Positions 1 to 64,000 of a stretch of 64,000 nucleotides of DNA are shown one piece after another. The DNA is from Takakia lepidozioides (taxonomy: Eukaryota; Plantae; Bryophyta), in the NCBI GenBank assembly GCA_030704615.1, contig CM060731.1, positions 85,932,001-85,996,000 of the forward strand, in the 5' to 3' direction. Numbering within the stretch: position 1 is the first letter of the stretch; the number at the start of each line of letters is the position of its first letter. Under the pieces are notes generated by a model that saw nothing but the letters and a program-made list of their open reading frames with translations, made no database searches and was not told the origin of the DNA. Both the position numbers and the translations under genes were made by a program.

Positions 1-233
1 CACCGTGCCTTTCACGTGCGCTAGTGTGGTCTGGGGGGGGGCATCGTCCACATTTGGGCAAGGCAGTGTAACACTTGGAAGCATGATCTCGTGGACTTTC
101 ACCTTGTACCACCCGGATGGAATGTCCTTGCAGTGGAACTTGTCAACCCCGGCTATTCCCACCACTTCCGCCTTGGCGGCGGCTGTCTTTGACCGCTTGT
201 CATGGGGGTTCAGGAGAAACACAGATCTGATAT
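1..233 (-). CDS. CACTA TnpA-like C-terminal exon (Transposase_23/Tnp1-like domain), runs off the left edge
   Basis: After the AG acceptor at 234-235, hand translation gives IRSVFLLNPHDKRSKTAAAKAEVVGIAGVDKFHCKDIPSGWYKVKVHEIMLPSVTLPCPNVDDAPPQTTLAHVKGTV. The FH..IP.G.YKV.V...LP.P..D....TL pattern is typical of En/Spm TnpA C-termini. Not in the ORF track. Confidence 0.7.
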
Positions 234-1009
234 CTGCAGACACCAACATCAGGGTCCACTCAGCAACAAACATAGCAATGACAGGGTGAAAGTCAAGCGC
301 AGCTGGGCATGGAAACGATCTTGGTTGCCACAATACTGAATCAGCAGCAAATTCATGGTGTACCAACCTACCTTGAAGCGAAGCTCGTCGCTGAGGGTGG
401 CAACTGAGGAAAGCTGCCCACGTGTCTTCAACTGCAGCAGCAAAAAGAGGTTTAGTCAGACGGATAAGAATAACATGAACTCTGGTGGTTGCAATGGTAT
501 AAACACACCTCCACGGAGCAAGCTAACTTACACCCTGCTCAGACCGTGCACACTACAACCTCCTGGCAAAAATAACCCTACTAAAAACCAGCCAGGCAAA
601 GCAAGGAGCCATGAATGCATGCCTGGGGAACCACGTCCTGCTGCGATGATGGTGCCGGGGACAGCCCACTCCTCTTGCTCACCTGCAATGAATACACATT
701 GCAACGCTTCAGGAAGTGTATCCATAAAGGAAACCAACCAAGTAAGTTTGCGGAGAGGGGCTGGGAACAACCATACCTTGGAGCCTGCCTCCTCATGCCG
801 GGGGGGAAATCCGGAATGCTGCCGCCGTAGCACTATGGTCCTTGGCGCAGGACCCACCTTCTTCACAGACGACCCCACTGCCACTCCCTGTACATGTGGT
901 CCCTGCAAAACATATAGTGCCAGCCTTGCGTGAGAGGGCATCCGGGGGGAACAAAACAAACATATCTTATCCATCGATGTCATGTTGCAAACAGTAAGGT
1001 TAGTTTCAC

Positions 1010-2151
1010 CTGCATGGGCGCAGAAGTACTTCCCCAACGACCCCATCCTCTCCCACATTCAAGCTGCCAGTCGGGGTCAGCTTCCGCGTGCTTGTGAAGA
1101 CACGCACATCCTTGGAGCAAAACAAATCTTGGCAGTAGGGCCAGACTGTTTCTAAAAGGTACTCTGAATCGGGCCCCTCACTGACATTGCTAGTGACATC
1201 AAACGACAATGGATGGACCATGTTCAAAGGGGAGTTCCCCCTCCCCTTGTGTGGTGAATCATCCACTAGGAGGGTGTTGGATTCGTTAAATCCAGAAAAT
1301 TCCGACCACACCCTCGACAGTCTCTTCTGTAAGTTCTGTACGGCAGGCCCTTTTGTGGGGTGTGGCTCTGTCAAGGGGTCACACTCCTCTTGTGACCACA
1401 CAAAGAGGGGAGAACCCTTGACCCCCTGCATCACCACTTTGAAGATGTCTGCAACATTCCCCTTGGAAGCACAGGACCATATCCCAACGTAGAAATGCCG
1501 GAAGAGAAGGTTTAAAAACTCGCAGACCTGGGGCCTTGGGAAAACATACTTGTTGGTGGTCAACACCCATGGCCAATGACGCCTCGGGTTGGGCTGAAAG
1601 TTAGGAATAGAGTGGCACAGGATCCCGTTCAGGTCTAGAACAATTAGTTTCGACTTTTCTATGAAAGGAGCTTTTGAAGGGGTGTCACGGGGTCTCACCT
1701 CAGTGGGTTGGGAGACAACAGTCACCCCGGAGGGCAAAGTTTTGGTCCCCCTGCAGCCTGGACCAGGCAAACTACCACCCTCTCCCCCTACAGCTTCCCC
1801 TTTTCCCTTGATAGAATGAGCAATGACCCCCCCATCGTCCATGTCATCCCCACCAACTCGCTGGACCTCTCCCTCTTCAACGAGTGGACCCTGCCCCCCA
1901 CTGTGAATATCATCAACAACAGGCTGGACCTCTGTCACATCCCTACCCACTACAATTACTTCCTCCTTCTCAGGTACAATGGTCGCAGCAGGGGGGTCTT
2001 CCATAATGCCACCCGTCACACCCCCTTTTTGCCTCATCATGAGTTCCACTATCTTCTTCAGTTGTGCTTCCATTCCCCTCTCCCGCTCCGCAGAGAGAGC
2101 CGCAAGCCTCTCCAGGGCCCCGATGCGGGCTGCCATTGAGTTCCCCGCTCC
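1010..2151 (-). CDS. Exon encoding a coiled coil, a linker and an FCP1/NIF-type HAD phosphatase domain, within the TnpA-like gene
   Basis: ORF 1006..2136 contains KLIVLDLNGILC (motif I, DxN variant), RPQVCEFL, VGIWSCA, LFVWSQEEC and NTLLVDDSPHK. The acceptor cgtag|GGA at 2152-2153 is in frame with the ORF. Confidence 0.85.
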
Positions 2152-2342
2152 CTACGCATACAAACACCCACCCGTACTGTTAAAAACCAGAAGAAGAGGC
2201 CGAATGTGCAGGATTTCAGGCATTCGGAGATGGCTGGGTTTGGCATAACACCCCTCGTGTACCATGCGTGGGGGCCCCACATACCCACCAAATCTTAGTA
2301 CAACAACAGATTCATGAATGGAAACCGGACTTCAAAACATAC

Positions 2343-3426
2343 CTGGCTCAAAACAGACTCTGATGGGGTGCCAGTCGCATAGTTCTTTTGCTCCGCCCCG
2401 AGCTCGGACAGTGACGGGCTCCGCGCTTTGCGTCTTTTCTGTATTTGCCCATCCACACACTGTCAGTACAAAATGCCAGGAGCATATGGACAAAGCACTG
2501 CCCTGCATATCACATAACAACTAATTCTGCACAAGCAATAAAACCCACTCGTGGGTGTCTCTTCCATCAGAACATGCCACAACGTAGGAGCAATGAGAAG
2601 GGGGTGAGGAGATTACCAAACGGGCTGCTTGGCCTGCAACTCCTGCCCGGCCCCAACGCGAGGGGTTCGTGACACAAGCACGCGCTTGCTTCATCCCTTC
2701 AGCCTTTGCAAGTCCACGAGGGGACTCCCAGTAGGCAACAAGCTTATCCCAATAGGCGGGTTCAGTGTTCATTGGCCTCACACCAGTCTTTGCCCATTTA
2801 TCTTTCAGTTTTGCTCTTTCTCCTTTCATTATCTTCCCACATTGCTTCACTATAAAATCACGATTGGCAGGGATAGGTCTGTACTCGTACATTCCATTTA
2901 TGCCCTCTATTACTGTTGACATGGCACTCTGGGACTGCTGGTCAATGTCTTGTACGCTTGAGTCAAGGTAACGCAATGCCAGGCCACGCAAATCACGCTG
3001 CCAGTGTTCCTTACCTTCGCAGCCAACATTGATGACTCCATTTCCATGCACCTCCACCTTGTGGCGCTTTAGCCCTGCAGCCACCCTTCCCTCTCCATCT
3101 CCTTCCCATTGTTTCATGGCATGGCGTCGTTCCTTCCTCAGCTCTGATGTCCGTTTCCTGCCCCCATGCTCTGGAGCAGCGCCGTCATACGTTGTGGGGG
3201 GTGACTGATGTGTGCCGGAGGGGGGAGGGCCGTATGGAGATGTGGGAGGCCCCCATTGTGACGTGCCAGCATCAGGAAGCCAGCGCCACGACCCCGAAGC
3301 AGGGGGGGCTCCCCATGGTGCACTCTGTTGTGGAGACCATGCGGCAGGGGGTGGGTGCCAAGGTTGGTGTTGGTTGGCATTGTGTGGTGGCTGTGAGTGC
3401 TTTGCTGCAGCTTCACTCCCCTTCCG
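2343..3426 (-). CDS. CACTA TnpA-like exons (Transposase_24/Ptta-like domain at 2617-3426, plus a 96-nt exon at 2343-2438)
   Basis: ERAKLKDKW...P....AYWDKLVAYWESP...KAEGMKQARACVTNPSRWGRAG matches the Ptta/En-Spm pattern. GT/AG sites at 2615-16, 2439-40 and 2341-42 are all phase 0. Confidence 0.75.
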
Positions 3427-3895
3427 CTGCCAAAAACATCCCACACACAAGGTGCATCAGCTGTAGTCCTACTGAACACAACGTCACCAGAGCACAAACG
3501 ATCCCACAACCACAACTATGGATTGGCTGACCTCAAACCCACTCCCCTGCAGCGCAAGTGCCAAAAACTGAAAAGGAGAGGGACAGAATGTCCTCATAAC
3601 ATGTAAGGCCATTCATTGGTGAAGAAACATAATGTGGGCGGGTTCACATCAGTACCATCATACACACTTACCAGGAAACAGAACATCCATCTGGGTTTTG
3701 CACATAGGGAGTGGACATCTATTCACACAATCAGCAAATGGCTGTATGGCGGAGCCCAGCATCGGAGCCCCAAAAGGCCTAAAGACTCTCAATGTTTGTA
3801 AACACAGGTGCAGACACAATTCAATTGATAGCTTGGATATCCGGTGGTCTGTATGGTGATAGCACCCCGGGCAGTGAGTCAGACAATGACCCTAT

Positions 3896-5070
3896 GACGT
3901 TGGTAGTAAGACTTACCTTCGTATAAAGCATTGATCCGGGTTTTCCAGATATCCTCTAGAAATCCCTTCACACAAGCATCAATCTGCTGTGTGTGATTTG
4001 CCCAAAAACTAGGCCTCAGGAGGGCCTGGGCTTTTGGCTCAGCCTCGAGTCTTTCAAAGTTGGTAAACAGGGGTACAGGCACAATTCCCTTGATAGAATT
4101 GAAGAGAGCGTCTCTTTGGTGAGAGAACCCCGGACAGCGTATCAGAAAATGAATACTGTCTTCAGATTGCCCACACAACGGACAATTGCACTCTCCCTTT
4201 CCGATCTGCTTCTGTTTGCTGTTCAAAGGTAGGCTTCCTGCCCTGAGTTTAAATTTCAGTCTAGTGCCGAGAGTGGGTGGACCCTTCAGGTCATCCAAGA
4301 TGTCCACCCCCATGTCACTGACTGGAAACAAGTTCAGGGAAGTTCTCTGCCTAACTTCATTTTCATCAGACAATCTCATGGCAACAGACATGGCTTCAGA
4401 CACTACAGCCTGTAAGGCAGATTTATCCAGCAGGGTCAAGACTTGCGGATCCAGGTCCAGGTCCAGGTCCTTGAGAATCTTTTCTACTCTCTTCTGCCAG
4501 GACTTAGTCTGTTTGACAGGGCGGTCCTGTTTCCAAGATTTAGAGTCGATCAACTTAGGATATCTGGTGTTGGGCATATGTTGCAGCTGACCCCACCATC
4601 TGACCTTGAATTCATCTCGTCGGGAGCTTAAGGATGGGATGCCAAACTCACCCCCGAACAGCCACATTGGCTGTTTTCTCCATGCTGACATACACTCCTT
4701 AAGCACCCCCACTTGAATGGATTCTAGAGACTTAGCCTGGTTGGAGTTATCAACCCATATAGCAGATCCGTACTCCAAGGCAGGTCTAATAACGCGACAA
4801 AGCATGGTTTTCTTAACCTCAGAGATGACCCCTCTGCAGTGGAAAAATTTAGTGAGCCCCAGAGCTTTGCCCTTGCCAGTTTGAACAACTTTCCGTATAT
4901 GTGCATCCCAATTACAATTGGAGGAAAACTCAACGCCTAGGTAAGTGTAGGAAGGGAGGACCGAGATCTCTTGGCTACCCCACTGCCACTTAAGATCACT
5001 TCCTCCCTCTCCTCTGTCGTTGATTGCTACCACTGCACATTTCTGCCTAACTTCATTTTCTGCCCAATCA
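3896..5070 (-). mobile_element. LINE family A, ORF2 3' part (RT thumb plus C-terminal zinc knuckle), truncated
   Basis: KCAVVAIN, YTYLGVEF, IRPALEYGSAIW, KFKLRAGSLPLN, CPLCGQSEDSIHFLIRC. Confidence 0.9.
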
Positions 5071-5072
5071 CA

Positions 5073-6165
5073 TCTCCTCTACGCTGATGATGTTGCCCTT
5101 TTGGCACAATCCCCGGTCTTTCTGCAACGCCATCTCTAAATTTTGGAACAGTTCTGCAAAGACTATGGGATGCAAGTCAATCTTAGCAAGACCAAGATCA
5201 TGGTCTTCAATGGCCAGGCTGATCGTAGATTCATCTTCAACCAGCAGGAAATTGAGATTGTCAAATCATACCGGTACCTAGGTCTGGTTATCCACTCCCC
5301 CAAGTTTCACTTTGCAGCCACTGCCTTGGACAGATTGACTAAAGGTAAGGCGGCCTCCGTCCGCCTTCACGCCAAATGCAAGCAAATACATGTGCGGCAT
5401 CCCCCGACCAAAAAGTGTCTGTTTGACACCGTCATCAGCCCTGCTACCATCTATGGTTGTGAGTTCTGGGCACCTGGTGTCCCTGTCTCCTGGTGGGAAA
5501 AGATTTTGGAACCATTACAGTCATCTTTTCTCCAAGCAATGCTTGGCGCCAGGAGCACAACTCCCTCTCAGATCCTAGGTGCAGAGTTTGCATGTGTACC
5601 ATTGCAATCCGAGGCACAGTTCAGGCTTACAATCTGTGAGGAATAGATTGCAGGCCCTTCCACCCAAAGGCCTCACAACATCTATGAGGCTCAAAGCTGC
5701 AGGTTTTGGGAACTCCTGGTATGCTCGAGTGGACAGTTTATTTCAACGTAACGGACTTTCTACTACTTTCCTATTACCAATGAACCCAGATGAGGTGGAC
5801 ATCACATCCACACATGACCGCAACAGACTCATTCGGAGAGAGCTTATGGAATTACATGTGAAGAGAACTTGGATGCTACCCAATCTCACAACAAAGTTCC
5901 ACTTCTATCGAGAGACATTCTTGGTGCTCCGCGATGATAGAATCTTGAGACCAAATTACCTTTCAGCACCCTTAGCTCCTTCCCTCCTGAGGGCATTGGG
6001 GCAGTTCAGGGTGGGTTCCCACAACCTACGGATAGAGACTGGCAGATGGGAAAACCTGCAACGGGAGGACCGCCTATGTCCAGCTTGCATAGGGCGCAGC
6101 AAGGAAATTGAAACTGAAGAACACTTCTTCTTCTACTGCCCTCTATACTACGAGATCCGATTGAA
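5073..6165 (+). mobile_element. LINE family B, ORF2 3' fragment (degenerate), head-to-head with family A
   Basis: LLYADDVALL at 5073, VNLSKTKIMVF, YRYLG, YGCEFW, FRVGSHNLRIETGRW...RLCPAC...ETEEHFFFYCPLY. Contains stops and a frameshift. Confidence 0.9.
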
Positions 6166-7479
6166 CAACTTTATGGATATGTGCATCCCAGTTTCAGTTT
6201 CAGGAGAACTCAACGCCCATAGAACATGAACAGAAGTAGGGGTAGAACTCACCTCATGCGCAGCGGGTTTGTGCTGTTTGCGCACCTTTTGGAGAGACTC
6301 TGCAGATGGAGGTGCAATTTCCGCCGAACTGTCCTCCACCTCATCGTCGTCGCCCATGCTATAGTTGCTTGTGTCAGAATCCAAACTGGAAGACTGCCCA
6401 CTGCTCTGCCTTCCCTCTCGCACCGACACCATCTGTACCAGATTCAGTCGAGCCAGGCGGGGGCTCCTTCGCACCGCGGGGCTGGAATGTGCACAAGTGG
6501 GAGGAGGTGATGCTGCCTCGGCGGTTGACCGCTTCTTACTAGGCGTGGACATAGACCATGACAAAGATGAAGACGAGCGAGGACATAGACCATGAGCAAG
6601 ACAAAGACGAGCGAGGAAGACCAAGACATGCAAAGGAGGAAAGAAGGACAAGGAGGGGAGTGTGATCACACACCCCCCGAGCTCAAGGTGAAGATCCGGC
6701 CGTTGTTGATTTCAAATATGAACACGTGTCGTGCATCCGACACTATGGCCTTTTCGACTTTGAGACGTTAAACCCTAAACCACTTATAGTCCTCCAGACA
6801 ACTAGATGTAGTGATTCACACAACTGACATTTGGTTGGCCTGTTATGCAGGCTTGTTCTGTAATCTCCTGTGGACATCATACAGTTTCTTTGTTTCTTTC
6901 ATTTTTTGTAATGCTTGAACAGTTCATATCCTCAATGTCTTATTGCAGTCCAGGCTTCAAGCAAATGAGAGGTAGTCCTGGTAGGATGGTCAATGTCCTT
7001 AAAAGCGGCCTTGTCTATTATCCATCCAAAAACTAAAGGTCTCATCTATCATGGTTAATATATGCTTGGATAAGAAAATGACTCGGTATGTCTTCTTTTT
7101 CACAATCACGGGGAGGGTTACCTCGACTCACTAGCTGATCTCTTAGCACAATTGACACCAAGCCCTTGACACGGTTTCCATGTGCATGTCAGCATGCTCC
7201 AAAACAGCCAATATGGCTGTTCGAGGCGAGTTTGGCATTCGTTCCTAAAGCTCCCGACGACATAAATTCAAGGTCAGATGGTGGGGCCAGTTGCAACAAT
7301 GAACCAATATTAGCCTTGAGTAGTTCTCTGACTCTTTGTGGGCCCTTCTATGGTTATTTGTTTGTTGTTCTACTCCTTGTGGCCCTTTAGGAATCCCACA
7401 GACGTGATACACATATCTCTTTCCTCACTTTCGGTCCTTCACTGACTACCAGAAATGTCACACCGTATGTCTGCATCTG

Positions 7480-8070
7480 AAACTTTTCACCTTTGAGACA
7501 ACATTCTGCAGCACGCTCTGCTAGCTTCACATTGCCATGTATTCTGCAGGCACCAAGTAAAGCCCCACACTAAAGCATCTGGTTTAATTGGCATTCTGTT
7601 GATGAAATTCTCCGCCTCATCCAAGCGCCCTGCATGGCCAAGAAGGTCAACCATGCAGCCAAAATGTTTTCCTGTTGGAATGATTCTATTATCACACACA
7701 GCAGATTGATGCTTGTGTGAAGGGTTTTCTAGAGGATATCTGGAAAACCCGGATTAATTCCTTATATGATGGTAAGTCTTACTACCACCGTCAGCCCCTG
7801 ACGGAGGTAGGTTCTGTTCCTTTTGTTCCCGCTCAAACTGGGCGCAGGGTCAATGGCCACAAGGCTACGGCATACAACGTCTTATGAGTACAATCTATAA
7901 TCTCTACTCATAGAATGGAAATAGTGTTGTCCTTCATCTACTAGGCCCATATGGCTGCATGCAGACAGAACTGCAATGAGTGTAACATCATTTGGCTTCA
8001 CCCCTTGCTGTTTCAAAACTTGGTTGAAAAGTTGCAGAGCATCTTTGCCATGCCCTTGCTGAGAATATCC
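7480..8070 (-). pseudogene. PLS-class PPR pseudogene fragment (P2-L2-S2-E region), interrupted by a LINE
   Basis: GYSQQGHGKDALQLF..GVKPNDVTLIAVLSACSHMGLVDEGQHYFHSM and HFGCMVDLLGHAGRLDEAENFINRMPIKPDALVWG. Frameshifted; no DYW domain seen. Confidence 0.9.
7693..7893 (+). mobile_element. 5'-truncated LINE family A insertion with an ~8-bp TSD
   Basis: Near-identical to the reverse complement of 3896-3995 (cagattgatgcttgtgtgaagg...). Flanked by TCTATTAT (7685-7692) and TCTATAAT (7894-7901). Removing it restores the PPR sequence DYRIIPTG. Confidence 0.85.
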
Positions 8071-8647
8071 GAAGACCTGCTTGCCCTCTTCTACAGGTGG
8101 GCACAAGGAGTGTCGTTGAGGCTGAAAAGGGGAAATTTGACCAGGTCATATCCGTTTGTGTTACTTCGAAGGTGTGGGCCAGCCTGCCCGAAGGTCAAAA
8201 CAGGTGCATGCTGACATATGAAAGTATGGCGCCGTGGAGATTGTTGGCTGTGAGGTGGGGATGGGGTTATCATCTTTCCTGGTAAATGAAGATATGATTG
8301 ACATATCTCCTCTCCCATAAACTGTCACATTTCCTATAGGAAGTTCTTGTGACGCCCTTGACATGCTGTTGATGTGAATGAAAGCAGGCTGCAGTAGCAA
8401 CAATGGAGAATTCAGGGTGTTTGGATTGGGGCAGAGCATACCATGGAAGAGAACAAGGGGCCCAATAGTTCGTGCAGTTGGGGGAGTTGATGTATGTACT
8501 TCCCCACACGGCCTTTGCCTCTCTTCACCATCTGTACCGAAGGTGCATAGATGGAACAAATCTCCAGTCTTTTGGTGTGCTCTTGTAATTCTGATATGCC
8601 CATAGACCCACTTCTCTCTTCTGTCTGTCTTGAGTTCCCCAACAAAA

Positions 8648-11271
8648 ATGAGTTCCCCTCGCCCATGTGGAGGACTTCCAATTAATCACCCCTGTAGACA
8701 GAACAACCGGGATGACAGGTTGTGGGAAAGAGAAGTGGCACGTGCCCGAGCCCTTGGGCTTTCAAGGATGCCATGCCCATGTGAACGTTGTTTGGGCACT
8801 ACAAGTAGATCTGAGGACGGTGTGCGCACACATCTCCTTCACCACAAAAGACATGAAGCATTTCGGGTGTGGATTGGAGATGGACCTGCAGACGAAGACG
8901 ATGAGGAGTGGGCACAATTGGACAATGCACACCCCCGAGGGAGCCATACAGACAGGCCAGACGAGGACTATGTCATGGGCGCAGGACAGGAACCAGGCAT
9001 GGACGGAGGGGTGGAGATTACTCGAATGTTGCAGGAAGCATTCCACATCATGGACAATGCTGAAGAGGGGGACGGCGCTGCGACAACTGGGGATGGTGAT
9101 GACGCAGGAAATGAAGGCATTCACGTGGGGGAAGGCGTGGAAGGAGGTGGAGATGGAAATGAGAATTCTGCACACATGACACTAGAAGAAGCATGTGTGC
9201 CACTGTACGAGGGATGCAAATCCACAAAGCTTGCTGCCAGCATGCTGTTGATGAACCTGTGCACAACCCACGGTGTGTCAGACCATTTTGTGGACGAGTT
9301 GTTCTCTTTGCTTCGGCTGAACTTGCTTCCACAACCAAATCAAATGCCAAAAAGCTGTCACATGGCCAACAAAATGATTGGGAAGCTCGGCCTCAACTAC
9401 GTGAAAATACATGCATGTCCAAAAGGACATGTACTTTTCAGAAGAGAGTACAAGGACGCTATGGAGTGCCCCAAATGCGGTGCAGCCCGATACCATGATG
9501 TGGGCAGGTTACAACAGCCAGTCAAGGTGTTGAGGCACTTTCCCCTTATCCCCCGTCTATTACGAATGTACAAATGCAAGACCATTAGTGAGCTCATGAC
9601 TTGGCATTCCAGGAATGCCTCAAACGATGGTTTGGTAAGGCATGTCCCAGATTCCCTTGCATGGAAGCATATAGATGCAACTTGGCCCGATTTCGCCGAG
9701 GACCCACGCAATGTGCGATTGGCTGTATCTACGGATGGAGTAAACCCATACGGATCAAAGAGTTGCACATGGTCCACATGGCCCGTGCAGTTGGTGGCAT
9801 ACAACCTGCCACCATGGTTGACAACAAAGAAATTCTTTGTCATGTTGTCTCTCTTGATTCCAGGCAAGGAGTCCGTGACAAATGCAAACATAGATGTGTA
9901 TTTGCAACCATTGATTGAAGAGCTACAGGAACTATGGATTGGAGTTGAAGCTTACGACATTTTGAAACCAGTAGGGCAACGGAGTTTCACCCTCCGTGCC
10001 ATACTCATGTGGTCAATCCACGATTTCCCCGCATATGGCCTTGTTGCGGGTTGCAAGACGAAGGGCTACAAAGGGTGCCCCATTTGTGGGCCCTATGTGG
10101 ATTCACGGCACTCAAAGCCATTAGGGAAGACAATATACATGGGGCATCGACGTTACCTTGCAAGAAACCACCCCTACCGACGAGCAGGCCGGCACTTCAA
10201 TGGATGTGTTGAAAAGAGAATGGCACCAAATGCTGTGACACCGGAGGAGACATTGCAATTTGCAAAGGAGAAAGAGGCGTTCATGGAGATTGGAGGGAGA
10301 GAAGGAAGTAGTGCGGATCCAGCCATGTCGCACGGGGTGAAGCGCCGGACAATCCTTTGGGATTTGCCATACTGGAAGGTGCATGAATCCCCCCCCCCCC
10401 CATTCACTCACTTTCTTTCACATTGTGCTTCCTGGAATTACCTTTACTGTCAGGAGTCCTTCCACCAACTCCTAAGTCAGTGTAACTACTATGCAGTAGA
10501 TGTTGAAGTCGTACACCTCACTGTATAGAGGATCGTGCAGTTGTTGAAAGCAGAATGTAGTAACATGGACAACTTCTGCCACATATTCTACTATTTTTGC
10601 CCATAGAACTTGGTCTCATGGGAGGACATTTGGCATTTCAGAACCTCTTGCAGCGGTACCTCCTGGACCCCATGCATTGTGAGAAGAACTTCTGCGAGAA
10701 CATTCTGAAGACTATCTTTGGGGAGAAGGATACGATAAACGTACGAAAGGACATGGAGATTGAAGGGATACGGTCACATCTGTGGCTAAGGCCTGATCCA
10801 AATAGACCAGGCAAAGTGCTCATGCCAGCAGCATCATACGTCCTGACCAAATCAGAGCAAGAGGAATTTTTGAAGACATTGGGAGCCATGAAAGTGCCAA
10901 CCGGATTCTCGGGTGCTTTCCAAAAGCATGCCATAAACAAGAAATGGTCGGGGATGAATTCACATGATCTACACGTGATGATGCAGCAGATTTTGCCAGT
11001 GTGCATTCGGGGAACGATGGCGTCGGGTCCTCGAACAACCATAATGCGTGTAAGTCGAGTGTTTAGGAAGATTTGTGCGAAGGTGTGGGATCCGAGGGAC
11101 ATTACATCACTGCATGAGGATGTGGCTGTGACCCTATGTTTGCTAGAGAAAGAATTCCCTCCATCATTCTTTGACGTCATGACGCACTTGCTAGTGCATC
11201 TTGTAGAGGAGCTGCATGTGTGTGGGCCCGTAGCCAGCCGTTGGATGTACCCCATGGAGAGGTACATGAAG
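8648..11271 (+). CDS. CACTA/EnSpm TnpD transposase copy 1, N-terminal two exons (8648-10378; 10642-~11271), broken after ERYMK
   Basis: CPCERC, KIHACP..CPKC, LRHFPLIPRL, DSLAWKHID, NVRLAVSTDGVNP, STWPV..YNLPPW, HDFPAYG, YMGHRRYL, LPYWK|GT...AG|NLL..LDPMHCEKN, PPSFFDVMTHL..HL, WMYPMER. Confidence 0.95.
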
Positions 11272-11757
11272 TTTCAGTCACTTTGCAAAGTCCTCCCTCG
11301 TTTGGGATCCAGGCTCTCCCAAGTTGCGGAGGACAGCAAACTATAGCGTAGGAATTCGGAGCCATTGAACACCGCACGAAGTTGGCAAGTGCGAGGTTCA
11401 GTATAGCGACAGACCAAGGCTCACAGGCACCATGTAAGTGGATATGCGGAGTCCATCGACGATTGGATGTCGCACATTGAAGTGGAAAGTATTGTTTCAA
11501 GCTACATGCATGAAGGTGAGAGGTGTGATTCCATATCCAGTAAGTATGACAATGATGGCCGATTCGGCGACGAAATAACATCTCTTGACAGTTTCTCCTG
11601 AGGGTGGATCCAGCAGTATTCTCGGTGCAGACATGAATGTTCGCACTCACAAGTGCCAGGACTGTTAGTTAAAACGGTTAGACAACCAAGTTGTGCTCAT
11701 TAAGACAGGCCGCAATTGTGTTGTTTCGGAACAATGCAACCAATTGAGGTTCCGCAT

Positions 11758-12990
11758 GCGGAAATGAGGTTTAGCATTTCCGTCCGGAGTGATACTTTCG
11801 ATTGCTGTTGGACGGAAATACGGCGCCGCATTTCCGTTTTGCATCTTAGTCATGCACCAGTGCGACGGAAAACCGACACCGAGTTTCCGTCCGGGGGAAA
11901 CCTTTATACTCTCCAGAACGGAGATGCGGTGCCGCATTTCCATCCAACAAGTACAGTATGTGACAGTGGAACGGAAATGCGGTACCGCTTTTCCGTTCTG
12001 CTTGAAAATCATGAACCACTGGAACTGAAATGCGGCACAACATTTCCGTCCGAGTCGCACTTTCCGACATTCCAGAACGGAAATGCGGCGCCGCATTTGC
12101 GTTTTGTATCTGAGGCATGGAGCTGAGGGACGGAAATGCGGCACCGCATTTCCGTCCGAGTCGCACCTTCCGACATTCCAGAACGGAAATGCGGCACCGC
12201 ATTTTCGTTCTGACTGAAAATCGTGAACCATCGGAACTGAAATGCGGCACCGCATTTCCATCCGAGTCGCACCTTCCGACATTCCAGAACGGAAATGCGG
12301 CACCGCATTTCCGTTCTGACTGAAAATCGTGAAACATCGGAACTGAAATGCGGTACCGCATTTCCGTCGGAGTCGCACCTTCCGACATTCCAGAACGGAA
12401 ATGCGGTGCCGCATTTCCGTTTTGTATGTGAGGCATGGAGCTGTGGGACGGAAATGCGGCACCGTATTTCCGTCCGGGTGAGACCTTCATACTCTCCAGA
12501 ACGGAAATGCGGCACGACATTTCCGTTCAACAACTAAGGTATGTGAACGTGGAACAGAAATGCGGTACCGCATTTCCGTTTTGATTGAAAATCATGAACC
12601 ACGGGAACTGAAATGCGGCACCGCATTTCCGTCCGAGTCGCATCTTCCGACATTCCAGAATGGAAATGCGGGGCCGCATTTCCCTTTTGTATCTCAAGCA
12701 TGGAGCTGTGGGACAGAAATGCGGTGCCGCAATTCCGTCCGTGTGAGACCTTCATACTCTCTAGAACGGAAATGCGGCACCACGTTTTCGTTCAACAACT
12801 AAGGTATGTGAAGGTGGAACGGAAATGCGGTGCCGCATTTTCGTCCAACAAGTACGGTATGTATAGCTTCGGGATGGTACTTAACGGAAATGCGGCGCCG
12901 CATTTGCTTTTTCACTCTAACTCATCAGACGCTAGGACGGAAATGCCATGATATGTGAACACGTGGACCAACGGAATTGCGGCACATGTC
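11758..12990. repeat. Palindrome array 1: ~21 copies of the 26-bp hairpin ACGGAAATGCGG-YR-CCGCATTTCCGT at a 53-bp period with 27-bp spacers, plus degenerate copies
   Basis: Starts at 11812, 11865, 11918, 11971 ... 12501 ... 12819 (steps of 53). A few spacer types recur, giving a higher-order repeat. Confidence 0.95.
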
Positions 12991-13343
12991 TGCACTCTAT
13001 GTGAGTGAAGTGGCAGGAGGCGGCGTGGCCTGACGGTTGGATAATGATGTTTGTTTTTCGGACGGCAGGCGTACCCTTGACGATTTGAATTTTGTAATGA
13101 CGCATAGTCCAGGAGGAGACACTTTCGTCCAAGCCTTTCGAACCCAAGTGGTGCATCACCGCCGTTTCATCTTCTTTTGTCGTGTCTACTCAATCACCCC
13201 TCTCGCGCCCTTTCCATCTGCACTCTTCTCCCCTTTTCCCTGTCTCTGTTCTTCTTATGCTTGAACCTGAGAGGGAGGGAGTGCGTGCACTAAAGAAGAG
13301 ACATCGTCGCAAGCTCCGAAAATTGTACTTCGGACGTAGGCCA

Positions 13344-16300
13344 ATGCCGAAGGGGAGGAAACAGATGCGTCTACAGGAGGAGATTGCCATCTCGAAGCAG
13401 CAGGCCACGCAGGCAACCCAGCCACCAGTGAGAGCTCCGTGCTATCGGGATTCGCGCAGCTGATCGAGCACAGAAACCCCCCTCATTTTTCTTCTGCAAT
13501 TCTTAGACTGTATGCTAGGAGACTTGAATGCAGAAGATGTTTGCATGCCTAACCGGAAAGGTGGACGTGCTGGAGGGATCACAAGAATCCGAAGAGCCGC
13601 AGGAAGAGTCCGTGGAGCTAGCTGCAGCACGCACACCCAGCCGATCCACGAGCACGGGTCTTCCTGCCGGGCCTAGCCCTGTGTGTTTCAAGGACGCGGC
13701 TTTGAAGGGCAAGTCTTTGCAGTTCAAAGCCCCAGAGAGCGACTCGCGTTTGAAGGTCATGGAGAATCGCCAGCAGGGGTCGGGCCCTTCTCCAGCAAAG
13801 ACGAAGAAGAAGTAGCCCGTCCTTCAACTTGTTTCTGAACCGGACCAGGCCGTTCCCCCCCCCTACCCAGGTGAATGAAGCATATTCAATTGCAGCAGAC
13901 ACCTTCACCTGCAAGAATGAGGAAGCACAAGGCAATCAGGGGGAGGGTGGAGCAGTCTCCCGCAAAACCGATTCCACAAGCTGAAGCCCAGTTCCTGCTT
14001 GATTTCCAGCCTGGTGATGTTGGGGGCGTCTCTGCTGCAGTGAAGGCAATGGGATCGACCGATTTTGTCGATTTGGTACCGGAGGAGGGTGTTGCCGCTC
14101 AACGTTCGCAGCAAGACCTGACCACCGTTGAGGAAGATCTTCAGAATACTGCAGGCCCGGAGGAGGCCTCTGCAATTGCCGAATTGCCCGCAAAGATTCC
14201 CCAGAGTGCAGCTCCAGTTGGGGATGCTCCAGCTACTCAGCCCCTACCGCCACCTGCAGAAATGTCTCCGGAAGAATTCCAAAGTGCAGCGGATACAATG
14301 TTGGAGGAGACACACAGTAGCATTGGCAGAGTTCTGGGCAGCAGGGTATTCTAGCGGACTCTTCGAATCCCACTCTGTCGCATGGTCTCCCTTCCCATTG
14401 TCAGGCAGGCACTTCCCGGAGATGTGGATAAGCTCAAGTTTGCATTTCGAGAAGGGTACCGTCTAGGTTCGCCAGCCTTCTACGTTTCCCTTGAGAATGA
14501 GGACGGCGAATCTCGTGGACCCACTGTGGATGAATTGTCAACCTGGGATACCCACTGGCACACTCGCAACGACAAATTCGAGGCAACGCTGAAGGGTGAT
14601 CCAGACTTTGGCCACATGTCGGATAAAATGTTCTTTGTGTGGGACGGGAATCACCGACTTCTTGCCTGGTGGGAGTACATCAAGCAGAACCATGCCAAGC
14701 ACATTGGCTGGCATTACATGGTGGAGTGTGTCATCCTCAAGGTGAAGGCGGCAGACTCCTCCCTGCTCAAGAATGCCATGGCGGACCTCGACTCGTAAGA
14801 TACTCATACCCTCCCAAGCACGTTCGAAATGCGGTGCCGTATTTCGGTTTCCAATCTGTTTTGTTTCCGTGCTTCCGTGGACTGAACTGGAGAGTGTGCC
14901 TTGCAGGGTCACTGAAAATGCGTACGTGCATACCCACATGGCACATATGCTATACAGGGTGAGGAAAACTGGTCTCACTGATCCGCACACGTTTGCGGAA
15001 ATGCTGGAGCCCGAGCTCATTCAGAAAGCTGTGGCAAAAATTGACCGGACATGGTATCGTCTCACTATAGATGGAATGGTGGAGGTGATATACGAAGTAA
15101 GTCGTCCTCCCATTTCCCTCTGCTCATCCTTCCCCAATTTTCAGTAATCTTTCCACATGAATCGAATGTAACGCTTCTGCATGTTTTTGTTGGCAGTCAA
15201 ACATCAAGCTGGATTTGGCCCATGCCAAACGCTTCTTCATGGAAAGTGAGGGGCAGGTCAAAACGTTGCAGTCATTGACTGAGCACTTGAAGGAAGCCGG
15301 GGTCAAGTCCAGAACGAAATACAAGTCAAAGCTTGTGAAGCTGGTGGCCATTGCAGATCCGGCACTTGGAAAGGACTTCATCCCCGAGATTGCAAAACAC
15401 TATTCTCGGGCCATGTAGCCGACCATGCAGTTGGAGAAACTGCATCACCTCTCAACGGCATGTGTTGAGGCGAAAGAGAAGGTGAGGTTTCAATGCACTG
15501 AAGTTCATTTCTAGCAATAGCCACTCTTCTTCCTGCTCCTGACATTGGATCGGAAATGGCAGACATGGTGGCTGTCGATCTGGAATGCATCGGAGAGTAT
15601 AAAGACAATGTGGTCTTTTCCACTTGAAGTTTCCGACCCTGCAGTGGATGTGTGGCTCAACCGCATGACTTGGTGGTTCCAGGTAATTCAAGGTACTTCC
15701 CCAGATTTGCTTTTCTGAAATGAATTCCCTGAACTGCTACGTGACAATGCATGTGGGAATCGCAGGTAGTGACGAATGCGAAGGAGCAAGTCGTAATGCA
15801 CACAAATTTGTTCGGCTTGTACGTCAAATGGGATGGAACACAGACACTGGAAGACTACGTGACACGTTTCAGATGTGCGTACAAGGACAACCTCTTCGCC
15901 CAAGAAGGAGCGTGGAGTTTACACATCAGGAGGGAGCGGGAAAAGCTGTAATGCAAATTGTTTACAGGTGAAGCCCAGCTGTCCTTCTATGCGAAGCCTG
16001 GTTATGAGGTTTGTCTGGGAAATGCGGCACCGCATTCGCATTTTATGTTTTCGGTTGCACTCTGCGAGTACGTTGCTCTCAACTTTTGCTCACGCATGCT
16101 GATTACCCTGCAGGAATATGAAATACGTGCTTCTTCAGACAGGGGCCCTGACTCAAGAGCCCCCGTTCTTCATGGCTTGGACCGTGGCGGGCCTAAGCTG
16201 TGTCTACACACCCGAGATGCAGAAACAATGGCATGCCGCGCATCTTGTTGGATGCCCGTGGTACCTGGACATGTCTGGCGGAATTGTTGACGAGTCTGAG

Positions 16301-16852
16301 AAAGATCAGCACGCAAAAGCAGAAGAGAAGAGAAAGGAAAGACGTGTCCCTACTGGGCCAGAGTCAGCAAAGGAAGCTGCTGCTCTGGAACAATCCAGAA
16401 AGGCAGTTGAGATGGCACAGCAGACGGTGGATGCAGCTGTGCAGGCTCAACATAAGGGGTCGAAGAAGAGGACTCACCAGCAAGGAGCAGCAGTTGTGAC
16501 ACCCAAGAAAACGAAGAAGCAAAAACAGATAGTGCAGGAAGAGGGTGACGAAGAGGGCTCCGATGGAGACTTTGCAACCAGCCCACCCCCCGAAACGCAG
16601 CCGAAATCCCCTGTGCCCACCGTTGTCACGAGAGGGACGAGAACAGGCTCGGCAAAGAAGGCACTCTTCAACCCCCCGGGGGGGCACCCTTTCGAGCTGG
16701 TGGAAATGAAGAGGCCGAAAGTGGATCCCGATACAGTAGTCCAGTGTGTAAATGAGAGTTTCTTGGCGGCTTTGGATGGACGGGCAGTCAAGTTGGCATA
16801 CATGAAGACCATGGAGGGTCTGAAGGGCAGAGCACTGAAGAAGGCGCACTAG
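13344..16852 (+). pseudogene. Multi-exon ParB/Srx-fold protein gene, paralog 1 (in-frame stops)
   Basis: Low-complexity N-terminus, then RIPLCRMVSLPIVR..D..KL...F..GY....FYVS...WD..W..FE...KMFFVWDGNHRLLAW. Several GT-AG introns. Stops at 14352 and 15416 interrupt otherwise continuous homology with paralog 2. Confidence 0.7.
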
Positions 16853-17339
16853 AAGCATTCGTGTCTTTTTCGAATCGACTGCATGTCCGCGACCACTCCG
16901 GGAACCACTTGATAGTAAACGGGACTACTGGAGAGTCGAAACAGACAAAATTTGAAAAAGCCAAAATTGCAAGTGGTTGTAATTACTGCACATGCGACTA
17001 CAAATTTGCATTCCTAATTCGATTAATGGAATAAAGATATTTATTCATTAAAGTGAATATGTAGTCGACTCAACGACTCCATGAACCACTGCGCATTCAT
17101 TGCACCCATGACTCGGCAGCACATTTCCTGACGTGGCTTTCACAAAAAGAGGTAAACAAAATGTGGCCTTGGGGGAATAGATATTTTAATACATGCTGCC
17201 TCCACCTGGCCTGTCTGGCAAGGATGCAAGTGCTGCGTCGGACATGGCGGGACGTGGGAATGCAAATCCTGACACGGCAAGGCCTTCGTATACTGTGAGC
17301 GCGCGTAGTGGCTTCTCAGAACGGTGTGACATCGGGTTC

Positions 17340-17569
17340 TTGGTCATTCAACATTTACAGAATGTGCTGGATGGAGGCACGATGGAGCGCACGGAGAGGT
17401 AAAGGCTGAAAGCGTTCATTAAGGTTGTGAACTACAATTATATCATGCCAAACCAGTTTTTCGGTACGCAGATGGTGTCATGAGAGATTCTGCGATTTGC
17501 GCATAGGTGGACTTAATTTTGATGTTGACTTGAAGGCAAATGTGACACCAGTGAAACTGGAAGCTACAG
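17340..17569 (+). pseudogene. RPL27: Captured 60S ribosomal protein eL27 fragment
   Basis: 17403 reads RLKAFIKVVNYNYIMPN and 17518 reads FDVDLKANVTPVKLE, matching the plant eL27 pattern R.K.FIKVVNYNH.MPTRY.LDVDLK..V.P..LE. Upstream NVLDGGTMER weakly resembles the N-terminal NFDDGT.ER. Confidence 0.7.
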
Positions 17570-18400
17570 GTAAGATGATGGCGTGCTACATCGCGACATA
17601 AACCTGCATTTGACATTCAGGCTTAGGATTCATGCAATTTGGTGCTACTCAGGCCTGCACAGTTCCAGAGCAGAAGTGGGAGCCCATCCCAGGGATGGGG
17701 ACCTCGTAAGTGCTTCTTCATTTTGTACTCACCTTGTTTTTGCATCGCACTTGTGCTACAAGGGGCAGAGCCATTCATTTGGCTGGAGGTTCAATTCCTC
17801 TACAAGTGAGCTATTCCCGTGTCACTACAATCAGTTAGATGTGTTTGTGGTGGTTGCTGGATTTGCGGCTCTGGGGTGTCTTGCCAAGTGCTTACAGGGA
17901 TCAACGTTAATGTGGACGGGGCAGTACATGTAGCATAAAAGCTCATTCACTGGTGAAGAAGACCATGTGCAAACATATGTCATGCTATTGCTTCGAGAGT
18001 GCTGCTGTTGGGCAGGTGGGAGAATGGAACAACGGTGAGAAGGAAAGCAAGGGAAGCACAAAAAGGTGTCGTTCGGTCCTACTCCTTTGGAGACACCCCC
18101 CATTCCACTGGTCTTTGTTCCTAGAAAGCATGCAGATGGGCCAGAAAATGCATGCACACATTCACGTCTACTTCCCGTACATGAAGACGATCCTCTCCTC
18201 ACATGTCAGAAACAATATGGGCAGAACAAAAAAAGGTTTGTTCACAAGACAGTCAGTGACCACATACCCATACATTATCGATACTATTAACTGTCTTGCC
18301 CTTGCTTATAAGCAAGACTGTACAAAATGGGTTCTAAGGACAGTAAGAGTCCTTAGCATAGCTCTCGTCTATGAGCTATTGGCTTAATGGACACTGAGAT

Positions 18401-19768
18401 TCAGCTGGGCTCACTATCCGTATCCAAATAATCTTCCCCTTCACTACCCACATCTGCAATTTGCCTGGCGATAATTACCAACCCTGGAATGTCTTCCTCA
18501 TTAAAGGTAACTGCTCCTTCCAAAGAGACTGGTTCGGCCGTATCTGGTAGATTTTGTGATTCCCTCAGACCCTCGTGGTCGGCATTCTCCCCTAGGTCCA
18601 GATCATGGACGTCGGCAACGACTCGTTTGGCCCGAGGGTCCTTGTGAAGAACCACCTTCCATCCCGGCGCATGGATGTCATCTGAAAAGAAAACTTGCTC
18701 AACTTGCGATGGGAAGATGAATGGCTCTTCATCTTGTGGTAGCATTTTTCTGAAATCAGCAAGGAGGAACCCGTACTCATCCCGTTTCATGGTGGCATTC
18801 TCTCCTACCATATTGGCTTTTACCCAAGAACAACGGAATAGAATTGGCTTCACAAGACCATAGTCTAGTTTAAGGATCTCTTTGATCACTCCTACATATT
18901 GCACATGGCATGAAATTGGATTCCGATCTCGTGCACAGCTCCTACTCTCTTGTTCAAAAAATGATGCCACTCCGCTGTCATAAGTCACCAGGAGGCTGGT
19001 GTTGGCATCGTCCACTCTATAGTGATTGCCATATGCTTTCATTGACCGGTACAAAGTGGCAATCAGCCCTGGGGGGAATGACAGACTCACCATGCCCTCA
19101 TCTGGGTCCTCGTTCTCTGATGCGTACACTGCAATTGCAGATCTGACCCACACTGTAAAGGGCTGCAGCTCCTCCATTGTTGTCGGGTACTCCACCGGGG
19201 ATCAACGCCTACGACCGCCCCTCCGCCATGCTTTTGCAAATGCTCTCCGTTCCGTTTTCAGGCGGACCTTCTCCGCTGCGTATTTTCTGGCAGAAACCAA
19301 ATAGAAGCTGCAACTCAGTCCCCCTGACCAACACCGTACTGTACATGCATGCCACATGTAGAGTGTGTCCTTTCAAGCACATTGTAGTGATGCAGCCTAC
19401 TTCATGATCACTTGCAAGCAACAACACCAACTACGAAACACCCTCTGTTGTCGTCTGAAGCACCCTGTTAGTACACGATCCCACTCCCATAGTGGCCGGA
19501 ATGACTTGTGACAATATATATGTAATTCATGCATACAAAGACCATTAAGAATAGCACAGGAGGGATGTAAAGTTTACACCCACTGTCTCCATGGTGTCAT
19601 GGTTGTTGTGTTGTTCAGCACATAATCATGTGCCACATCCCGAAGGCGCGGGCTCATGGCACGCTTTGTTCCACCACCTTCTAGGACCTCGCCTACAACT
19701 CCTTCTTCCTCGTTCTCGTCCCACACCCGTCGTTGTATTGCATCAAATGAAGACATATACTCGGGCAC
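18401..19768 (-). CDS. CACTA TnpD C-terminal exons (DUF4218 end and DUF4216), opposite strand to copy 1
   Basis: EYMSSF..RRVWD..EE..GEVLEG..HDYVL, then YRSMKAYGNHYRV..YDSGV..YVGVIKEILKLDYG..LFRCSWV..DEYGF..EPFIFPSQVEQVFF..GWKVVL. Confidence 0.92.
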
Positions 19769-19769
19769 A

Positions 19770-20666
19770 GTTTATTTGGAAGAAGAAAGGAAGGATGTTC
19801 CTGGACAGGTTGACGAGACCATTGTCGTGCTAGGTAACGACGGAGGTTGCAGAATCGAATGGCACGTACCCCCATCAGACACCATCATGTACCGAGCTAT
19901 GGGAATGCCCATTCCCTTTCCAAATCAGTTGTTGCCCACACCATCCACAAAGGAGTTGGAAAACCGACAGGCGGCCACTGCCAACAGAGAGGTATGCAAC
20001 GATAATCATTCCCGACCTGGACCGTCAAGACCCTCCATAGCTTCTCGTGTGGAGGTATTCGACATTTCCGACGAGGAAGATGAGTGCATTGAGGTCCCCG
20101 TGTCCTCCACACGGTCGTTCAAATCCGACATGGACGTCTCTGCAGGTGCTACGCATGTACCCTCGAGCATAACTCCAACCCGGTCCATTGTGCAGCTCCT
20201 ACGGCAACATCACCTCGATGGTTCTCGCTCCGAACTGGCTGCTCTCGACTATGCCAAATTTCCAGTCAGGAAGGTAACGTATCTGCCTCCCAAAGTTGAT
20301 GGCAATGTCATCTTCGAGTTTCCACCTGTTACTTTGTCAAACAAAGCCTCAGGGATGTTAACAGATATGGATCGAAAGCATGACAGACACCCCTGGTGTG
20401 TGACGAAGACCAGTAGCACGGAAATTGCTAATGGTGTTCGTGTACGATACGTCCTCTGCGAGGGGAAGCTGAGATTCCTCAATCCCGCCTGCTTCCACTT
20501 TCTGTCCAAATGAGGGCGGAGAAACGAGACGGATTGGACTGGCACAACCCATCATCCATTCATTGTCTCCAGCCAAGCTCCTGCGGGTACTTTCAAGTGC
20601 GCACATTGCAAAGAACCACCGACGTGCATGTCAATGTGCAGAGCCAAGCAATATTACGTAATCCAT
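19770..20666 (+). pseudogene. GCM-like zinc-finger / MULE-type transposase, N-terminal fragment
   Basis: KVTYLPP..DGNVIFEFPP, KHDRHPWC..KTS, CEG....NPAC, CAHC...C...C. TGA at 20511 where the duplicate has GGA. 20035-20666 is duplicated at 24179-24810. Confidence 0.7.
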
Positions 20667-21270
20667 GGATTCTTGGACCTCGAAGCTGTTCGTAACAACA
20701 ATTCCTCCCTGTCCGGCCCAAAGCCCCATTGTTTCCCGCTCAGGAACTTGTAGTACGTGGCTTGCTGCATGATTGCTCTATCGATGTCCTCCGTTGTGGC
20801 CGTCACTACGTCCACCAGATGTGCGGCAGAAGACGCTCGCCAAGAGGAGTGGACTGATTCTGCCATATTCATGTTCGGCATGTCCGTGTTGGAATCCAAG
20901 CACCGCTCCTACAATGACACAAACAATGGTGAGGGACCAATGGAAAGGTCCGTAATAGAAAGACAATTGCACAAAAATGACAGCATCATACCTCCCGCAT
21001 GTACTGTCCGAACTATCGATACCGGAAATGCCACCACCCCAACCAGCTGTGCAAGGCTCCCAGATTGGTTGTCTCCACTGCACTTGACGTGTTCCACCAA
21101 GCCTCGATGATAGCAAACTTAACCTCCGCGTCATCAAATGTGGGTGCATCCTTCCACGCCGTACAAAGGACACGGTGTTCAGCTTGGAATGAGCTAGCAA
21201 CAAATTTGGTAGTGTAGTGAGATAGACTCTGCATCCAATGGAATCCACATGATCTCTCTTTGACCTACAG
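20667..21270 (-). pseudogene. MULE-type transposase C-terminal catalytic part, inverted
   Basis: Hand translation RERSCGFHWMQSLSHYTTKFV (MULE CxxH), then WLGWWHFR, an intron, PNMNMAESVHSSW (catalytic E region) and YYKFLSG..GFGP. Confidence 0.7.
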
Positions 21271-21279
21271 TATAAGCAG

Positions 21280-21699
21280 TAAAATACTCCACACCCACAC
21301 CAAGAGTTGCTCCAAAATATGCCACGTGTTGCCTTGACAAAAATACACGTGGTGCCCATACCGTTTGCCCAGATGTCGTCAAGCCATGGTGACAGGCTAT
21401 CGCATAATTTTCCCGTAGGTGTGGACAAGTCCACACCCTTTGTACGTCTAGAATCCACGTGGCGGTGTTTGCTAAAGCACACATCGCCCGTGGAAAAAAC
21501 CATTCACCCCGTGAAAAAAGCCACCTGTAGATTCAGCCACCCGTGGATTTTTCCACAGGGCCACCCGAGAGCTAGGCCGTCCACGGGGTGTCCGAAAGCA
21601 CTAGTCGTTTCTTACACCCACGACAGGTGTGGATTGCGGCTGATTCCACAGCAAAAAGTGTGGAAAAAGCTGTGGAAAAAGCCAGTTTCTCTTCTAGTG
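21280..21699 (+). mobile_element. CACTA family B terminus (TIR 21672-21699) with CCGTGG/CCACGG-type subterminal repeats
   Basis: Ends ...gtggaaaaagccagtttctcttcTAGTG (reverse complement CACTAGAAG...), followed by AAT. Confidence 0.85.
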
Positions 21700-22655
21700 A
21701 ATTCACCCTGAATAGGAAGCTCAAACAGTGTGCGTCAATGCACACTGTTTGAGCCCCCCCTTGTGCCTTGTTTTTTTGGTGTGGAAATGGTGCACATAGG
21801 GGCCTCTCTGTCTGGTTCAATCCACCCCTAATTCGAAGCTCAAACAGTGTGCGCCAACGCACACTGTTTGAGCCCCTCTTCTCATTGTTTTTTTCATAAT
21901 AAAATCGTCCAGACAGGGTAACTCTGTGAGGTTCAATCCACACTAACCTGGCAGCTCAAACAGTGTGCGTCAACGCACACTGTTTGAGCCCCCCTTGTAA
22001 TTGTTTCTTGAATGTGAAAATCGTGCACACAGTCGCCTCTCTCTAAGGTTCATTCCACCCTTTTTTGGAAGCTCAAACAGTGTGTGGCATTGCACACTGT
22101 TTGAGCCCACACTTGACATTATTTTTTCATTTTAGAATCGACCACAAAGGTCATCTCTGTCAAGTTCAATTCACACTTACCTGGCAGCCCAAACAGTGTG
22201 CGTCAACGCACACTGTTTGAGCCCCCTGATTTGCTTGTTTTTGTGCACCTAGGGCTAGTCTGGCAGGTCGAAATGGAAGCTCAAATAGTGTGCGGCAACG
22301 CACAGTGTTTGAGCCCCCTTGTCTGCTTGTTTTTTGTTGTGAAAATCAGGCACCTAGGGCCACTCTGGCAGGTTGAAACGAACCCTTTTTGGAAGCTCAA
22401 ACAGTGTGCGGCAACGCACACTGTTTGAGCCCCCTCTGCTTGTTTTTCTATGTGAAATTGGGCCAAACAGGGCCAATATGCATGCTCAAAACACCCATAG
22501 TTGGTAGGACGAAGAGTGTGCGGCAACACACACTGTTTGTGCCCCCTTTTGGGCCCCCTCTCTGCCTGTTTTTTTGTGGAAATGGGCCACATAGGACAAA
22601 ATACCACTATTTGGAAGCTGAAACATTGTGCGGCAATGCACAGTATTTTCGGCCC
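21700..22655. repeat. Palindrome array 2a: 36-bp hairpin GCTCAAACAGTGTGCG-N4-CGCACACTGTTTGAGC, ~116-bp period, 7 good plus 2 degenerate copies
   Basis: Starts at 21719, 21838, 21954, 22071, 22187, 22279, 22395. Confidence 0.95.
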
Positions 22656-22770
22656 CCACACTGCTTGTTTTCTGATGAGAAATTGGGCCACATAGGGCCT
22701 CTTTGCCATGCTCAAAACACCATCGTTTCATGCCTCTCTCTTATATCAATTTGAATGAACAACTCCGCAG

Positions 22771-24178
22771 GAGAAGATGCAAAGTGTGGCGGGTGAGATA
22801 CCTTCGGGGCAGGGGAAGGAGATCATTGTTGATGTGGACGATGAGTTCTATGAAAGCAAATCTGTTGAGATGTTGGGGGGTCAGAAGGTAAACTCTCAGC
22901 TTGTGGTGCAAAGTATGCTTGCCCCGGGTGGGAGGTTAAAGATTCCCCTATGTAGGTTGGTTTCCATGCCCGTCGTTCGTCCACCCCTCATCAAGGACAT
23001 CCTGAAGCTGGAGGCCGAGTTTGTTCATGGGTATGTGGATGGATCTGCAGTCTTTTACGTTTCTACAAAGGATTCCAGAGGCAATGAGCTCCTTGTGGAT
23101 GAGTCAATCGTGGACTCCTGGGATCCCATTTGGAGACAGGTGAACAAATCCTTCGAACTTCTTCTCTCTAGGAAACCTTCCACCGAGGCATTCTCAGGGA
23201 AGATGTTTCACGTTTGGGATGGCAACCACCGGTTGCTTGCATGGATGGCTGTCATTGGGAGGCTGCACTCACAGGAGGAAGAGTGGCATTACTCTGTTCG
23301 ATCAATGGTGCTGGATTGTGTCGGGAACATGATGGGTCTACTGACGGCAATGAATGATGTGAACAGGTTGGTTTCTCATTCTACATGTTCCACTTGTGGT
23401 TCCGTGGTTCTTTGGTTCCAGTCCTCTGTTGACGGTCCTTGCATTTCATTCTGACTTTCACACATCATTCTGCAGAGGGACGGAGACATTGCATGTCAAA
23501 ACGAGTCTGGTTCACACACTGTACAGGATACAAAGGATCGGGCAGATGCCCTTGACCAACTTCAAGACCATCCTTTCAGCAGAGACGTACAAGAAGTGCG
23601 AAAGCTCCAAGACAACAGAAACGTGGTACTCGTTGACCCGTGAGGTTTTCATGGAGTATATGTACGCGGTGAGATACATCTTCCAGCATCTGGCCTTTCG
23701 ATATTCCTGCTTCCACATGTTTGTTTCTGTTTGTTTCCCTTGCCCTTGGGTTGATGCAACTCTCGTGCATTCCCTTGCAGCAAGACATTGCAGATGCAGG
23801 AGAGCGTGACAAACTGGAATACTACAGCTCTACCCCTGAGGAGAGAAGGACAGCAAAGGGTGTTGAGAGTCACATCCAGAAAGAGATGACCACCACAAGA
23901 AGGACTATTATGAGTGCTTTTGTGAAACAACTGAGAATTGCAGACCCAACCTTCGGACCAGAGTTCTTTCAAGAGGTGAAAAACCATTACAACAAGCCAG
24001 GCAAGCCGGAGATGGCCCAGGAGTAGTTACACAGGTTGTCTACTGCCGTTGTGTCTTCAGAACAGAAGGTGAAGTGGCTACAGATATGGAACTCCGATCC
24101 CACTGTTAGGGATACCCACATGTTCCCCAGGCCGGAGAAAGAGAAGAAGACCCAGCGTGTCATTCCTGTCAGTGACAA
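22771..24178 (+). pseudogene. ParB/Srx-fold protein gene, paralog 2 (exons downstream of the array; truncated)
   Basis: KIPLCRLVSMPVVRP..KMFHVWDGNHRLLAW. Intron positions and downstream blocks (TWY.LT; IADP..G..F..E...HY; LH.LSTA.V...K) are shared with paralog 1. Acceptor ccgcag at 22769-70. Confidence 0.75.
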
Positions 24179-25595
24179 CCATAGCTTCTCGTGTGGAGGT
24201 ATTCGACATTTCCGACAAGGAAGATGATTGCATTGAGGTCCCCATGTCCTCCATACGGTTGTTCAAATCCGACATGGACGTCTCTGCAGGTGCTACGCAT
24301 GTACCCTTGAGCATAACTCCAACCCGGTCCATTGTGCAGCTCCTACGGCAACATCACCTCGATGGTTCTCTCTCCGAGCTGGCTGCTCTCAACTATGCCA
24401 AATTTCCAGTCAGGAAGGTAACGTATCCGCCTCCCGAAGTCGATGGCAATGTCATCTTCGAGTTTCCACCTGTTACTTTGTCAAACAAAGCCTCAGGGAT
24501 GTTAACAGACATGGATCAAAAGCATGACAGACACCCCTGGTGTGTGATGAAGACTAGTAGCACGAAAATTGCTAATGGTGTTCGTGTACGATACGTCCTC
24601 TGCGAGGGGAAGCTGAGATTCCTCAATCCCGCCTGCTTCCACTTTCTGTCCAAAGGAGGGCGGAGAAACGAGACGGATTGGACTGGCACAACCCATCATC
24701 CATTCATTGTCTTCAGCCAAGCTCATGCGGGTACTTTCAAGTGCGCACATTGCAAAGAACCACCGACGTGCATGTCCATGTGCAGAGCCAAGCAATATTA
24801 CGTAATCCATTTGCTCCCGGACTTGACTAGAGCTTGCATACACGTTGGGGTCCACTGCCACCCCTTGGCGAGAGGCAACATGCGGGAGGCTGTGCAGGAA
24901 GCACACAACATCATAAAAGAGGAGGTGAAATTGAGCCCCAGAGCCAGACCAAAGCAGATTCAGCTGAAGGCAGCCCACAAGATTGCTCTTGGCAAAATCA
25001 TGTCTAAAGATGATTCAGACCGAGTGCCCTTGAACAAAGAGGAGATGCTTGACCTGTTGGAGTCCGTCTCGCACGTTTGTAGTCTAAATGGGTGGAATCA
25101 CATCGTATCTTGCAAGCAGGAGTTCGGCCGAGGGTCGGACATGCACTCAATCCTGGAGGTGAAACGAAGGAGAGGATATGACTACAAACAAGGTAGCAGG
25201 TTTCCAGGGCAAGGCAGCGAATCCGATCGTTGTTACATTTTTAAAATATCGACGTGTGGGCCTGGGAGTGGAGTCGACTTGGTCACTCGCATGACAACTG
25301 GAAACTTGTCGAATGCTTGGGTGATGTTTGACCACATCAAGCAAATTACAAACCATCAGTGGGTGACTATGGGTGCGTATGTTTATGACTATCACTCCAA
25401 GAGGCTCATGATGATTGCAATCTGCGAGATGAAAGGGGAGGACACACAGTCGGAGATGCATCTGTGGGAGGGCATAAACGAGCAGATGGCAAGGGCGGGT
25501 TTGCCAGAGCCCAATTTCAGGGGATTCATGGCAGACAATGCTCAGGCCAACTGGGCAGCAGTGCGGCGTGTGTATGGTGAGGACCCCAATGTTCA
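24179..25595 (+). pseudogene. GCM-like zinc finger plus MULE-type DDE transposase core
   Basis: HDRHPWC, CAHC, RACIHVGVHCHP (GCM/WRKY-like H-x-H), then SRFPGQG, WVMFDHIK (D1) and FRGFMADNAQANW (D2). Ends abruptly at EDPNV. Confidence 0.75.
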
Positions 25596-26019
25596 TTCCA
25601 CATAAATGTGGAGCATACCACAGTTCACCATAGGTTGCTTGTGGTCAGTATCACGATCTAAACACAATTCCAAAGCATCACGGCAACAACCTGCTCATGA
25701 CATGAAGAACTGACTAAGCATGGCCAGAACAACAGATAGAATGAGCAGATGCAACGATAATTCAAAGTTACATAAGTGCTTCATTGCCCAAATACACTTC
25801 AGTCTGACATCAAAGAGTCTGAGTCTAAGTCTGAGGCAGAGGCCAGGCTGCACAATGCAGCCCAGCACAAAGGTTCAGCCTAAAGCTCCAAAAAACAACA
25901 TTTGTTTGTTTTCCAAGTTCCTGCATAAGATGCACCAACCAACATTGCATTGTGAGACACTCACTATACTCCAAAGCTATCAGGGAAGGTCACTGAGCAA
26001 CCTGCCAAGGCGGAAACAC

Positions 26020-27175
26020 CTGAGTCTGGACCCACACTATATCCCCGCTCCTTCAGCTATCCATGCCTCTGCACAAATCAAGCATACATCCTTGCCTTGC
26101 TGCTAGCAGCTGACGATGACAGCCTAGATTTATTCTAGGAAACACCCAGCTCAACTTATCACACTAGTTCCTATGCTCAATTGAATCTGCTACTCTCTAT
26201 AATCCAACAAGCATTCACCTTCTTGCCTCGATTGTCCCACCATTGACTGAGGTCAGAAAAGTATTCATTCCACAGCTTGTCCTCGTCTTTGTTACCTATT
26301 TTTGGATACTTTCCTGTTGTCACATCGGCAGTATCATGTCAAAGTCACTCCAAACTAGATTCACTCAACCAGCTAACTTGCAGATTCAACATAGAAAGTT
26401 AGGGCCGATTCTAATAAGAGGGAAATATAATGAAGAAGATGCTTTCATTAGCAGTGCCTGATTATATCAATTGTGCCGCTGCTGCCAGTTGACCATCTAC
26501 CCATGCAGGTTTCTGGTAGCTATTGATCCACAGGGAATCTTAGGTAATGTGGAGCTTGAAATCTGGCCCTCTTAGATGAATCTGGACCCACACTCTATCC
26601 CTGCTCCTTCAGCTATCCATGCCTTTGCACAAATCATGCATTCACCCTTTCCGTGCTGCTAGCAACTGACAATGAAAGCCTAGAATTGCTCTAGGAAACA
26701 CCCAACTCAACTTATCACACTAGTTCCTATGCTCAATTACATTTGCTACTCTCTGTAATCCAACAGGCATTTACCTTTTGCCTCGATTGTCCCACCATTG
26801 ACTGGGGTCAGAAAAGTATTCATTCCACAGCTCCTGGTCTCCTTGTCTCTGTTACTTGTTTATGGATACTTTCCTGTTGTCACATTGGCAATATTAGTCA
26901 GTCACTCCAAACTATCAAAGGTTTATCAACCAGCTAACTTGCAGAATTCAACATGAAAATTCAGGGCCGATTCTGATAAGAGGGAAAAACAGGGTGAAAT
27001 GTGTTGAAGAAGGTGCCTTCATTAGCAGTGCCTGAATTTATCAATTGTGTTGCTACTGCTGCAGCTTCCAGTTGACCATCTACCCATGCAGGTTGCTAGT
27101 AGTTATTCTATTGATTCACAGGGAATCATAAGTAATCTTGTGCCTGAAATCTGGCCACACTCTATCCCTTCGCTT
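26020..27175 (-). repeat. Two tandem ~560-bp copies of the PPR gene upstream/5' region (related sequence at ~28850-28965 and 29460-29820)
   Basis: tctggacccacact.tatccc.gctccttcagctatccatgcc at 26025 and 26581. gttgaccatctaccc recurs near 26488, 27071, 28859, 28949 and 29495. Confidence 0.8.
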
Positions 27176-27189
27176 CTTTTCGCCCACAC

Positions 27190-29500
27190 ATATGCAGCCA
27201 TCACAACCTCCAAACTGTCGCCCTTTGCCCATCATTTGCTCATAGGTATCCAAAGCCTCCATCCCGTGAATGTGCAGCCATCTTATCAAACAAACCTTTG
27301 CATCCTCAATGGACCCACATTTGGCATAAAAGTCCACGAGGGTATTGTTCAGAATCACATCTGGTACAATTCCAGCTTTGGCGATGTCACCATGCACCTC
27401 TTTGCCCTTTTCCAGGGCTGCTAGGCTTGCACAAGCATTGCAAACGCACACAAAACGTGATGTGGTTGCACTTCACCCCTTCCCCCATCAATTGCTCATA
27501 TGTCTCCAAGGCCTCCATCTCGCGCCCCTGCTGTGCATACCTTGCAAGCATCGTGTTCCACGACACCACATCTCGTTCAGCCATAGTGTTGAACAATCCC
27601 TTCGCATCCTCAATGCTCCCACATTTGGCATACTTGTCCACCAGGGCAGAGTTCAGAATGACATTGGATACAATTCCAGCTTTGATAATGTCACCATGGA
27701 CCTCTTTGCCCTTTTCCAGGGCTGCCAGGCTTGCAAACGCACACAAATGTGACATGGTTGGGCTTCACCCCTTCACAGATCATTTGCTCATAGGTTTCCA
27801 AAACCTCCATCCCGCCCCCTTGCTGTGCATATCCTGCAATCATCGCACTCCACAACACCACATCTCGTTCAGCCATATTGTCGAACACTCCCTTTGCATG
27901 ATCGATGCTCCCACATTTGGCATACATGCCCACCAGGGTATTGTTCAGGATCATATCTGGTACGATTCTAGCTCTGACGATGTCGCCATGCACCTCTATG
28001 CCCTTTTGCAAGGCTGTCAGGCTTGCACATGCACTGCAAACGCACACAAACGTTATGTGGTTGGGCTTCACCCCTTCCCCCATCATTTGCTAATAGGTCT
28101 CCAAAGCCTCCATCCCGCGCCCCTACTGTGCATATCCTGCGAGCATCGCACTCCACGACACCACATTTCGTTCAGCCATATTGTCGAACACTTCCTTTGC
28201 ACCCTTGATGCACCCACATTTGGCATACATGTCCACCAGGGCAGTATTCAGGATGACATCTGGTAGGATTCCAACTCTCATGATGTCACCATGCACCTCT
28301 TCGCCCTTTTCCAGGGCTGCCAGGCTTGCACATGCACTGCAAACGCTACAAACGTGATGTGGTTGGGCTTCACCGCTTCCCCCATCATTTGCTCATAGGT
28401 CTCCAAAGCATTCCTACCACACCCATGCTTGGTAAATCGTGCCAACATGATATTCCACGTGATCAAAGATCGTTGAGGCATTCTGTTAAACACTTGGTGA
28501 GCATCCATGATGCTCCCGCACTTAACATACATGTTGACAAGGGTGTGGAGGAGAAAAACATTTGGCGTGAATCCACTTTGGATAATGTGAGTGTGCACCT
28601 GCTTTCCAACTTCCAGGCCTTTCACCTTGATGCACTTATGCAAGAGACAGACATGTGTTTCTGAATCTGCTGAAATGCCTCTTTGGTTTAAAGTCTGTAG
28701 AGCCTCTTTCAGTTTGCGTGCCTCACAAGGCATCTTCACATGCCCAAAAGTGCCAGAAGAGGCATTGTGGACTCCCTCTCTTGATCCTCTTCCAGAAACT
28801 GTGGTCTTGGTTGAGGTGCTTGATTTTATCAACTGTGACGTTGCAGCTGCTGCCTTTAGTTGACCATCTACCCATGCAGGTTTCTTGTAGCTATTGATCC
28901 TAGCTGGTGCCTTGTTCTATCAATGTGTTGCTGCTGCTGTTGTTTCCAGTTGACCATCTACCCACTTGTAGCCGCTGTGCTATTGAAGAAGGTGCCCCCT
29001 TTCCCCCATTTTCCAGAGGTCCCAGGCTTGCACACGCTTTTGCAAACACAAACACCCACGCGTGGTAAATCCTTCCAGCATTGTATTCCATGAGATCAAA
29101 GTTTGTTGAGGCATTATGTTGAAAACTTGGTGAGCATTCATGATGGTCTCGCACTTAACATACAGGTTGACAAGGGTGTTGAGGAGAAAAACAGTTGGCG
29201 TGAGTCCACTTTGGATCAAAATGTGAGTGTGCACCTGCTTCCAACTTCCAGACCTTTCCTCTTGATGCACTTAAGCAAGAGACAGACATACTTATCTAAA
29301 TTTGCTGAAATTCCTCATTAGTTTAAAGTCTGTAGAGCCTCATTCAGTCTGCCTGCCTCACAACGCATCTTGACATGCCCAGAAGTGCTAGAACAGGCAT
29401 TATGGACTCCCTCTCTTGATCCTCTTCCAGAAGTTGGGGTCATGGTTGAGGTGCCTGATTTGATCATTTGTGCCGTTGCTGCCGCGGCTTCCAATTGACC
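27190..29500 (-). pseudogene. Degenerate PLS-class PPR genes: ~300-bp P-L-S triplets in tandem plus a duplicated N-terminus
   Basis: Repeated GVKPNHITFVCVC.ACASL.AL.KG.EVHGDI...GIVPD.ILN..LV..YAKCGSI.DAK.VF..MAERDVV.W..M..GYAQ.G. Frameshifts throughout; no E/DYW domain. Confidence 0.92.
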
Positions 29501-31029
29501 ATCTACCCATGCAGGTTTCTTGTAGCTATCCTTCCACAGGGAATCATAGGTGATCTAGAGCTTGAAATCTGGCCCGCTTCGATGAATCTCAACCCACACT
29601 CTATCCCTGCTCCTTCATTCCAGAGCTTCTCTTAGTTTCTGTTATCTATTTTCAATACTTTCCTGTTGCCACATAGGCAGTAACATGTCAAATCACTTCA
29701 AAACCCCTGGTACCATAGATCCACCAAGAGCTAACTTGCAGAATTCAACATGAAAATTAGGGACAAATTCTGATAACAAGGAAAACAGGCTGAAATGTAT
29801 TGAAGAAGGTGCCTCCGTTACCGCTGCCTAGTTCTATCAACTGAGTCTGATGGGAGGGAAAAACAGGCTGAAATAGGTCAAAGAAGAAGGTGCCCTCACC
29901 ACATTGTCCTCGACCTTGTGTCATGACCCATTTTTGACTGACCATGAACCTAAGAGAACCTCTTGTGTGTGCTGCTTGTGTCTGTAGTCAGGTAATGTCT
30001 GATTGGTCTATGAGAACCACCACGGTGCAGCTGTGCGGGCAGAAATTGAAGCACGGCCTGCTGAGACCAAGCTGACTCTTCCAAGAACCTTGTAAACATC
30101 AGGAAGGATACCAAAGCACGGTACTAACAGGAGCCAAGAGCCCACATTTGCACGATGGACAAACTTCTTCACATCGTACATTAAGAAAAAGCCACACCTT
30201 GCAATTGCGGTTGTCCCACCATCGTGAAGGATCTTTAAAAACTCATGCCAGCTCTGCTCCGTGCTGCAAATTCAAGGCTGAGTTTGATGAGAGCGCAAAA
30301 CAGGCTGAAATAGGTCGAAGAAGAAGGTGCCCTCACCACATTGTCCTTGACCTAAGACCAAGCTGACTCTCCCCAGAACGGCGAGCTCTCAGCCGACACC
30401 TAGTCCTCGCACACATACCCTAGCGTTTGTCGGGTTGCTTGCTTTTCAAATGCAAAGGTTGCTCCAACTGCGGGCCTCCCATGTTTGCCCTCCCTCCCGC
30501 TCGCTGCTCTAAGTCCCAGCCCTCTCTCTCTCCCTCCCGCTCGCTCGCTCTAAGTCCCAACCCTCTGTTCACAGCTACCGGGATGGGCAACTTAAAAAAA
30601 AAAAAAAACCTTTTGCAAACCCTACAAGCAACTTTTGCAAAAAAATTTAAACCTTTTGCACTTTGATCTTTAAACCTTTTGCACTCTGCAACAAGTTTTA
30701 AAGGTACCATATACTAGCTCTACCCTGTTTTCATTTTACAATGTTGAATGATTTATATTTATGTCCCTGCACTGATATGGCCACACTTAATTTGACTCCC
30801 TTCAATCATAATATGAGGACTGTTAAGCTTGCATTGCATTCGGTTTACATTGCAAAGTGCGACGACCACCTCTTCGTCTTTCCGAGGGCAGATTTCTGAA
30901 GTTCATGATTTATTCCATTTGCAGCGGAGTACTAACTAAACCCATACACCACAATCAATGGAAATAATTGTATGGTCCCATTTCACACAGGTGTGTAACA
31001 TGCCATGTAAACTAAGCCAACCCCTGCCA

Positions 31030-31209
31030 TGGTCATGGCTGTTTTCACACCGTTCTTGCCTGGGGTGTGGACCACATGTGAGACACCCCACAATTAGGGC
31101 ATATTTAGACCCACACCTTGGCTCAGTCTACAGACCCGTGATAAAAGCCGTGGAATGTGCCAGGTGTGAGATGGCATACCCGTGGAAAAAGCCGGTTTCT
31201 GTTCTAGTG
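31030..31209 (-). mobile_element. CACTA family B second terminus (TIR 31182-31209)
   Basis: gtggaaaaagccggtttctgttcTAGTG is 26/28 identical to the 21672-21699 TIR and is followed by ATT (reverse complement AAT). Confidence 0.85.
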
Positions 31210-32150
31210 ATTGAACCTGCCAGAGTGGCCCTATGTGGCCGTTTTGAACATGAAAAAACAAGCAAAATGGGGGGCTCAAACAGTGTGCGGTGCCGCACAC
31301 TGTTTGAGCTTCCAATTCGGGGTGGATTGAACCTGCCTAAGTGGCCCTATGTGGCCGATTTTCACATGAAAAAAACAATGACAAGGTGGGCTCAAACAGT
31401 GTGCGTTGACGCACACTGTTTGAGCTGCCAGGTAAGTGTGCATTGAACCTGCAAGACTGGCCCTATGTGGCCGATTTTCACATGAAAAAAACAATGACAA
31501 GGTGGGCTCAAACAGTGTGCAATGAAGCACGCTGTTTGAGCTGCTAGGTAAGTGTGCATTGAACCTCAACGAGATGCCCTATGTGGCCGATTTTCAAATG
31601 AAAAAAACATTGACAAGGTGGGCTCAAATAGTGTGCGTTGAAGCACACTATTTGAGCTGCTAGGTAAGTGTGCATTGAACCTCAAAGAGATGCCCTATGT
31701 GGCCGATTTTCAAATGAAAAAAACAATGACAAGGTGGGCTTAAACAGTGTGCGTTGACGCACACTGCTGGAGCTGCCAGGAAATTGTTGATTGAACCTCA
31801 TAGAGATACCCCGTCTGGACGATTTTATTATGAAAAAAGCAGTGAGAAGGGGGGCTCGAACAGTGTGCGTTGGCGCACACTGTTTGAGCTTCGAATTAGG
31901 GGTGGATTGAACCAGATAGAGAGGCCCCTGTGTGCACCATTTCCACACCCAAAAACAAGGCACAAGGGGGGCTCAAACAGTGTGCGTTGACGTACACTGT
32001 TTGAGCTTCCAATTCGGGGTGGATTGAACCTGCCATAGTGGCCCTATGTGGCCGTTTTGCACATCAAAAAACAAGCAAAATGGGGGGCTCAAACAGTGTG
32101 TGTTGCCGCACACTGTTTGAGCTTCCAATTTGGGGTGGATTCAACCTGCC
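31210..32150. repeat. Palindrome array 2b: the same 36-bp hairpin, 8 copies at 116-117-bp period, spacers reverse-complemented relative to 2a
   Basis: Starts at 31274, 31390, 31506, 31622, 31738, 31854, 31971, 32087. Confidence 0.95.
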
Positions 32151-32243
32151 AGAGATGCCGTGTATAGGCGGTTTTCATTTCAAAATACAAGCACAACGTT
32201 CACATCACCAATGAAGCACAAAGGTCGGTCTCAAACATTGTAC

Positions 32244-32695
32244 CTTTTTTTTAGTTGCTCCAGAAGACTCCCCAATCGCCGGAGACCCTTTGCGCTTTGG
32301 ACTGCTCTCTACACCGAGCATGTTCTGGAGCATCTCCCCCATCCTCTTTTCCACTATCTGGTTCTTCCTGAGGCTAGCATCAATATCATCTTCGGCGTCC
32401 GTCTCTCCCTCGGATTCAGTCTCCTCCTCACCTGTTCTTGGAAGTATGGTGGGCTGCTGTTCTTCTCCAGATTCCTGCTCTTCCATCACCAGACTTTCCT
32501 CTTTGCCCTTTTCTTCCTCCTTTTCCTCTTCGTCTACTCTTTCCATCCTCATTCTATATCTGGCGCTATTCCTGTCCCTAGTGCTCGTGAAGTATAACGA
32601 CTTCCTTCTCTTCCTCCTCTGGTGGAAACAAGGGCTCCCCACGCTGCCTCTGGAGCTCTCCAGTTTGACGTTTGTAACAAGCGTTGCTATGGCAT
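32244..32695 (-). pseudogene. Acidic/low-complexity exon, probable displaced first exon of ParB paralog 2
   Basis: E/K-rich ORF ending GATKKK|GTAC (phase-0 donor at 32242-43). Begins ATG CCA TAG CAA CGC TTG, resembling the paralog-1 start MPKGRKQMRL. Degenerate. Confidence 0.55.
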
Positions 32696-33516
32696 GTAAC
32701 CAAAGTAAAAATTGGACATTGTTAACCGTATTTGGATGCGGGTGTCATCATTGTGTGTGAACGGTATTCATTCATTTCGGCGTCTTTGTATTATCCAAGA
32801 AATAAAGTGGTGGAAAAAAAGTAGATCCGTTGCATGTACTTGTGATATATGTCAGATGTACTTCGCCGCCTGCCAATACATGGCAACCTTCTTGCATTCT
32901 TTGAAATTTGGAAGTGTCGTAGAAATCTAATGCTAGTTCAATTTCGAGCAGTACTTGCAGATTCGCAATAATTGTTATGCTTCACATATGCGTCCACATG
33001 TGTTGTACTGCCTACCCTGCGGTTTGCATTTCGCCGTCACCGTCGCAATGGGGTCATTTGGTATAAAGGGTTGTGTCGGCAATGGTCATGTGTTGCACAC
33101 ACTCATGCGAGGTGTCTCCCGGAGTGTCTGTGTTTGTGCTGTGCTCTTCTGGCACAACACAACCTCATTAGATTCGGGGTCTTCATCTTTACTGCTCTCC
33201 AGGGTTGTTGCCGTCTTTCCATAATGGATGATTTTATGTCATGTTCAGGGTTTGTTTTTCATCCAAATACAACACGGCTTCTTGTGGTTTCTTGTCTTAG
33301 AAAACAGTTTTTCTGGTTGGTGTCTCTCAGTGTGGCTGTCTGCGAAGTTCGGTGCATGTCATTCCTACATCCTTTGCATGCATCGCCCGCAGTCTTTGGG
33401 TCAGTGCTACCATTTTTTACCTCAGTTTGTTTGGGGTGGATCCCCTTTCGAGAATTACGGGCTATCAGTTCGGGGATTCCTCTGTGAATCGCAACTTTCT
33501 GTCAGTGTACGAAAAC

Positions 33517-34640
33517 ATGTCCAGGGAGCGAGATAGACTCGCTCAATTTCATTCCAATGCAGGTAGTCTTCCACTGACTGCCACTGTAGATGACGATGGG
33601 TTTGCAATTGTTCATGAGGATGAGCTGGTTACAGTGTTCCCTCTGGAATTGGGTTCTTTGCTTGTTCAAAAAGAGGTGTATGACGAGGATGGGAATTTGG
33701 ATTCTGGGCACTTGGAGAAACCATTGGTTGGTGAGTGTGGAAGGAAGTGGAGAGTCCTTCCAGGCACATACTGGGTCCTTGGAAAAGAGAGAAGACAATC
33801 AGCAGGATCAGTAGTTACCCCTGGCACTGCAGCATCTGTCGTGCAGCAGAAGGGCACAGTTCATGTGAAACAAGAGGTGAGCACATCCACTACATTCGTG
33901 ACTCTTTCAGACTCGTCCTCGGAGGATGTTTTTGAGATTCCTCCGCCAATGCAGACTCCATTCTTGGATAATGACGAGTTGCAGGAGATAACGAGTGTTA
34001 TTCCGAAATTGAAAGCCCTCGCAGGGGTGCCTGGGTGCAAGAATGAGCTGCGTTTTGTTGATTGGGAGTCCCTTCGTGTGCAACGGGTTCAATACATGCC
34101 AGTAGAGTTTGATGGGGACATCTTGTTTGAGCTCAACCCTCCCACGTCTTCCAGTGGACTAGTTGGGCTTCTGCAGGGCATGGACAAGAAACATGATGGA
34201 CACCCTTGGTGCAGGACAAAAACGTCGAACATCCACAACGACATTGGATTGAAATTTCGAAGGTCGGTCTGCGTTGGGCATTGTAAGTGCGTGAATATTT
34301 CTTGCCCTCGCCTGAGAAACAGCGCTAAACCAAAGGAAAGTGAGTGGGAAGGTGTGCCCCTGAATCCTTTCACCCCAGGGCTTGCCCCTCCCAAGACCAA
34401 TACTTTTGTGTGTAGGTTCTCCAAACTTTCCCTGTCTTGTGTTTTTGTGTGTCACGCTCGTATGTACCAGATGGCACACCGATGCAAGACAATGACTCGT
34501 GCCTGCATTCATATGGGTACACACGAGCATCCTGTGTCCAAAGGAAGTTGCAGGGATAGCGTGGACATCGCTAGAAATCTGCTAAAGCAGGAGTTCCACA
34601 ATGCCCCTTGTGCAACACCTTCTGCTATAGCGCTTGTAGC
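33517..34640 (+). pseudogene. GCM-like zinc-finger / MULE-type transposase, second subfamily, cut by an LTR element
   Basis: VQYMPVEFDGDILFEL, KHDGHPWCRTKTSN, CVGHCKCVNISC, TRACIHMGTHEHP, ATPSAIAL, then the LTR. Confidence 0.75.
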
Positions 34641-35567
34641 TGTCGAGCGGCTTTTACTCACCCATCCCTTCGCTATCCGAGGTGGAAACTCCAAGATAGA
34701 AGAGTTGGATATCTCTAAGCACTCAGCCCGCTCAGAACAATCAGTCATGACCTGCAGCTAGTGTATCATGGTTGTGCTTCCTATTTGTATTCCTTCTCAC
34801 CTTCATGTTATCAATTTACCTTACTGTGTATACTGAAGCATCAGATTGCTTCAGTATCTACTAATTTCTCGTTAATCATGCATTCATTCCACAGCTTCAC
34901 TCATGTCTCTCTACGCAGTGCGATTGTATCGAATAAGTATCAAATTATGATTTATCAATATAAGGCCAATGCCATGGTGACACTAATCCACCCTACAGTA
35001 TCACTACAGCTTTGCAAGTAACAAGCATTTACTGTTCATCTCTCCTGCTTCTCCGTGCTCTCGTTCTTCCTCTCCGCCTGATCTCCTCTCATGCATGACC
35101 CAAAAGCGCTCCCCGTGAAGTCCCCCTCTTTTCGTTGCCGCTCTCCTTATCTACCCGCAAGCTGTTCTAACCACCTAACTAACTAACCGTCATCCCTGAA
35201 GTAACCCATTCCCTCTGCAGATGTCGTTCCCTCACAGTCGTTCCCTGTTAATGATAACTGTTCCCTATGTACTGTGACAGGCTGTGTCAAGCTGTGCCGA
35301 GCTGTGACTGGCTGTGTTAGGCTGTGCCGGGCTGTGTGAAGCTGTGTCGGGCTGTGCCGGCTGTGACTGGCTGTGCGAAGCTGTGACTGGCTATGTAAAG
35401 CTGTGCTGGGCTGTGACTGGCTGTGTAAAGCTGTGTTGGGCTGTGTGACCCCCCTAAAGCCTGCTGCTACCATCCCTAAAGCTCATGTTGATCTCAGTCT
35501 GCGCAAAAATTAAGGGTACCCTACAGAACCCATAAAAAACGTCTAAGTCCCAAGCAGCCCTCTAACA
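34641..35567 (-). mobile_element. 3' LTR of a Ty3/gypsy element (TGTTAGAG...CTCGACA on the minus strand)
   Basis: Polypurine tract GAGAGGGGGAGGGGT at 35571-35585 on the minus strand lies just before TG. The far end coincides with loss of MULE homology. Confidence 0.75.
35271..35449. repeat. 10-bp minisatellite (RGCTGTGNNN, ~18 copies) inside the LTR
   Basis: gctgtgtcaa gctgtgccga gctgtgactg gctgtgttag ... Confidence 0.9.
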
Positions 35568-35599
35568 TTTACCCCTCCCCCTCTCAAAAAGTCGTGTCC

Positions 35600-38500
35600 T
35601 CACGGTTTACTGTTTGGGATTAGCAAACCTTTGTGAGCGAGTACCCTTTTGACGGTGAGAGTCCCGTGAAGGACTCCGTGTGCGAGCCCGAGTCCTATCA
35701 CTGGCTGATGGAGATGATTGAGCACTACCTGGAAATGTCTGACCCTCCTTTGGCTGATAACGAGGTAATCTCTCAGGCATAGGAGATCCCCGTCGTTTCT
35801 TCTCTGCCATCTGAAGTGCATAGTCTTCGGCCATGTCAAAAGAGTCCGCAGAAGAAACAGTAGTATTAGAATCCTCGTCCCCCCTGAGGTGTTTTAACGG
35901 CCGAACTTTAACTGGAATCCTGTGTGGCATACAATGTGGTCCCACCATGTCTGGAAGTTTAAACTGTACAACTTGTTGTAAGCGCTTAATGGCAAAATTA
36001 GTGAACACCCTGAACTCCTTATCCGTATAGGTGAGAGGTGTGCCAATGATTTGGAACAGTGTAAGTATGTCCAGGCTTCATGTCCCTTAAAAAAAAAATT
36101 CTCCGGGCCAAATTTCTGTGTTGTCAAATTGTTCCAAGCCGAATGAAACCATGAACGAAGTTGTGAATCCTTTTGCATCATAACTTTTGCATCATATAGG
36201 TACATATGAGGTGGCACTGAAGGTAAGACCCAATGATCCCCACTGGAATAACTCAGAAATTGTGATTGCATCTTTTGCTGCTCAATGTGATAGCGTGCCA
36301 GAAAACAAGCAACATAGTATAATCCACAACCCATGACAATACTAGATACCTCCTTGGTCTTGGTATAGATGTACCCATGTACAACTTGGAAGGCAATTAA
36401 TTCCTTCAGCATGGTACTTGCCTCAGACCAATACTTGGCAAAATGATGATCCTCAATGGGTCGATTGTTCGGTAGAACCTTAGTCCGAGTTGCCACCGGC
36501 AGCCAAATGCGCATGATCTAGTAGTAATGTGCCAATGATTGCGGAGGACTAAATTCCTTCCAAGCCAAATTCAACACAAGGGGAATTTGGTTGAAGGGCA
36601 TAATCATAGCCCGACTGTACTCTCGTGCAGCACGAGTTTTAGGGGGGTTAAAAGTAGCATCCCCCCATACCTCAGGCTGTGGTGTGGCTGTAGTAACAAC
36701 AGGGTCAGCTACCTGCACAGCCACTTGCTGTGGTATTGGTACCACTGGCCCTTCTACCACTAACATCTCCTGCACCCCTTGCGAAGAAGACTAAAAAATT
36801 AGAGTCCTGGCATGTAAATAAGTAGCCATCAGCTGCTCCTCAGGTACAAAGACTCTCTTGTCAATATTTGAACTCAGGTCATCCACCTGAGTTTGCAGGC
36901 CTTCTACATCTCCTGTAGCTCTGCTATCCTACTATAGACATTGTCTATAGTAGTTGTGGCAATGTTCTGCACCTGCAGTCTGAGCTCATTCATCTCGCCC
37001 TGGGTGAGCTTCCGTGGTGTTTTGTCTTCCACCGGCCCTTGTGCTAACCAGACTTGCATAAGGTGGTTATCCACCAAGTCGTGTGTGGCACCCCTGAGGA
37101 TCTGCTCCTCCGTGAGTCTGTACACATCTAACTACTGCTGTAAAGCTTTTATGCGCTTCGCATGAGGTTCAACCAGACCCGCATAGGCAGCAGCTAGATT
37201 ATTGGCTTCCTTCCAAGCCTTGTTAGCCATAGAGAGGTCATTTCTATTGACCATGACTGTTTGTTGCAACTCCAGGATGTGCCTCTCCTGGTCAACCTCA
37301 AATTGTCGGTATTGTTTGAAAGTATTCTCATTGCGACAGATTGTATTCTTCATATCAACGATGAGTTTCGCTTGCTCTATGATCTCTGCTTCTGCCTGTA
37401 TACATCTCTCCCCTTGTCTGTTAACTTTTAATGCAGTTTGCTCAAGAGTAGTTGTGAGTGTAGCACATTGTATGGTCATCTTCTTATGTTCTGCCTACAA
37501 CTCTGTATGTAGTACATTCACTTCTTGCAATTTGCCTTTATGCTTCACCTGCAATTGGTATAACTGTTGCTTATGTGCTTCATGCAACTGGTCCTGCTCG
37601 AGGCCTGCTTCAATCAAATGTCCCTTGGCCAACTGCAAAGCAGCCTTTGTGTCCTCTAACTCTTGCTGTAACTTAAAATTGACCTCGTCATCAACCTTGT
37701 TAGCACACTCAGTGGCAATTTGAGCCTCAAACTCCTTCCTGAGTTCCTCCCTCAAAGCTGCCAATTGGGTAGATGGAACATGGGATTTCACATAAGTGCC
37801 CAACAAATTAAGTGTTCTGCTTATGGAACTCATAAGCATGGCCTGCTGAGGGTCATCATGGTGAACTTACTGCTGTTCTCCCTGATCCTCCATAGTGTGA
37901 TGCCTCACCAACCATTCAGGCCATTGCCCCACCAAATTTTCTTCCTGAATCACCTCATCCTCCACAGGTGCTGCAGTGTCTTGATATTCTACCCTTGGTA
38001 CCTCCATCACGGTGTGGGTACTACATGCATAGCAGGGTTTTTCCTGGACAAGCGTTGCACCTCTGGAACCACTGATTCCCCTACCAAGCCCGAGTTTTCA
38101 TAGAGAAGGTCACCCTTCTCAATTTCGGCCACGACCTGCTCTGTAGTGGGAATGTCCAACCTTTCTCCTTCCAGAGCAATTGGGGGTGATGTCACAGCAT
38201 GTACTAACTGCGGAACCTCTAAAACAACTGAGTCAATTGGTTGTGGTGGCTGTGGTATCGAAGTGACTTCCTCTTCCCTTTCCGAAGGCCGTGCTTCCAA
38301 TAATAACAGCTCTTTGTGCTACTGTGCCCCATCCTGCACAAGAGCTTGGGAAACATTCTCGTGCGGTTTCCGTGAAGCCAGTGGATCCGCCACTACAGTC
38401 ATACCCCACCTCTATCTCTTAGACTGGTGTTGCCCTGCCAGTCCACTTTCACTATGTGAAGAGCCCTGCTCTTCAATTGCAGTGATTTCTGCCTCAAACA

Positions 38501-39050
38501 CTCCCATCTCCTTACGTTCCCGAGTATCAAGTATGCAAGAATCAAGAATGATTTGGGCAATGACTGGACCAGACACAATGATCGGAGACTTAGCAGCAGT
38601 GCCCTGCAACCTCTTCATCTCGTCCACCAGTCCATTATACATTAACTCCGCCCAAGCGACATCCTCTCCCCTCAAAGCTTTCAGGATCTCCTCTGTGAAT
38701 GACCTGCTCAAATACTGTTGGTTCTGTTTCATGGCAAACAGAACGTTCAATATTTGGCCAACTTCCCTAAGCCCTGGGTACTCGGCTTTGGTATAAGCGT
38801 AACCTTGAGTTTTAAAGAAACTCCCTTCTTGGAACAAATTCCCTATCTGCAATCTTGCCGTGTGCTCATCCACATCCACATGACCTGATGGCAAATCAAA
38901 CAATTGCTGCAGGTACTGAGGAGTAGTTTCTATGTCTACTCCCCTCACCTGGGTAACTCCCGTCCGAGGCTCAAAGTTCTGAAGAAATTGAATCATATAC
39001 TGCCGATGATGCAAGGACCAGTCCTTGCATAGCAGCCCCTCCAATCGCAA
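35600..39050 (-). pseudogene. Long degenerate extra ORF between integrase and PPT (globular domain, coiled coil, globular domain, RS-rich tail)
   Basis: Successive minus-strand ORFs 38412-39050, 38007-38300, 37495-37839, 37132-37479, 36904-37125, 36518-36775, 35894-36514 and 35607-36008, separated by single stops or frameshifts. Confidence 0.6.
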
Positions 39051-39109
39051 CTCCCTTAGCAGCTGTACTGCCTGCGGTGCTGCAATTGTTTGCTTCTGCA
39101 GAATCGTGG

Positions 39110-39505
39110 TATTTTAGTATCCCAATCATAACCCATACCCATAACTGTGCGAGTTAAAATGCCACATAATAGCCCATTGGCTCGAGGATGATAAGGAGTA
39201 GTCTTTCGATGCTTAATCACATATCGTTCTGTCAATTGGGCAATTGTAGCATTTATGAAATGGGTACCTCGATCACTGACCAATTCCAATGGACAGCCAA
39301 ACCTCGATATTATATTTTCATACAAAAATTGGGCTACGACTTTTGCAGTATCAGTTCGAGTGGCTTGAGCCTCAGCCCATTTTGTGACATATTCAATAGC
39401 CACCAATATGTACCGTTTGTGTCCATTACGAGAAGCTGGAGCAATGGGGCCTACAAAATCAATACCCCACTTCTCAAAAGGAGCTTGTGCTAAAATATGC
39501 ACCAA
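39110..39505 (-). mobile_element. Ty3/gypsy (Athila/Tat-like) integrase core fragment
   Basis: PFEKWGIDFVGP, YILVAIEYVTKWAEA, ENIISRFGCP..LVSDRGTHF, HRKTTPYHPRANG. Confidence 0.92.
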
Positions 39506-39514
39506 CTTGAACGT

Positions 39515-40800
39515 ATAGGTTTTCCAATTTTTCTTGAGTGTCCAAAAAGGCTTATGATACAGTGTGGAAAGATGGCCTATGGCTCCTGGTCATGGGATCA
39601 AGGGAGAGATGAGTTGTCCATAACTTGTATGCTCACATCAAAAGTTGTGTCACTGTTAATGGACATAAGTCTAACTAAATTGACATGGACCAAGGTGTAG
39701 CTCATGGATGTACCCTCTCCCCTCTGTTGTTCAAACCTGACTTAGAGGCTGAAGTGTCCAAAGCCATGTCTGATGCCAGGAGAGGGGATGATGAAAATGA
39801 AGTTAGGCAAAAGATAGTCTTGATGAACTGTAGAGAGAGAGAGAAGACTCCAGCCAAAGCCGGCGTAACTAAGAGCCACTTCGCCTTACGGCTACTGCCC
39901 CATTTCGGGGGTGGGTCCTATAAAGAGAACAGGTGTCCAGGGGACACTAGGTAACCAGGGGAGGTAGTAAATAGGGTAGCGGTGCCTAGGGTACGTAGGG
40001 TACCCGGGGGTACCCCAGGGTACCCTGGGATGCCGTAGAGGGGTTGGACTCGAGTTGTCGCTTATTGGTGATGATGGCAGTGAGGGAGCGGAGCGCAGTG
40101 AGGTGGATGGCTTTAAAGCATTTGTGGATCGGGGGGATAGGGATTCTAAGATTGTCGTGATATCATTCCACTAGCAGACAGGGGAAACAGGGACTGTGTG
40201 GATCATATCTTCACCCTAGGCCAGATTATAATGCAGGGAAGGAAAAAAGAAGGGACACCCATTTTTGTTTTCTTCTTGGATGTCAAAAAAGCTTATTACA
40301 CAGAGTGGAGAGATGGTCTATGGCTCCTAGTTGTGGGATCAAGGGAAAGATGTGCAGAGTTGTCCATAACTTGCAGTATGCTCACACCAAAAATGAGGTC
40401 GCTGTTAATGGACAGAAGAGTAACTTCTTTGACATAGACCAACGTGTAGCTCAAGGATGTACCCTCGCTGAAATGTAGTATATTTTAAAGGGTGAAAAAT
40501 GCTCCCATTAGTTCTTCTCAGATTGTGGAAGCAATTGAGCATTTAAACGGATATAAAGCTGGTGGACCTGATGGCATAGTCAACAAGCTATTCAAGCACG
40601 GTGGCGATCCCATGATAGAGGCCCTTGTACTTCTCTTTAACCTTATATGGAGGACTGAAATGATCCCCTTCCGCTGATGATAGGGGGTCATTGTCAATCT
40701 ATACAAGAACAGGCAAAACAAAGAAGACCTAGGGAACTACAAAGGCATCACGCTCCTCAATGCTGCAAGCAAGATACGGCAAACAAGGACTTATGAGTAC
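39515..40800 (+). mobile_element. Scrambled LINE family A RT fragments ending in the family 3' end
   Basis: QKAYDTVWKDGLW, DQGVAHGCTLSPLLF, AMSDARRGDDENEVRQ (compare 4345-4400), DHIFTL..FFLDVKKAY, KAGGPDGI..GNYKGITLLN, then acggcaaacaaggacttatgagtac (compare 7867-7891). Confidence 0.8.
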
Positions 40801-40835
40801 GTTATTTTATCAATTAAACACCAAGTGATTGAGAC

Positions 40836-42750
40836 TTACCGCAAATATGGAGCCACAACTTCAGAATTACGAAGCACATAGGTGTGGGTTGCATCCCGTA
40901 CTGCCATGGACAGTTTCTTTCTCCTATCAGTCCCCTCCAACACCTCCCCACTAACTGTATCATCCTCGTTCTGATCCCATACATGACGCCGAGTGTGATG
41001 CAATTCTGCCATGTATTCGGTACAAAACCCCAATGCTTCATCTATGGTGTATCCTCGTGCCATACTCCCTTCAGGTCTTGCCTTGTTGCGAACGTACCCC
41101 TTGAGGTCTTTCAAATACCGCTCCATGGGGTAACACCACCTTGCATTAACTGGCCCACACATCTCAACCTCATCTACTAGATGAACCACAAGATGTGTCA
41201 TAACATTAAACAAGGAGGGGGGGAATTCCTTCTCAATAAGACACAGTGTAATGGCCACATCTCCCGGAGCTGCTGAAAACCCGAAGGGTCCTCACCTTAG
41301 CACAAATTTTCCTGAAAACTTGGCTAAGGCGCATAATTGCCATCCTCACTCCGGGCCCATCAAATTCCTTACACATAGAGGAAGGATCTGTTGCATCATG
41401 ACATGATAATCATGAGATTTCATCGATCCTAATTTCCCTTCCATGACATGTTTCTTGAAGGCGTCTGCATATCCAGTCGGCACTTTCAATCTACGTAATC
41501 CTTGTAGGAAAGATTTCTTTCATCCTTGGAAAGCACATATGATGCAGCAAGCATTACCATTTTTATAGGGTCACGTAGTGTGGGGTGGTTCTGAAGCCAC
41601 AGATTTGGTCAGATCCCCACTGCCTTCCGTACTTCTGGTTTGTCTTTATCTCAAAAATATGTTTCATAACATTCTCACATATATTCTTCTCACAATTCAT
41701 CACGTCCAATAGATGCCGTATAGGTAGGTGTTGCAATTACATATATTGGCCACATTCAAGACCACAGTATTTACAATCACATGTATGACTCTGTCTGTAG
41801 CACCAAGAAAAAACACAATTACATAAATGACATAAATTTTGTCATGATCTTTAGTACCAGGAAGAACCACAAATGCAGTTACAGAAATTCAAACACCAAT
41901 GATCCTCACCTTCCAATATGGCAGGTCCCAAAGGCATGACCTCCTATTTATGCCATGCTCCTTTGAAGGACAATTGTCCTCTTCATGCGTACCACCTTCC
42001 TAGATGTGCCTATTATACTATGATATCCTCTCCAACACCTGTGCCGCAGTCACCATAGGAGGACGTCCTCGTACTTCAACCTCCCTATCAAATGCATTCT
42101 TTTGGGCTGTCCTGTAAGGATGATTGCGTCGAAGATAACGTCGATGCCCGAGATAAATGTTCCGTTTTAAATGATGGGAATAGCGGGAGTCTAGCTCGAG
42201 GGTTCACAGGGGGATAAGCTTTGTACCCCTTCGTAGAACAACCAACAATTAATCCGTATGCTCGATAATCATGGATTGTCCACATGACTATTGCCCTCAT
42301 GTGGAAATCCTGGTTACCCCTTGTCTTGGTTGCATCTAAGGCATGGACCCCTTCCCATAATTGAGACAGCTCCTCAATTAAGGGTTGCATGTAAACATCA
42401 ATGTTTCATTGCCAACACTTTCCTTACTAGGAATTAGAAGAGCTAACATTATGAAAATTTCTTTGTGGTTAGCCAAGGAGGGATATTGTAATTGAATTAA
42501 TATAACAGGTTGAGTGCTTCTCAGAGAACGGGTTTACACCATCTAGTGCCAATCCTAGCTTCACGTTCCGTGGTTCAGCAGAGAATGTTGGCCACTGTCT
42601 GTCTATGGATTTCCATTGTTTACTGTTAGGAGCATGTCGCACTAGACCATCGTCACTTGCATTTTGAGCATGCCAAGTCATCAGTTCAGCTATAGACTTG
42701 CAACTATACATCCTTTGAAGTCTGGGAATGAGAGGGAAATGTCTCATACT
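40836..42750 (-). pseudogene. CACTA TnpD transposase copy 2, degenerate
   Basis: RHFPLIPRL, NVKLGLALDGVNPF, MWTIHDY.AYG, WDLPYWK|GT, EFPPSLFNVMTHL..HL, WCYPMERY.K.LKGYVRNKARPEGSM..GY..DEALGFCTEYM. Many frameshifts. Confidence 0.93.
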
Positions 42751-43099
42751 TTTATAGGAACCTGTGGCCTCCCTTCATCTGAGGGGTACCCTGTCTCTCT
42801 GGCTCCTTTGCAGCCAAATTCTTGATGTTTCTTTCGTGGATCTCTTGATCTGAAAGAAGCGTCAAAGCAGCCGCGTTTTGATTCAGGTTCTTCATCGCTT
42901 GCTCGGTGAAGAGAGTGTGTTTGGGAGGGCAGTCACGGTACCACCCGCAATCCCCAATTGCATCTGTTTCTCTTCCACTGTCTGCACTCAAATTTCCTCT
43001 TCCCCTGTCTGCACTGAAATGTCGTGATCGTTACGACATCCCCTACAATATGAATAACCTTCATGTCTGCAAGTCTTTGTCTGCCTCCTCATTTCTGGG

Positions 43100-43686
43100 A
43101 GAGAGGGAAGATATACATGTCATGTCAAGACATGGACAAGACCGCTAAGGTCATTGTCATTGAAAGACAAAACAGCCCTTTACAGGGCACCATCTAACAT
43201 TCTCTTTCATGTTTACAATCTCATTTGAATACCCAATTACATTTCAGGGTCTCTGAAAAAACAGGGCGGGAGGGTGGGATTCCAGGTCATTCATATCATG
43301 AAAGCACCATAGTACACATCATCATCTCAAGAATCCATTTTAAACTCATTTCAAAAACCAGATTGCAGGTTTGGTTTGAAGATGATGTTTTAGAACCAAG
43401 ATATAAGCAAGATTCTTAAAAAAGAAGAAGAAACAACAGGGTAGAGCCCCCTTAAGCAGGTATAGGCCTAGAATGGTATTTTAAGGCCTCATAAAATAGT
43501 TCTGCCAAGGTGAAAGAGTAGCTCAGAAACCCCTGTTTGTTATCAAGCCATGAAACCAAAATGATATGAGGGCCTTGAAGAATGTGTGTTATCTATCAAA
43601 GCCTATCCTTTTGATCCATCAGAGTCATACCAAGAGTACTCATTTCAGAGCCAAGTATCAAGGCAGTCAAAGTAATAACTGCTATT
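43100..43686. repeat. 587-bp direct repeat, copy 1
   Basis: Matches 44803-45389 with only two substitutions seen by eye. Confidence 0.95.
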
Positions 43687-43745
43687 CAGCAGGCTGATAG
43701 TATTCAGAGCTGCTTTGTTTATGATATGTCCATCCAAAGACTATC

Positions 43746-44606
43746 TCATCGATGAGAATAGCCAAGTCCAAATTCCAAAAAAGCTTCTTTTATCAAGTTC
43801 CTAGGGTTTATCCACTCCATACCACGGTTTGGGTACAACATATGAATGAATCCCAAGGGAGCAGATTTTGCTGCCTGTTTTATGAATTTCCTGCCATGGG
43901 CATGAGTTTCAATTTGTCTACAACCATCCTCAAGACTAAACAACGCATCTGCACATGCAAAGTAGAGGAACATACCAAAAATGAGATTTTTAAGATCTGT
44001 CCATGATCCAAAATCTCGTTTGCGTATTGGGGAGAACTCGTCAGTGATACGACGAGTCTTGTATGACTCCTGGCTGGCGATGTTGATGGTGGTATTGGAA
44101 TTAGCACCCGAACCCCCAAGTGATGACCGATTCGTTGCTCTTGAATTCTCAGAGGTGTTGGTAGAGTATTGCCCCCTGCCAGAGCGTCCTCCTCTTTGGT
44201 AGAGACCTCTTCCACGACCAGGGGTGCCTTTGCCTCGAGTGGCATTGTTCTTGCCTTGTTGAAGAGGCGTCTGCCCCTCCATACGCTGCCGTTTGTAGCT
44301 ATTGAATTGTGGCCTGGGAAGGCTGTCTGAAAAAGACCCAGGTTTCACAAGTTTCTCAATGTATCTGGCCCCCTTGGATTCTCCTAACTTCCCAAGCAAC
44401 TTGGCTTGAGGGTCAATTGAGAATTCACAAGCTGCTTCCATTATGAAGCCCCGGGTCATCTGGAAGGTAATTTGTGCAAGAACAGCAGATCTGGCAGCCC
44501 GCATGATCCATACCAGAAAGCTGTAATACTTGGTTTGCACCGTATCCATCTTTTGCAATGCAGCATGGAAGTCACTTGGTGTGATTTGTGCGAGGGTTGC
44601 CTGCAC
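43746..44606 (-). CDS. Unassigned ORF with an RGG-rich segment between the direct repeats (possibly gag-like)
   Basis: Helical N-terminus, then RGKGTPGRGRGLYQRGGRSGRG. No diagnostic catalytic motif. Confidence 0.3.
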   Translation of the reverse strand: MQATLAQITPSDFHAALQKMDTVQTKYYSFLVWIMRAARSAVLAQITFQMTRGFIMEAACEFSIDPQAKLLGKLGESKGARYIEKLVKPGSFSDSLPRPQFNSYKRQRMEGQTPLQQGKNNATRGKGTPGRGRGLYQRGGRSGRGQYSTNTSENSRATNRSSLGGSGANSNTTINIASQESYKTRRITDEFSPIRKRDFGSWTDLKNLIFGMFLYFACADALFSLEDGCRQIETHAHGRKFIKQAAKSAPLGFIHMLYPNRGMEWINPRNLIKEAFLEFGLGYSHR

Positions 44607-44802
44607 AGCAGGAATTGGAGGAGGTAGTGGGGACTGATACCCCAGGGCTATGAGGTCCTCATTCCAGCTAGGACCTCCTTTGGTGACTTTCTGTCAAAGC
44701 CCCCCGAGAACATTTGTCAATATATCAAAATGAGAAGGTGAAAAGGAGAAAGGTAAGGGTAGATGGTGTGTACAAAAACCACTAAGTACACTGATCAAAT
44801 AA

Positions 44803-45389
44803 AGAGAGGGAAGATATACATGTCATGTCAAGACATGGACAAGACCGCTAAGGTCATTGTCATTGAAAGACAAAACAGCCCTTTACATGGCACCATCTAA
44901 CATTCTCTTTCATGTTTACAATCTCATTTGAATACCCAATTACATTTCAGGGTCTCTGAAAAAACAGGGCGGGAGGGTGGGATTCCAGGTCATTCATATC
45001 ATGAAAGCACCATAGTACACATCATCATCTCAAGAATCCATTTTAAACTCATTTCAAAAACCAGATTGCAGGTTTGGTTTGAAGATGATGTTTTAGAACC
45101 AAGATATAAGCAAGATTCTTAAAAAGGAAGAAGAAACAACAGGGTAGAGCCCCCTTAAGCAGGTATAGGCCTAGAATGGTATTTTAAGGCCTCATAAAAT
45201 AGTTCTGCCAAGGTGAAAGAGTAGCTCAGAAACCCCTGTTTGTTATCAAGCCATGAAACCAAAATGATATGAGGGCCTTGAAGAATGTGTGTTATCTATC
45301 AAAGCCTATCCTTTTGATCCATCAGAGTCATACCAAGAGTACTCATTTCAGAGCCAAGTATCAAGGCAGTCAAAGTAATAACTGCTATT
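44803..45389. repeat. 587-bp direct repeat, copy 2
   Basis: See copy 1; identical 64-aa ORFs at 43225 and 44928. Confidence 0.95.
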
Positions 45390-46659
45390 TTGTATCCTTG
45401 TATCCTTCATAGCTAAACTCCTACACATGCAAATGTGGTTGTAAAAAACCATAAACAGGGGTAAGGAGAGAAGCAGATCCTCATTGGAGCCATCTTGGAG
45501 CAGGTCTGAAGCGGCATGGTGACAATTTGAAACAGCAGATGGCATCAGCAGCTTAGGTAGCAGCAGTATCCACACTTGCAAGAACAGGAACTGCAAGCTT
45601 CAAGAAATCAAGACAAGTGAAGACCCTCACCTGTGCCCGTCCCAAAAACCACCACATAGCGATGTGTGTTAGTGAGGATGCAGTAGGTAAATGGCAGGTC
45701 TTCACAGTTGCTATCCATGTCAGTGTTGAATTCTAAAGCAAGTACAGATCACAATTCAAGCAATGGTAAACTCAAAAAACCTTGAGTGTTTGTAGTATGC
45801 CCTGCGCCATGGCGTCCAACAGATCGTCTCCAACAGAACGCAATCAGAGTAGAAGCGTTCACAGATAGAGAATGGCTCATACACAAAGAGAGAGCAACAT
45901 GTAATCTGTAGATAAATAGAGATAGAGTACTTCCCAACAAGGAGTAAAAGCGCCGCTGCAAAATAAAGAACCATGAGTTCCTGATCAGAGCAATCACGGC
46001 TTTGTCGTCTGCCATAGAAGAATCTGTTTAACCACCAATGCGCATCCCAAGAGCCAGCAATCACGAGTACCATGTAGCAGCAGGGGAGCAGGTTTATACG
46101 GCGCATCATCAAGGTTCACTGAAGCACGAGTTCAGTGCTGTGAAGTGTGTCGGCCTGCTTAGGGCAAAACTTCCCGATTTTTCATCCAGGATGGATGAAA
46201 TATCACATTTTACCAAGAGAGGCATTTTGTCACTGGATGACATCCCATAGAAATGTATCTTTTAGGGTTATGGTATAGGCTTAGGTTTAATAACTGTCAT
46301 CATTTATGATGGTAGTTTTATTATTCTCTTGGATTTTATAATAGGTAACCATTATTTATGTAGATCATCCAGTTTAGATGAAAAAAATAGATGGTAACTC
46401 TAGCTTTCTGTATATTAAGTTTCATCATCCAATAATAAAATAAAATCATCCAGATTTGGATGAAAAAGGCAGGGATGAAAAACTAAATAACCTCAAAAGG
46501 TTAAGGCCAGATGAAATCCAAAGAGTTATAGAGGGAGAGGGAGAGAGGGAGAGAGAGGGGGCAAAGAAAGAGAAACAGAGAGGTGGGGGCCCCTCCTAGA
46601 GTCCCGTCCCCCGTCCCCACCTCCTATCCCTGCCCCTTAACTGAAAGAAAAAGGCAGCC

Positions 46660-47127
46660 CCTCTTTGCGACCCCCATTCGTCGCAAGCTGGAAAAAACCC
46701 GTCGCAAAACCCCCCTTGCGACGCCCTGCCATCGCAGTGGCCTTTTTGCCCTTCATGCACTGTACGACGGCTGGGCGTCGCAAGGAGGGGTTGTTCCGTT
46801 TGCGACGTTCTGGCGTCGCAAGAAATGGCTGCATTATTGCCCTTCATGCCACCTTGCGTCGAAGACTGGCCCCGGTGCTGGGGGGCGACGCTTCGGCGTT
46901 GCAAGGAAGGGCTGCCTTTTGCCCTTCATGCCACCTTGCGACGTCCGGGCGTCATCGCCTGGCCCCGGCGCTAGGTTGCGACGCGCGGGGTTTGTTTGCA
47001 ACGCCCCAGCGTCGCAAAAAAACGCCGTGGGTTTGGCGTCGCAAGCTCAGCGCTGCGCGGGGCGTGGGGGCACGGCTGGCATCGCAAAAAACCCCAACAC
47101 ACCCACCCCCCCCCATTTGCTGTAGTG
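46660..47127 (-). mobile_element. CACTA family C terminus (CACTACAGCAAATGGGG) with TTGCGACG/CGTCGCAA subterminal repeats, inserted into gag
   Basis: ...ccccatttgctgTAGTG at 47127. About 15-20 direct and inverted GCGAC-type motifs. May be the 5' end belonging to TnpD copy 2. Confidence 0.88.
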
Positions 47128-48549
47128 ATGGAGCCAGTTTCGCCACAAAGTTGAAGACCATTTCTGGTTCTGCTATATCCGCGACTTCAAACACCAGCAC
47201 ATTGAAAACCTGCACATAGCCTCGAATGTCATTTGTCTGCTTCAAGTTCCTCATCTTGTCCTTGACAAGCCAAGACGTGGGGTACAAATTGATTCTTCAC
47301 GAGTTCATTGAACCCACGCCAGCTCATGGCCTCCGGCTTGGCCCTTGGTCCCGAAGGCGATTCTGCCACTATTGTTGAGCATAGCCCTTTCAAATAGATG
47401 GGACCCACTTCCACTCGGTCTTCGTCACTCAGCTTGGCCGCTTGGAAATATTGCTCAAACTCCAACAACCAAGTATTGAGCGCCTTCCAATTTCAGACAC
47501 TCTCAAAGGTGCCGGGCTCTTTTGGCTTAACCTTGAACTTTGCCTTTGTGGAAGTGGCATTTGCAGCTTTCACCACATCCTTCAAAGTCCCACCAATCTG
47601 AGCCAACAACTTTTTCCAAAATGCTGGCGACATCTGGGACATTTGCTAGTCCGGGGGCGGCTCAACGAAATCCTCGGGCTCCGATTTTTTAGGTGGTTCT
47701 TGATTTTGGGCAGCATCATCCTCTGAGAGATATTTCTCTCTTCCCCATGCTGCTCCAACGTCACGTCGCCCCCACCGGGCTTACTAGATTAATCAACTTT
47801 CGGGCCATTCCGCTTTTGCTTGGCCTTGCCCGACCCCATGGTGATCCCCTGCCCTCAAGGCAAAGGGCTGCGACAGCCACTGCCCCCACCATAGGGACAG
47901 TCCCTCTTGTATCCTGACCCATTGCCCTTAAGGCAAATGGCCGCGACACAAGACACTTCTCTTTTGGTGTAAGAGCTATTTTTCCAAGCTCTGAAACCCT
48001 AAGTGCACATATAAGCACTCTCCCTTGAAAAACCATGCAAGCCTTGTCATATAAGAGCTCTCCTAGCTCTCATACACATATACAAGTGCAAACTAATACT
48101 TTGCACTCATAGATGTAAGCATCGTCTTCTTCTAGTAGTACACCTATGGCGGCGAGAGAGGTCTCGGGAGGCTCGACTAGAAGAAGATGAGCCTTCCTGA
48201 GCCTCTCGTGGAGATAACCCTCTCCACGTCCCAAGTAAAATTTGTCATCTCACTTGGTCCAATGCCAATTAAATACAAATATAAATATAAATTGTCCTAA
48301 TTAACTAGAAATACATCATTTCTAATTAACCATGATTAAAACCATGACAAAGAGTTGAAATAATTGCTTGCCATAGCTATAGAACACAAGAAGCAACTCA
48401 CTCCAACTCTATTATCCTTGGGAAAGCTCCATGGTACACAAACCGGTGGGTAGCTAGTGACCTCCAAGCTTCCAAGATTCCTAACATTGCAAGGCCCGTT
48501 GGCTTTCTTGCCCTAGAAGTATGGTCGAAAGGTAATATGACCCGCGACA
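47128..48549 (-). mobile_element. Ty3/gypsy 5' remnant: gag, degenerate tRNA-Met PBS and probable 5' LTR (~48004-48549)
   Basis: WLLEFEQYF..LSDEDRV..YLKG, SW..F...KNQF.P, LKQTNDIRGYVQVF. GGTTTCAGAGC near 47989-47999 resembles the PBS TGGTATCAGAGC. The outer LTR edge is uncertain. Confidence 0.7.
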
Positions 48550-51500
48550 ATGGTGATGTCATTCAATGGGCATGGGTGAGCATGTAAAGTGCCGCTAAGC
48601 CCATGAACAGCCCCGATCCAGTCATTTTGATCCAAACTGAGTGGACCTACTTAGGAAATTTCTATAAAATAGAAGTTTTTTTTTTGGCAAAGTTGAGCTA
48701 TGCGGCAACATTATTTTGTATGATTTTGCTTCATATCTCCAGCAGACTTAAACTACAGAGAGTTCACTGTGGTTAAAAATTAACTAGCGACCACAATGTG
48801 GTCGCTTGGGACATTGGTGCAGGTCAAATGGACGCCATACATTGGGTCTTAAAGGGAAGGAGAGCACCTCATTAGTATATTTGAAAGCAATCAACTTGGT
48901 TTTTTCTAATCCGGGTCGAGCTTCCGATTGCCAACCAGTCTGGCCTTGTTGCCTTGTCTGCGACTTTAGGGGGGTGCTACCGCCGGGTCTTGTTAGAAAG
49001 AAAAGGAATATTCCTTTTCAACAAAAACCCCAACTTCAAGTACCAACAGGTGTCGGAATGACTCTCTCGGCCTACCGGCCTCGCCCTAGTGACTCACTAG
49101 GAGGGGCCGCGTTCTCTAGTACATTAAGTGCAATTCTAGACAGAAGGGGGCAAGCCTGACAGGGACAGAAGAAGCAGAGTTGGGTGGGGAGTGTGCAGCA
49201 ATTGTGCGCCGCAGCAGCAGTGACAGTGCAGCGTACCTGCTCGTTCCGTCGCAGTACGTTTCCGTGGCTACTGTTCCGTATGGAGCACTAAATGCTCCGT
49301 AGTACGGTCCTGGCTTTCCGTGGTGTCAGGTAATCCATCAGAGAATATACTATACTGCACGTGGCATATGCGTCTTGAGTGGACGGCAACGAGCGCGAAA
49401 CTGGATATGGCCACGTGTGCCGCTCCACCTGTCCCTCGCTTTACTTTCCGCCAACCGCTTTCCCGTCGTCGTGACAGATATTTTTCTGTTAGGGTTCTGT
49501 ATGTTTTTTTTGGATGTCGGGCAGAAAGGTTTTATTTCGAGCACTCATCATGGACAAACAGACACAGTCAGAACCTTTGACTTATTAGGCCAAAGGCAAC
49601 TTTGATGGTAATTTGTATTACTATCTCGGTCATAAACCTTACACATTTGTATAACCTGTTTTTGTTGGATGAGCACGTGTCCTCCTTGTCACCCAACTAC
49701 GTGTTTACAAGGATGTTGTGATCGTAGATCAAAATGCACTGGGTAAGTTGGCCTATGACTGAACAGGCGTCTATGACCAAACACCCCATTAACGCTTCTG
49801 TCAGTACCTATGACCATGTAGTGCTGGTCCCAAGACTCTCCATTTTTGTCACTTGGCAATCAATCATTTGATATAACCCCCTGAAAAGTGTGAGTGGTCA
49901 TAGATTTCTTGGTGTATACAAGCATTCTGATTGGTTCGAGTTTGAAACCCTACAACTTTGTGTAGGATTCATGAAATCAGTTCCAAGTTTGTGGTTGCCC
50001 CATATGTGGGACACCTTATGAAATTTACCTGAGGTAAAAATGACTAAAATTCACTGTTAGATTTTTCACCATCGTTATTTGAACGGTCATAGGCCAACAT
50101 ACCTAGGACCAAGGTAAGGTCACCCACCCTTCAAGCACAAGTTCCTACTGAAGCATGGCCAATAATCTCTTTCTAGAAGCCCATTGGATAGAACATGTAG
50201 ATGCCATGACGGCATCTTCAATTACAAAAGAAATAGTGAAATTATAGTATTTTTCTACACCTCAATTCTTATGGGGCCTAGCCTGCTTTTACACTATGAC
50301 ATTTGTTGGGAAACAAAATGAAAAAAAATTATGAGTTTAGGGTTTTAAAACAGCAGTCACAAGGCATCAGAGAGGATGCCGCTGAAGAAGCTTCGGGAAG
50401 GAACCTTCGATGGAATGGAGGGCTCGCTGCCGTGCAGCGCACGCTGCGTGGGCCGCGTGATGACCCCCATTTTGGTGTGCGATCGATCTATTTAAATCTT
50501 ATGTAAATTAATGCGTGCTTGGGTTGTTTCCCATTCTGTAGGCTCCAACCCAGTAATATCTTACATTTTCCTTGACTCTCCACTCAACCTACCGGTCCAC
50601 TGACATGTGTGTGCGTGTGAACAATGCACAACTTAAATAGTGCGGCATGGGTTCACGATGTTTCAAATGTAGTTTATGGCGTTGTTGGGATTTACTATGC
50701 AAACCATCACGTGGGCACAATTGTTACTGGATGTTACCAAGATTCGTGGGTCTGGCAAGAATAATATTGCTGTTTTTGTTCCATGTTGAGTGCATTTGAG
50801 CATGAAGATTCTGGTGGTCCACAACGAGAGAGTAGTCGGAAGGTTCTGATGGGTCTGGTCCCCTGCCTTTACGCTGACACCTTCAGAAATTTTGATAGTG
50901 TATTTCTAGGGCGGGGTTCTGATGCGTAAAGCACTTTTAGATTTGTTTCTTTGTTATCTGACCTACCTTGTGACGCGGAACCTACGCCATTCAACGGAAG
51001 GGTCCACAGATTTAATGTTCTTTACCTATACAGGAAGGCCCCGAGTGGAGGGCGTACCGCCCAAGGCCCTAGGGCATAAACTTCAAGGGGCGCCCCACAC
51101 GAGGGTCTTCCTCTGCGTAAAGAAATGGGATGATCTTTTTTTTGATGATCAAAGAAATGGGACTGGCGAAGGAAAAGATCTTTGAGGTAAAAGATAAGGA
51201 ACCGTCGTAGGTGTGCATTTGGTATACAAAGTGTAATGTGCATTATACTTTTTTGTATTGCCCTCATACTCGTGGCTGGCTATTACGCTCTACAACAAAA
51301 CGATATTAACGAAGAGAAATCGCCCAGTTCTTTACGCATGGGAAGACCCTCCACTCATGGCTTTCCCCTACATGTAATGGTGCCAGTGTTTTCTTTTTCA
51401 TTTTTTCAAAATCGCTAGAGGGGCCACATGTAAATTATACCCAGCGCCCATGTGGCAAGAATAACGAGGTAGCAGGGTTAAGAAAGTGGGCTATATAACA

Positions 51501-52129
51501 TGAGACATGGTTTAACAGGCCCATGTAGGCAAAATCAGGCTCCTGATATTCAACTACTGGTGCTTTCAGTTAATTTTTCTGATTTTTATCCCCCATAACT
51601 TATTTGCATTTTCATTCATTTTTTTTCCAGGTTGAAATCTCATGATTTTTCGCCAGGCAAAAAAAAACATCTTGTCTTCATATTCACTCCAATTTTGCAT
51701 AAAATTGGTGTAGAGTCATACAGGATCGACAGTAAAGTATGTTGGAGAAGCTTCTGTAAAAAAAAAAAAGTGGCCGAAACATTTGAACAAAGTTGTACTA
51801 TGTATGATAACAAAACAGATGGATGCGTAGTCTAACAACAAGGAGTCTTGCTGTGAATGGGTATGTACCGATCGTCTGCGAGACTGCAGTCACGGTTATG
51901 CCCTTTGCTGACCTCCTCAAAATTGCTCGAAGAAGAAAGCACAAGAACGGGAGGACGTCCAAGAACAGGATGATCAGAATCTTGCAGACGATTCATAATA
52001 TCTGTGTACCTGTACTCCTGTAAACGAGTAGATGGTGTAGATCGTAAAAGATACGCGCCACATCAACCATCTACAACTAGGTCCATGCACTTCCAAATTG
52101 CATCAAACCTGTGCAAATCCATACCGCTA

Positions 52130-53005
52130 TTATGAAATGGAGCAACCCACCAAGTGATGAGTTGTGGAATTACAGCGGAGTCTCTTTAGGTACACGTAGT
52201 ACAGATGCTTGCAAGGGCAGTATGATGCCCCCTTATTCGCCATGATCTAGAAGTTGGTGCAATTGCAGGTGGGTAATTCTGAAATGGAGATGGTGTACGC
52301 CTCATTGCGAACAGCTGAGCCTGCCGTGGCCATCTGATACACACGCCCAAAGCCTGGCGGAAGCACTTCTGTCGAACTCTGGATTGTACAGTTTATCCAA
52401 AGTGCATTCCCCATCCTTGTCTCGTTCACTTTTGAGGGAGGTCGCCGCCTCTTCGGTTTCCCCCAACGGTGTGTAGGATGCTTAGAGCTGTCGTGTCCCA
52501 TTGTTCTTGCTCTCACAGGGGTCGGTGGTGGAGGTTGTGGAAGCGGAAATGGTTGTCTGGGGATGTCAGTGCGCTGCACCATCCAAAATCCTGCGGCGGT
52601 AAGCCGTCGGCCTCAACCTGACTCAGATCGCAGCCTACTTCCACCGGCCACACCCGGGGAGCCTCTGGCATTGTTTGTATGCCGTACTTGGGTTTTCCAT
52701 ACACACAAATCATAATGTCGTGCCTGCAGAACCAGAACTGGGTGGTTGTCGCCTCCGCAAACTTTGCATGGACAAATCTTCTGTAAAAGTAGGAGCAGGG
52801 ACAGCCCCATCTGGATTCCTCCTTATCATTTCTAAACAACGTTGCCGTGTATCCACTCGAATTGCGGAACACCTGCCTCGAAACGACGGCTTTGTGCAAG
52901 CAATTCTCCACTGTGACGCAGACACAGTCGTCTCCACAATGGCTTGGCCATACTGCATAACAGCGGGCAGAATCTGGGGCAAGCGAGCGGTGGGAATTTC
53001 TCGCA
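52130..53005 (-). pseudogene. SWIM zinc-finger C-terminal region of a MULE-type protein
   Basis: YTISISELPTCNCTNF*IMANKGASYCPCKHLYYVY (CxC..CxH), preceded by the Cys-rich WRIA..CSA..RC..PAPTF..FWFC..DI..CV. Confidence 0.75.
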
Positions 53006-53614
53006 CGGAAATTTGTCTAGATCTTAACATATCTAATAGCACCTTTGGCAACGTAAAAGACAAGTAAGTGTGCATCTTGTATTTAGACCACATCTGAGCT
53101 CCTTGTACAATATTTTGATGGGTGAAAATACACGGTTTTTGTCGCAGAGGCGCCGTATATAATGTATTGTTCCATACCTTGTTGATTTCATCGCCTGTAA
53201 CATTAGACTACACAAATTGAAAATCAAGTTCGTTCTTGTCTTCCATGTAGTATCCAACCATTCCAATATATGTATGTAGGCCTATCTCTCTTAGCAACTT
53301 GCAATGCACGACGTGACCAGGTGGAGTTATTTTTGGGTCATCCCATCCTAGGTGTTTTTTAATTAATTTGTTAAGCATCACCAAGCTGGAAACAAACACT
53401 TTCATACCATTTGCAAGTGGAGATGGAAGACCAATCCACCTCTTTCCAAAGAGCAGAGCCCACTTAGAACTGACGAAGGAATACTTCCATTTTTTGCAAA
53501 CAAGCATGGTCGAATATATCTGCTCCCCCCAACAGCGATTGTGACGCTAGCTTGCATGAACTTCTTCCCTTCCCTGTATTGCTCCTTTGCCCTGTCTCTT
53601 GCTATCCCCTTCAT
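53005..53614 (-). mobile_element. Replitron-type HUH endonuclease remnant
   Basis: Across frameshifts: SVTIAVGG.DI, GLCSLERGGLVFHLHLQMV (HUH/HUQ), LNKLIKKHLGW, LHTYIGMVGYYMED (catalytic Tyr motif), then F..NV..DEIN and L.DMLRS. Confidence 0.78.
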
Positions 53615-55436
53615 CCTCTCATCGCTTCAAACATTTACACACTAAAGCATCAAGAGTCGGTGGCCTTCGGTTCGTGGCTTTCAGACAGTGGCAGACTTTT
53701 CTAGAAGCGTGGACTCACGTCCAAATATGATCGCTCTCTTCCATAGCTCTAGCACATTGTCTTCGTCCATCCCTATTGATCAATCCCACTATCTCCATTT
53801 CGTTGACCTTCAAAATTTCTACACACCAATGTTGGGTACTTATGAACACTGATCTGGGCGCCACAGATCTGCATAAGACCCAAGGGGGGAACGGGGAGAT
53901 TTGTGTAAGACAAGGGGATTTAAAAAAAATTCAGAAAGTATTTATAGAGAGGCGAAGACTTCCCCTATACAAAACACCCCCTGCCTCGTGGCTTGCGCCA
54001 GCCAGCCTACCCACGCGCGCGCCGGGTCTTTTGCTGTGCACAAAACCATGCCTCTCTAGAACTTAGCCTAGCTGTGGAATGTTCACGCTAGGTAGGTGAG
54101 TCCGCACATTTGCCCTAGATGTCAGTGCCATGACGGTATCCTCTTATTTGAGATAAGGACTCATTTTGTAGCCAATTCCTGCTCGACGCCACAGGGCGCA
54201 TACGCTGAGTGTGTGCGGGGACTATATACACGTATCTAGATCGTTTAACGCTTGTTGGTCCTGACCTACTGCATATCAAATCATTCCTCCACTCATGCAA
54301 TTCAGAAAAATGACACAAGCTAACTGATAAGCTCAAATGTTGATAGGACCCTCTCAGTGGCATGACCAAAGGGTCCATCCTCCCAACTTAAAATAAGGAT
54401 TTTTGTTCTTTGTTTAGAGTTTGCGGAGCCGAAATGAAGGAAAGGGTCACTTGAGGCGGACAAGAGTTCAGGTGGCGGCATGGGTAGTATGTATGTAAAT
54501 CCCGAGGCCCTGCCCGGGCCTGGCCTGGCCTGTCCTGTCCGTTAACAGTAACTGCCGGTTTTCTCCAACAGGTGCCTGCCTCTTTTTATTCGGCCCTGTC
54601 CTCTCTTCCCTTCTACCTACATCCCCCCGCTCTCTTGCAACATCTTCGCTTTCTCGCTCGCTTGCAACATCTGGTCGTTCTCTCGTTCCCTTGCGCAGCA
54701 CTTCCAATCTTGTTTTCTCGCTTGCACTGCTACTTTTCTTTCGCTGATCAACCTTTTCGGTCTGTCGCATGCACTGATTATGCTCTGTCATCCGTCGAGA
54801 AAGCTTTCAAGGTTCTAGGGAGTCAGTTGCAGAACGTTCTTCAATTGTGCTGTTCACTTTCTTCTTACCTATTCATCAGAGCTGTGTGCGTGCTTTGCGT
54901 TTGTTGGAACTGTGCGCTCCGCTTTTCTCTTAGGTCTGTCCATTCCACTGCGTCAGCGCGTCTCCGTGCCATAATTACTCCCGTGATTTGCTCCAATCTC
55001 GCAGCGCCACTGGCCGGCTTCTGATTTGCTTGTCGTGTCACCTAGGAATTCTCCCGAGTCTCCGTATTCGTCTAATTATCCATCTTCTGAAAGTGATTCA
55101 GTTGAATTCCATTTCGCTTTGCCGTTGCCAATTTCGTGCTGTGTTGGTGCAATCTTGTCCATATACTCCTCTTTGCTGCTTGTTTCTTTCTCGCAGGATG
55201 CCAATTCCATCGCCTTTGATAGTTTCTGAAACCTTTGACATCCCAGGTTTGATCTAGAAATCTTTTCTACATCCGTCTCCTTTAGCGTTTGACATACCAG
55301 GTCTCGCCTATTTCAGAACTCCCGACTTCCTTTCCCTACGTTAGTTCCCGTCGGGTTTACAACTGCTCTATCCGTGTGCTCTTTGAGTCGGTCAACCTCC
55401 ACGCCTACTTTCCTACTCGGTGTATTTCTTTTCAAT

Positions 55437-58400
55437 ATGACGATCAGTGCACCCTTGGTCGTGGTTGGATCCGTCAACGCAGACATTTATGTAGAGATTG
55501 AGAGGCTCCCAAGCGAGGGTGAGACAATTGCTGCAAGAAGTGGCCAGACATTCCCTGGTGGTAAGGGTGCCAATCAGGCTGCTTGTGCTGCCCGCCTTTC
55601 TTATCCAACGTATTTCGTTGGCCAGGTAGGATAACATCTCATACTGTTATATGTTCACTTGAGCGAGTTTGTTAGTCAAACAGCGTCAATTAGAGGATAC
55701 AAGAAAAACAAAGATAAAATTCTCCTGGCGTCCTCCATCAGGAAGAGAGATTCGGCGGAATTTTGCGATGAAGAGAGGGATGAGTGAGCTGAAGAAGGAG
55801 AGAGAGTGGAATGCCAGAATACAATATTTGCAGGCTGGAATGCTGGCAGAAGTGGATCAGCTGAAAGGAGCGGCATCTCCAAGTTGGAAAGTTAATGCGC
55901 CGCTTAGAGAGAGTGATAGAGTAGATTTGAAGCATGCATTGGACCAGCTGTCCAAGCGAGCATCATGAGGCAGGCAGGAGTCATTATATTGCCGTAGAAG
56001 AAAGAAAGACCCATTCAAGGGAGTAGGAGGAGGAGGGGAAGCTTGGTGGTAACGACTTTTGAGTAACAATGAAGTCCTGTCATTCCCCAAAGTGCTTTCG
56101 TTGAATGTCCTTACCGAGGGAAACATGCAACTATGAGATTCGGAGGGGAGGTGAAGACCATCTTGTAGAGATGCCTCCTTAGGATGGCAGTGCATCCGGG
56201 CTGGAGACGGGGATCCGAGGGTTTGTTAAGAGAAATCCATTACATCTATGAAATTGGAGTCGAGCTCTGCTCATTGCTTTGATCATAACCTTAGGAGCGC
56301 GTTCATGTTTTCATGGAAGTTTTCTTCCTTGTCAAGACTGCTCTGTCTCCAAGCATCGAATTGTCAGGTGTAGACTCGCAGTTCTAGAGTTCACTGAATG
56401 CAGCGAGACATGTATGTCCTAGTCTTTCACTTCAAAGTAGGTCTCTTCAGTGTTTATCCTCTCTGTGAAGCAGCCACACACCTGAACAGTATTGCCAAAC
56501 AGTGTTTATTTCCAGATATTTAGGTGAGTATCGTCAAGTTTGTGTGAAGAATTAGAGAGTGCACAGATTCATAGCATAGTTGGAGAGAGTTGAAGCAGTG
56601 AGCTGTCACCTCCTGACAGCTATTTGAAGACTGGGATGGGCTCCCTATGCTACTCATAACTGTCAAAGATCTTCAGGCCCTCTGTCAGGATTTGCTTCAA
56701 AGAAGAATATTGATTACAGACAAAGGGATTAAAGGCTGCAGAGCACAATTTTAGACTCTAAACCTAGTCATATTATGTTCTGAGACTCAGACTCCAGGAC
56801 TTAGTTCTCGTCTAATTTTCCCTTGTATGGGATGTCACTGATCTATTCTGTGATAAGCAGTGTGCCAGAAAGAAACTGTCCTTTACTGTCTCTGTAAGAT
56901 AAGCTTATAGCTGAAAATGTGGTTGAAGAGCTCATCTGGACTGTCATGGGGTGTCAATTGCTGTGCTTGCTATTTCTCAGTGTTTGTATGTATCTGGGAT
57001 ACAGTAGGTGATACATTCATATTTTCGGGATAGCTTCCATCTCTACAGTGTTTAGGTGCTGTGTAGTCTTTGCCAATTAATTATGTGTTCTTTGTTGTCA
57101 TATTTGCTGCTCTTGCACCCACTCTACCTAAGCAGAAGAATTTGCTGCTGAATATGTTGCTGTATTCTGTCAGGGCTGGAAAGAGAGCCAAGCCTTTTCT
57201 TTACATTTCATAGAACACTCCAACCTCTTTGATCTGTATTGTCGATTGTGCATTTTGTCAGCCAACTATCCAGAGGCTCTGTATGGTGATAACGGTTGGA
57301 ACTCGGAAGTTAACTTGCTATTGTTGGCCACTGATGTATTTGACCATGCCTCCACCTAAATGTAAAGTGGTCAATGATTTATCTAGCTTCACCTGCTCCC
57401 TCCTGAAGAACTTGTGATAGTGCATGCAGGTTGGGAAGGATGGGCATGCCAGTTTGGTGAAAGATGCACTGGCATCTGCTGGAGTCCGTCTGGACCATCT
57501 CAACTCAGTGAAAGGCCCCACAGGTCATGCAGTGGTGATGCTGCAACCAGGAGGCAAAAACTCAATCATCATTGTGGGAGGAGCAAATGTGTCATGGCCC
57601 AGGCTAGAAGATGGCATTTGTCGGCTGACAACAACTGTACAACAACTCATACGGCGAGCAGGTGCTGTGCTTCTGCAGCGGGAAGTTCCAGACACAGTCA
57701 ACATAGAAGCTGCTAAGGTACACCAGCTAGTGTCATTTTGCAGTTAGTATTTTCGAATTTGCTTGAAACTGGTTCTTGTCTGGTTCTGACACATTGTCGT
57801 TTGATGGTACCTACATCTTTTTAACCAGTTACCATTGAATAGTTGATAACTTGTTGGACATCATCCATTGGATGAGCAGCCACATATTCTTTCTTTAACA
57901 TTCATAACTGGTGATGTTGAGAATGTTTCTATTTAATAGCTTCTTACTGCCTCAAAATCCAACAAGGGAGCTGGGGTGAAAGGGGCCATCACTGTGCCTG
58001 CTGAAATGAGTGGGATAAGTTCAGTACATTGTTGGATGGCCATGGACAGAAGGGATCACTGGAGCCAGTCTAATGAGCCTGATGGGCTGGAATATTCTGC
58101 AGTCCTTTGGCATCAATCTTTTGTAACAGTTTGGCTGACTGCATGTGATTCACATGCCCTCAAATACGGATGAGATGGTTGGACTAAGGCAGAGAAATGT
58201 TATATCTATTGAGAATTTTCCATGTAGTTTTTATTTTCTTGGCTGACATCCCTAGGTCTTGCATTCTTCACTAAACAGATGGTTTCATTTTACCAGTTCA
58301 GCGCAGTGGTATGTCTGTTCTTGTCAAATGATGTCCCTGCTTTCAGTAACTGGGATCAGTGGAGATGCTTTAAAAGGTCCAAATTTGCAAAGCTTGGGCT

Positions 58401-59658
58401 GCAGATTGCTCGGAGTGCAAATGTTCCAGTGATATTGGATGCAGGGGGTGCTGAGGGTCCCATTCCTGAAGAGCTCCTGAAGTGTGTTACTATACTGAGT
58501 CCCAATGAGACAGAACTTGCCCGCCTAACAGGGATGCCCACAAATACCCTTGAGCAAGTCCTTGAAGCTGCTGCTAAAATTCAGCAGTTGGTGAGTGTTT
58601 CTGTCTGGCAAAGTTTTTCCTACTAGCTTGCATGTTCCTCCTGCTAAAATATAAGACTTGGGGAGGGATGAACAGTGTTCGATACGAGTACAAAGAAGAA
58701 GAACCAGCAAATGCCCGCTTTGATGCTGCATTGTATATCTGCAAGGTGGTGTAGCTCCACTATCATCAGAATAGTATTATGTGTTATCGGATTGAAGGGA
58801 AGACAATAGGTACAGTCATAGTGCATCCATGTATTGTGATTGTGGGACAGTTCTACATGAGTTGCTTATGTTAAAGATACCAGTGTGTGGAGAATATCTG
58901 CAGAAGTGAACTACCGATTATCTTGTCTCATTTAGATTGCACCAATTTCAGTTTTTAATTTCCAAGACAATTGTTCAAATGATATAAGGAGGCAACTAAA
59001 AGAAATGGTGCCCTTCAATAACCGCGCTGGTGGTGATCTCGTTGGTGTGCATAGCAGGGCGTGAAGCAAGTACTGGTGAAGCTGGGAGAACAAGGCTCGG
59101 TTCTTGCCACCAAAGATGGAGCTCCACTAATCCAGCCTGCCATTCTACCTCCAGTTGTGGTTGATACAACTGGTGCTGGTGATACGTTCACAGCTGCCTA
59201 TGCCGTGGCTCTCATTGAGCGTCAATCCCTCCCTGAAGCCCTTAGATTTGCTGGTCTGTCCTGTCTCCATTCCCCTTCTTTCCCAGCATTTTTTGTGGTT
59301 GTGCCTGGCTATCTTGTAATCCCTCCTTTTCTGTTCAGCGGAAAAAGGTCTTTGCTTGAGATTAAACAAGATTATTCTCTAATCTGGGGTTGAGCTGTTT
59401 CGTGGCACAGCTGCGACGGCATCACTCTGCATCCGAACAAAGGGTACCATACCAAGCATGCCTGAACGAAAGGCAGTTGTACAGCTGCTGAAGGAGCATC
59501 CTGTCATCAAGCAGGAGCTGCCTCTTGCTGATGAGAAGGTTTTGTTGCTTCTCAAGGAGCATTCTTCATATGCCGAAGAGAAGAAACCAGGTACGTCCGG
59601 CACAATTGAACAGAAGGTGCAGCTGATGTCCATCCAGGCTGAGTCAGTGACGGTGTGA
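55437..59658 (+). CDS. RBSK: Ribokinase (pfkB family), 5 exons: 55437-55625, 57430-57717, 58405-58590, 59058-59253, 59411-59658
   Basis: VVVGSVNAD, GGKGANQA, GQVGKD, PTGHAVV..NSIIIVGGAN, LLQREVP, ILSPNETE, VLVKLG..G, VVDTTGAGDTF, SLC...G.IPSMP. All introns are GT-AG with consistent phases; no stops. Confidence 0.95.
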
Positions 59659-61874
59659 TCAATGCACGTCTTTTCCTTGTACAAGAACTTATGTTCTTAA
59701 TATGTAGAGTATTTGATTATGCTGCGAGAATAGTAGACAGAGCCCCGCCCCTGGCAAGGGCAGGAGAACCCCAACATGGGGAAGGAAGCTCATAGATAGG
59801 CGGGTTGTGGTCGCCACTTTTCTCTGAACCCGGTATGTGTTTGGCATAGGCATGGCTATTACCATCAGATGTATATAAAGCGTGGGGGGTATAGATTGTT
59901 GTTGCCCCCATTGTGCTTTATTTGAGAGGCCTCTTTGTAATGGGCAAAGTAACTACGCAGTTACCATGTTAGATTCACTCAGTTTACTTTTTATGCACCC
60001 TGACTGTATTGTTGCTGCACAACCTTGGCAACTATTGCAGTGAAGGTTGTATTCTAGCTACTGGGGTTGTTCTCATGTGGTTGATGCTTCATTTCTTCAC
60101 ATCTGAAGGTTATAATGTTGCAAAGAATGGAATTCGTCCTTTAGCAGCCCTCACATATTTAAATGCACTTTAATATACACATATATACCTGAGAAATGTC
60201 CAATAGAGCACTATGAGTGTTGCCACAACCATGGCTTTGAAGTCATGGAGGGATTGTGAGGATTACTTTTTTTGCGTGCCCTGGATTCTCCTTTCCTCTG
60301 GTTAAATAGATGCTTTAGGGCTAGAAGAATAGGACTTTGCTTCCAATGTACACAACATTCCAAGCACGCCAAGATCACCGAGCTGGACACTCTTGGTATG
60401 CCAGAAGAGTGTCCCTTGCATACCCTTTACGTACATGACGAAGTTTAGGTCCCAGTCCCAACTGAGTGGCAACACTCATAGCTTTACTAATCGAAGCCGT
60501 TCGTAACTATGCCTTCAGAAGGCAGGCAAATGAGGTTCAAATGTATGGCAACGCCCTCATCACAAATCTTGGGTGGGGCTGCATTGTTAATGTGATCCAT
60601 TAGATGAAATACATATACTAAGTGAGATCCATTTACTAACAGTTTGTTTTTAAGAATTTTCAATTGCATTCGATAAATGTGTACATTTGGAAAAGGCTTG
60701 ACCCAGTCAGTTCGCTTGTGAAGATCCTCTTCTCGCGTGCATGCACGCTCCTCTTGCTTTGCCCCTGTCATTTTGAAAAGCACTTAAAGGATAGGCAAAT
60801 ATTCCTCCTGCTTCTTTTAAGGCTTCAAAGTGGGATTGACTGTTGGCTGAATGGAGCCGAGTTGGACCATCTCATCTGCTATGTCATTGCAACATTTGAC
60901 ACATATAAAATGAAATGAATGAATGCAGTTCCTCACAATGTTTGCCTCTTTTGCGTGCCATGACATTTGATGCGGCCATTTGACATACTTCAAGGACAAA
61001 ATGAGAAATCCCACACGTATCGTGGTAGGACACCTTTACACACATACATACACCAACGTACATCAGCTGCCTAACACAAGGTCAGGCCGCCGCTTTATAT
61101 AAACCCTAGCTGCATGCTTGCATGCCGCGTGGCGAGGCGTGACAGGCTGAGCCCGTGCCCTTTCATAGCCCTAGATTTAGTGAACGGCCAGGATGCGGCC
61201 ACAAGCATTAACTAACACTATCATTGTAACGGTTTTAACGGTACTTATGCCAAAAAAAAATTATACTATGCCGTTTTGGATGAATAAAGCAAATTGGTGA
61301 TGATGAGAGTTTGGGCCAACACATCTCTGAAGCCTACCCCCCACGAAAAATCATGAGCTCCGCGAAGGAAATTATAAGAAATAATAAGTAAATAGTGTGA
61401 TAAGATCACCCTCCTCTGCTAGGTGAAAAATCTACCAAGGGAAAATCGGACACCTGCAAATTACAAAACCCTTGGCTAGGAAAACTGTGCAGGGAGTACA
61501 GATGGTGATATATCATAAGACTACAAATGTTTTAAGTCCTAGAATGGCAAGCCATAAAGCCAAGAAAATCATAATCCGCAATCTAAGACTAAGCCGCTGA
61601 AGACAAGTGAATCAAGCTGAAGTAGATCGGCTAAGAAGATCAAGACATCACCCCACCGTACGTCCCTCCATATTGATGCACGTGAGATCAAAGACCAACT
61701 CGGAATGCACCAGATCCGTCAAAGAAACCGGTTCATCCCGCACTTTAGTATTAGACCCCTGTGGAAGAAGGAGAGCACGTCGCCCACGTAAAATCTGATA
61801 GATCAAGTATGGACCATCGACCGCGGATTGGCACCCTTTACCGCGGAAACAAGCTGGACGACATAAAAAAAGGC

Positions 61875-62205
61875 ATTGAATAAAGGATGGATGAATGTAC
61901 AGTTGGATGATAAACAGATGGATGAGTGTGAAAAATGAATGTAGATGGATGAATGAGGGATGGATAAGAGTAAAATGGATGAATGTATAATGGATGTTGA
62001 GCAATGAGCAATGACAAAATTCATGACAGGAAGATGCATGACCAAATCTTTTGACGAATGCACCTCGTATATGAAATGAGTGTGGAACGTTTGTGGGGTG
62101 GATTAAAGAGTACAGAGGATGAATGTACAATGGATGTTGTACAAAGGAAAAAATTCATGAATGGAGCACGCATGAATACAGTGTAGATGAATGCACAATG
62201 GATAT
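61875..62205. repeat. Degenerate GGATGAAT-rich low-complexity repeat
   Basis: Many tggatg(aat) motifs. Related TCATCC/GGATGA motifs occur at 46180-46515. Confidence 0.7.
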
Positions 62206-62696
62206 GAGAAGAGTCAGGGAGGTTTGTGAGATGGATTCATACATATTGCAATTTAAACGAAAGGTGATTCTGTGATTATTATTTGTTCTAAAGGAACAAC
62301 TACGGTGGAGGAAGGGGATTCAACGTTTTCCAGATAATATGAAAATAAATATTAAAAAAATACAGTTCAGTCTGACTCAGAGTCAGTACAATGTATCCCC
62401 GCTTCCTCTGCATCTAAGTCTAAGTATTTTAGAACACCGGATCCACGCTGGATACACCTACGGCTGGCCACTAAAAAGTCAGGGGATAGGGACTCGGCCG
62501 CGTGAAGTGTCATTGCCTCGGCATAAACAGGAAGAAGAAAATTGGAAAGGGGGCTGTCGAAAACAGACTCGCCATAAATGACTGTATCTCCTGAAGATCC
62601 ACCGCTGCCTTTCCTGAAAGACAGCCTGAAAAAGTTATTACTGTAACTTTGATGTTATCGAGAAATTGAGTATGACTCCCAAAGAGGGTTTAGCAC

Positions 62697-64000
62697 TTAC
62701 TCACATGAAAAGTCGTTGTCGACCTGCTTATCTTCGGGATCGTCATCATTTCGAATTTGAATCCGATCAGTCTGTGTGCCTGAAGTGGAGCCAGACAAAA
62801 GGGGGAGGAGCACTGTGTTGTAGAGGTCAGAATCACCCTCCATGCCAAAAAGGCTTCTTCCGCCTGCCTTGCATGTGTGGTAAGTTGCTCCTGCACCAGA
62901 CATGAGAACATGAATAGTTTGGAGGGGGGGATTTAAGCAGATGAAACTGTTGAAAGGAAACCAATTCGGAAGGGAAAAAACGAACCTGTGGACACAGAAA
63001 GATCGACCACCCGTGCAGAGCGGTGGCTGCATGACTCTAGCAGTATTTGCATGAACGCTGGTGACTTTTCCTTTGCACCTCTCCAGGGAGTGCCATCTGG
63101 TCTCTTCAGAGTCTGACTGGATTGCATGAAGTTGTACAAAATGTCATCGACATGGGGCTCATAAGGGGGGTTGACGAAACAACCCTGGTCAGAAATCTCA
63201 AAGCTGCGAATGGAGGATGGTGTCTTTGAGGTGCGAATCCTCCGCAGGCAGATTGCCTCGAACATCCTCGTCTGGCAAAGATAGCAGGTTAGTGTGGTAA
63301 ACACAATCTATAGTGGAAGTGTGTATATCGGCTATTCAGAACTCTGACACAAAAAAATCATGAATCGGTGATGATCGGTGTCGATCATAACACATTCTAC
63401 TAGAGTGGAGCTGCAGAGAAAATTGAAACTCATGATCAAAGCACAAGCAGAAGGGAGACGGCATACCAGCTGACCAGGGAAACCCCCTTTCACAAGGTAG
63501 AGGCTGTTCACACAATTCCATGTGCGCAAAACTTCAAACCCTGAAGACTTGAGGTATGATGCCAATGCCCGACGACTATCATTGTCACATGACTGAAAAA
63601 GCAGAAGTGTCCCTGCATCAGAGAGGAAGTTGTTGCAGAACCCGAACACCCAATTCCAGTAGTTGTCCTCGAATTTGTTCCAGCCTGGCGTCTTGCCCTT
63701 TGGAAGAACTTCTGGCACAGCCTGGCCATCTGGGATGTCGAGAATGACAATGTCGGCCGCATAAGTTTTCTGCACACCGCACACGAAGGTGGGACCTGTG
63801 CTCACCTGCAACAGACATGTTTTTTATAAGAACGATGGCAAGATTGTTTTCAAAGAACGAGACTGAAATACTGCCAACGAAACTTTCAGAGAAAAAGAAA
63901 AGAAACTGGAATTCTCACCAGATTGAGGAATGAGATTATATTGTCCCAGGTAGGGGATGGCACCCCAGTGTATCCTCTCTTTCGACTCTGCATCATCGAA
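62697..64000 (-). CDS. Spliced beta-class amino (N6A/N4C) DNA methyltransferase-like gene, 5' part beyond the window
   Basis: Exons 63919->64000, 63467-63805, 62986-63271 and 62697-62890. DIVILDIPDG (motif IV-like), FLSDAGTLLLF, W.C.N, WRGAKEKSPAFMQILLESCS...VVDLSVSTG|ATYHTCKAGGRSLFGMEGD (motifs X, I, II). Confidence 0.8.

What the first reader, a model, noticed from the sequence alone, without database searches (positions are those of the whole stretch)
11758..32695. Two ParB-fold genes, each paired with its own phased palindrome array: a candidate parS/ParB-like module on plant transposons
Seen: two diverged paralogs with the ParB/Srx DGxHR signature (VWDGNHRLLAW) and shared intron positions. 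Paralog 1 (13344-16852) starts ~350 bp after a ~21-copy array of a 26-bp palindrome. Paralog 2 is attached to a ~17-copy array of a different, 36-bp palindrome. The arrays share no obvious motif with each other or with the subterminal repeats beside the three real CACTA termini, and array 1 has no adjacent CACTA end. Known: bacterial ParB CTPases load on clustered palindromic parS sites near their gene, and ParB-fold domains also act as nucleases or nucleotide sensors. Inference: these are cognate protein/site pairs that co-diverged, giving a TE-encoded loading, spreading or chromatin-protection system. No HTH was recognised, so direct binding is unproven.
Basis: partly seen in the sequence, partly recalled or inferred. 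Interest (0 to 1): 0.9.

Follow-up and report, generated by a model that had tools for sequence, protein, structure and literature searches.

The report
Transposon ParB-like genes with palindrome arrays
Two diverged copies of a transposon-borne gene with a genuine bacterial-type ParB fold each sit beside their own evenly spaced row of palindromes, probably the protein's binding sites; the design has been reported in algal transposons, both copies here lie in rearranged elements, and binding is untested.

Summary
Array 1 has 20 copies of a 26-bp palindrome in strict 53-bp register. Array 2 has 15-17 copies of a 36-bp palindrome in 116-bp register. Two DGNHR exons (40-43% identical) lie downstream and share two intron positions.

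The exon folds as a ParB/Srx N-domain (pLDDT 93). In a search of 48,161 PDB chains, the 12 best matches were ParB-superfamily proteins, by my reading of the entry titles.

- Array 2 is two inverted blocks 9.5 kb apart. One CACTA insertion (TSD AAT) split it, and rejoining restores the 116-bp register exactly.
- The two palindromes share an inner core (10 of 12 bases).
- No methyltransferase-like part was found in either copy.
- Paralog 2 is truncated, and paralog 1 lies in an inverted segment of a CACTA element.

Palindromes are far better conserved than spacers (0.86 vs 0.43; 0.91 vs 0.61). All seven fetched Riccia loci hold recurring locus-specific palindromes near the gene, and six also have a Mutator-like transposase.

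So cognate site/protein pairs are plausible, but binding is untested. ParB-like accessory genes with inverted-repeat arrays are published for algal transposons (2025). This scan has already noted the module many times elsewhere in this genome. I rate it a new member of a known kind.

The parts
11758..12960 (.). Array 1: about 21 units of a 26-bp palindrome (ACGGAAATGCGG-YR-CCGCATTTCCGT) in exact 53-bp register, with about five unrelated spacer classes
13344..16852 (+). I verified these exons: ParB exon 14361-14792, next exon 14907-15096, and one at about 15230-15413. The later exons are not verified, and no methyltransferase-like part was found up to 18450
14361..14792 (+). ParB/Srx-fold exon of paralog 1 (VWDGNHRLLAW). 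It keeps all 11 residues that are nearly invariant in the family
21700..22720 (+). Array 2a: 7 good and 2 degenerate units of the 36-bp palindrome in 116-bp register, directly upstream of paralog 2. It starts with the AAT target-site duplication
31210..32200 (-). Array 2b: 8 units of the same 116-bp repeat, inverted relative to 2a. It starts with ATT, the reverse complement of the AAT duplication. Joining 2b to 2a restores an 80-bp spacer, that is the exact 116-bp register
22771..24128 (+). Paralog 2 gene, truncated. ParB exon runs to 23364, the next exon is 23476-23668, and further exons run to about 24128. Family homology stops near 24130-24180, where a 632-bp duplicated transposase piece begins
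21672..21699 (-). CACTA terminus (CACTAGAAGAGAAACTGGCTTTTTCCAC) with subterminal GGCTTTTTCCAC-type repeats at 21490-21683. The element body lies to the left
31182..31209 (-). Second terminus of the same CACTA family, read as the other end of the same insertion, now inverted
32205..32642 (-). ORF 'U': an acidic and lysine-rich ORF ending in AAG|GTACAA beside array 2b. It may be the displaced 5' exon of paralog 2, since its phase fits the acceptor CAG|GAG at 22770/22771. No sequence similarity supports this
8630..11346 (+). N-terminal two thirds of a CACTA (TnpD-type) transposase: Transpos_assoc, Transposase_21 and DUF4218
18401..19762 (-). The complementary C-terminal part of a CACTA transposase, including DUF4216, on the opposite strand. 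It starts about 25-30 residues after the point where the + strand part stops. This implies that about 11.3-19.8 kb, holding array 1 and paralog 1, is inverted
24157..25605 (+). Mutator-like transposase ORF, 32-35% identical to the gene that sits divergently upstream of the ParB-family gene in six Riccia loci. A 96.7% identical 632-bp piece is at 20035-20666
33352..34761 (+). Second Mutator-like transposase ORF. After the array is rejoined it lies divergent to U and paralog 2, as in Riccia
62981..63892 (-). Methyltransferase-like exons of a third family copy that runs off the window. By my reading it has a motif IV-like ILDIPDG and a motif I-like VVDLSVSTG

Best explanation
These are two old, diverged copies of an accessory module that DNA transposons of non-seed plants carry. 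The module is a spliced gene plus, within about 0.1-1.5 kb of its 5' end, a phased array of a copy-specific palindrome.

The gene's conserved exon encodes a true ParB/Srx N-domain, closest to the nucleotide-binding N-domains of ParB, KorB and Noc. A helical region follows it. Complete relatives also carry a degenerate N6A/N4C methyltransferase-like tail.

Most likely mechanism (inferred):
- Dimers of the protein recognise the palindromes of their own element through the helical region or the methyltransferase-like part.
- The ParB N-domain mediates nucleotide-dependent self-association.
- All sites lie on one face of the helix (53 bp is about 5 turns, 116 bp about 11 turns), so a large nucleoprotein complex forms on the element.
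- That complex controls the element's own promoter or chromatin, in the manner of KorB at its operators or TnpA at En/Spm subterminal repeats.

Specificity changes in the outer arms of the palindrome, while an inner TGCG-N4-CGCA core is kept.

Shown: the fold, the arrays, their conservation, the linkage, and the homologues. Inferred: binding, nucleotide use, and the biological role.

In this window the copies are relics. A CACTA element carrying paralog 1 inserted into the array of paralog 2. Inversions followed, and paralog 2 lost its 3' half.
For: FOLD.
- The AF2 model of the paralog-2 exon has pLDDT 93 and pTM 0.87.
- Foldseek's top 46 rows are all ParB, Noc, KorB, Srx, SerK, SbnI, PadC and similar chains.
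- VIA gives Z 9.1 (rmsd 2.1 over 93 residues) to ParB 7bm8, 8.9 to M. xanthus ParB, 8.6 to 6sdk, 8.5 to Noc and 8.1 to KorB. Sulfiredoxin scores only 5.4-6.8.
- Against 48,161 representative chains only 14 reach Z 2. By my reading of the entry titles the best 12 are ParB-superfamily.
- The Atlas shape search finds ParB_N/HTH_ParB clusters at TM 0.54-0.62.

FAMILY. 815 representatives reach E<=1e-3. Annotated members occur in Riccia sorocarpa and Adiantum.

SITES.
- Palindrome columns are 0.855 identical against 0.428 for spacers in array 1, and 0.908 against 0.60-0.62 in array 2.
- The 53-bp register has no indel across 20 units, although there are five spacer classes.

LINKAGE.
- All seven Riccia loci hold recurring locus-specific palindromes near the gene. 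Five have a tight cluster 0.4-1.6 kb upstream of its start. In L002 the sites lie beyond the transposase gene and downstream. In L004 they are scattered.
- In six of the seven loci the neighbour is a homologue of the window's Mutator-like ORF.
- Array 1 stays with paralog 1 inside a CACTA context whose own subterminal repeats are different.

HELICAL REGION. The model of Riccia P0078:165-560 aligns with KorB over 204 residues spanning the N-domain and DNA-binding domain (Z 9.3, rmsd 6.3).

LITERATURE. The same idea has been put forward for algal transposons.
Against: - No binding, nucleotide or expression data exist.
- There is no Pfam or PDB sequence match, even with a family profile.
- The motif is DGNHR, not the GERRxR of CTPase ParBs, so CTP use is open.
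- The HTH-like alignment has a large rmsd and adds little Z over the N-domain alone.
- In Riccia the arrays sit equally close to the transposase gene, and sometimes on both outer sides (L002), like ordinary subterminal repeats.
- A 12-kb metagenome contig with a relative (L008) has no array.
- Neither window copy has a detectable methyltransferase-like part.
Confidence: 0.55

Rival explanations
1. The palindrome arrays are ordinary transposon subterminal or internal repeats. They would be bound by the transposase (for example through the zinc-finger part of the Mutator-like protein) or by another element factor. The ParB-like gene would simply lie next to them.
For: In six of seven Riccia loci a Mutator-like transposase gene lies within about 2 kb upstream of the ParB-family gene. 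In five loci the palindrome cluster lies between that neighbour and the gene. In L002, L001, L006 and L007 further palindromes flank the gene pair, like subterminal repeats. Transposase and ParB gene are co-inherited there, so co-variation cannot separate them.
Against: Array 1 accompanies paralog 1 next to a CACTA transposase, with no Mutator-like gene beside it. It differs from that CACTA's own subterminal GGCTTTTTCCAC repeats. Neither array is terminal in this window. Algal Plavaka families, with a different transposase, also show tandem inverted repeats next to their ParB-like gene.
Confidence: 0.17
2. The arrays act in cis without a dedicated element protein. They could be a promoter or enhancer, an insulator, a cruciform or hairpin-forming structure, a small-RNA source, or a recombination-prone satellite.
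For: The arrays lie just upstream of promoter-like, pyrimidine-rich leaders, or possibly inside a 5' intron. Short palindromes can form hairpins.
Against: The 12-16-nt arms are short for small-RNA precursors. Strict helical phasing and five-fold better conservation of palindrome over spacer fit protein sites. A different palindrome with each diverged gene copy, in two plant lineages, argues for a co-evolving partner.
Confidence: 0.12
3. The ParB/Srx domain works as an enzyme, such as a nuclease or an ATP-dependent kinase or reductase-like activity, as in other DGxHR or Srx-type members. It would not be a DNA clamp, and the arrays would not be its loading sites.
For: The motif is DGNHR, not GERRxR. 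Serine kinase, sulfiredoxin, SbnI and Osa also appear among the structural matches.
Against: The best matches by Z and rmsd are the DNA-binding ParB, KorB and Noc N-domains. The two-domain model aligns in order with KorB and Noc. The gene is persistently linked with palindrome arrays.
Confidence: 0.1

Closest known systems
ParB-like accessory proteins of algal giant transposons: PAG3 of Plavaka elements in Bostrychia (10.1101/2025.02.11.637652; Curr Biol 2025), the ParB-like plus methyltransferase protein of Sola1-1 in Ectocarpus (PMC12477816), and the earlier survey by Iyer et al. 2011 that the Ectocarpus paper cites for green algae
   Same: An N-terminal ParB-like domain in a gene carried by a DNA transposon, with tandem arrays of inverted repeats next to the gene. 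The hypothesis that the protein binds and perhaps modifies its own element is also the same.
   Different: The host is a land plant. The carriers are CACTA and Mutator-like elements. Relatives have a degenerate methyltransferase-like tail (PF01555 below threshold) rather than a 2OG oxygenase. The two copies here have no detectable tail. I did not test sequence homology to the algal proteins.
Bacterial ParB-parS, Noc-NBS and KorB-OB systems
   Same: The N-domain fold (Z 8-9), a G-x-x-R type motif, and clustered palindromic sites close to the gene. KorB also acts at promoters.
   Different: There is no Pfam ParB_N match. The motif is DGNHR instead of GERRxR. The HTH is unproven. No ParA partner was seen. 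There are 15-21 evenly phased sites rather than a few. The host is a eukaryotic nucleus and the gene has introns.
En/Spm (CACTA) TnpA and its 12-bp subterminal motifs (own knowledge)
   Same: An element-encoded accessory DNA-binding protein with many inverted sites on its own element, and roles in element regulation and anti-silencing.
   Different: No sequence or fold relationship was found, since Pfam gives no TnpA-type hit. The arrays here are internal, not subterminal.
Phage and plasmid ParB-domain plus N6A/N4C methyltransferase fusions (own knowledge)
   Same: The domain order of the complete plant relatives: ParB-like, then helical, then a beta-class methyltransferase-like part.
   Different: The plant motif IV is degenerate (for example DLPTG or DIPDG by my reading), so catalysis is doubtful. 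The plant genes are spliced and transposon-borne.

Membership tests
ParB/Srx fold superfamily (ParB N-terminal domain) | The mixed alpha/beta N-domain fold | tested here: met
   pLDDT 93 model. Z 9.1 with rmsd 2.1 over 93 residues to 7bm8. The top 12 of 48,161 chains are superfamily members by my reading of the titles.
ParB/Srx fold superfamily (ParB N-terminal domain) | A conserved phosphate-binding G-x-x-R motif | tested here: met
   DGNHR is present in both copies. G, N and H are nearly invariant in 63 family sequences.
ParB/Srx fold superfamily (ParB N-terminal domain) | Sequence membership in Pfam ParB_N (PF02195) or a detectable match to a solved ParB | tested here: not met
   No Pfam hit at E<=0.1 for the exons or for full-length homologues. 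A family profile against PDB sequences gave only a spurious eL24 hit.
Canonical ParABS partition ParB (CTPase clamp) | GERRxR (box II) and ENLQR-type (box III) CTP motifs | tested here: not met
   Box II reads DGNHRLLAW. The following helix reads AMNDVN or AMADLD (AMHNLN in Riccia). This is by inspection, and the canonical motifs are from my own knowledge.
Canonical ParABS partition ParB (CTPase clamp) | A helix-turn-helix DNA-binding domain after the N-domain | tested here: inconclusive
   The helical region of Riccia P0078 aligns in order with KorB (204 residues, rmsd 6.3, Z 9.3) and Noc (203 residues). Z is barely above that of the N-domain alone.
Canonical ParABS partition ParB (CTPase clamp) | Clustered palindromic parS sites near the gene | tested here: met
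Canonical ParABS partition ParB (CTPase clamp) | A partner ParA ATPase; CTP binding and hydrolysis | not tested
   No ParA-type hit came up among the ORFs I scanned, but the window was not searched exhaustively. The biochemistry cannot be tested here.
Transposon-borne ParB-like accessory module (algal PAG3 / ParB-methyltransferase type) | A ParB-like N-domain gene carried with a DDE transposase in a DNA transposon | tested here: met
   CACTA transposase parts flank paralog 1. Mutator-like ORFs flank paralog 2 and six of the seven Riccia homologues.
Transposon-borne ParB-like accessory module (algal PAG3 / ParB-methyltransferase type) | [quoted passage not shown] | tested here: met
Transposon-borne ParB-like accessory module (algal PAG3 / ParB-methyltransferase type) | A C-terminal DNA- or chromatin-modifying domain (methyltransferase or 2OG oxygenase) | tested here: not met
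   None was found after paralog 1 (to 18450) or paralog 2. Riccia relatives have a sub-threshold PF01555 match to the motif I region only. A third copy at 62981-63892 has methyltransferase-like exons.
En/Spm TnpA-type accessory protein | Sequence homology to TnpA-type families | tested here: not met
   No Pfam family at all was found for the paralog exons.

The most novel reading that the evidence does not exclude
These genes would encode nucleotide-gated ParB-type DNA clamps that work in a eukaryotic nucleus. They would load on transposon-borne parS-like arrays. Their site specificity would evolve in the outer palindrome arms, so that competing transposon lineages each recognise only themselves, as in plasmid incompatibility groups. 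The resulting complex would shield the element from silencing or help it transpose or segregate.
Probability: 0.25. Interest if true: 0.85.

Novelty: new member of a known kind. Interest (0 to 1): 0.55.

Why it matters
If the protein binds its own array, plant transposons carry a portable self-recognition system of bacterial ancestry. This window offers a compact test set: two protein and site pairs that share an inner core but differ in the outer arms. That would bear on how transposons regulate themselves or evade host silencing. It could also provide orthogonal DNA-binding and site pairs as tools. As it stands, the value is comparative. It extends a module described in algae to land plants. 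It also shows that the array follows the ParB-like gene across two transposase superfamilies.

Tried and rejected
BLANK OR UNINFORMATIVE SEARCHES
- Pfam on all exons and on full-length homologues gave nothing for the ParB part.
- A family profile against PDB sequences gave only a chance eL24 match.
- An HMM of 20 long Riccia proteins against six-frame ORFs of the window found only the two ParB exons and the methyltransferase-like exon at 63.5 kb.
- Permissive tblastn for a methyltransferase-like part after paralog 1 gave only noise.
- ORF U was compared with the N-terminal ORFs of paralog 1 and with all fetched proteins. Nothing was significant, so U as an exon of paralog 2 rests only on position, strand and splice phase.
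- Atlas feature search of the Riccia middle region scored 0.80, which is chance level.
- The search for CACTA transposase homologues returned almost only exon-sized fragments. A second CACTA copy in the window (41-42.7 kb) served as the reference for mapping the split instead.
- Metagenome scans: none for the array-1 palindrome. The array-2 core gave one unrelated 70% GC bacterial palindrome.
- The closest public relatives are at most 50% identical.

DATA NOT AVAILABLE
- DNA for the Adiantum loci and for the closest ENA contig could not be fetched.
No reads were laid, and I did not try another route.

STEP LEFT OUT
- Exons were searched and folded singly, by reference. The joined spliced protein was not built, searched or folded.

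REJECTED IDEA
- Two independent CACTA insertions at the same array position. I rejected this because no array continues on the far side of either terminus.


Full report
OBSERVATION

Array 1. Tandem Repeats Finder and pattern searches confirm it. The pattern ACGGAAATGCGG-NN-CCGCATTTCCGT matches 20 times (up to 3 mismatches) between 11812 and 12909. None is expected by chance and there are no matches elsewhere in the window. Nineteen consecutive start-to-start distances are exactly 53 bp.

Array 2. The pattern GCTCAAACAGTGTGCG-N4-CGCACACTGTTTGAGC matches 15 times, again with none expected by chance. Seven matches lie at 21719-22430, followed by two degenerate units. Eight lie at 31274-32122. 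The register is 116 bp.

The genes. A six-frame scan finds DG.HR only twice. Both hits are on the + strand, in VWDGNHRLLAW, at 14643 and 23218. The two exons (14361-14792 and 22936-23364) are 40-43% identical. Two further short exons are weakly alike.

Intron positions. Two are shared in place and phase.
- After the ParB exon: TC|gtaaga and AG|gttggt, both phase 2, with acceptors ttgcag|G and ctgcag|A.
- After the next exon: GAA|gtaagt and GCG|gtgaga, both phase 0.

- The two blocks are inverted relative to each other and lie 9.5 kb apart.
- Each block is abutted by a terminus CACTAGAA[G/C]AGAAAC[T/C]GGCTTTTTCCAC, at 21699 and at 31209. Both are on the minus strand and are the only two in the window.
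- The flanks read AAT (21700-21702) and ATT (31210-31212).
- Counting the triplet once, the spacer across the joint is 61 + 3 + 16 = 80 bp. That is exactly 116 minus 36.
- So one CACTA insertion with a 3-bp duplication split a single array of about 2 kb and 17 units. A later rearrangement inverted one part.
- I rejected two independent insertions, because no array continues on the far side of either terminus.
I checked it on the sequence.

THE PALINDROMES SHARE A CORE

The inner 12-mers are TGCGG-CA-CCGCA (array 1) and TGCGT-CA-ACGCA (array 2, with TGCGG-CA-ACGCA variants). They agree at 10 of 12 positions. This comparison is post hoc and counts as moderate evidence of common descent of the sites.

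ARE THE PALINDROMES FUNCTIONAL UNITS?

- In array 1 the 26 palindrome columns have mean pairwise identity 0.855 against 0.428 for the 27 spacer columns.
- The spacers fall into about five unrelated classes, yet no indel disturbs the 53-bp register.
- Of all 53 cyclic windows, the palindrome window is the best conserved.
- In array 2 the values are 0.908 against 0.60-0.62.
- 53 bp and 116 bp are close to 5 and 11 helical turns, which would put all sites on one face of the helix. This last point is inference.

THE FOLD

Sequence methods are blank. There is no Pfam family for the exons or for full-length relatives. A 63-sequence profile against PDB sequences gives only a chance match.

Structure is clear.
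- AlphaFold2 on the paralog-2 exon (residues from window 22927-23364, 63-row alignment A2) gives pLDDT 93.1 and pTM 0.87.
- Foldseek's first 46 rows are all Noc, ParB, KorB, sulfiredoxin, serine kinase, SbnI, PadC and similar chains, with E from 0.013 upward.
- VIA-align gives Z 9.1 (rmsd 2.1 Å, 93 residues, 19% identity) to Caulobacter ParB residues 42-136. It gives 8.9 to M. xanthus ParB, 8.6 to 6sdk, 8.5 to Noc and 8.1 to KorB. Sulfiredoxin scores 5.4-6.8.
- The search of 48,161 representative chains that does not depend on Foldseek is the stricter test. Only 14 chains reach Z 2. By my reading of the entry titles, the best 12 all belong to the ParB/Srx superfamily: KorB, PadC, serine kinase, sulfiredoxin, Atu1540, pNOB8 ParB-N, SbnI, SspE, Spo0J, BrxU and Osa.
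- The ESM Atlas shape search returns ParB_N/HTH_ParB clusters at TM 0.54-0.62.

The domain is therefore a ParB/Srx N-domain nearest to the DNA-binding branch. Its motif is DGNHR rather than GERRxR, so CTP use is open.

THE FAMILY

- A profile of the two exons finds 815 cluster representatives at E<=1e-3 and 40 at E<=1e-30. Most are exon-sized calls from metagenomes.
- Annotated members occur in the liverwort Riccia sorocarpa and the ferns Adiantum nelumboides and A. capillus-veneris.
- Riccia alone has 44 proteins at 40-96% identity to P0078.
- Complete members (for example P0153, 1207 aa) have the order ParB-like, long helical region, methyltransferase-like tail.
- The tail matches Pfam N6_N4_Mtase only below threshold (13-26 bits against a cut-off of 26.7) and only over the motif I region. 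By my reading, motif IV is degenerate, for example DLPTG.

The window copies.
- Paralog 2 follows the family to about residue 497 of P0164, near 24128. A 632-bp piece that is 96.7% identical to 20035-20666 then starts at 24179. Paralog 2 is therefore truncated.
- For paralog 1, no methyltransferase-like exon was found up to 18450.
- A third copy at 62981-63892 on the minus strand has methyltransferase-like exons and runs off the window.

IS THERE A DNA-BINDING DOMAIN?

I could not join exons, so I folded a natural relative, Riccia P0078:165-560, with a 50-row alignment. The model has pLDDT 85 and pTM 0.73, with the N-domain followed by an all-helical region. VIA aligns it in order with KorB over 204 of 209 residues (Z 9.3, rmsd 6.3). 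It also aligns with Noc over 203 residues (Z 8.3). The N-domain alone already gives Z 8.3. [quoted passage not shown]

COMPARATIVE LINKAGE

I fetched seven Riccia loci.
- All seven hold recurring palindromes of a locus-specific sequence near the gene.
- Five have a tight cluster 0.4-1.6 kb upstream of the gene start. Examples are ATTCCGGCGAG-N-CTCGCCGGAAT (L001), TCCGGCGGA-N-TCCGCCGGA (L003), GCCGGCGGG-N-CCCGCCGGC (L005) and TGCCGGCGG-N3-CCGCCGGCA (L006, L007).
- L001, L006 and L007 have a second type, CCAGCGG-N3-CCGCTGG, downstream.
- In L002 the sites lie beyond the transposase gene and downstream of the ParB-family gene.
- In L004 the sites are scattered, including positions inside the gene span.
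- In six of the seven loci the divergent upstream neighbour is a homologue of the window ORF 24157-25605 (32-35% identity, E 1e-28 to 1e-65). It is also a weaker homologue of ORF 33352-34761.
- That ORF's nearest named Atlas clusters are MULE/ZSWIM families, at 0.78-0.85, which is only a lead.
- After array 2 is rejoined, the order is Mutator-like ORF (33352-34761), ORF U, array, paralog 2. This reproduces the Riccia layout.
- ORF U (32205-32642, minus strand) ends in AAG|GTACAA. Its phase fits the acceptor CAG|GAG at 22770/22771, so the array may lie in a 5' intron. No similarity supports this, and I treat it as inference.

CONTEXT OF PARALOG 1

- A CACTA transposase (Transpos_assoc, Transposase_21, DUF4218) runs on the + strand from 8630 and stops after the residues ERYMK at about 11.28 kb.
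- I used a second CACTA copy in the window (41-42.7 kb, minus strand) as a ruler. The next part of the protein, and then DUF4216, lies on the minus strand from 19762 down to 18401.
- The two parts are complementary to within about 25-30 residues.
- The simplest reading is that about 11.3-19.8 kb, which holds array 1 and paralog 1, is inverted inside a CACTA element whose right end is the terminus at 21699.
- If so, a CACTA element carrying its own ParB-like gene and array inserted into the array of another copy of the module.
- The CACTA subterminal repeats (GGCTTTTTCCAC type, 21490-21683) are unrelated to the array-1 palindrome.
- Array 1 is therefore neither a terminus nor the CACTA's own repeat. 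It accompanies the ParB-like gene in a context without a Mutator-like transposase.
- This is the best evidence in the window against the idea that the palindromes belong to the transposase. In Riccia the two genes are co-inherited, so that rival cannot be excluded there.

WHAT IS KNOWN

- The Bostrychia genome paper describes a Plavaka accessory protein (PAG3) with an N-terminal ParB-like domain. [quoted passage not shown] It suggests the protein binds and modifies its own transposon.
- The Ectocarpus paper reports a 1104-aa ParB-like plus methyltransferase protein in a Sola1 element. [quoted passage not shown] 2011; Petroll et al. 2025).
- A full-text search for ParB together with transposon and bryophyte, liverwort, fern or moss listed no paper that mentions ParB among the 15 shown. 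I take that as 'not found', not as proof of absence.
- Notes of this scan report the same module at many other places in this genome. I treated them as leads and re-tested what I use.

VERDICT

Cognate protein and site pairs are the best-supported reading (confidence about 0.55) but are untested. The kind of system is already published for algae, so this is a new land-plant member of a known kind. Both copies here are relics in a nest of rearranged transposons.

LIMITS

- No expression data could be obtained.
- The joined spliced proteins were not built or searched.
- The host species was not identified.
- The left ends of the elements and the exact inversion breakpoints were not located.

Noticed in passing
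window 3895-3997 and 7691-7793: A 103-nt inverted repeat, 93% complementary and 3.7 kb apart, with a second inverted pair at 4575-4695 and 7182-7301. It looks like the terminal inverted repeats of a separate small element just upstream of the CACTA transposase gene.
   Followed up: no
window 41001-42753 (minus strand): A second CACTA transposase copy (Transposase_21 to DUF4218 region, 43-47% identical to Riccia P0275). I used it as a ruler to map the split of the first copy.
   Followed up: partly
window 27100-29530 (minus strand): Fragments of a PLS-type pentatricopeptide-repeat gene with frameshifts, appearing as a 303-bp tandem repeat. They lie between paralog 2 and the inverted CACTA end, and could be a captured or decayed host gene.
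   Followed up: no
window 20035-20666 and 24179-24810: A 632-bp direct duplication, 96.7% identical, of the 5' part of the Mutator-like transposase ORF. One copy lies inside the CACTA body and the other directly after the truncated paralog 2. Its origin is unexplained.
   Followed up: partly
window 43100-43686 and 44803-45389: Two 587-bp direct repeats, 99.7% identical and 1.7 kb apart. They could be the LTRs of a short or internally deleted retroelement.
   Followed up: no
window 39059-39589 (minus strand): An ORF that looks like a retrotransposon integrase core, by eye only.
   Followed up: no
window 1009-2136 (minus strand): An ORF with an NLI-interacting-factor-like phosphatase domain (Pfam NIF, E 7.6e-13).
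   Followed up: no
window 35272-35446: About 17 tandem copies of a 10-bp unit, CTGTGTCAGG.
   Followed up: no
Riccia loci L006 and L007: Two copies of one element family, 97% identical over more than 10 kb. A 3.5-kb block carrying the downstream palindrome array is inverted between them, so inversions around these arrays also occur in Riccia.
   Followed up: partly
Riccia protein P0178 (765 aa): In this annotated protein, residues 33-129 resemble the zinc-finger part of the Mutator-like transposase, and the ParB-family region follows. This is either a real fusion or a merged gene model.
   Followed up: no
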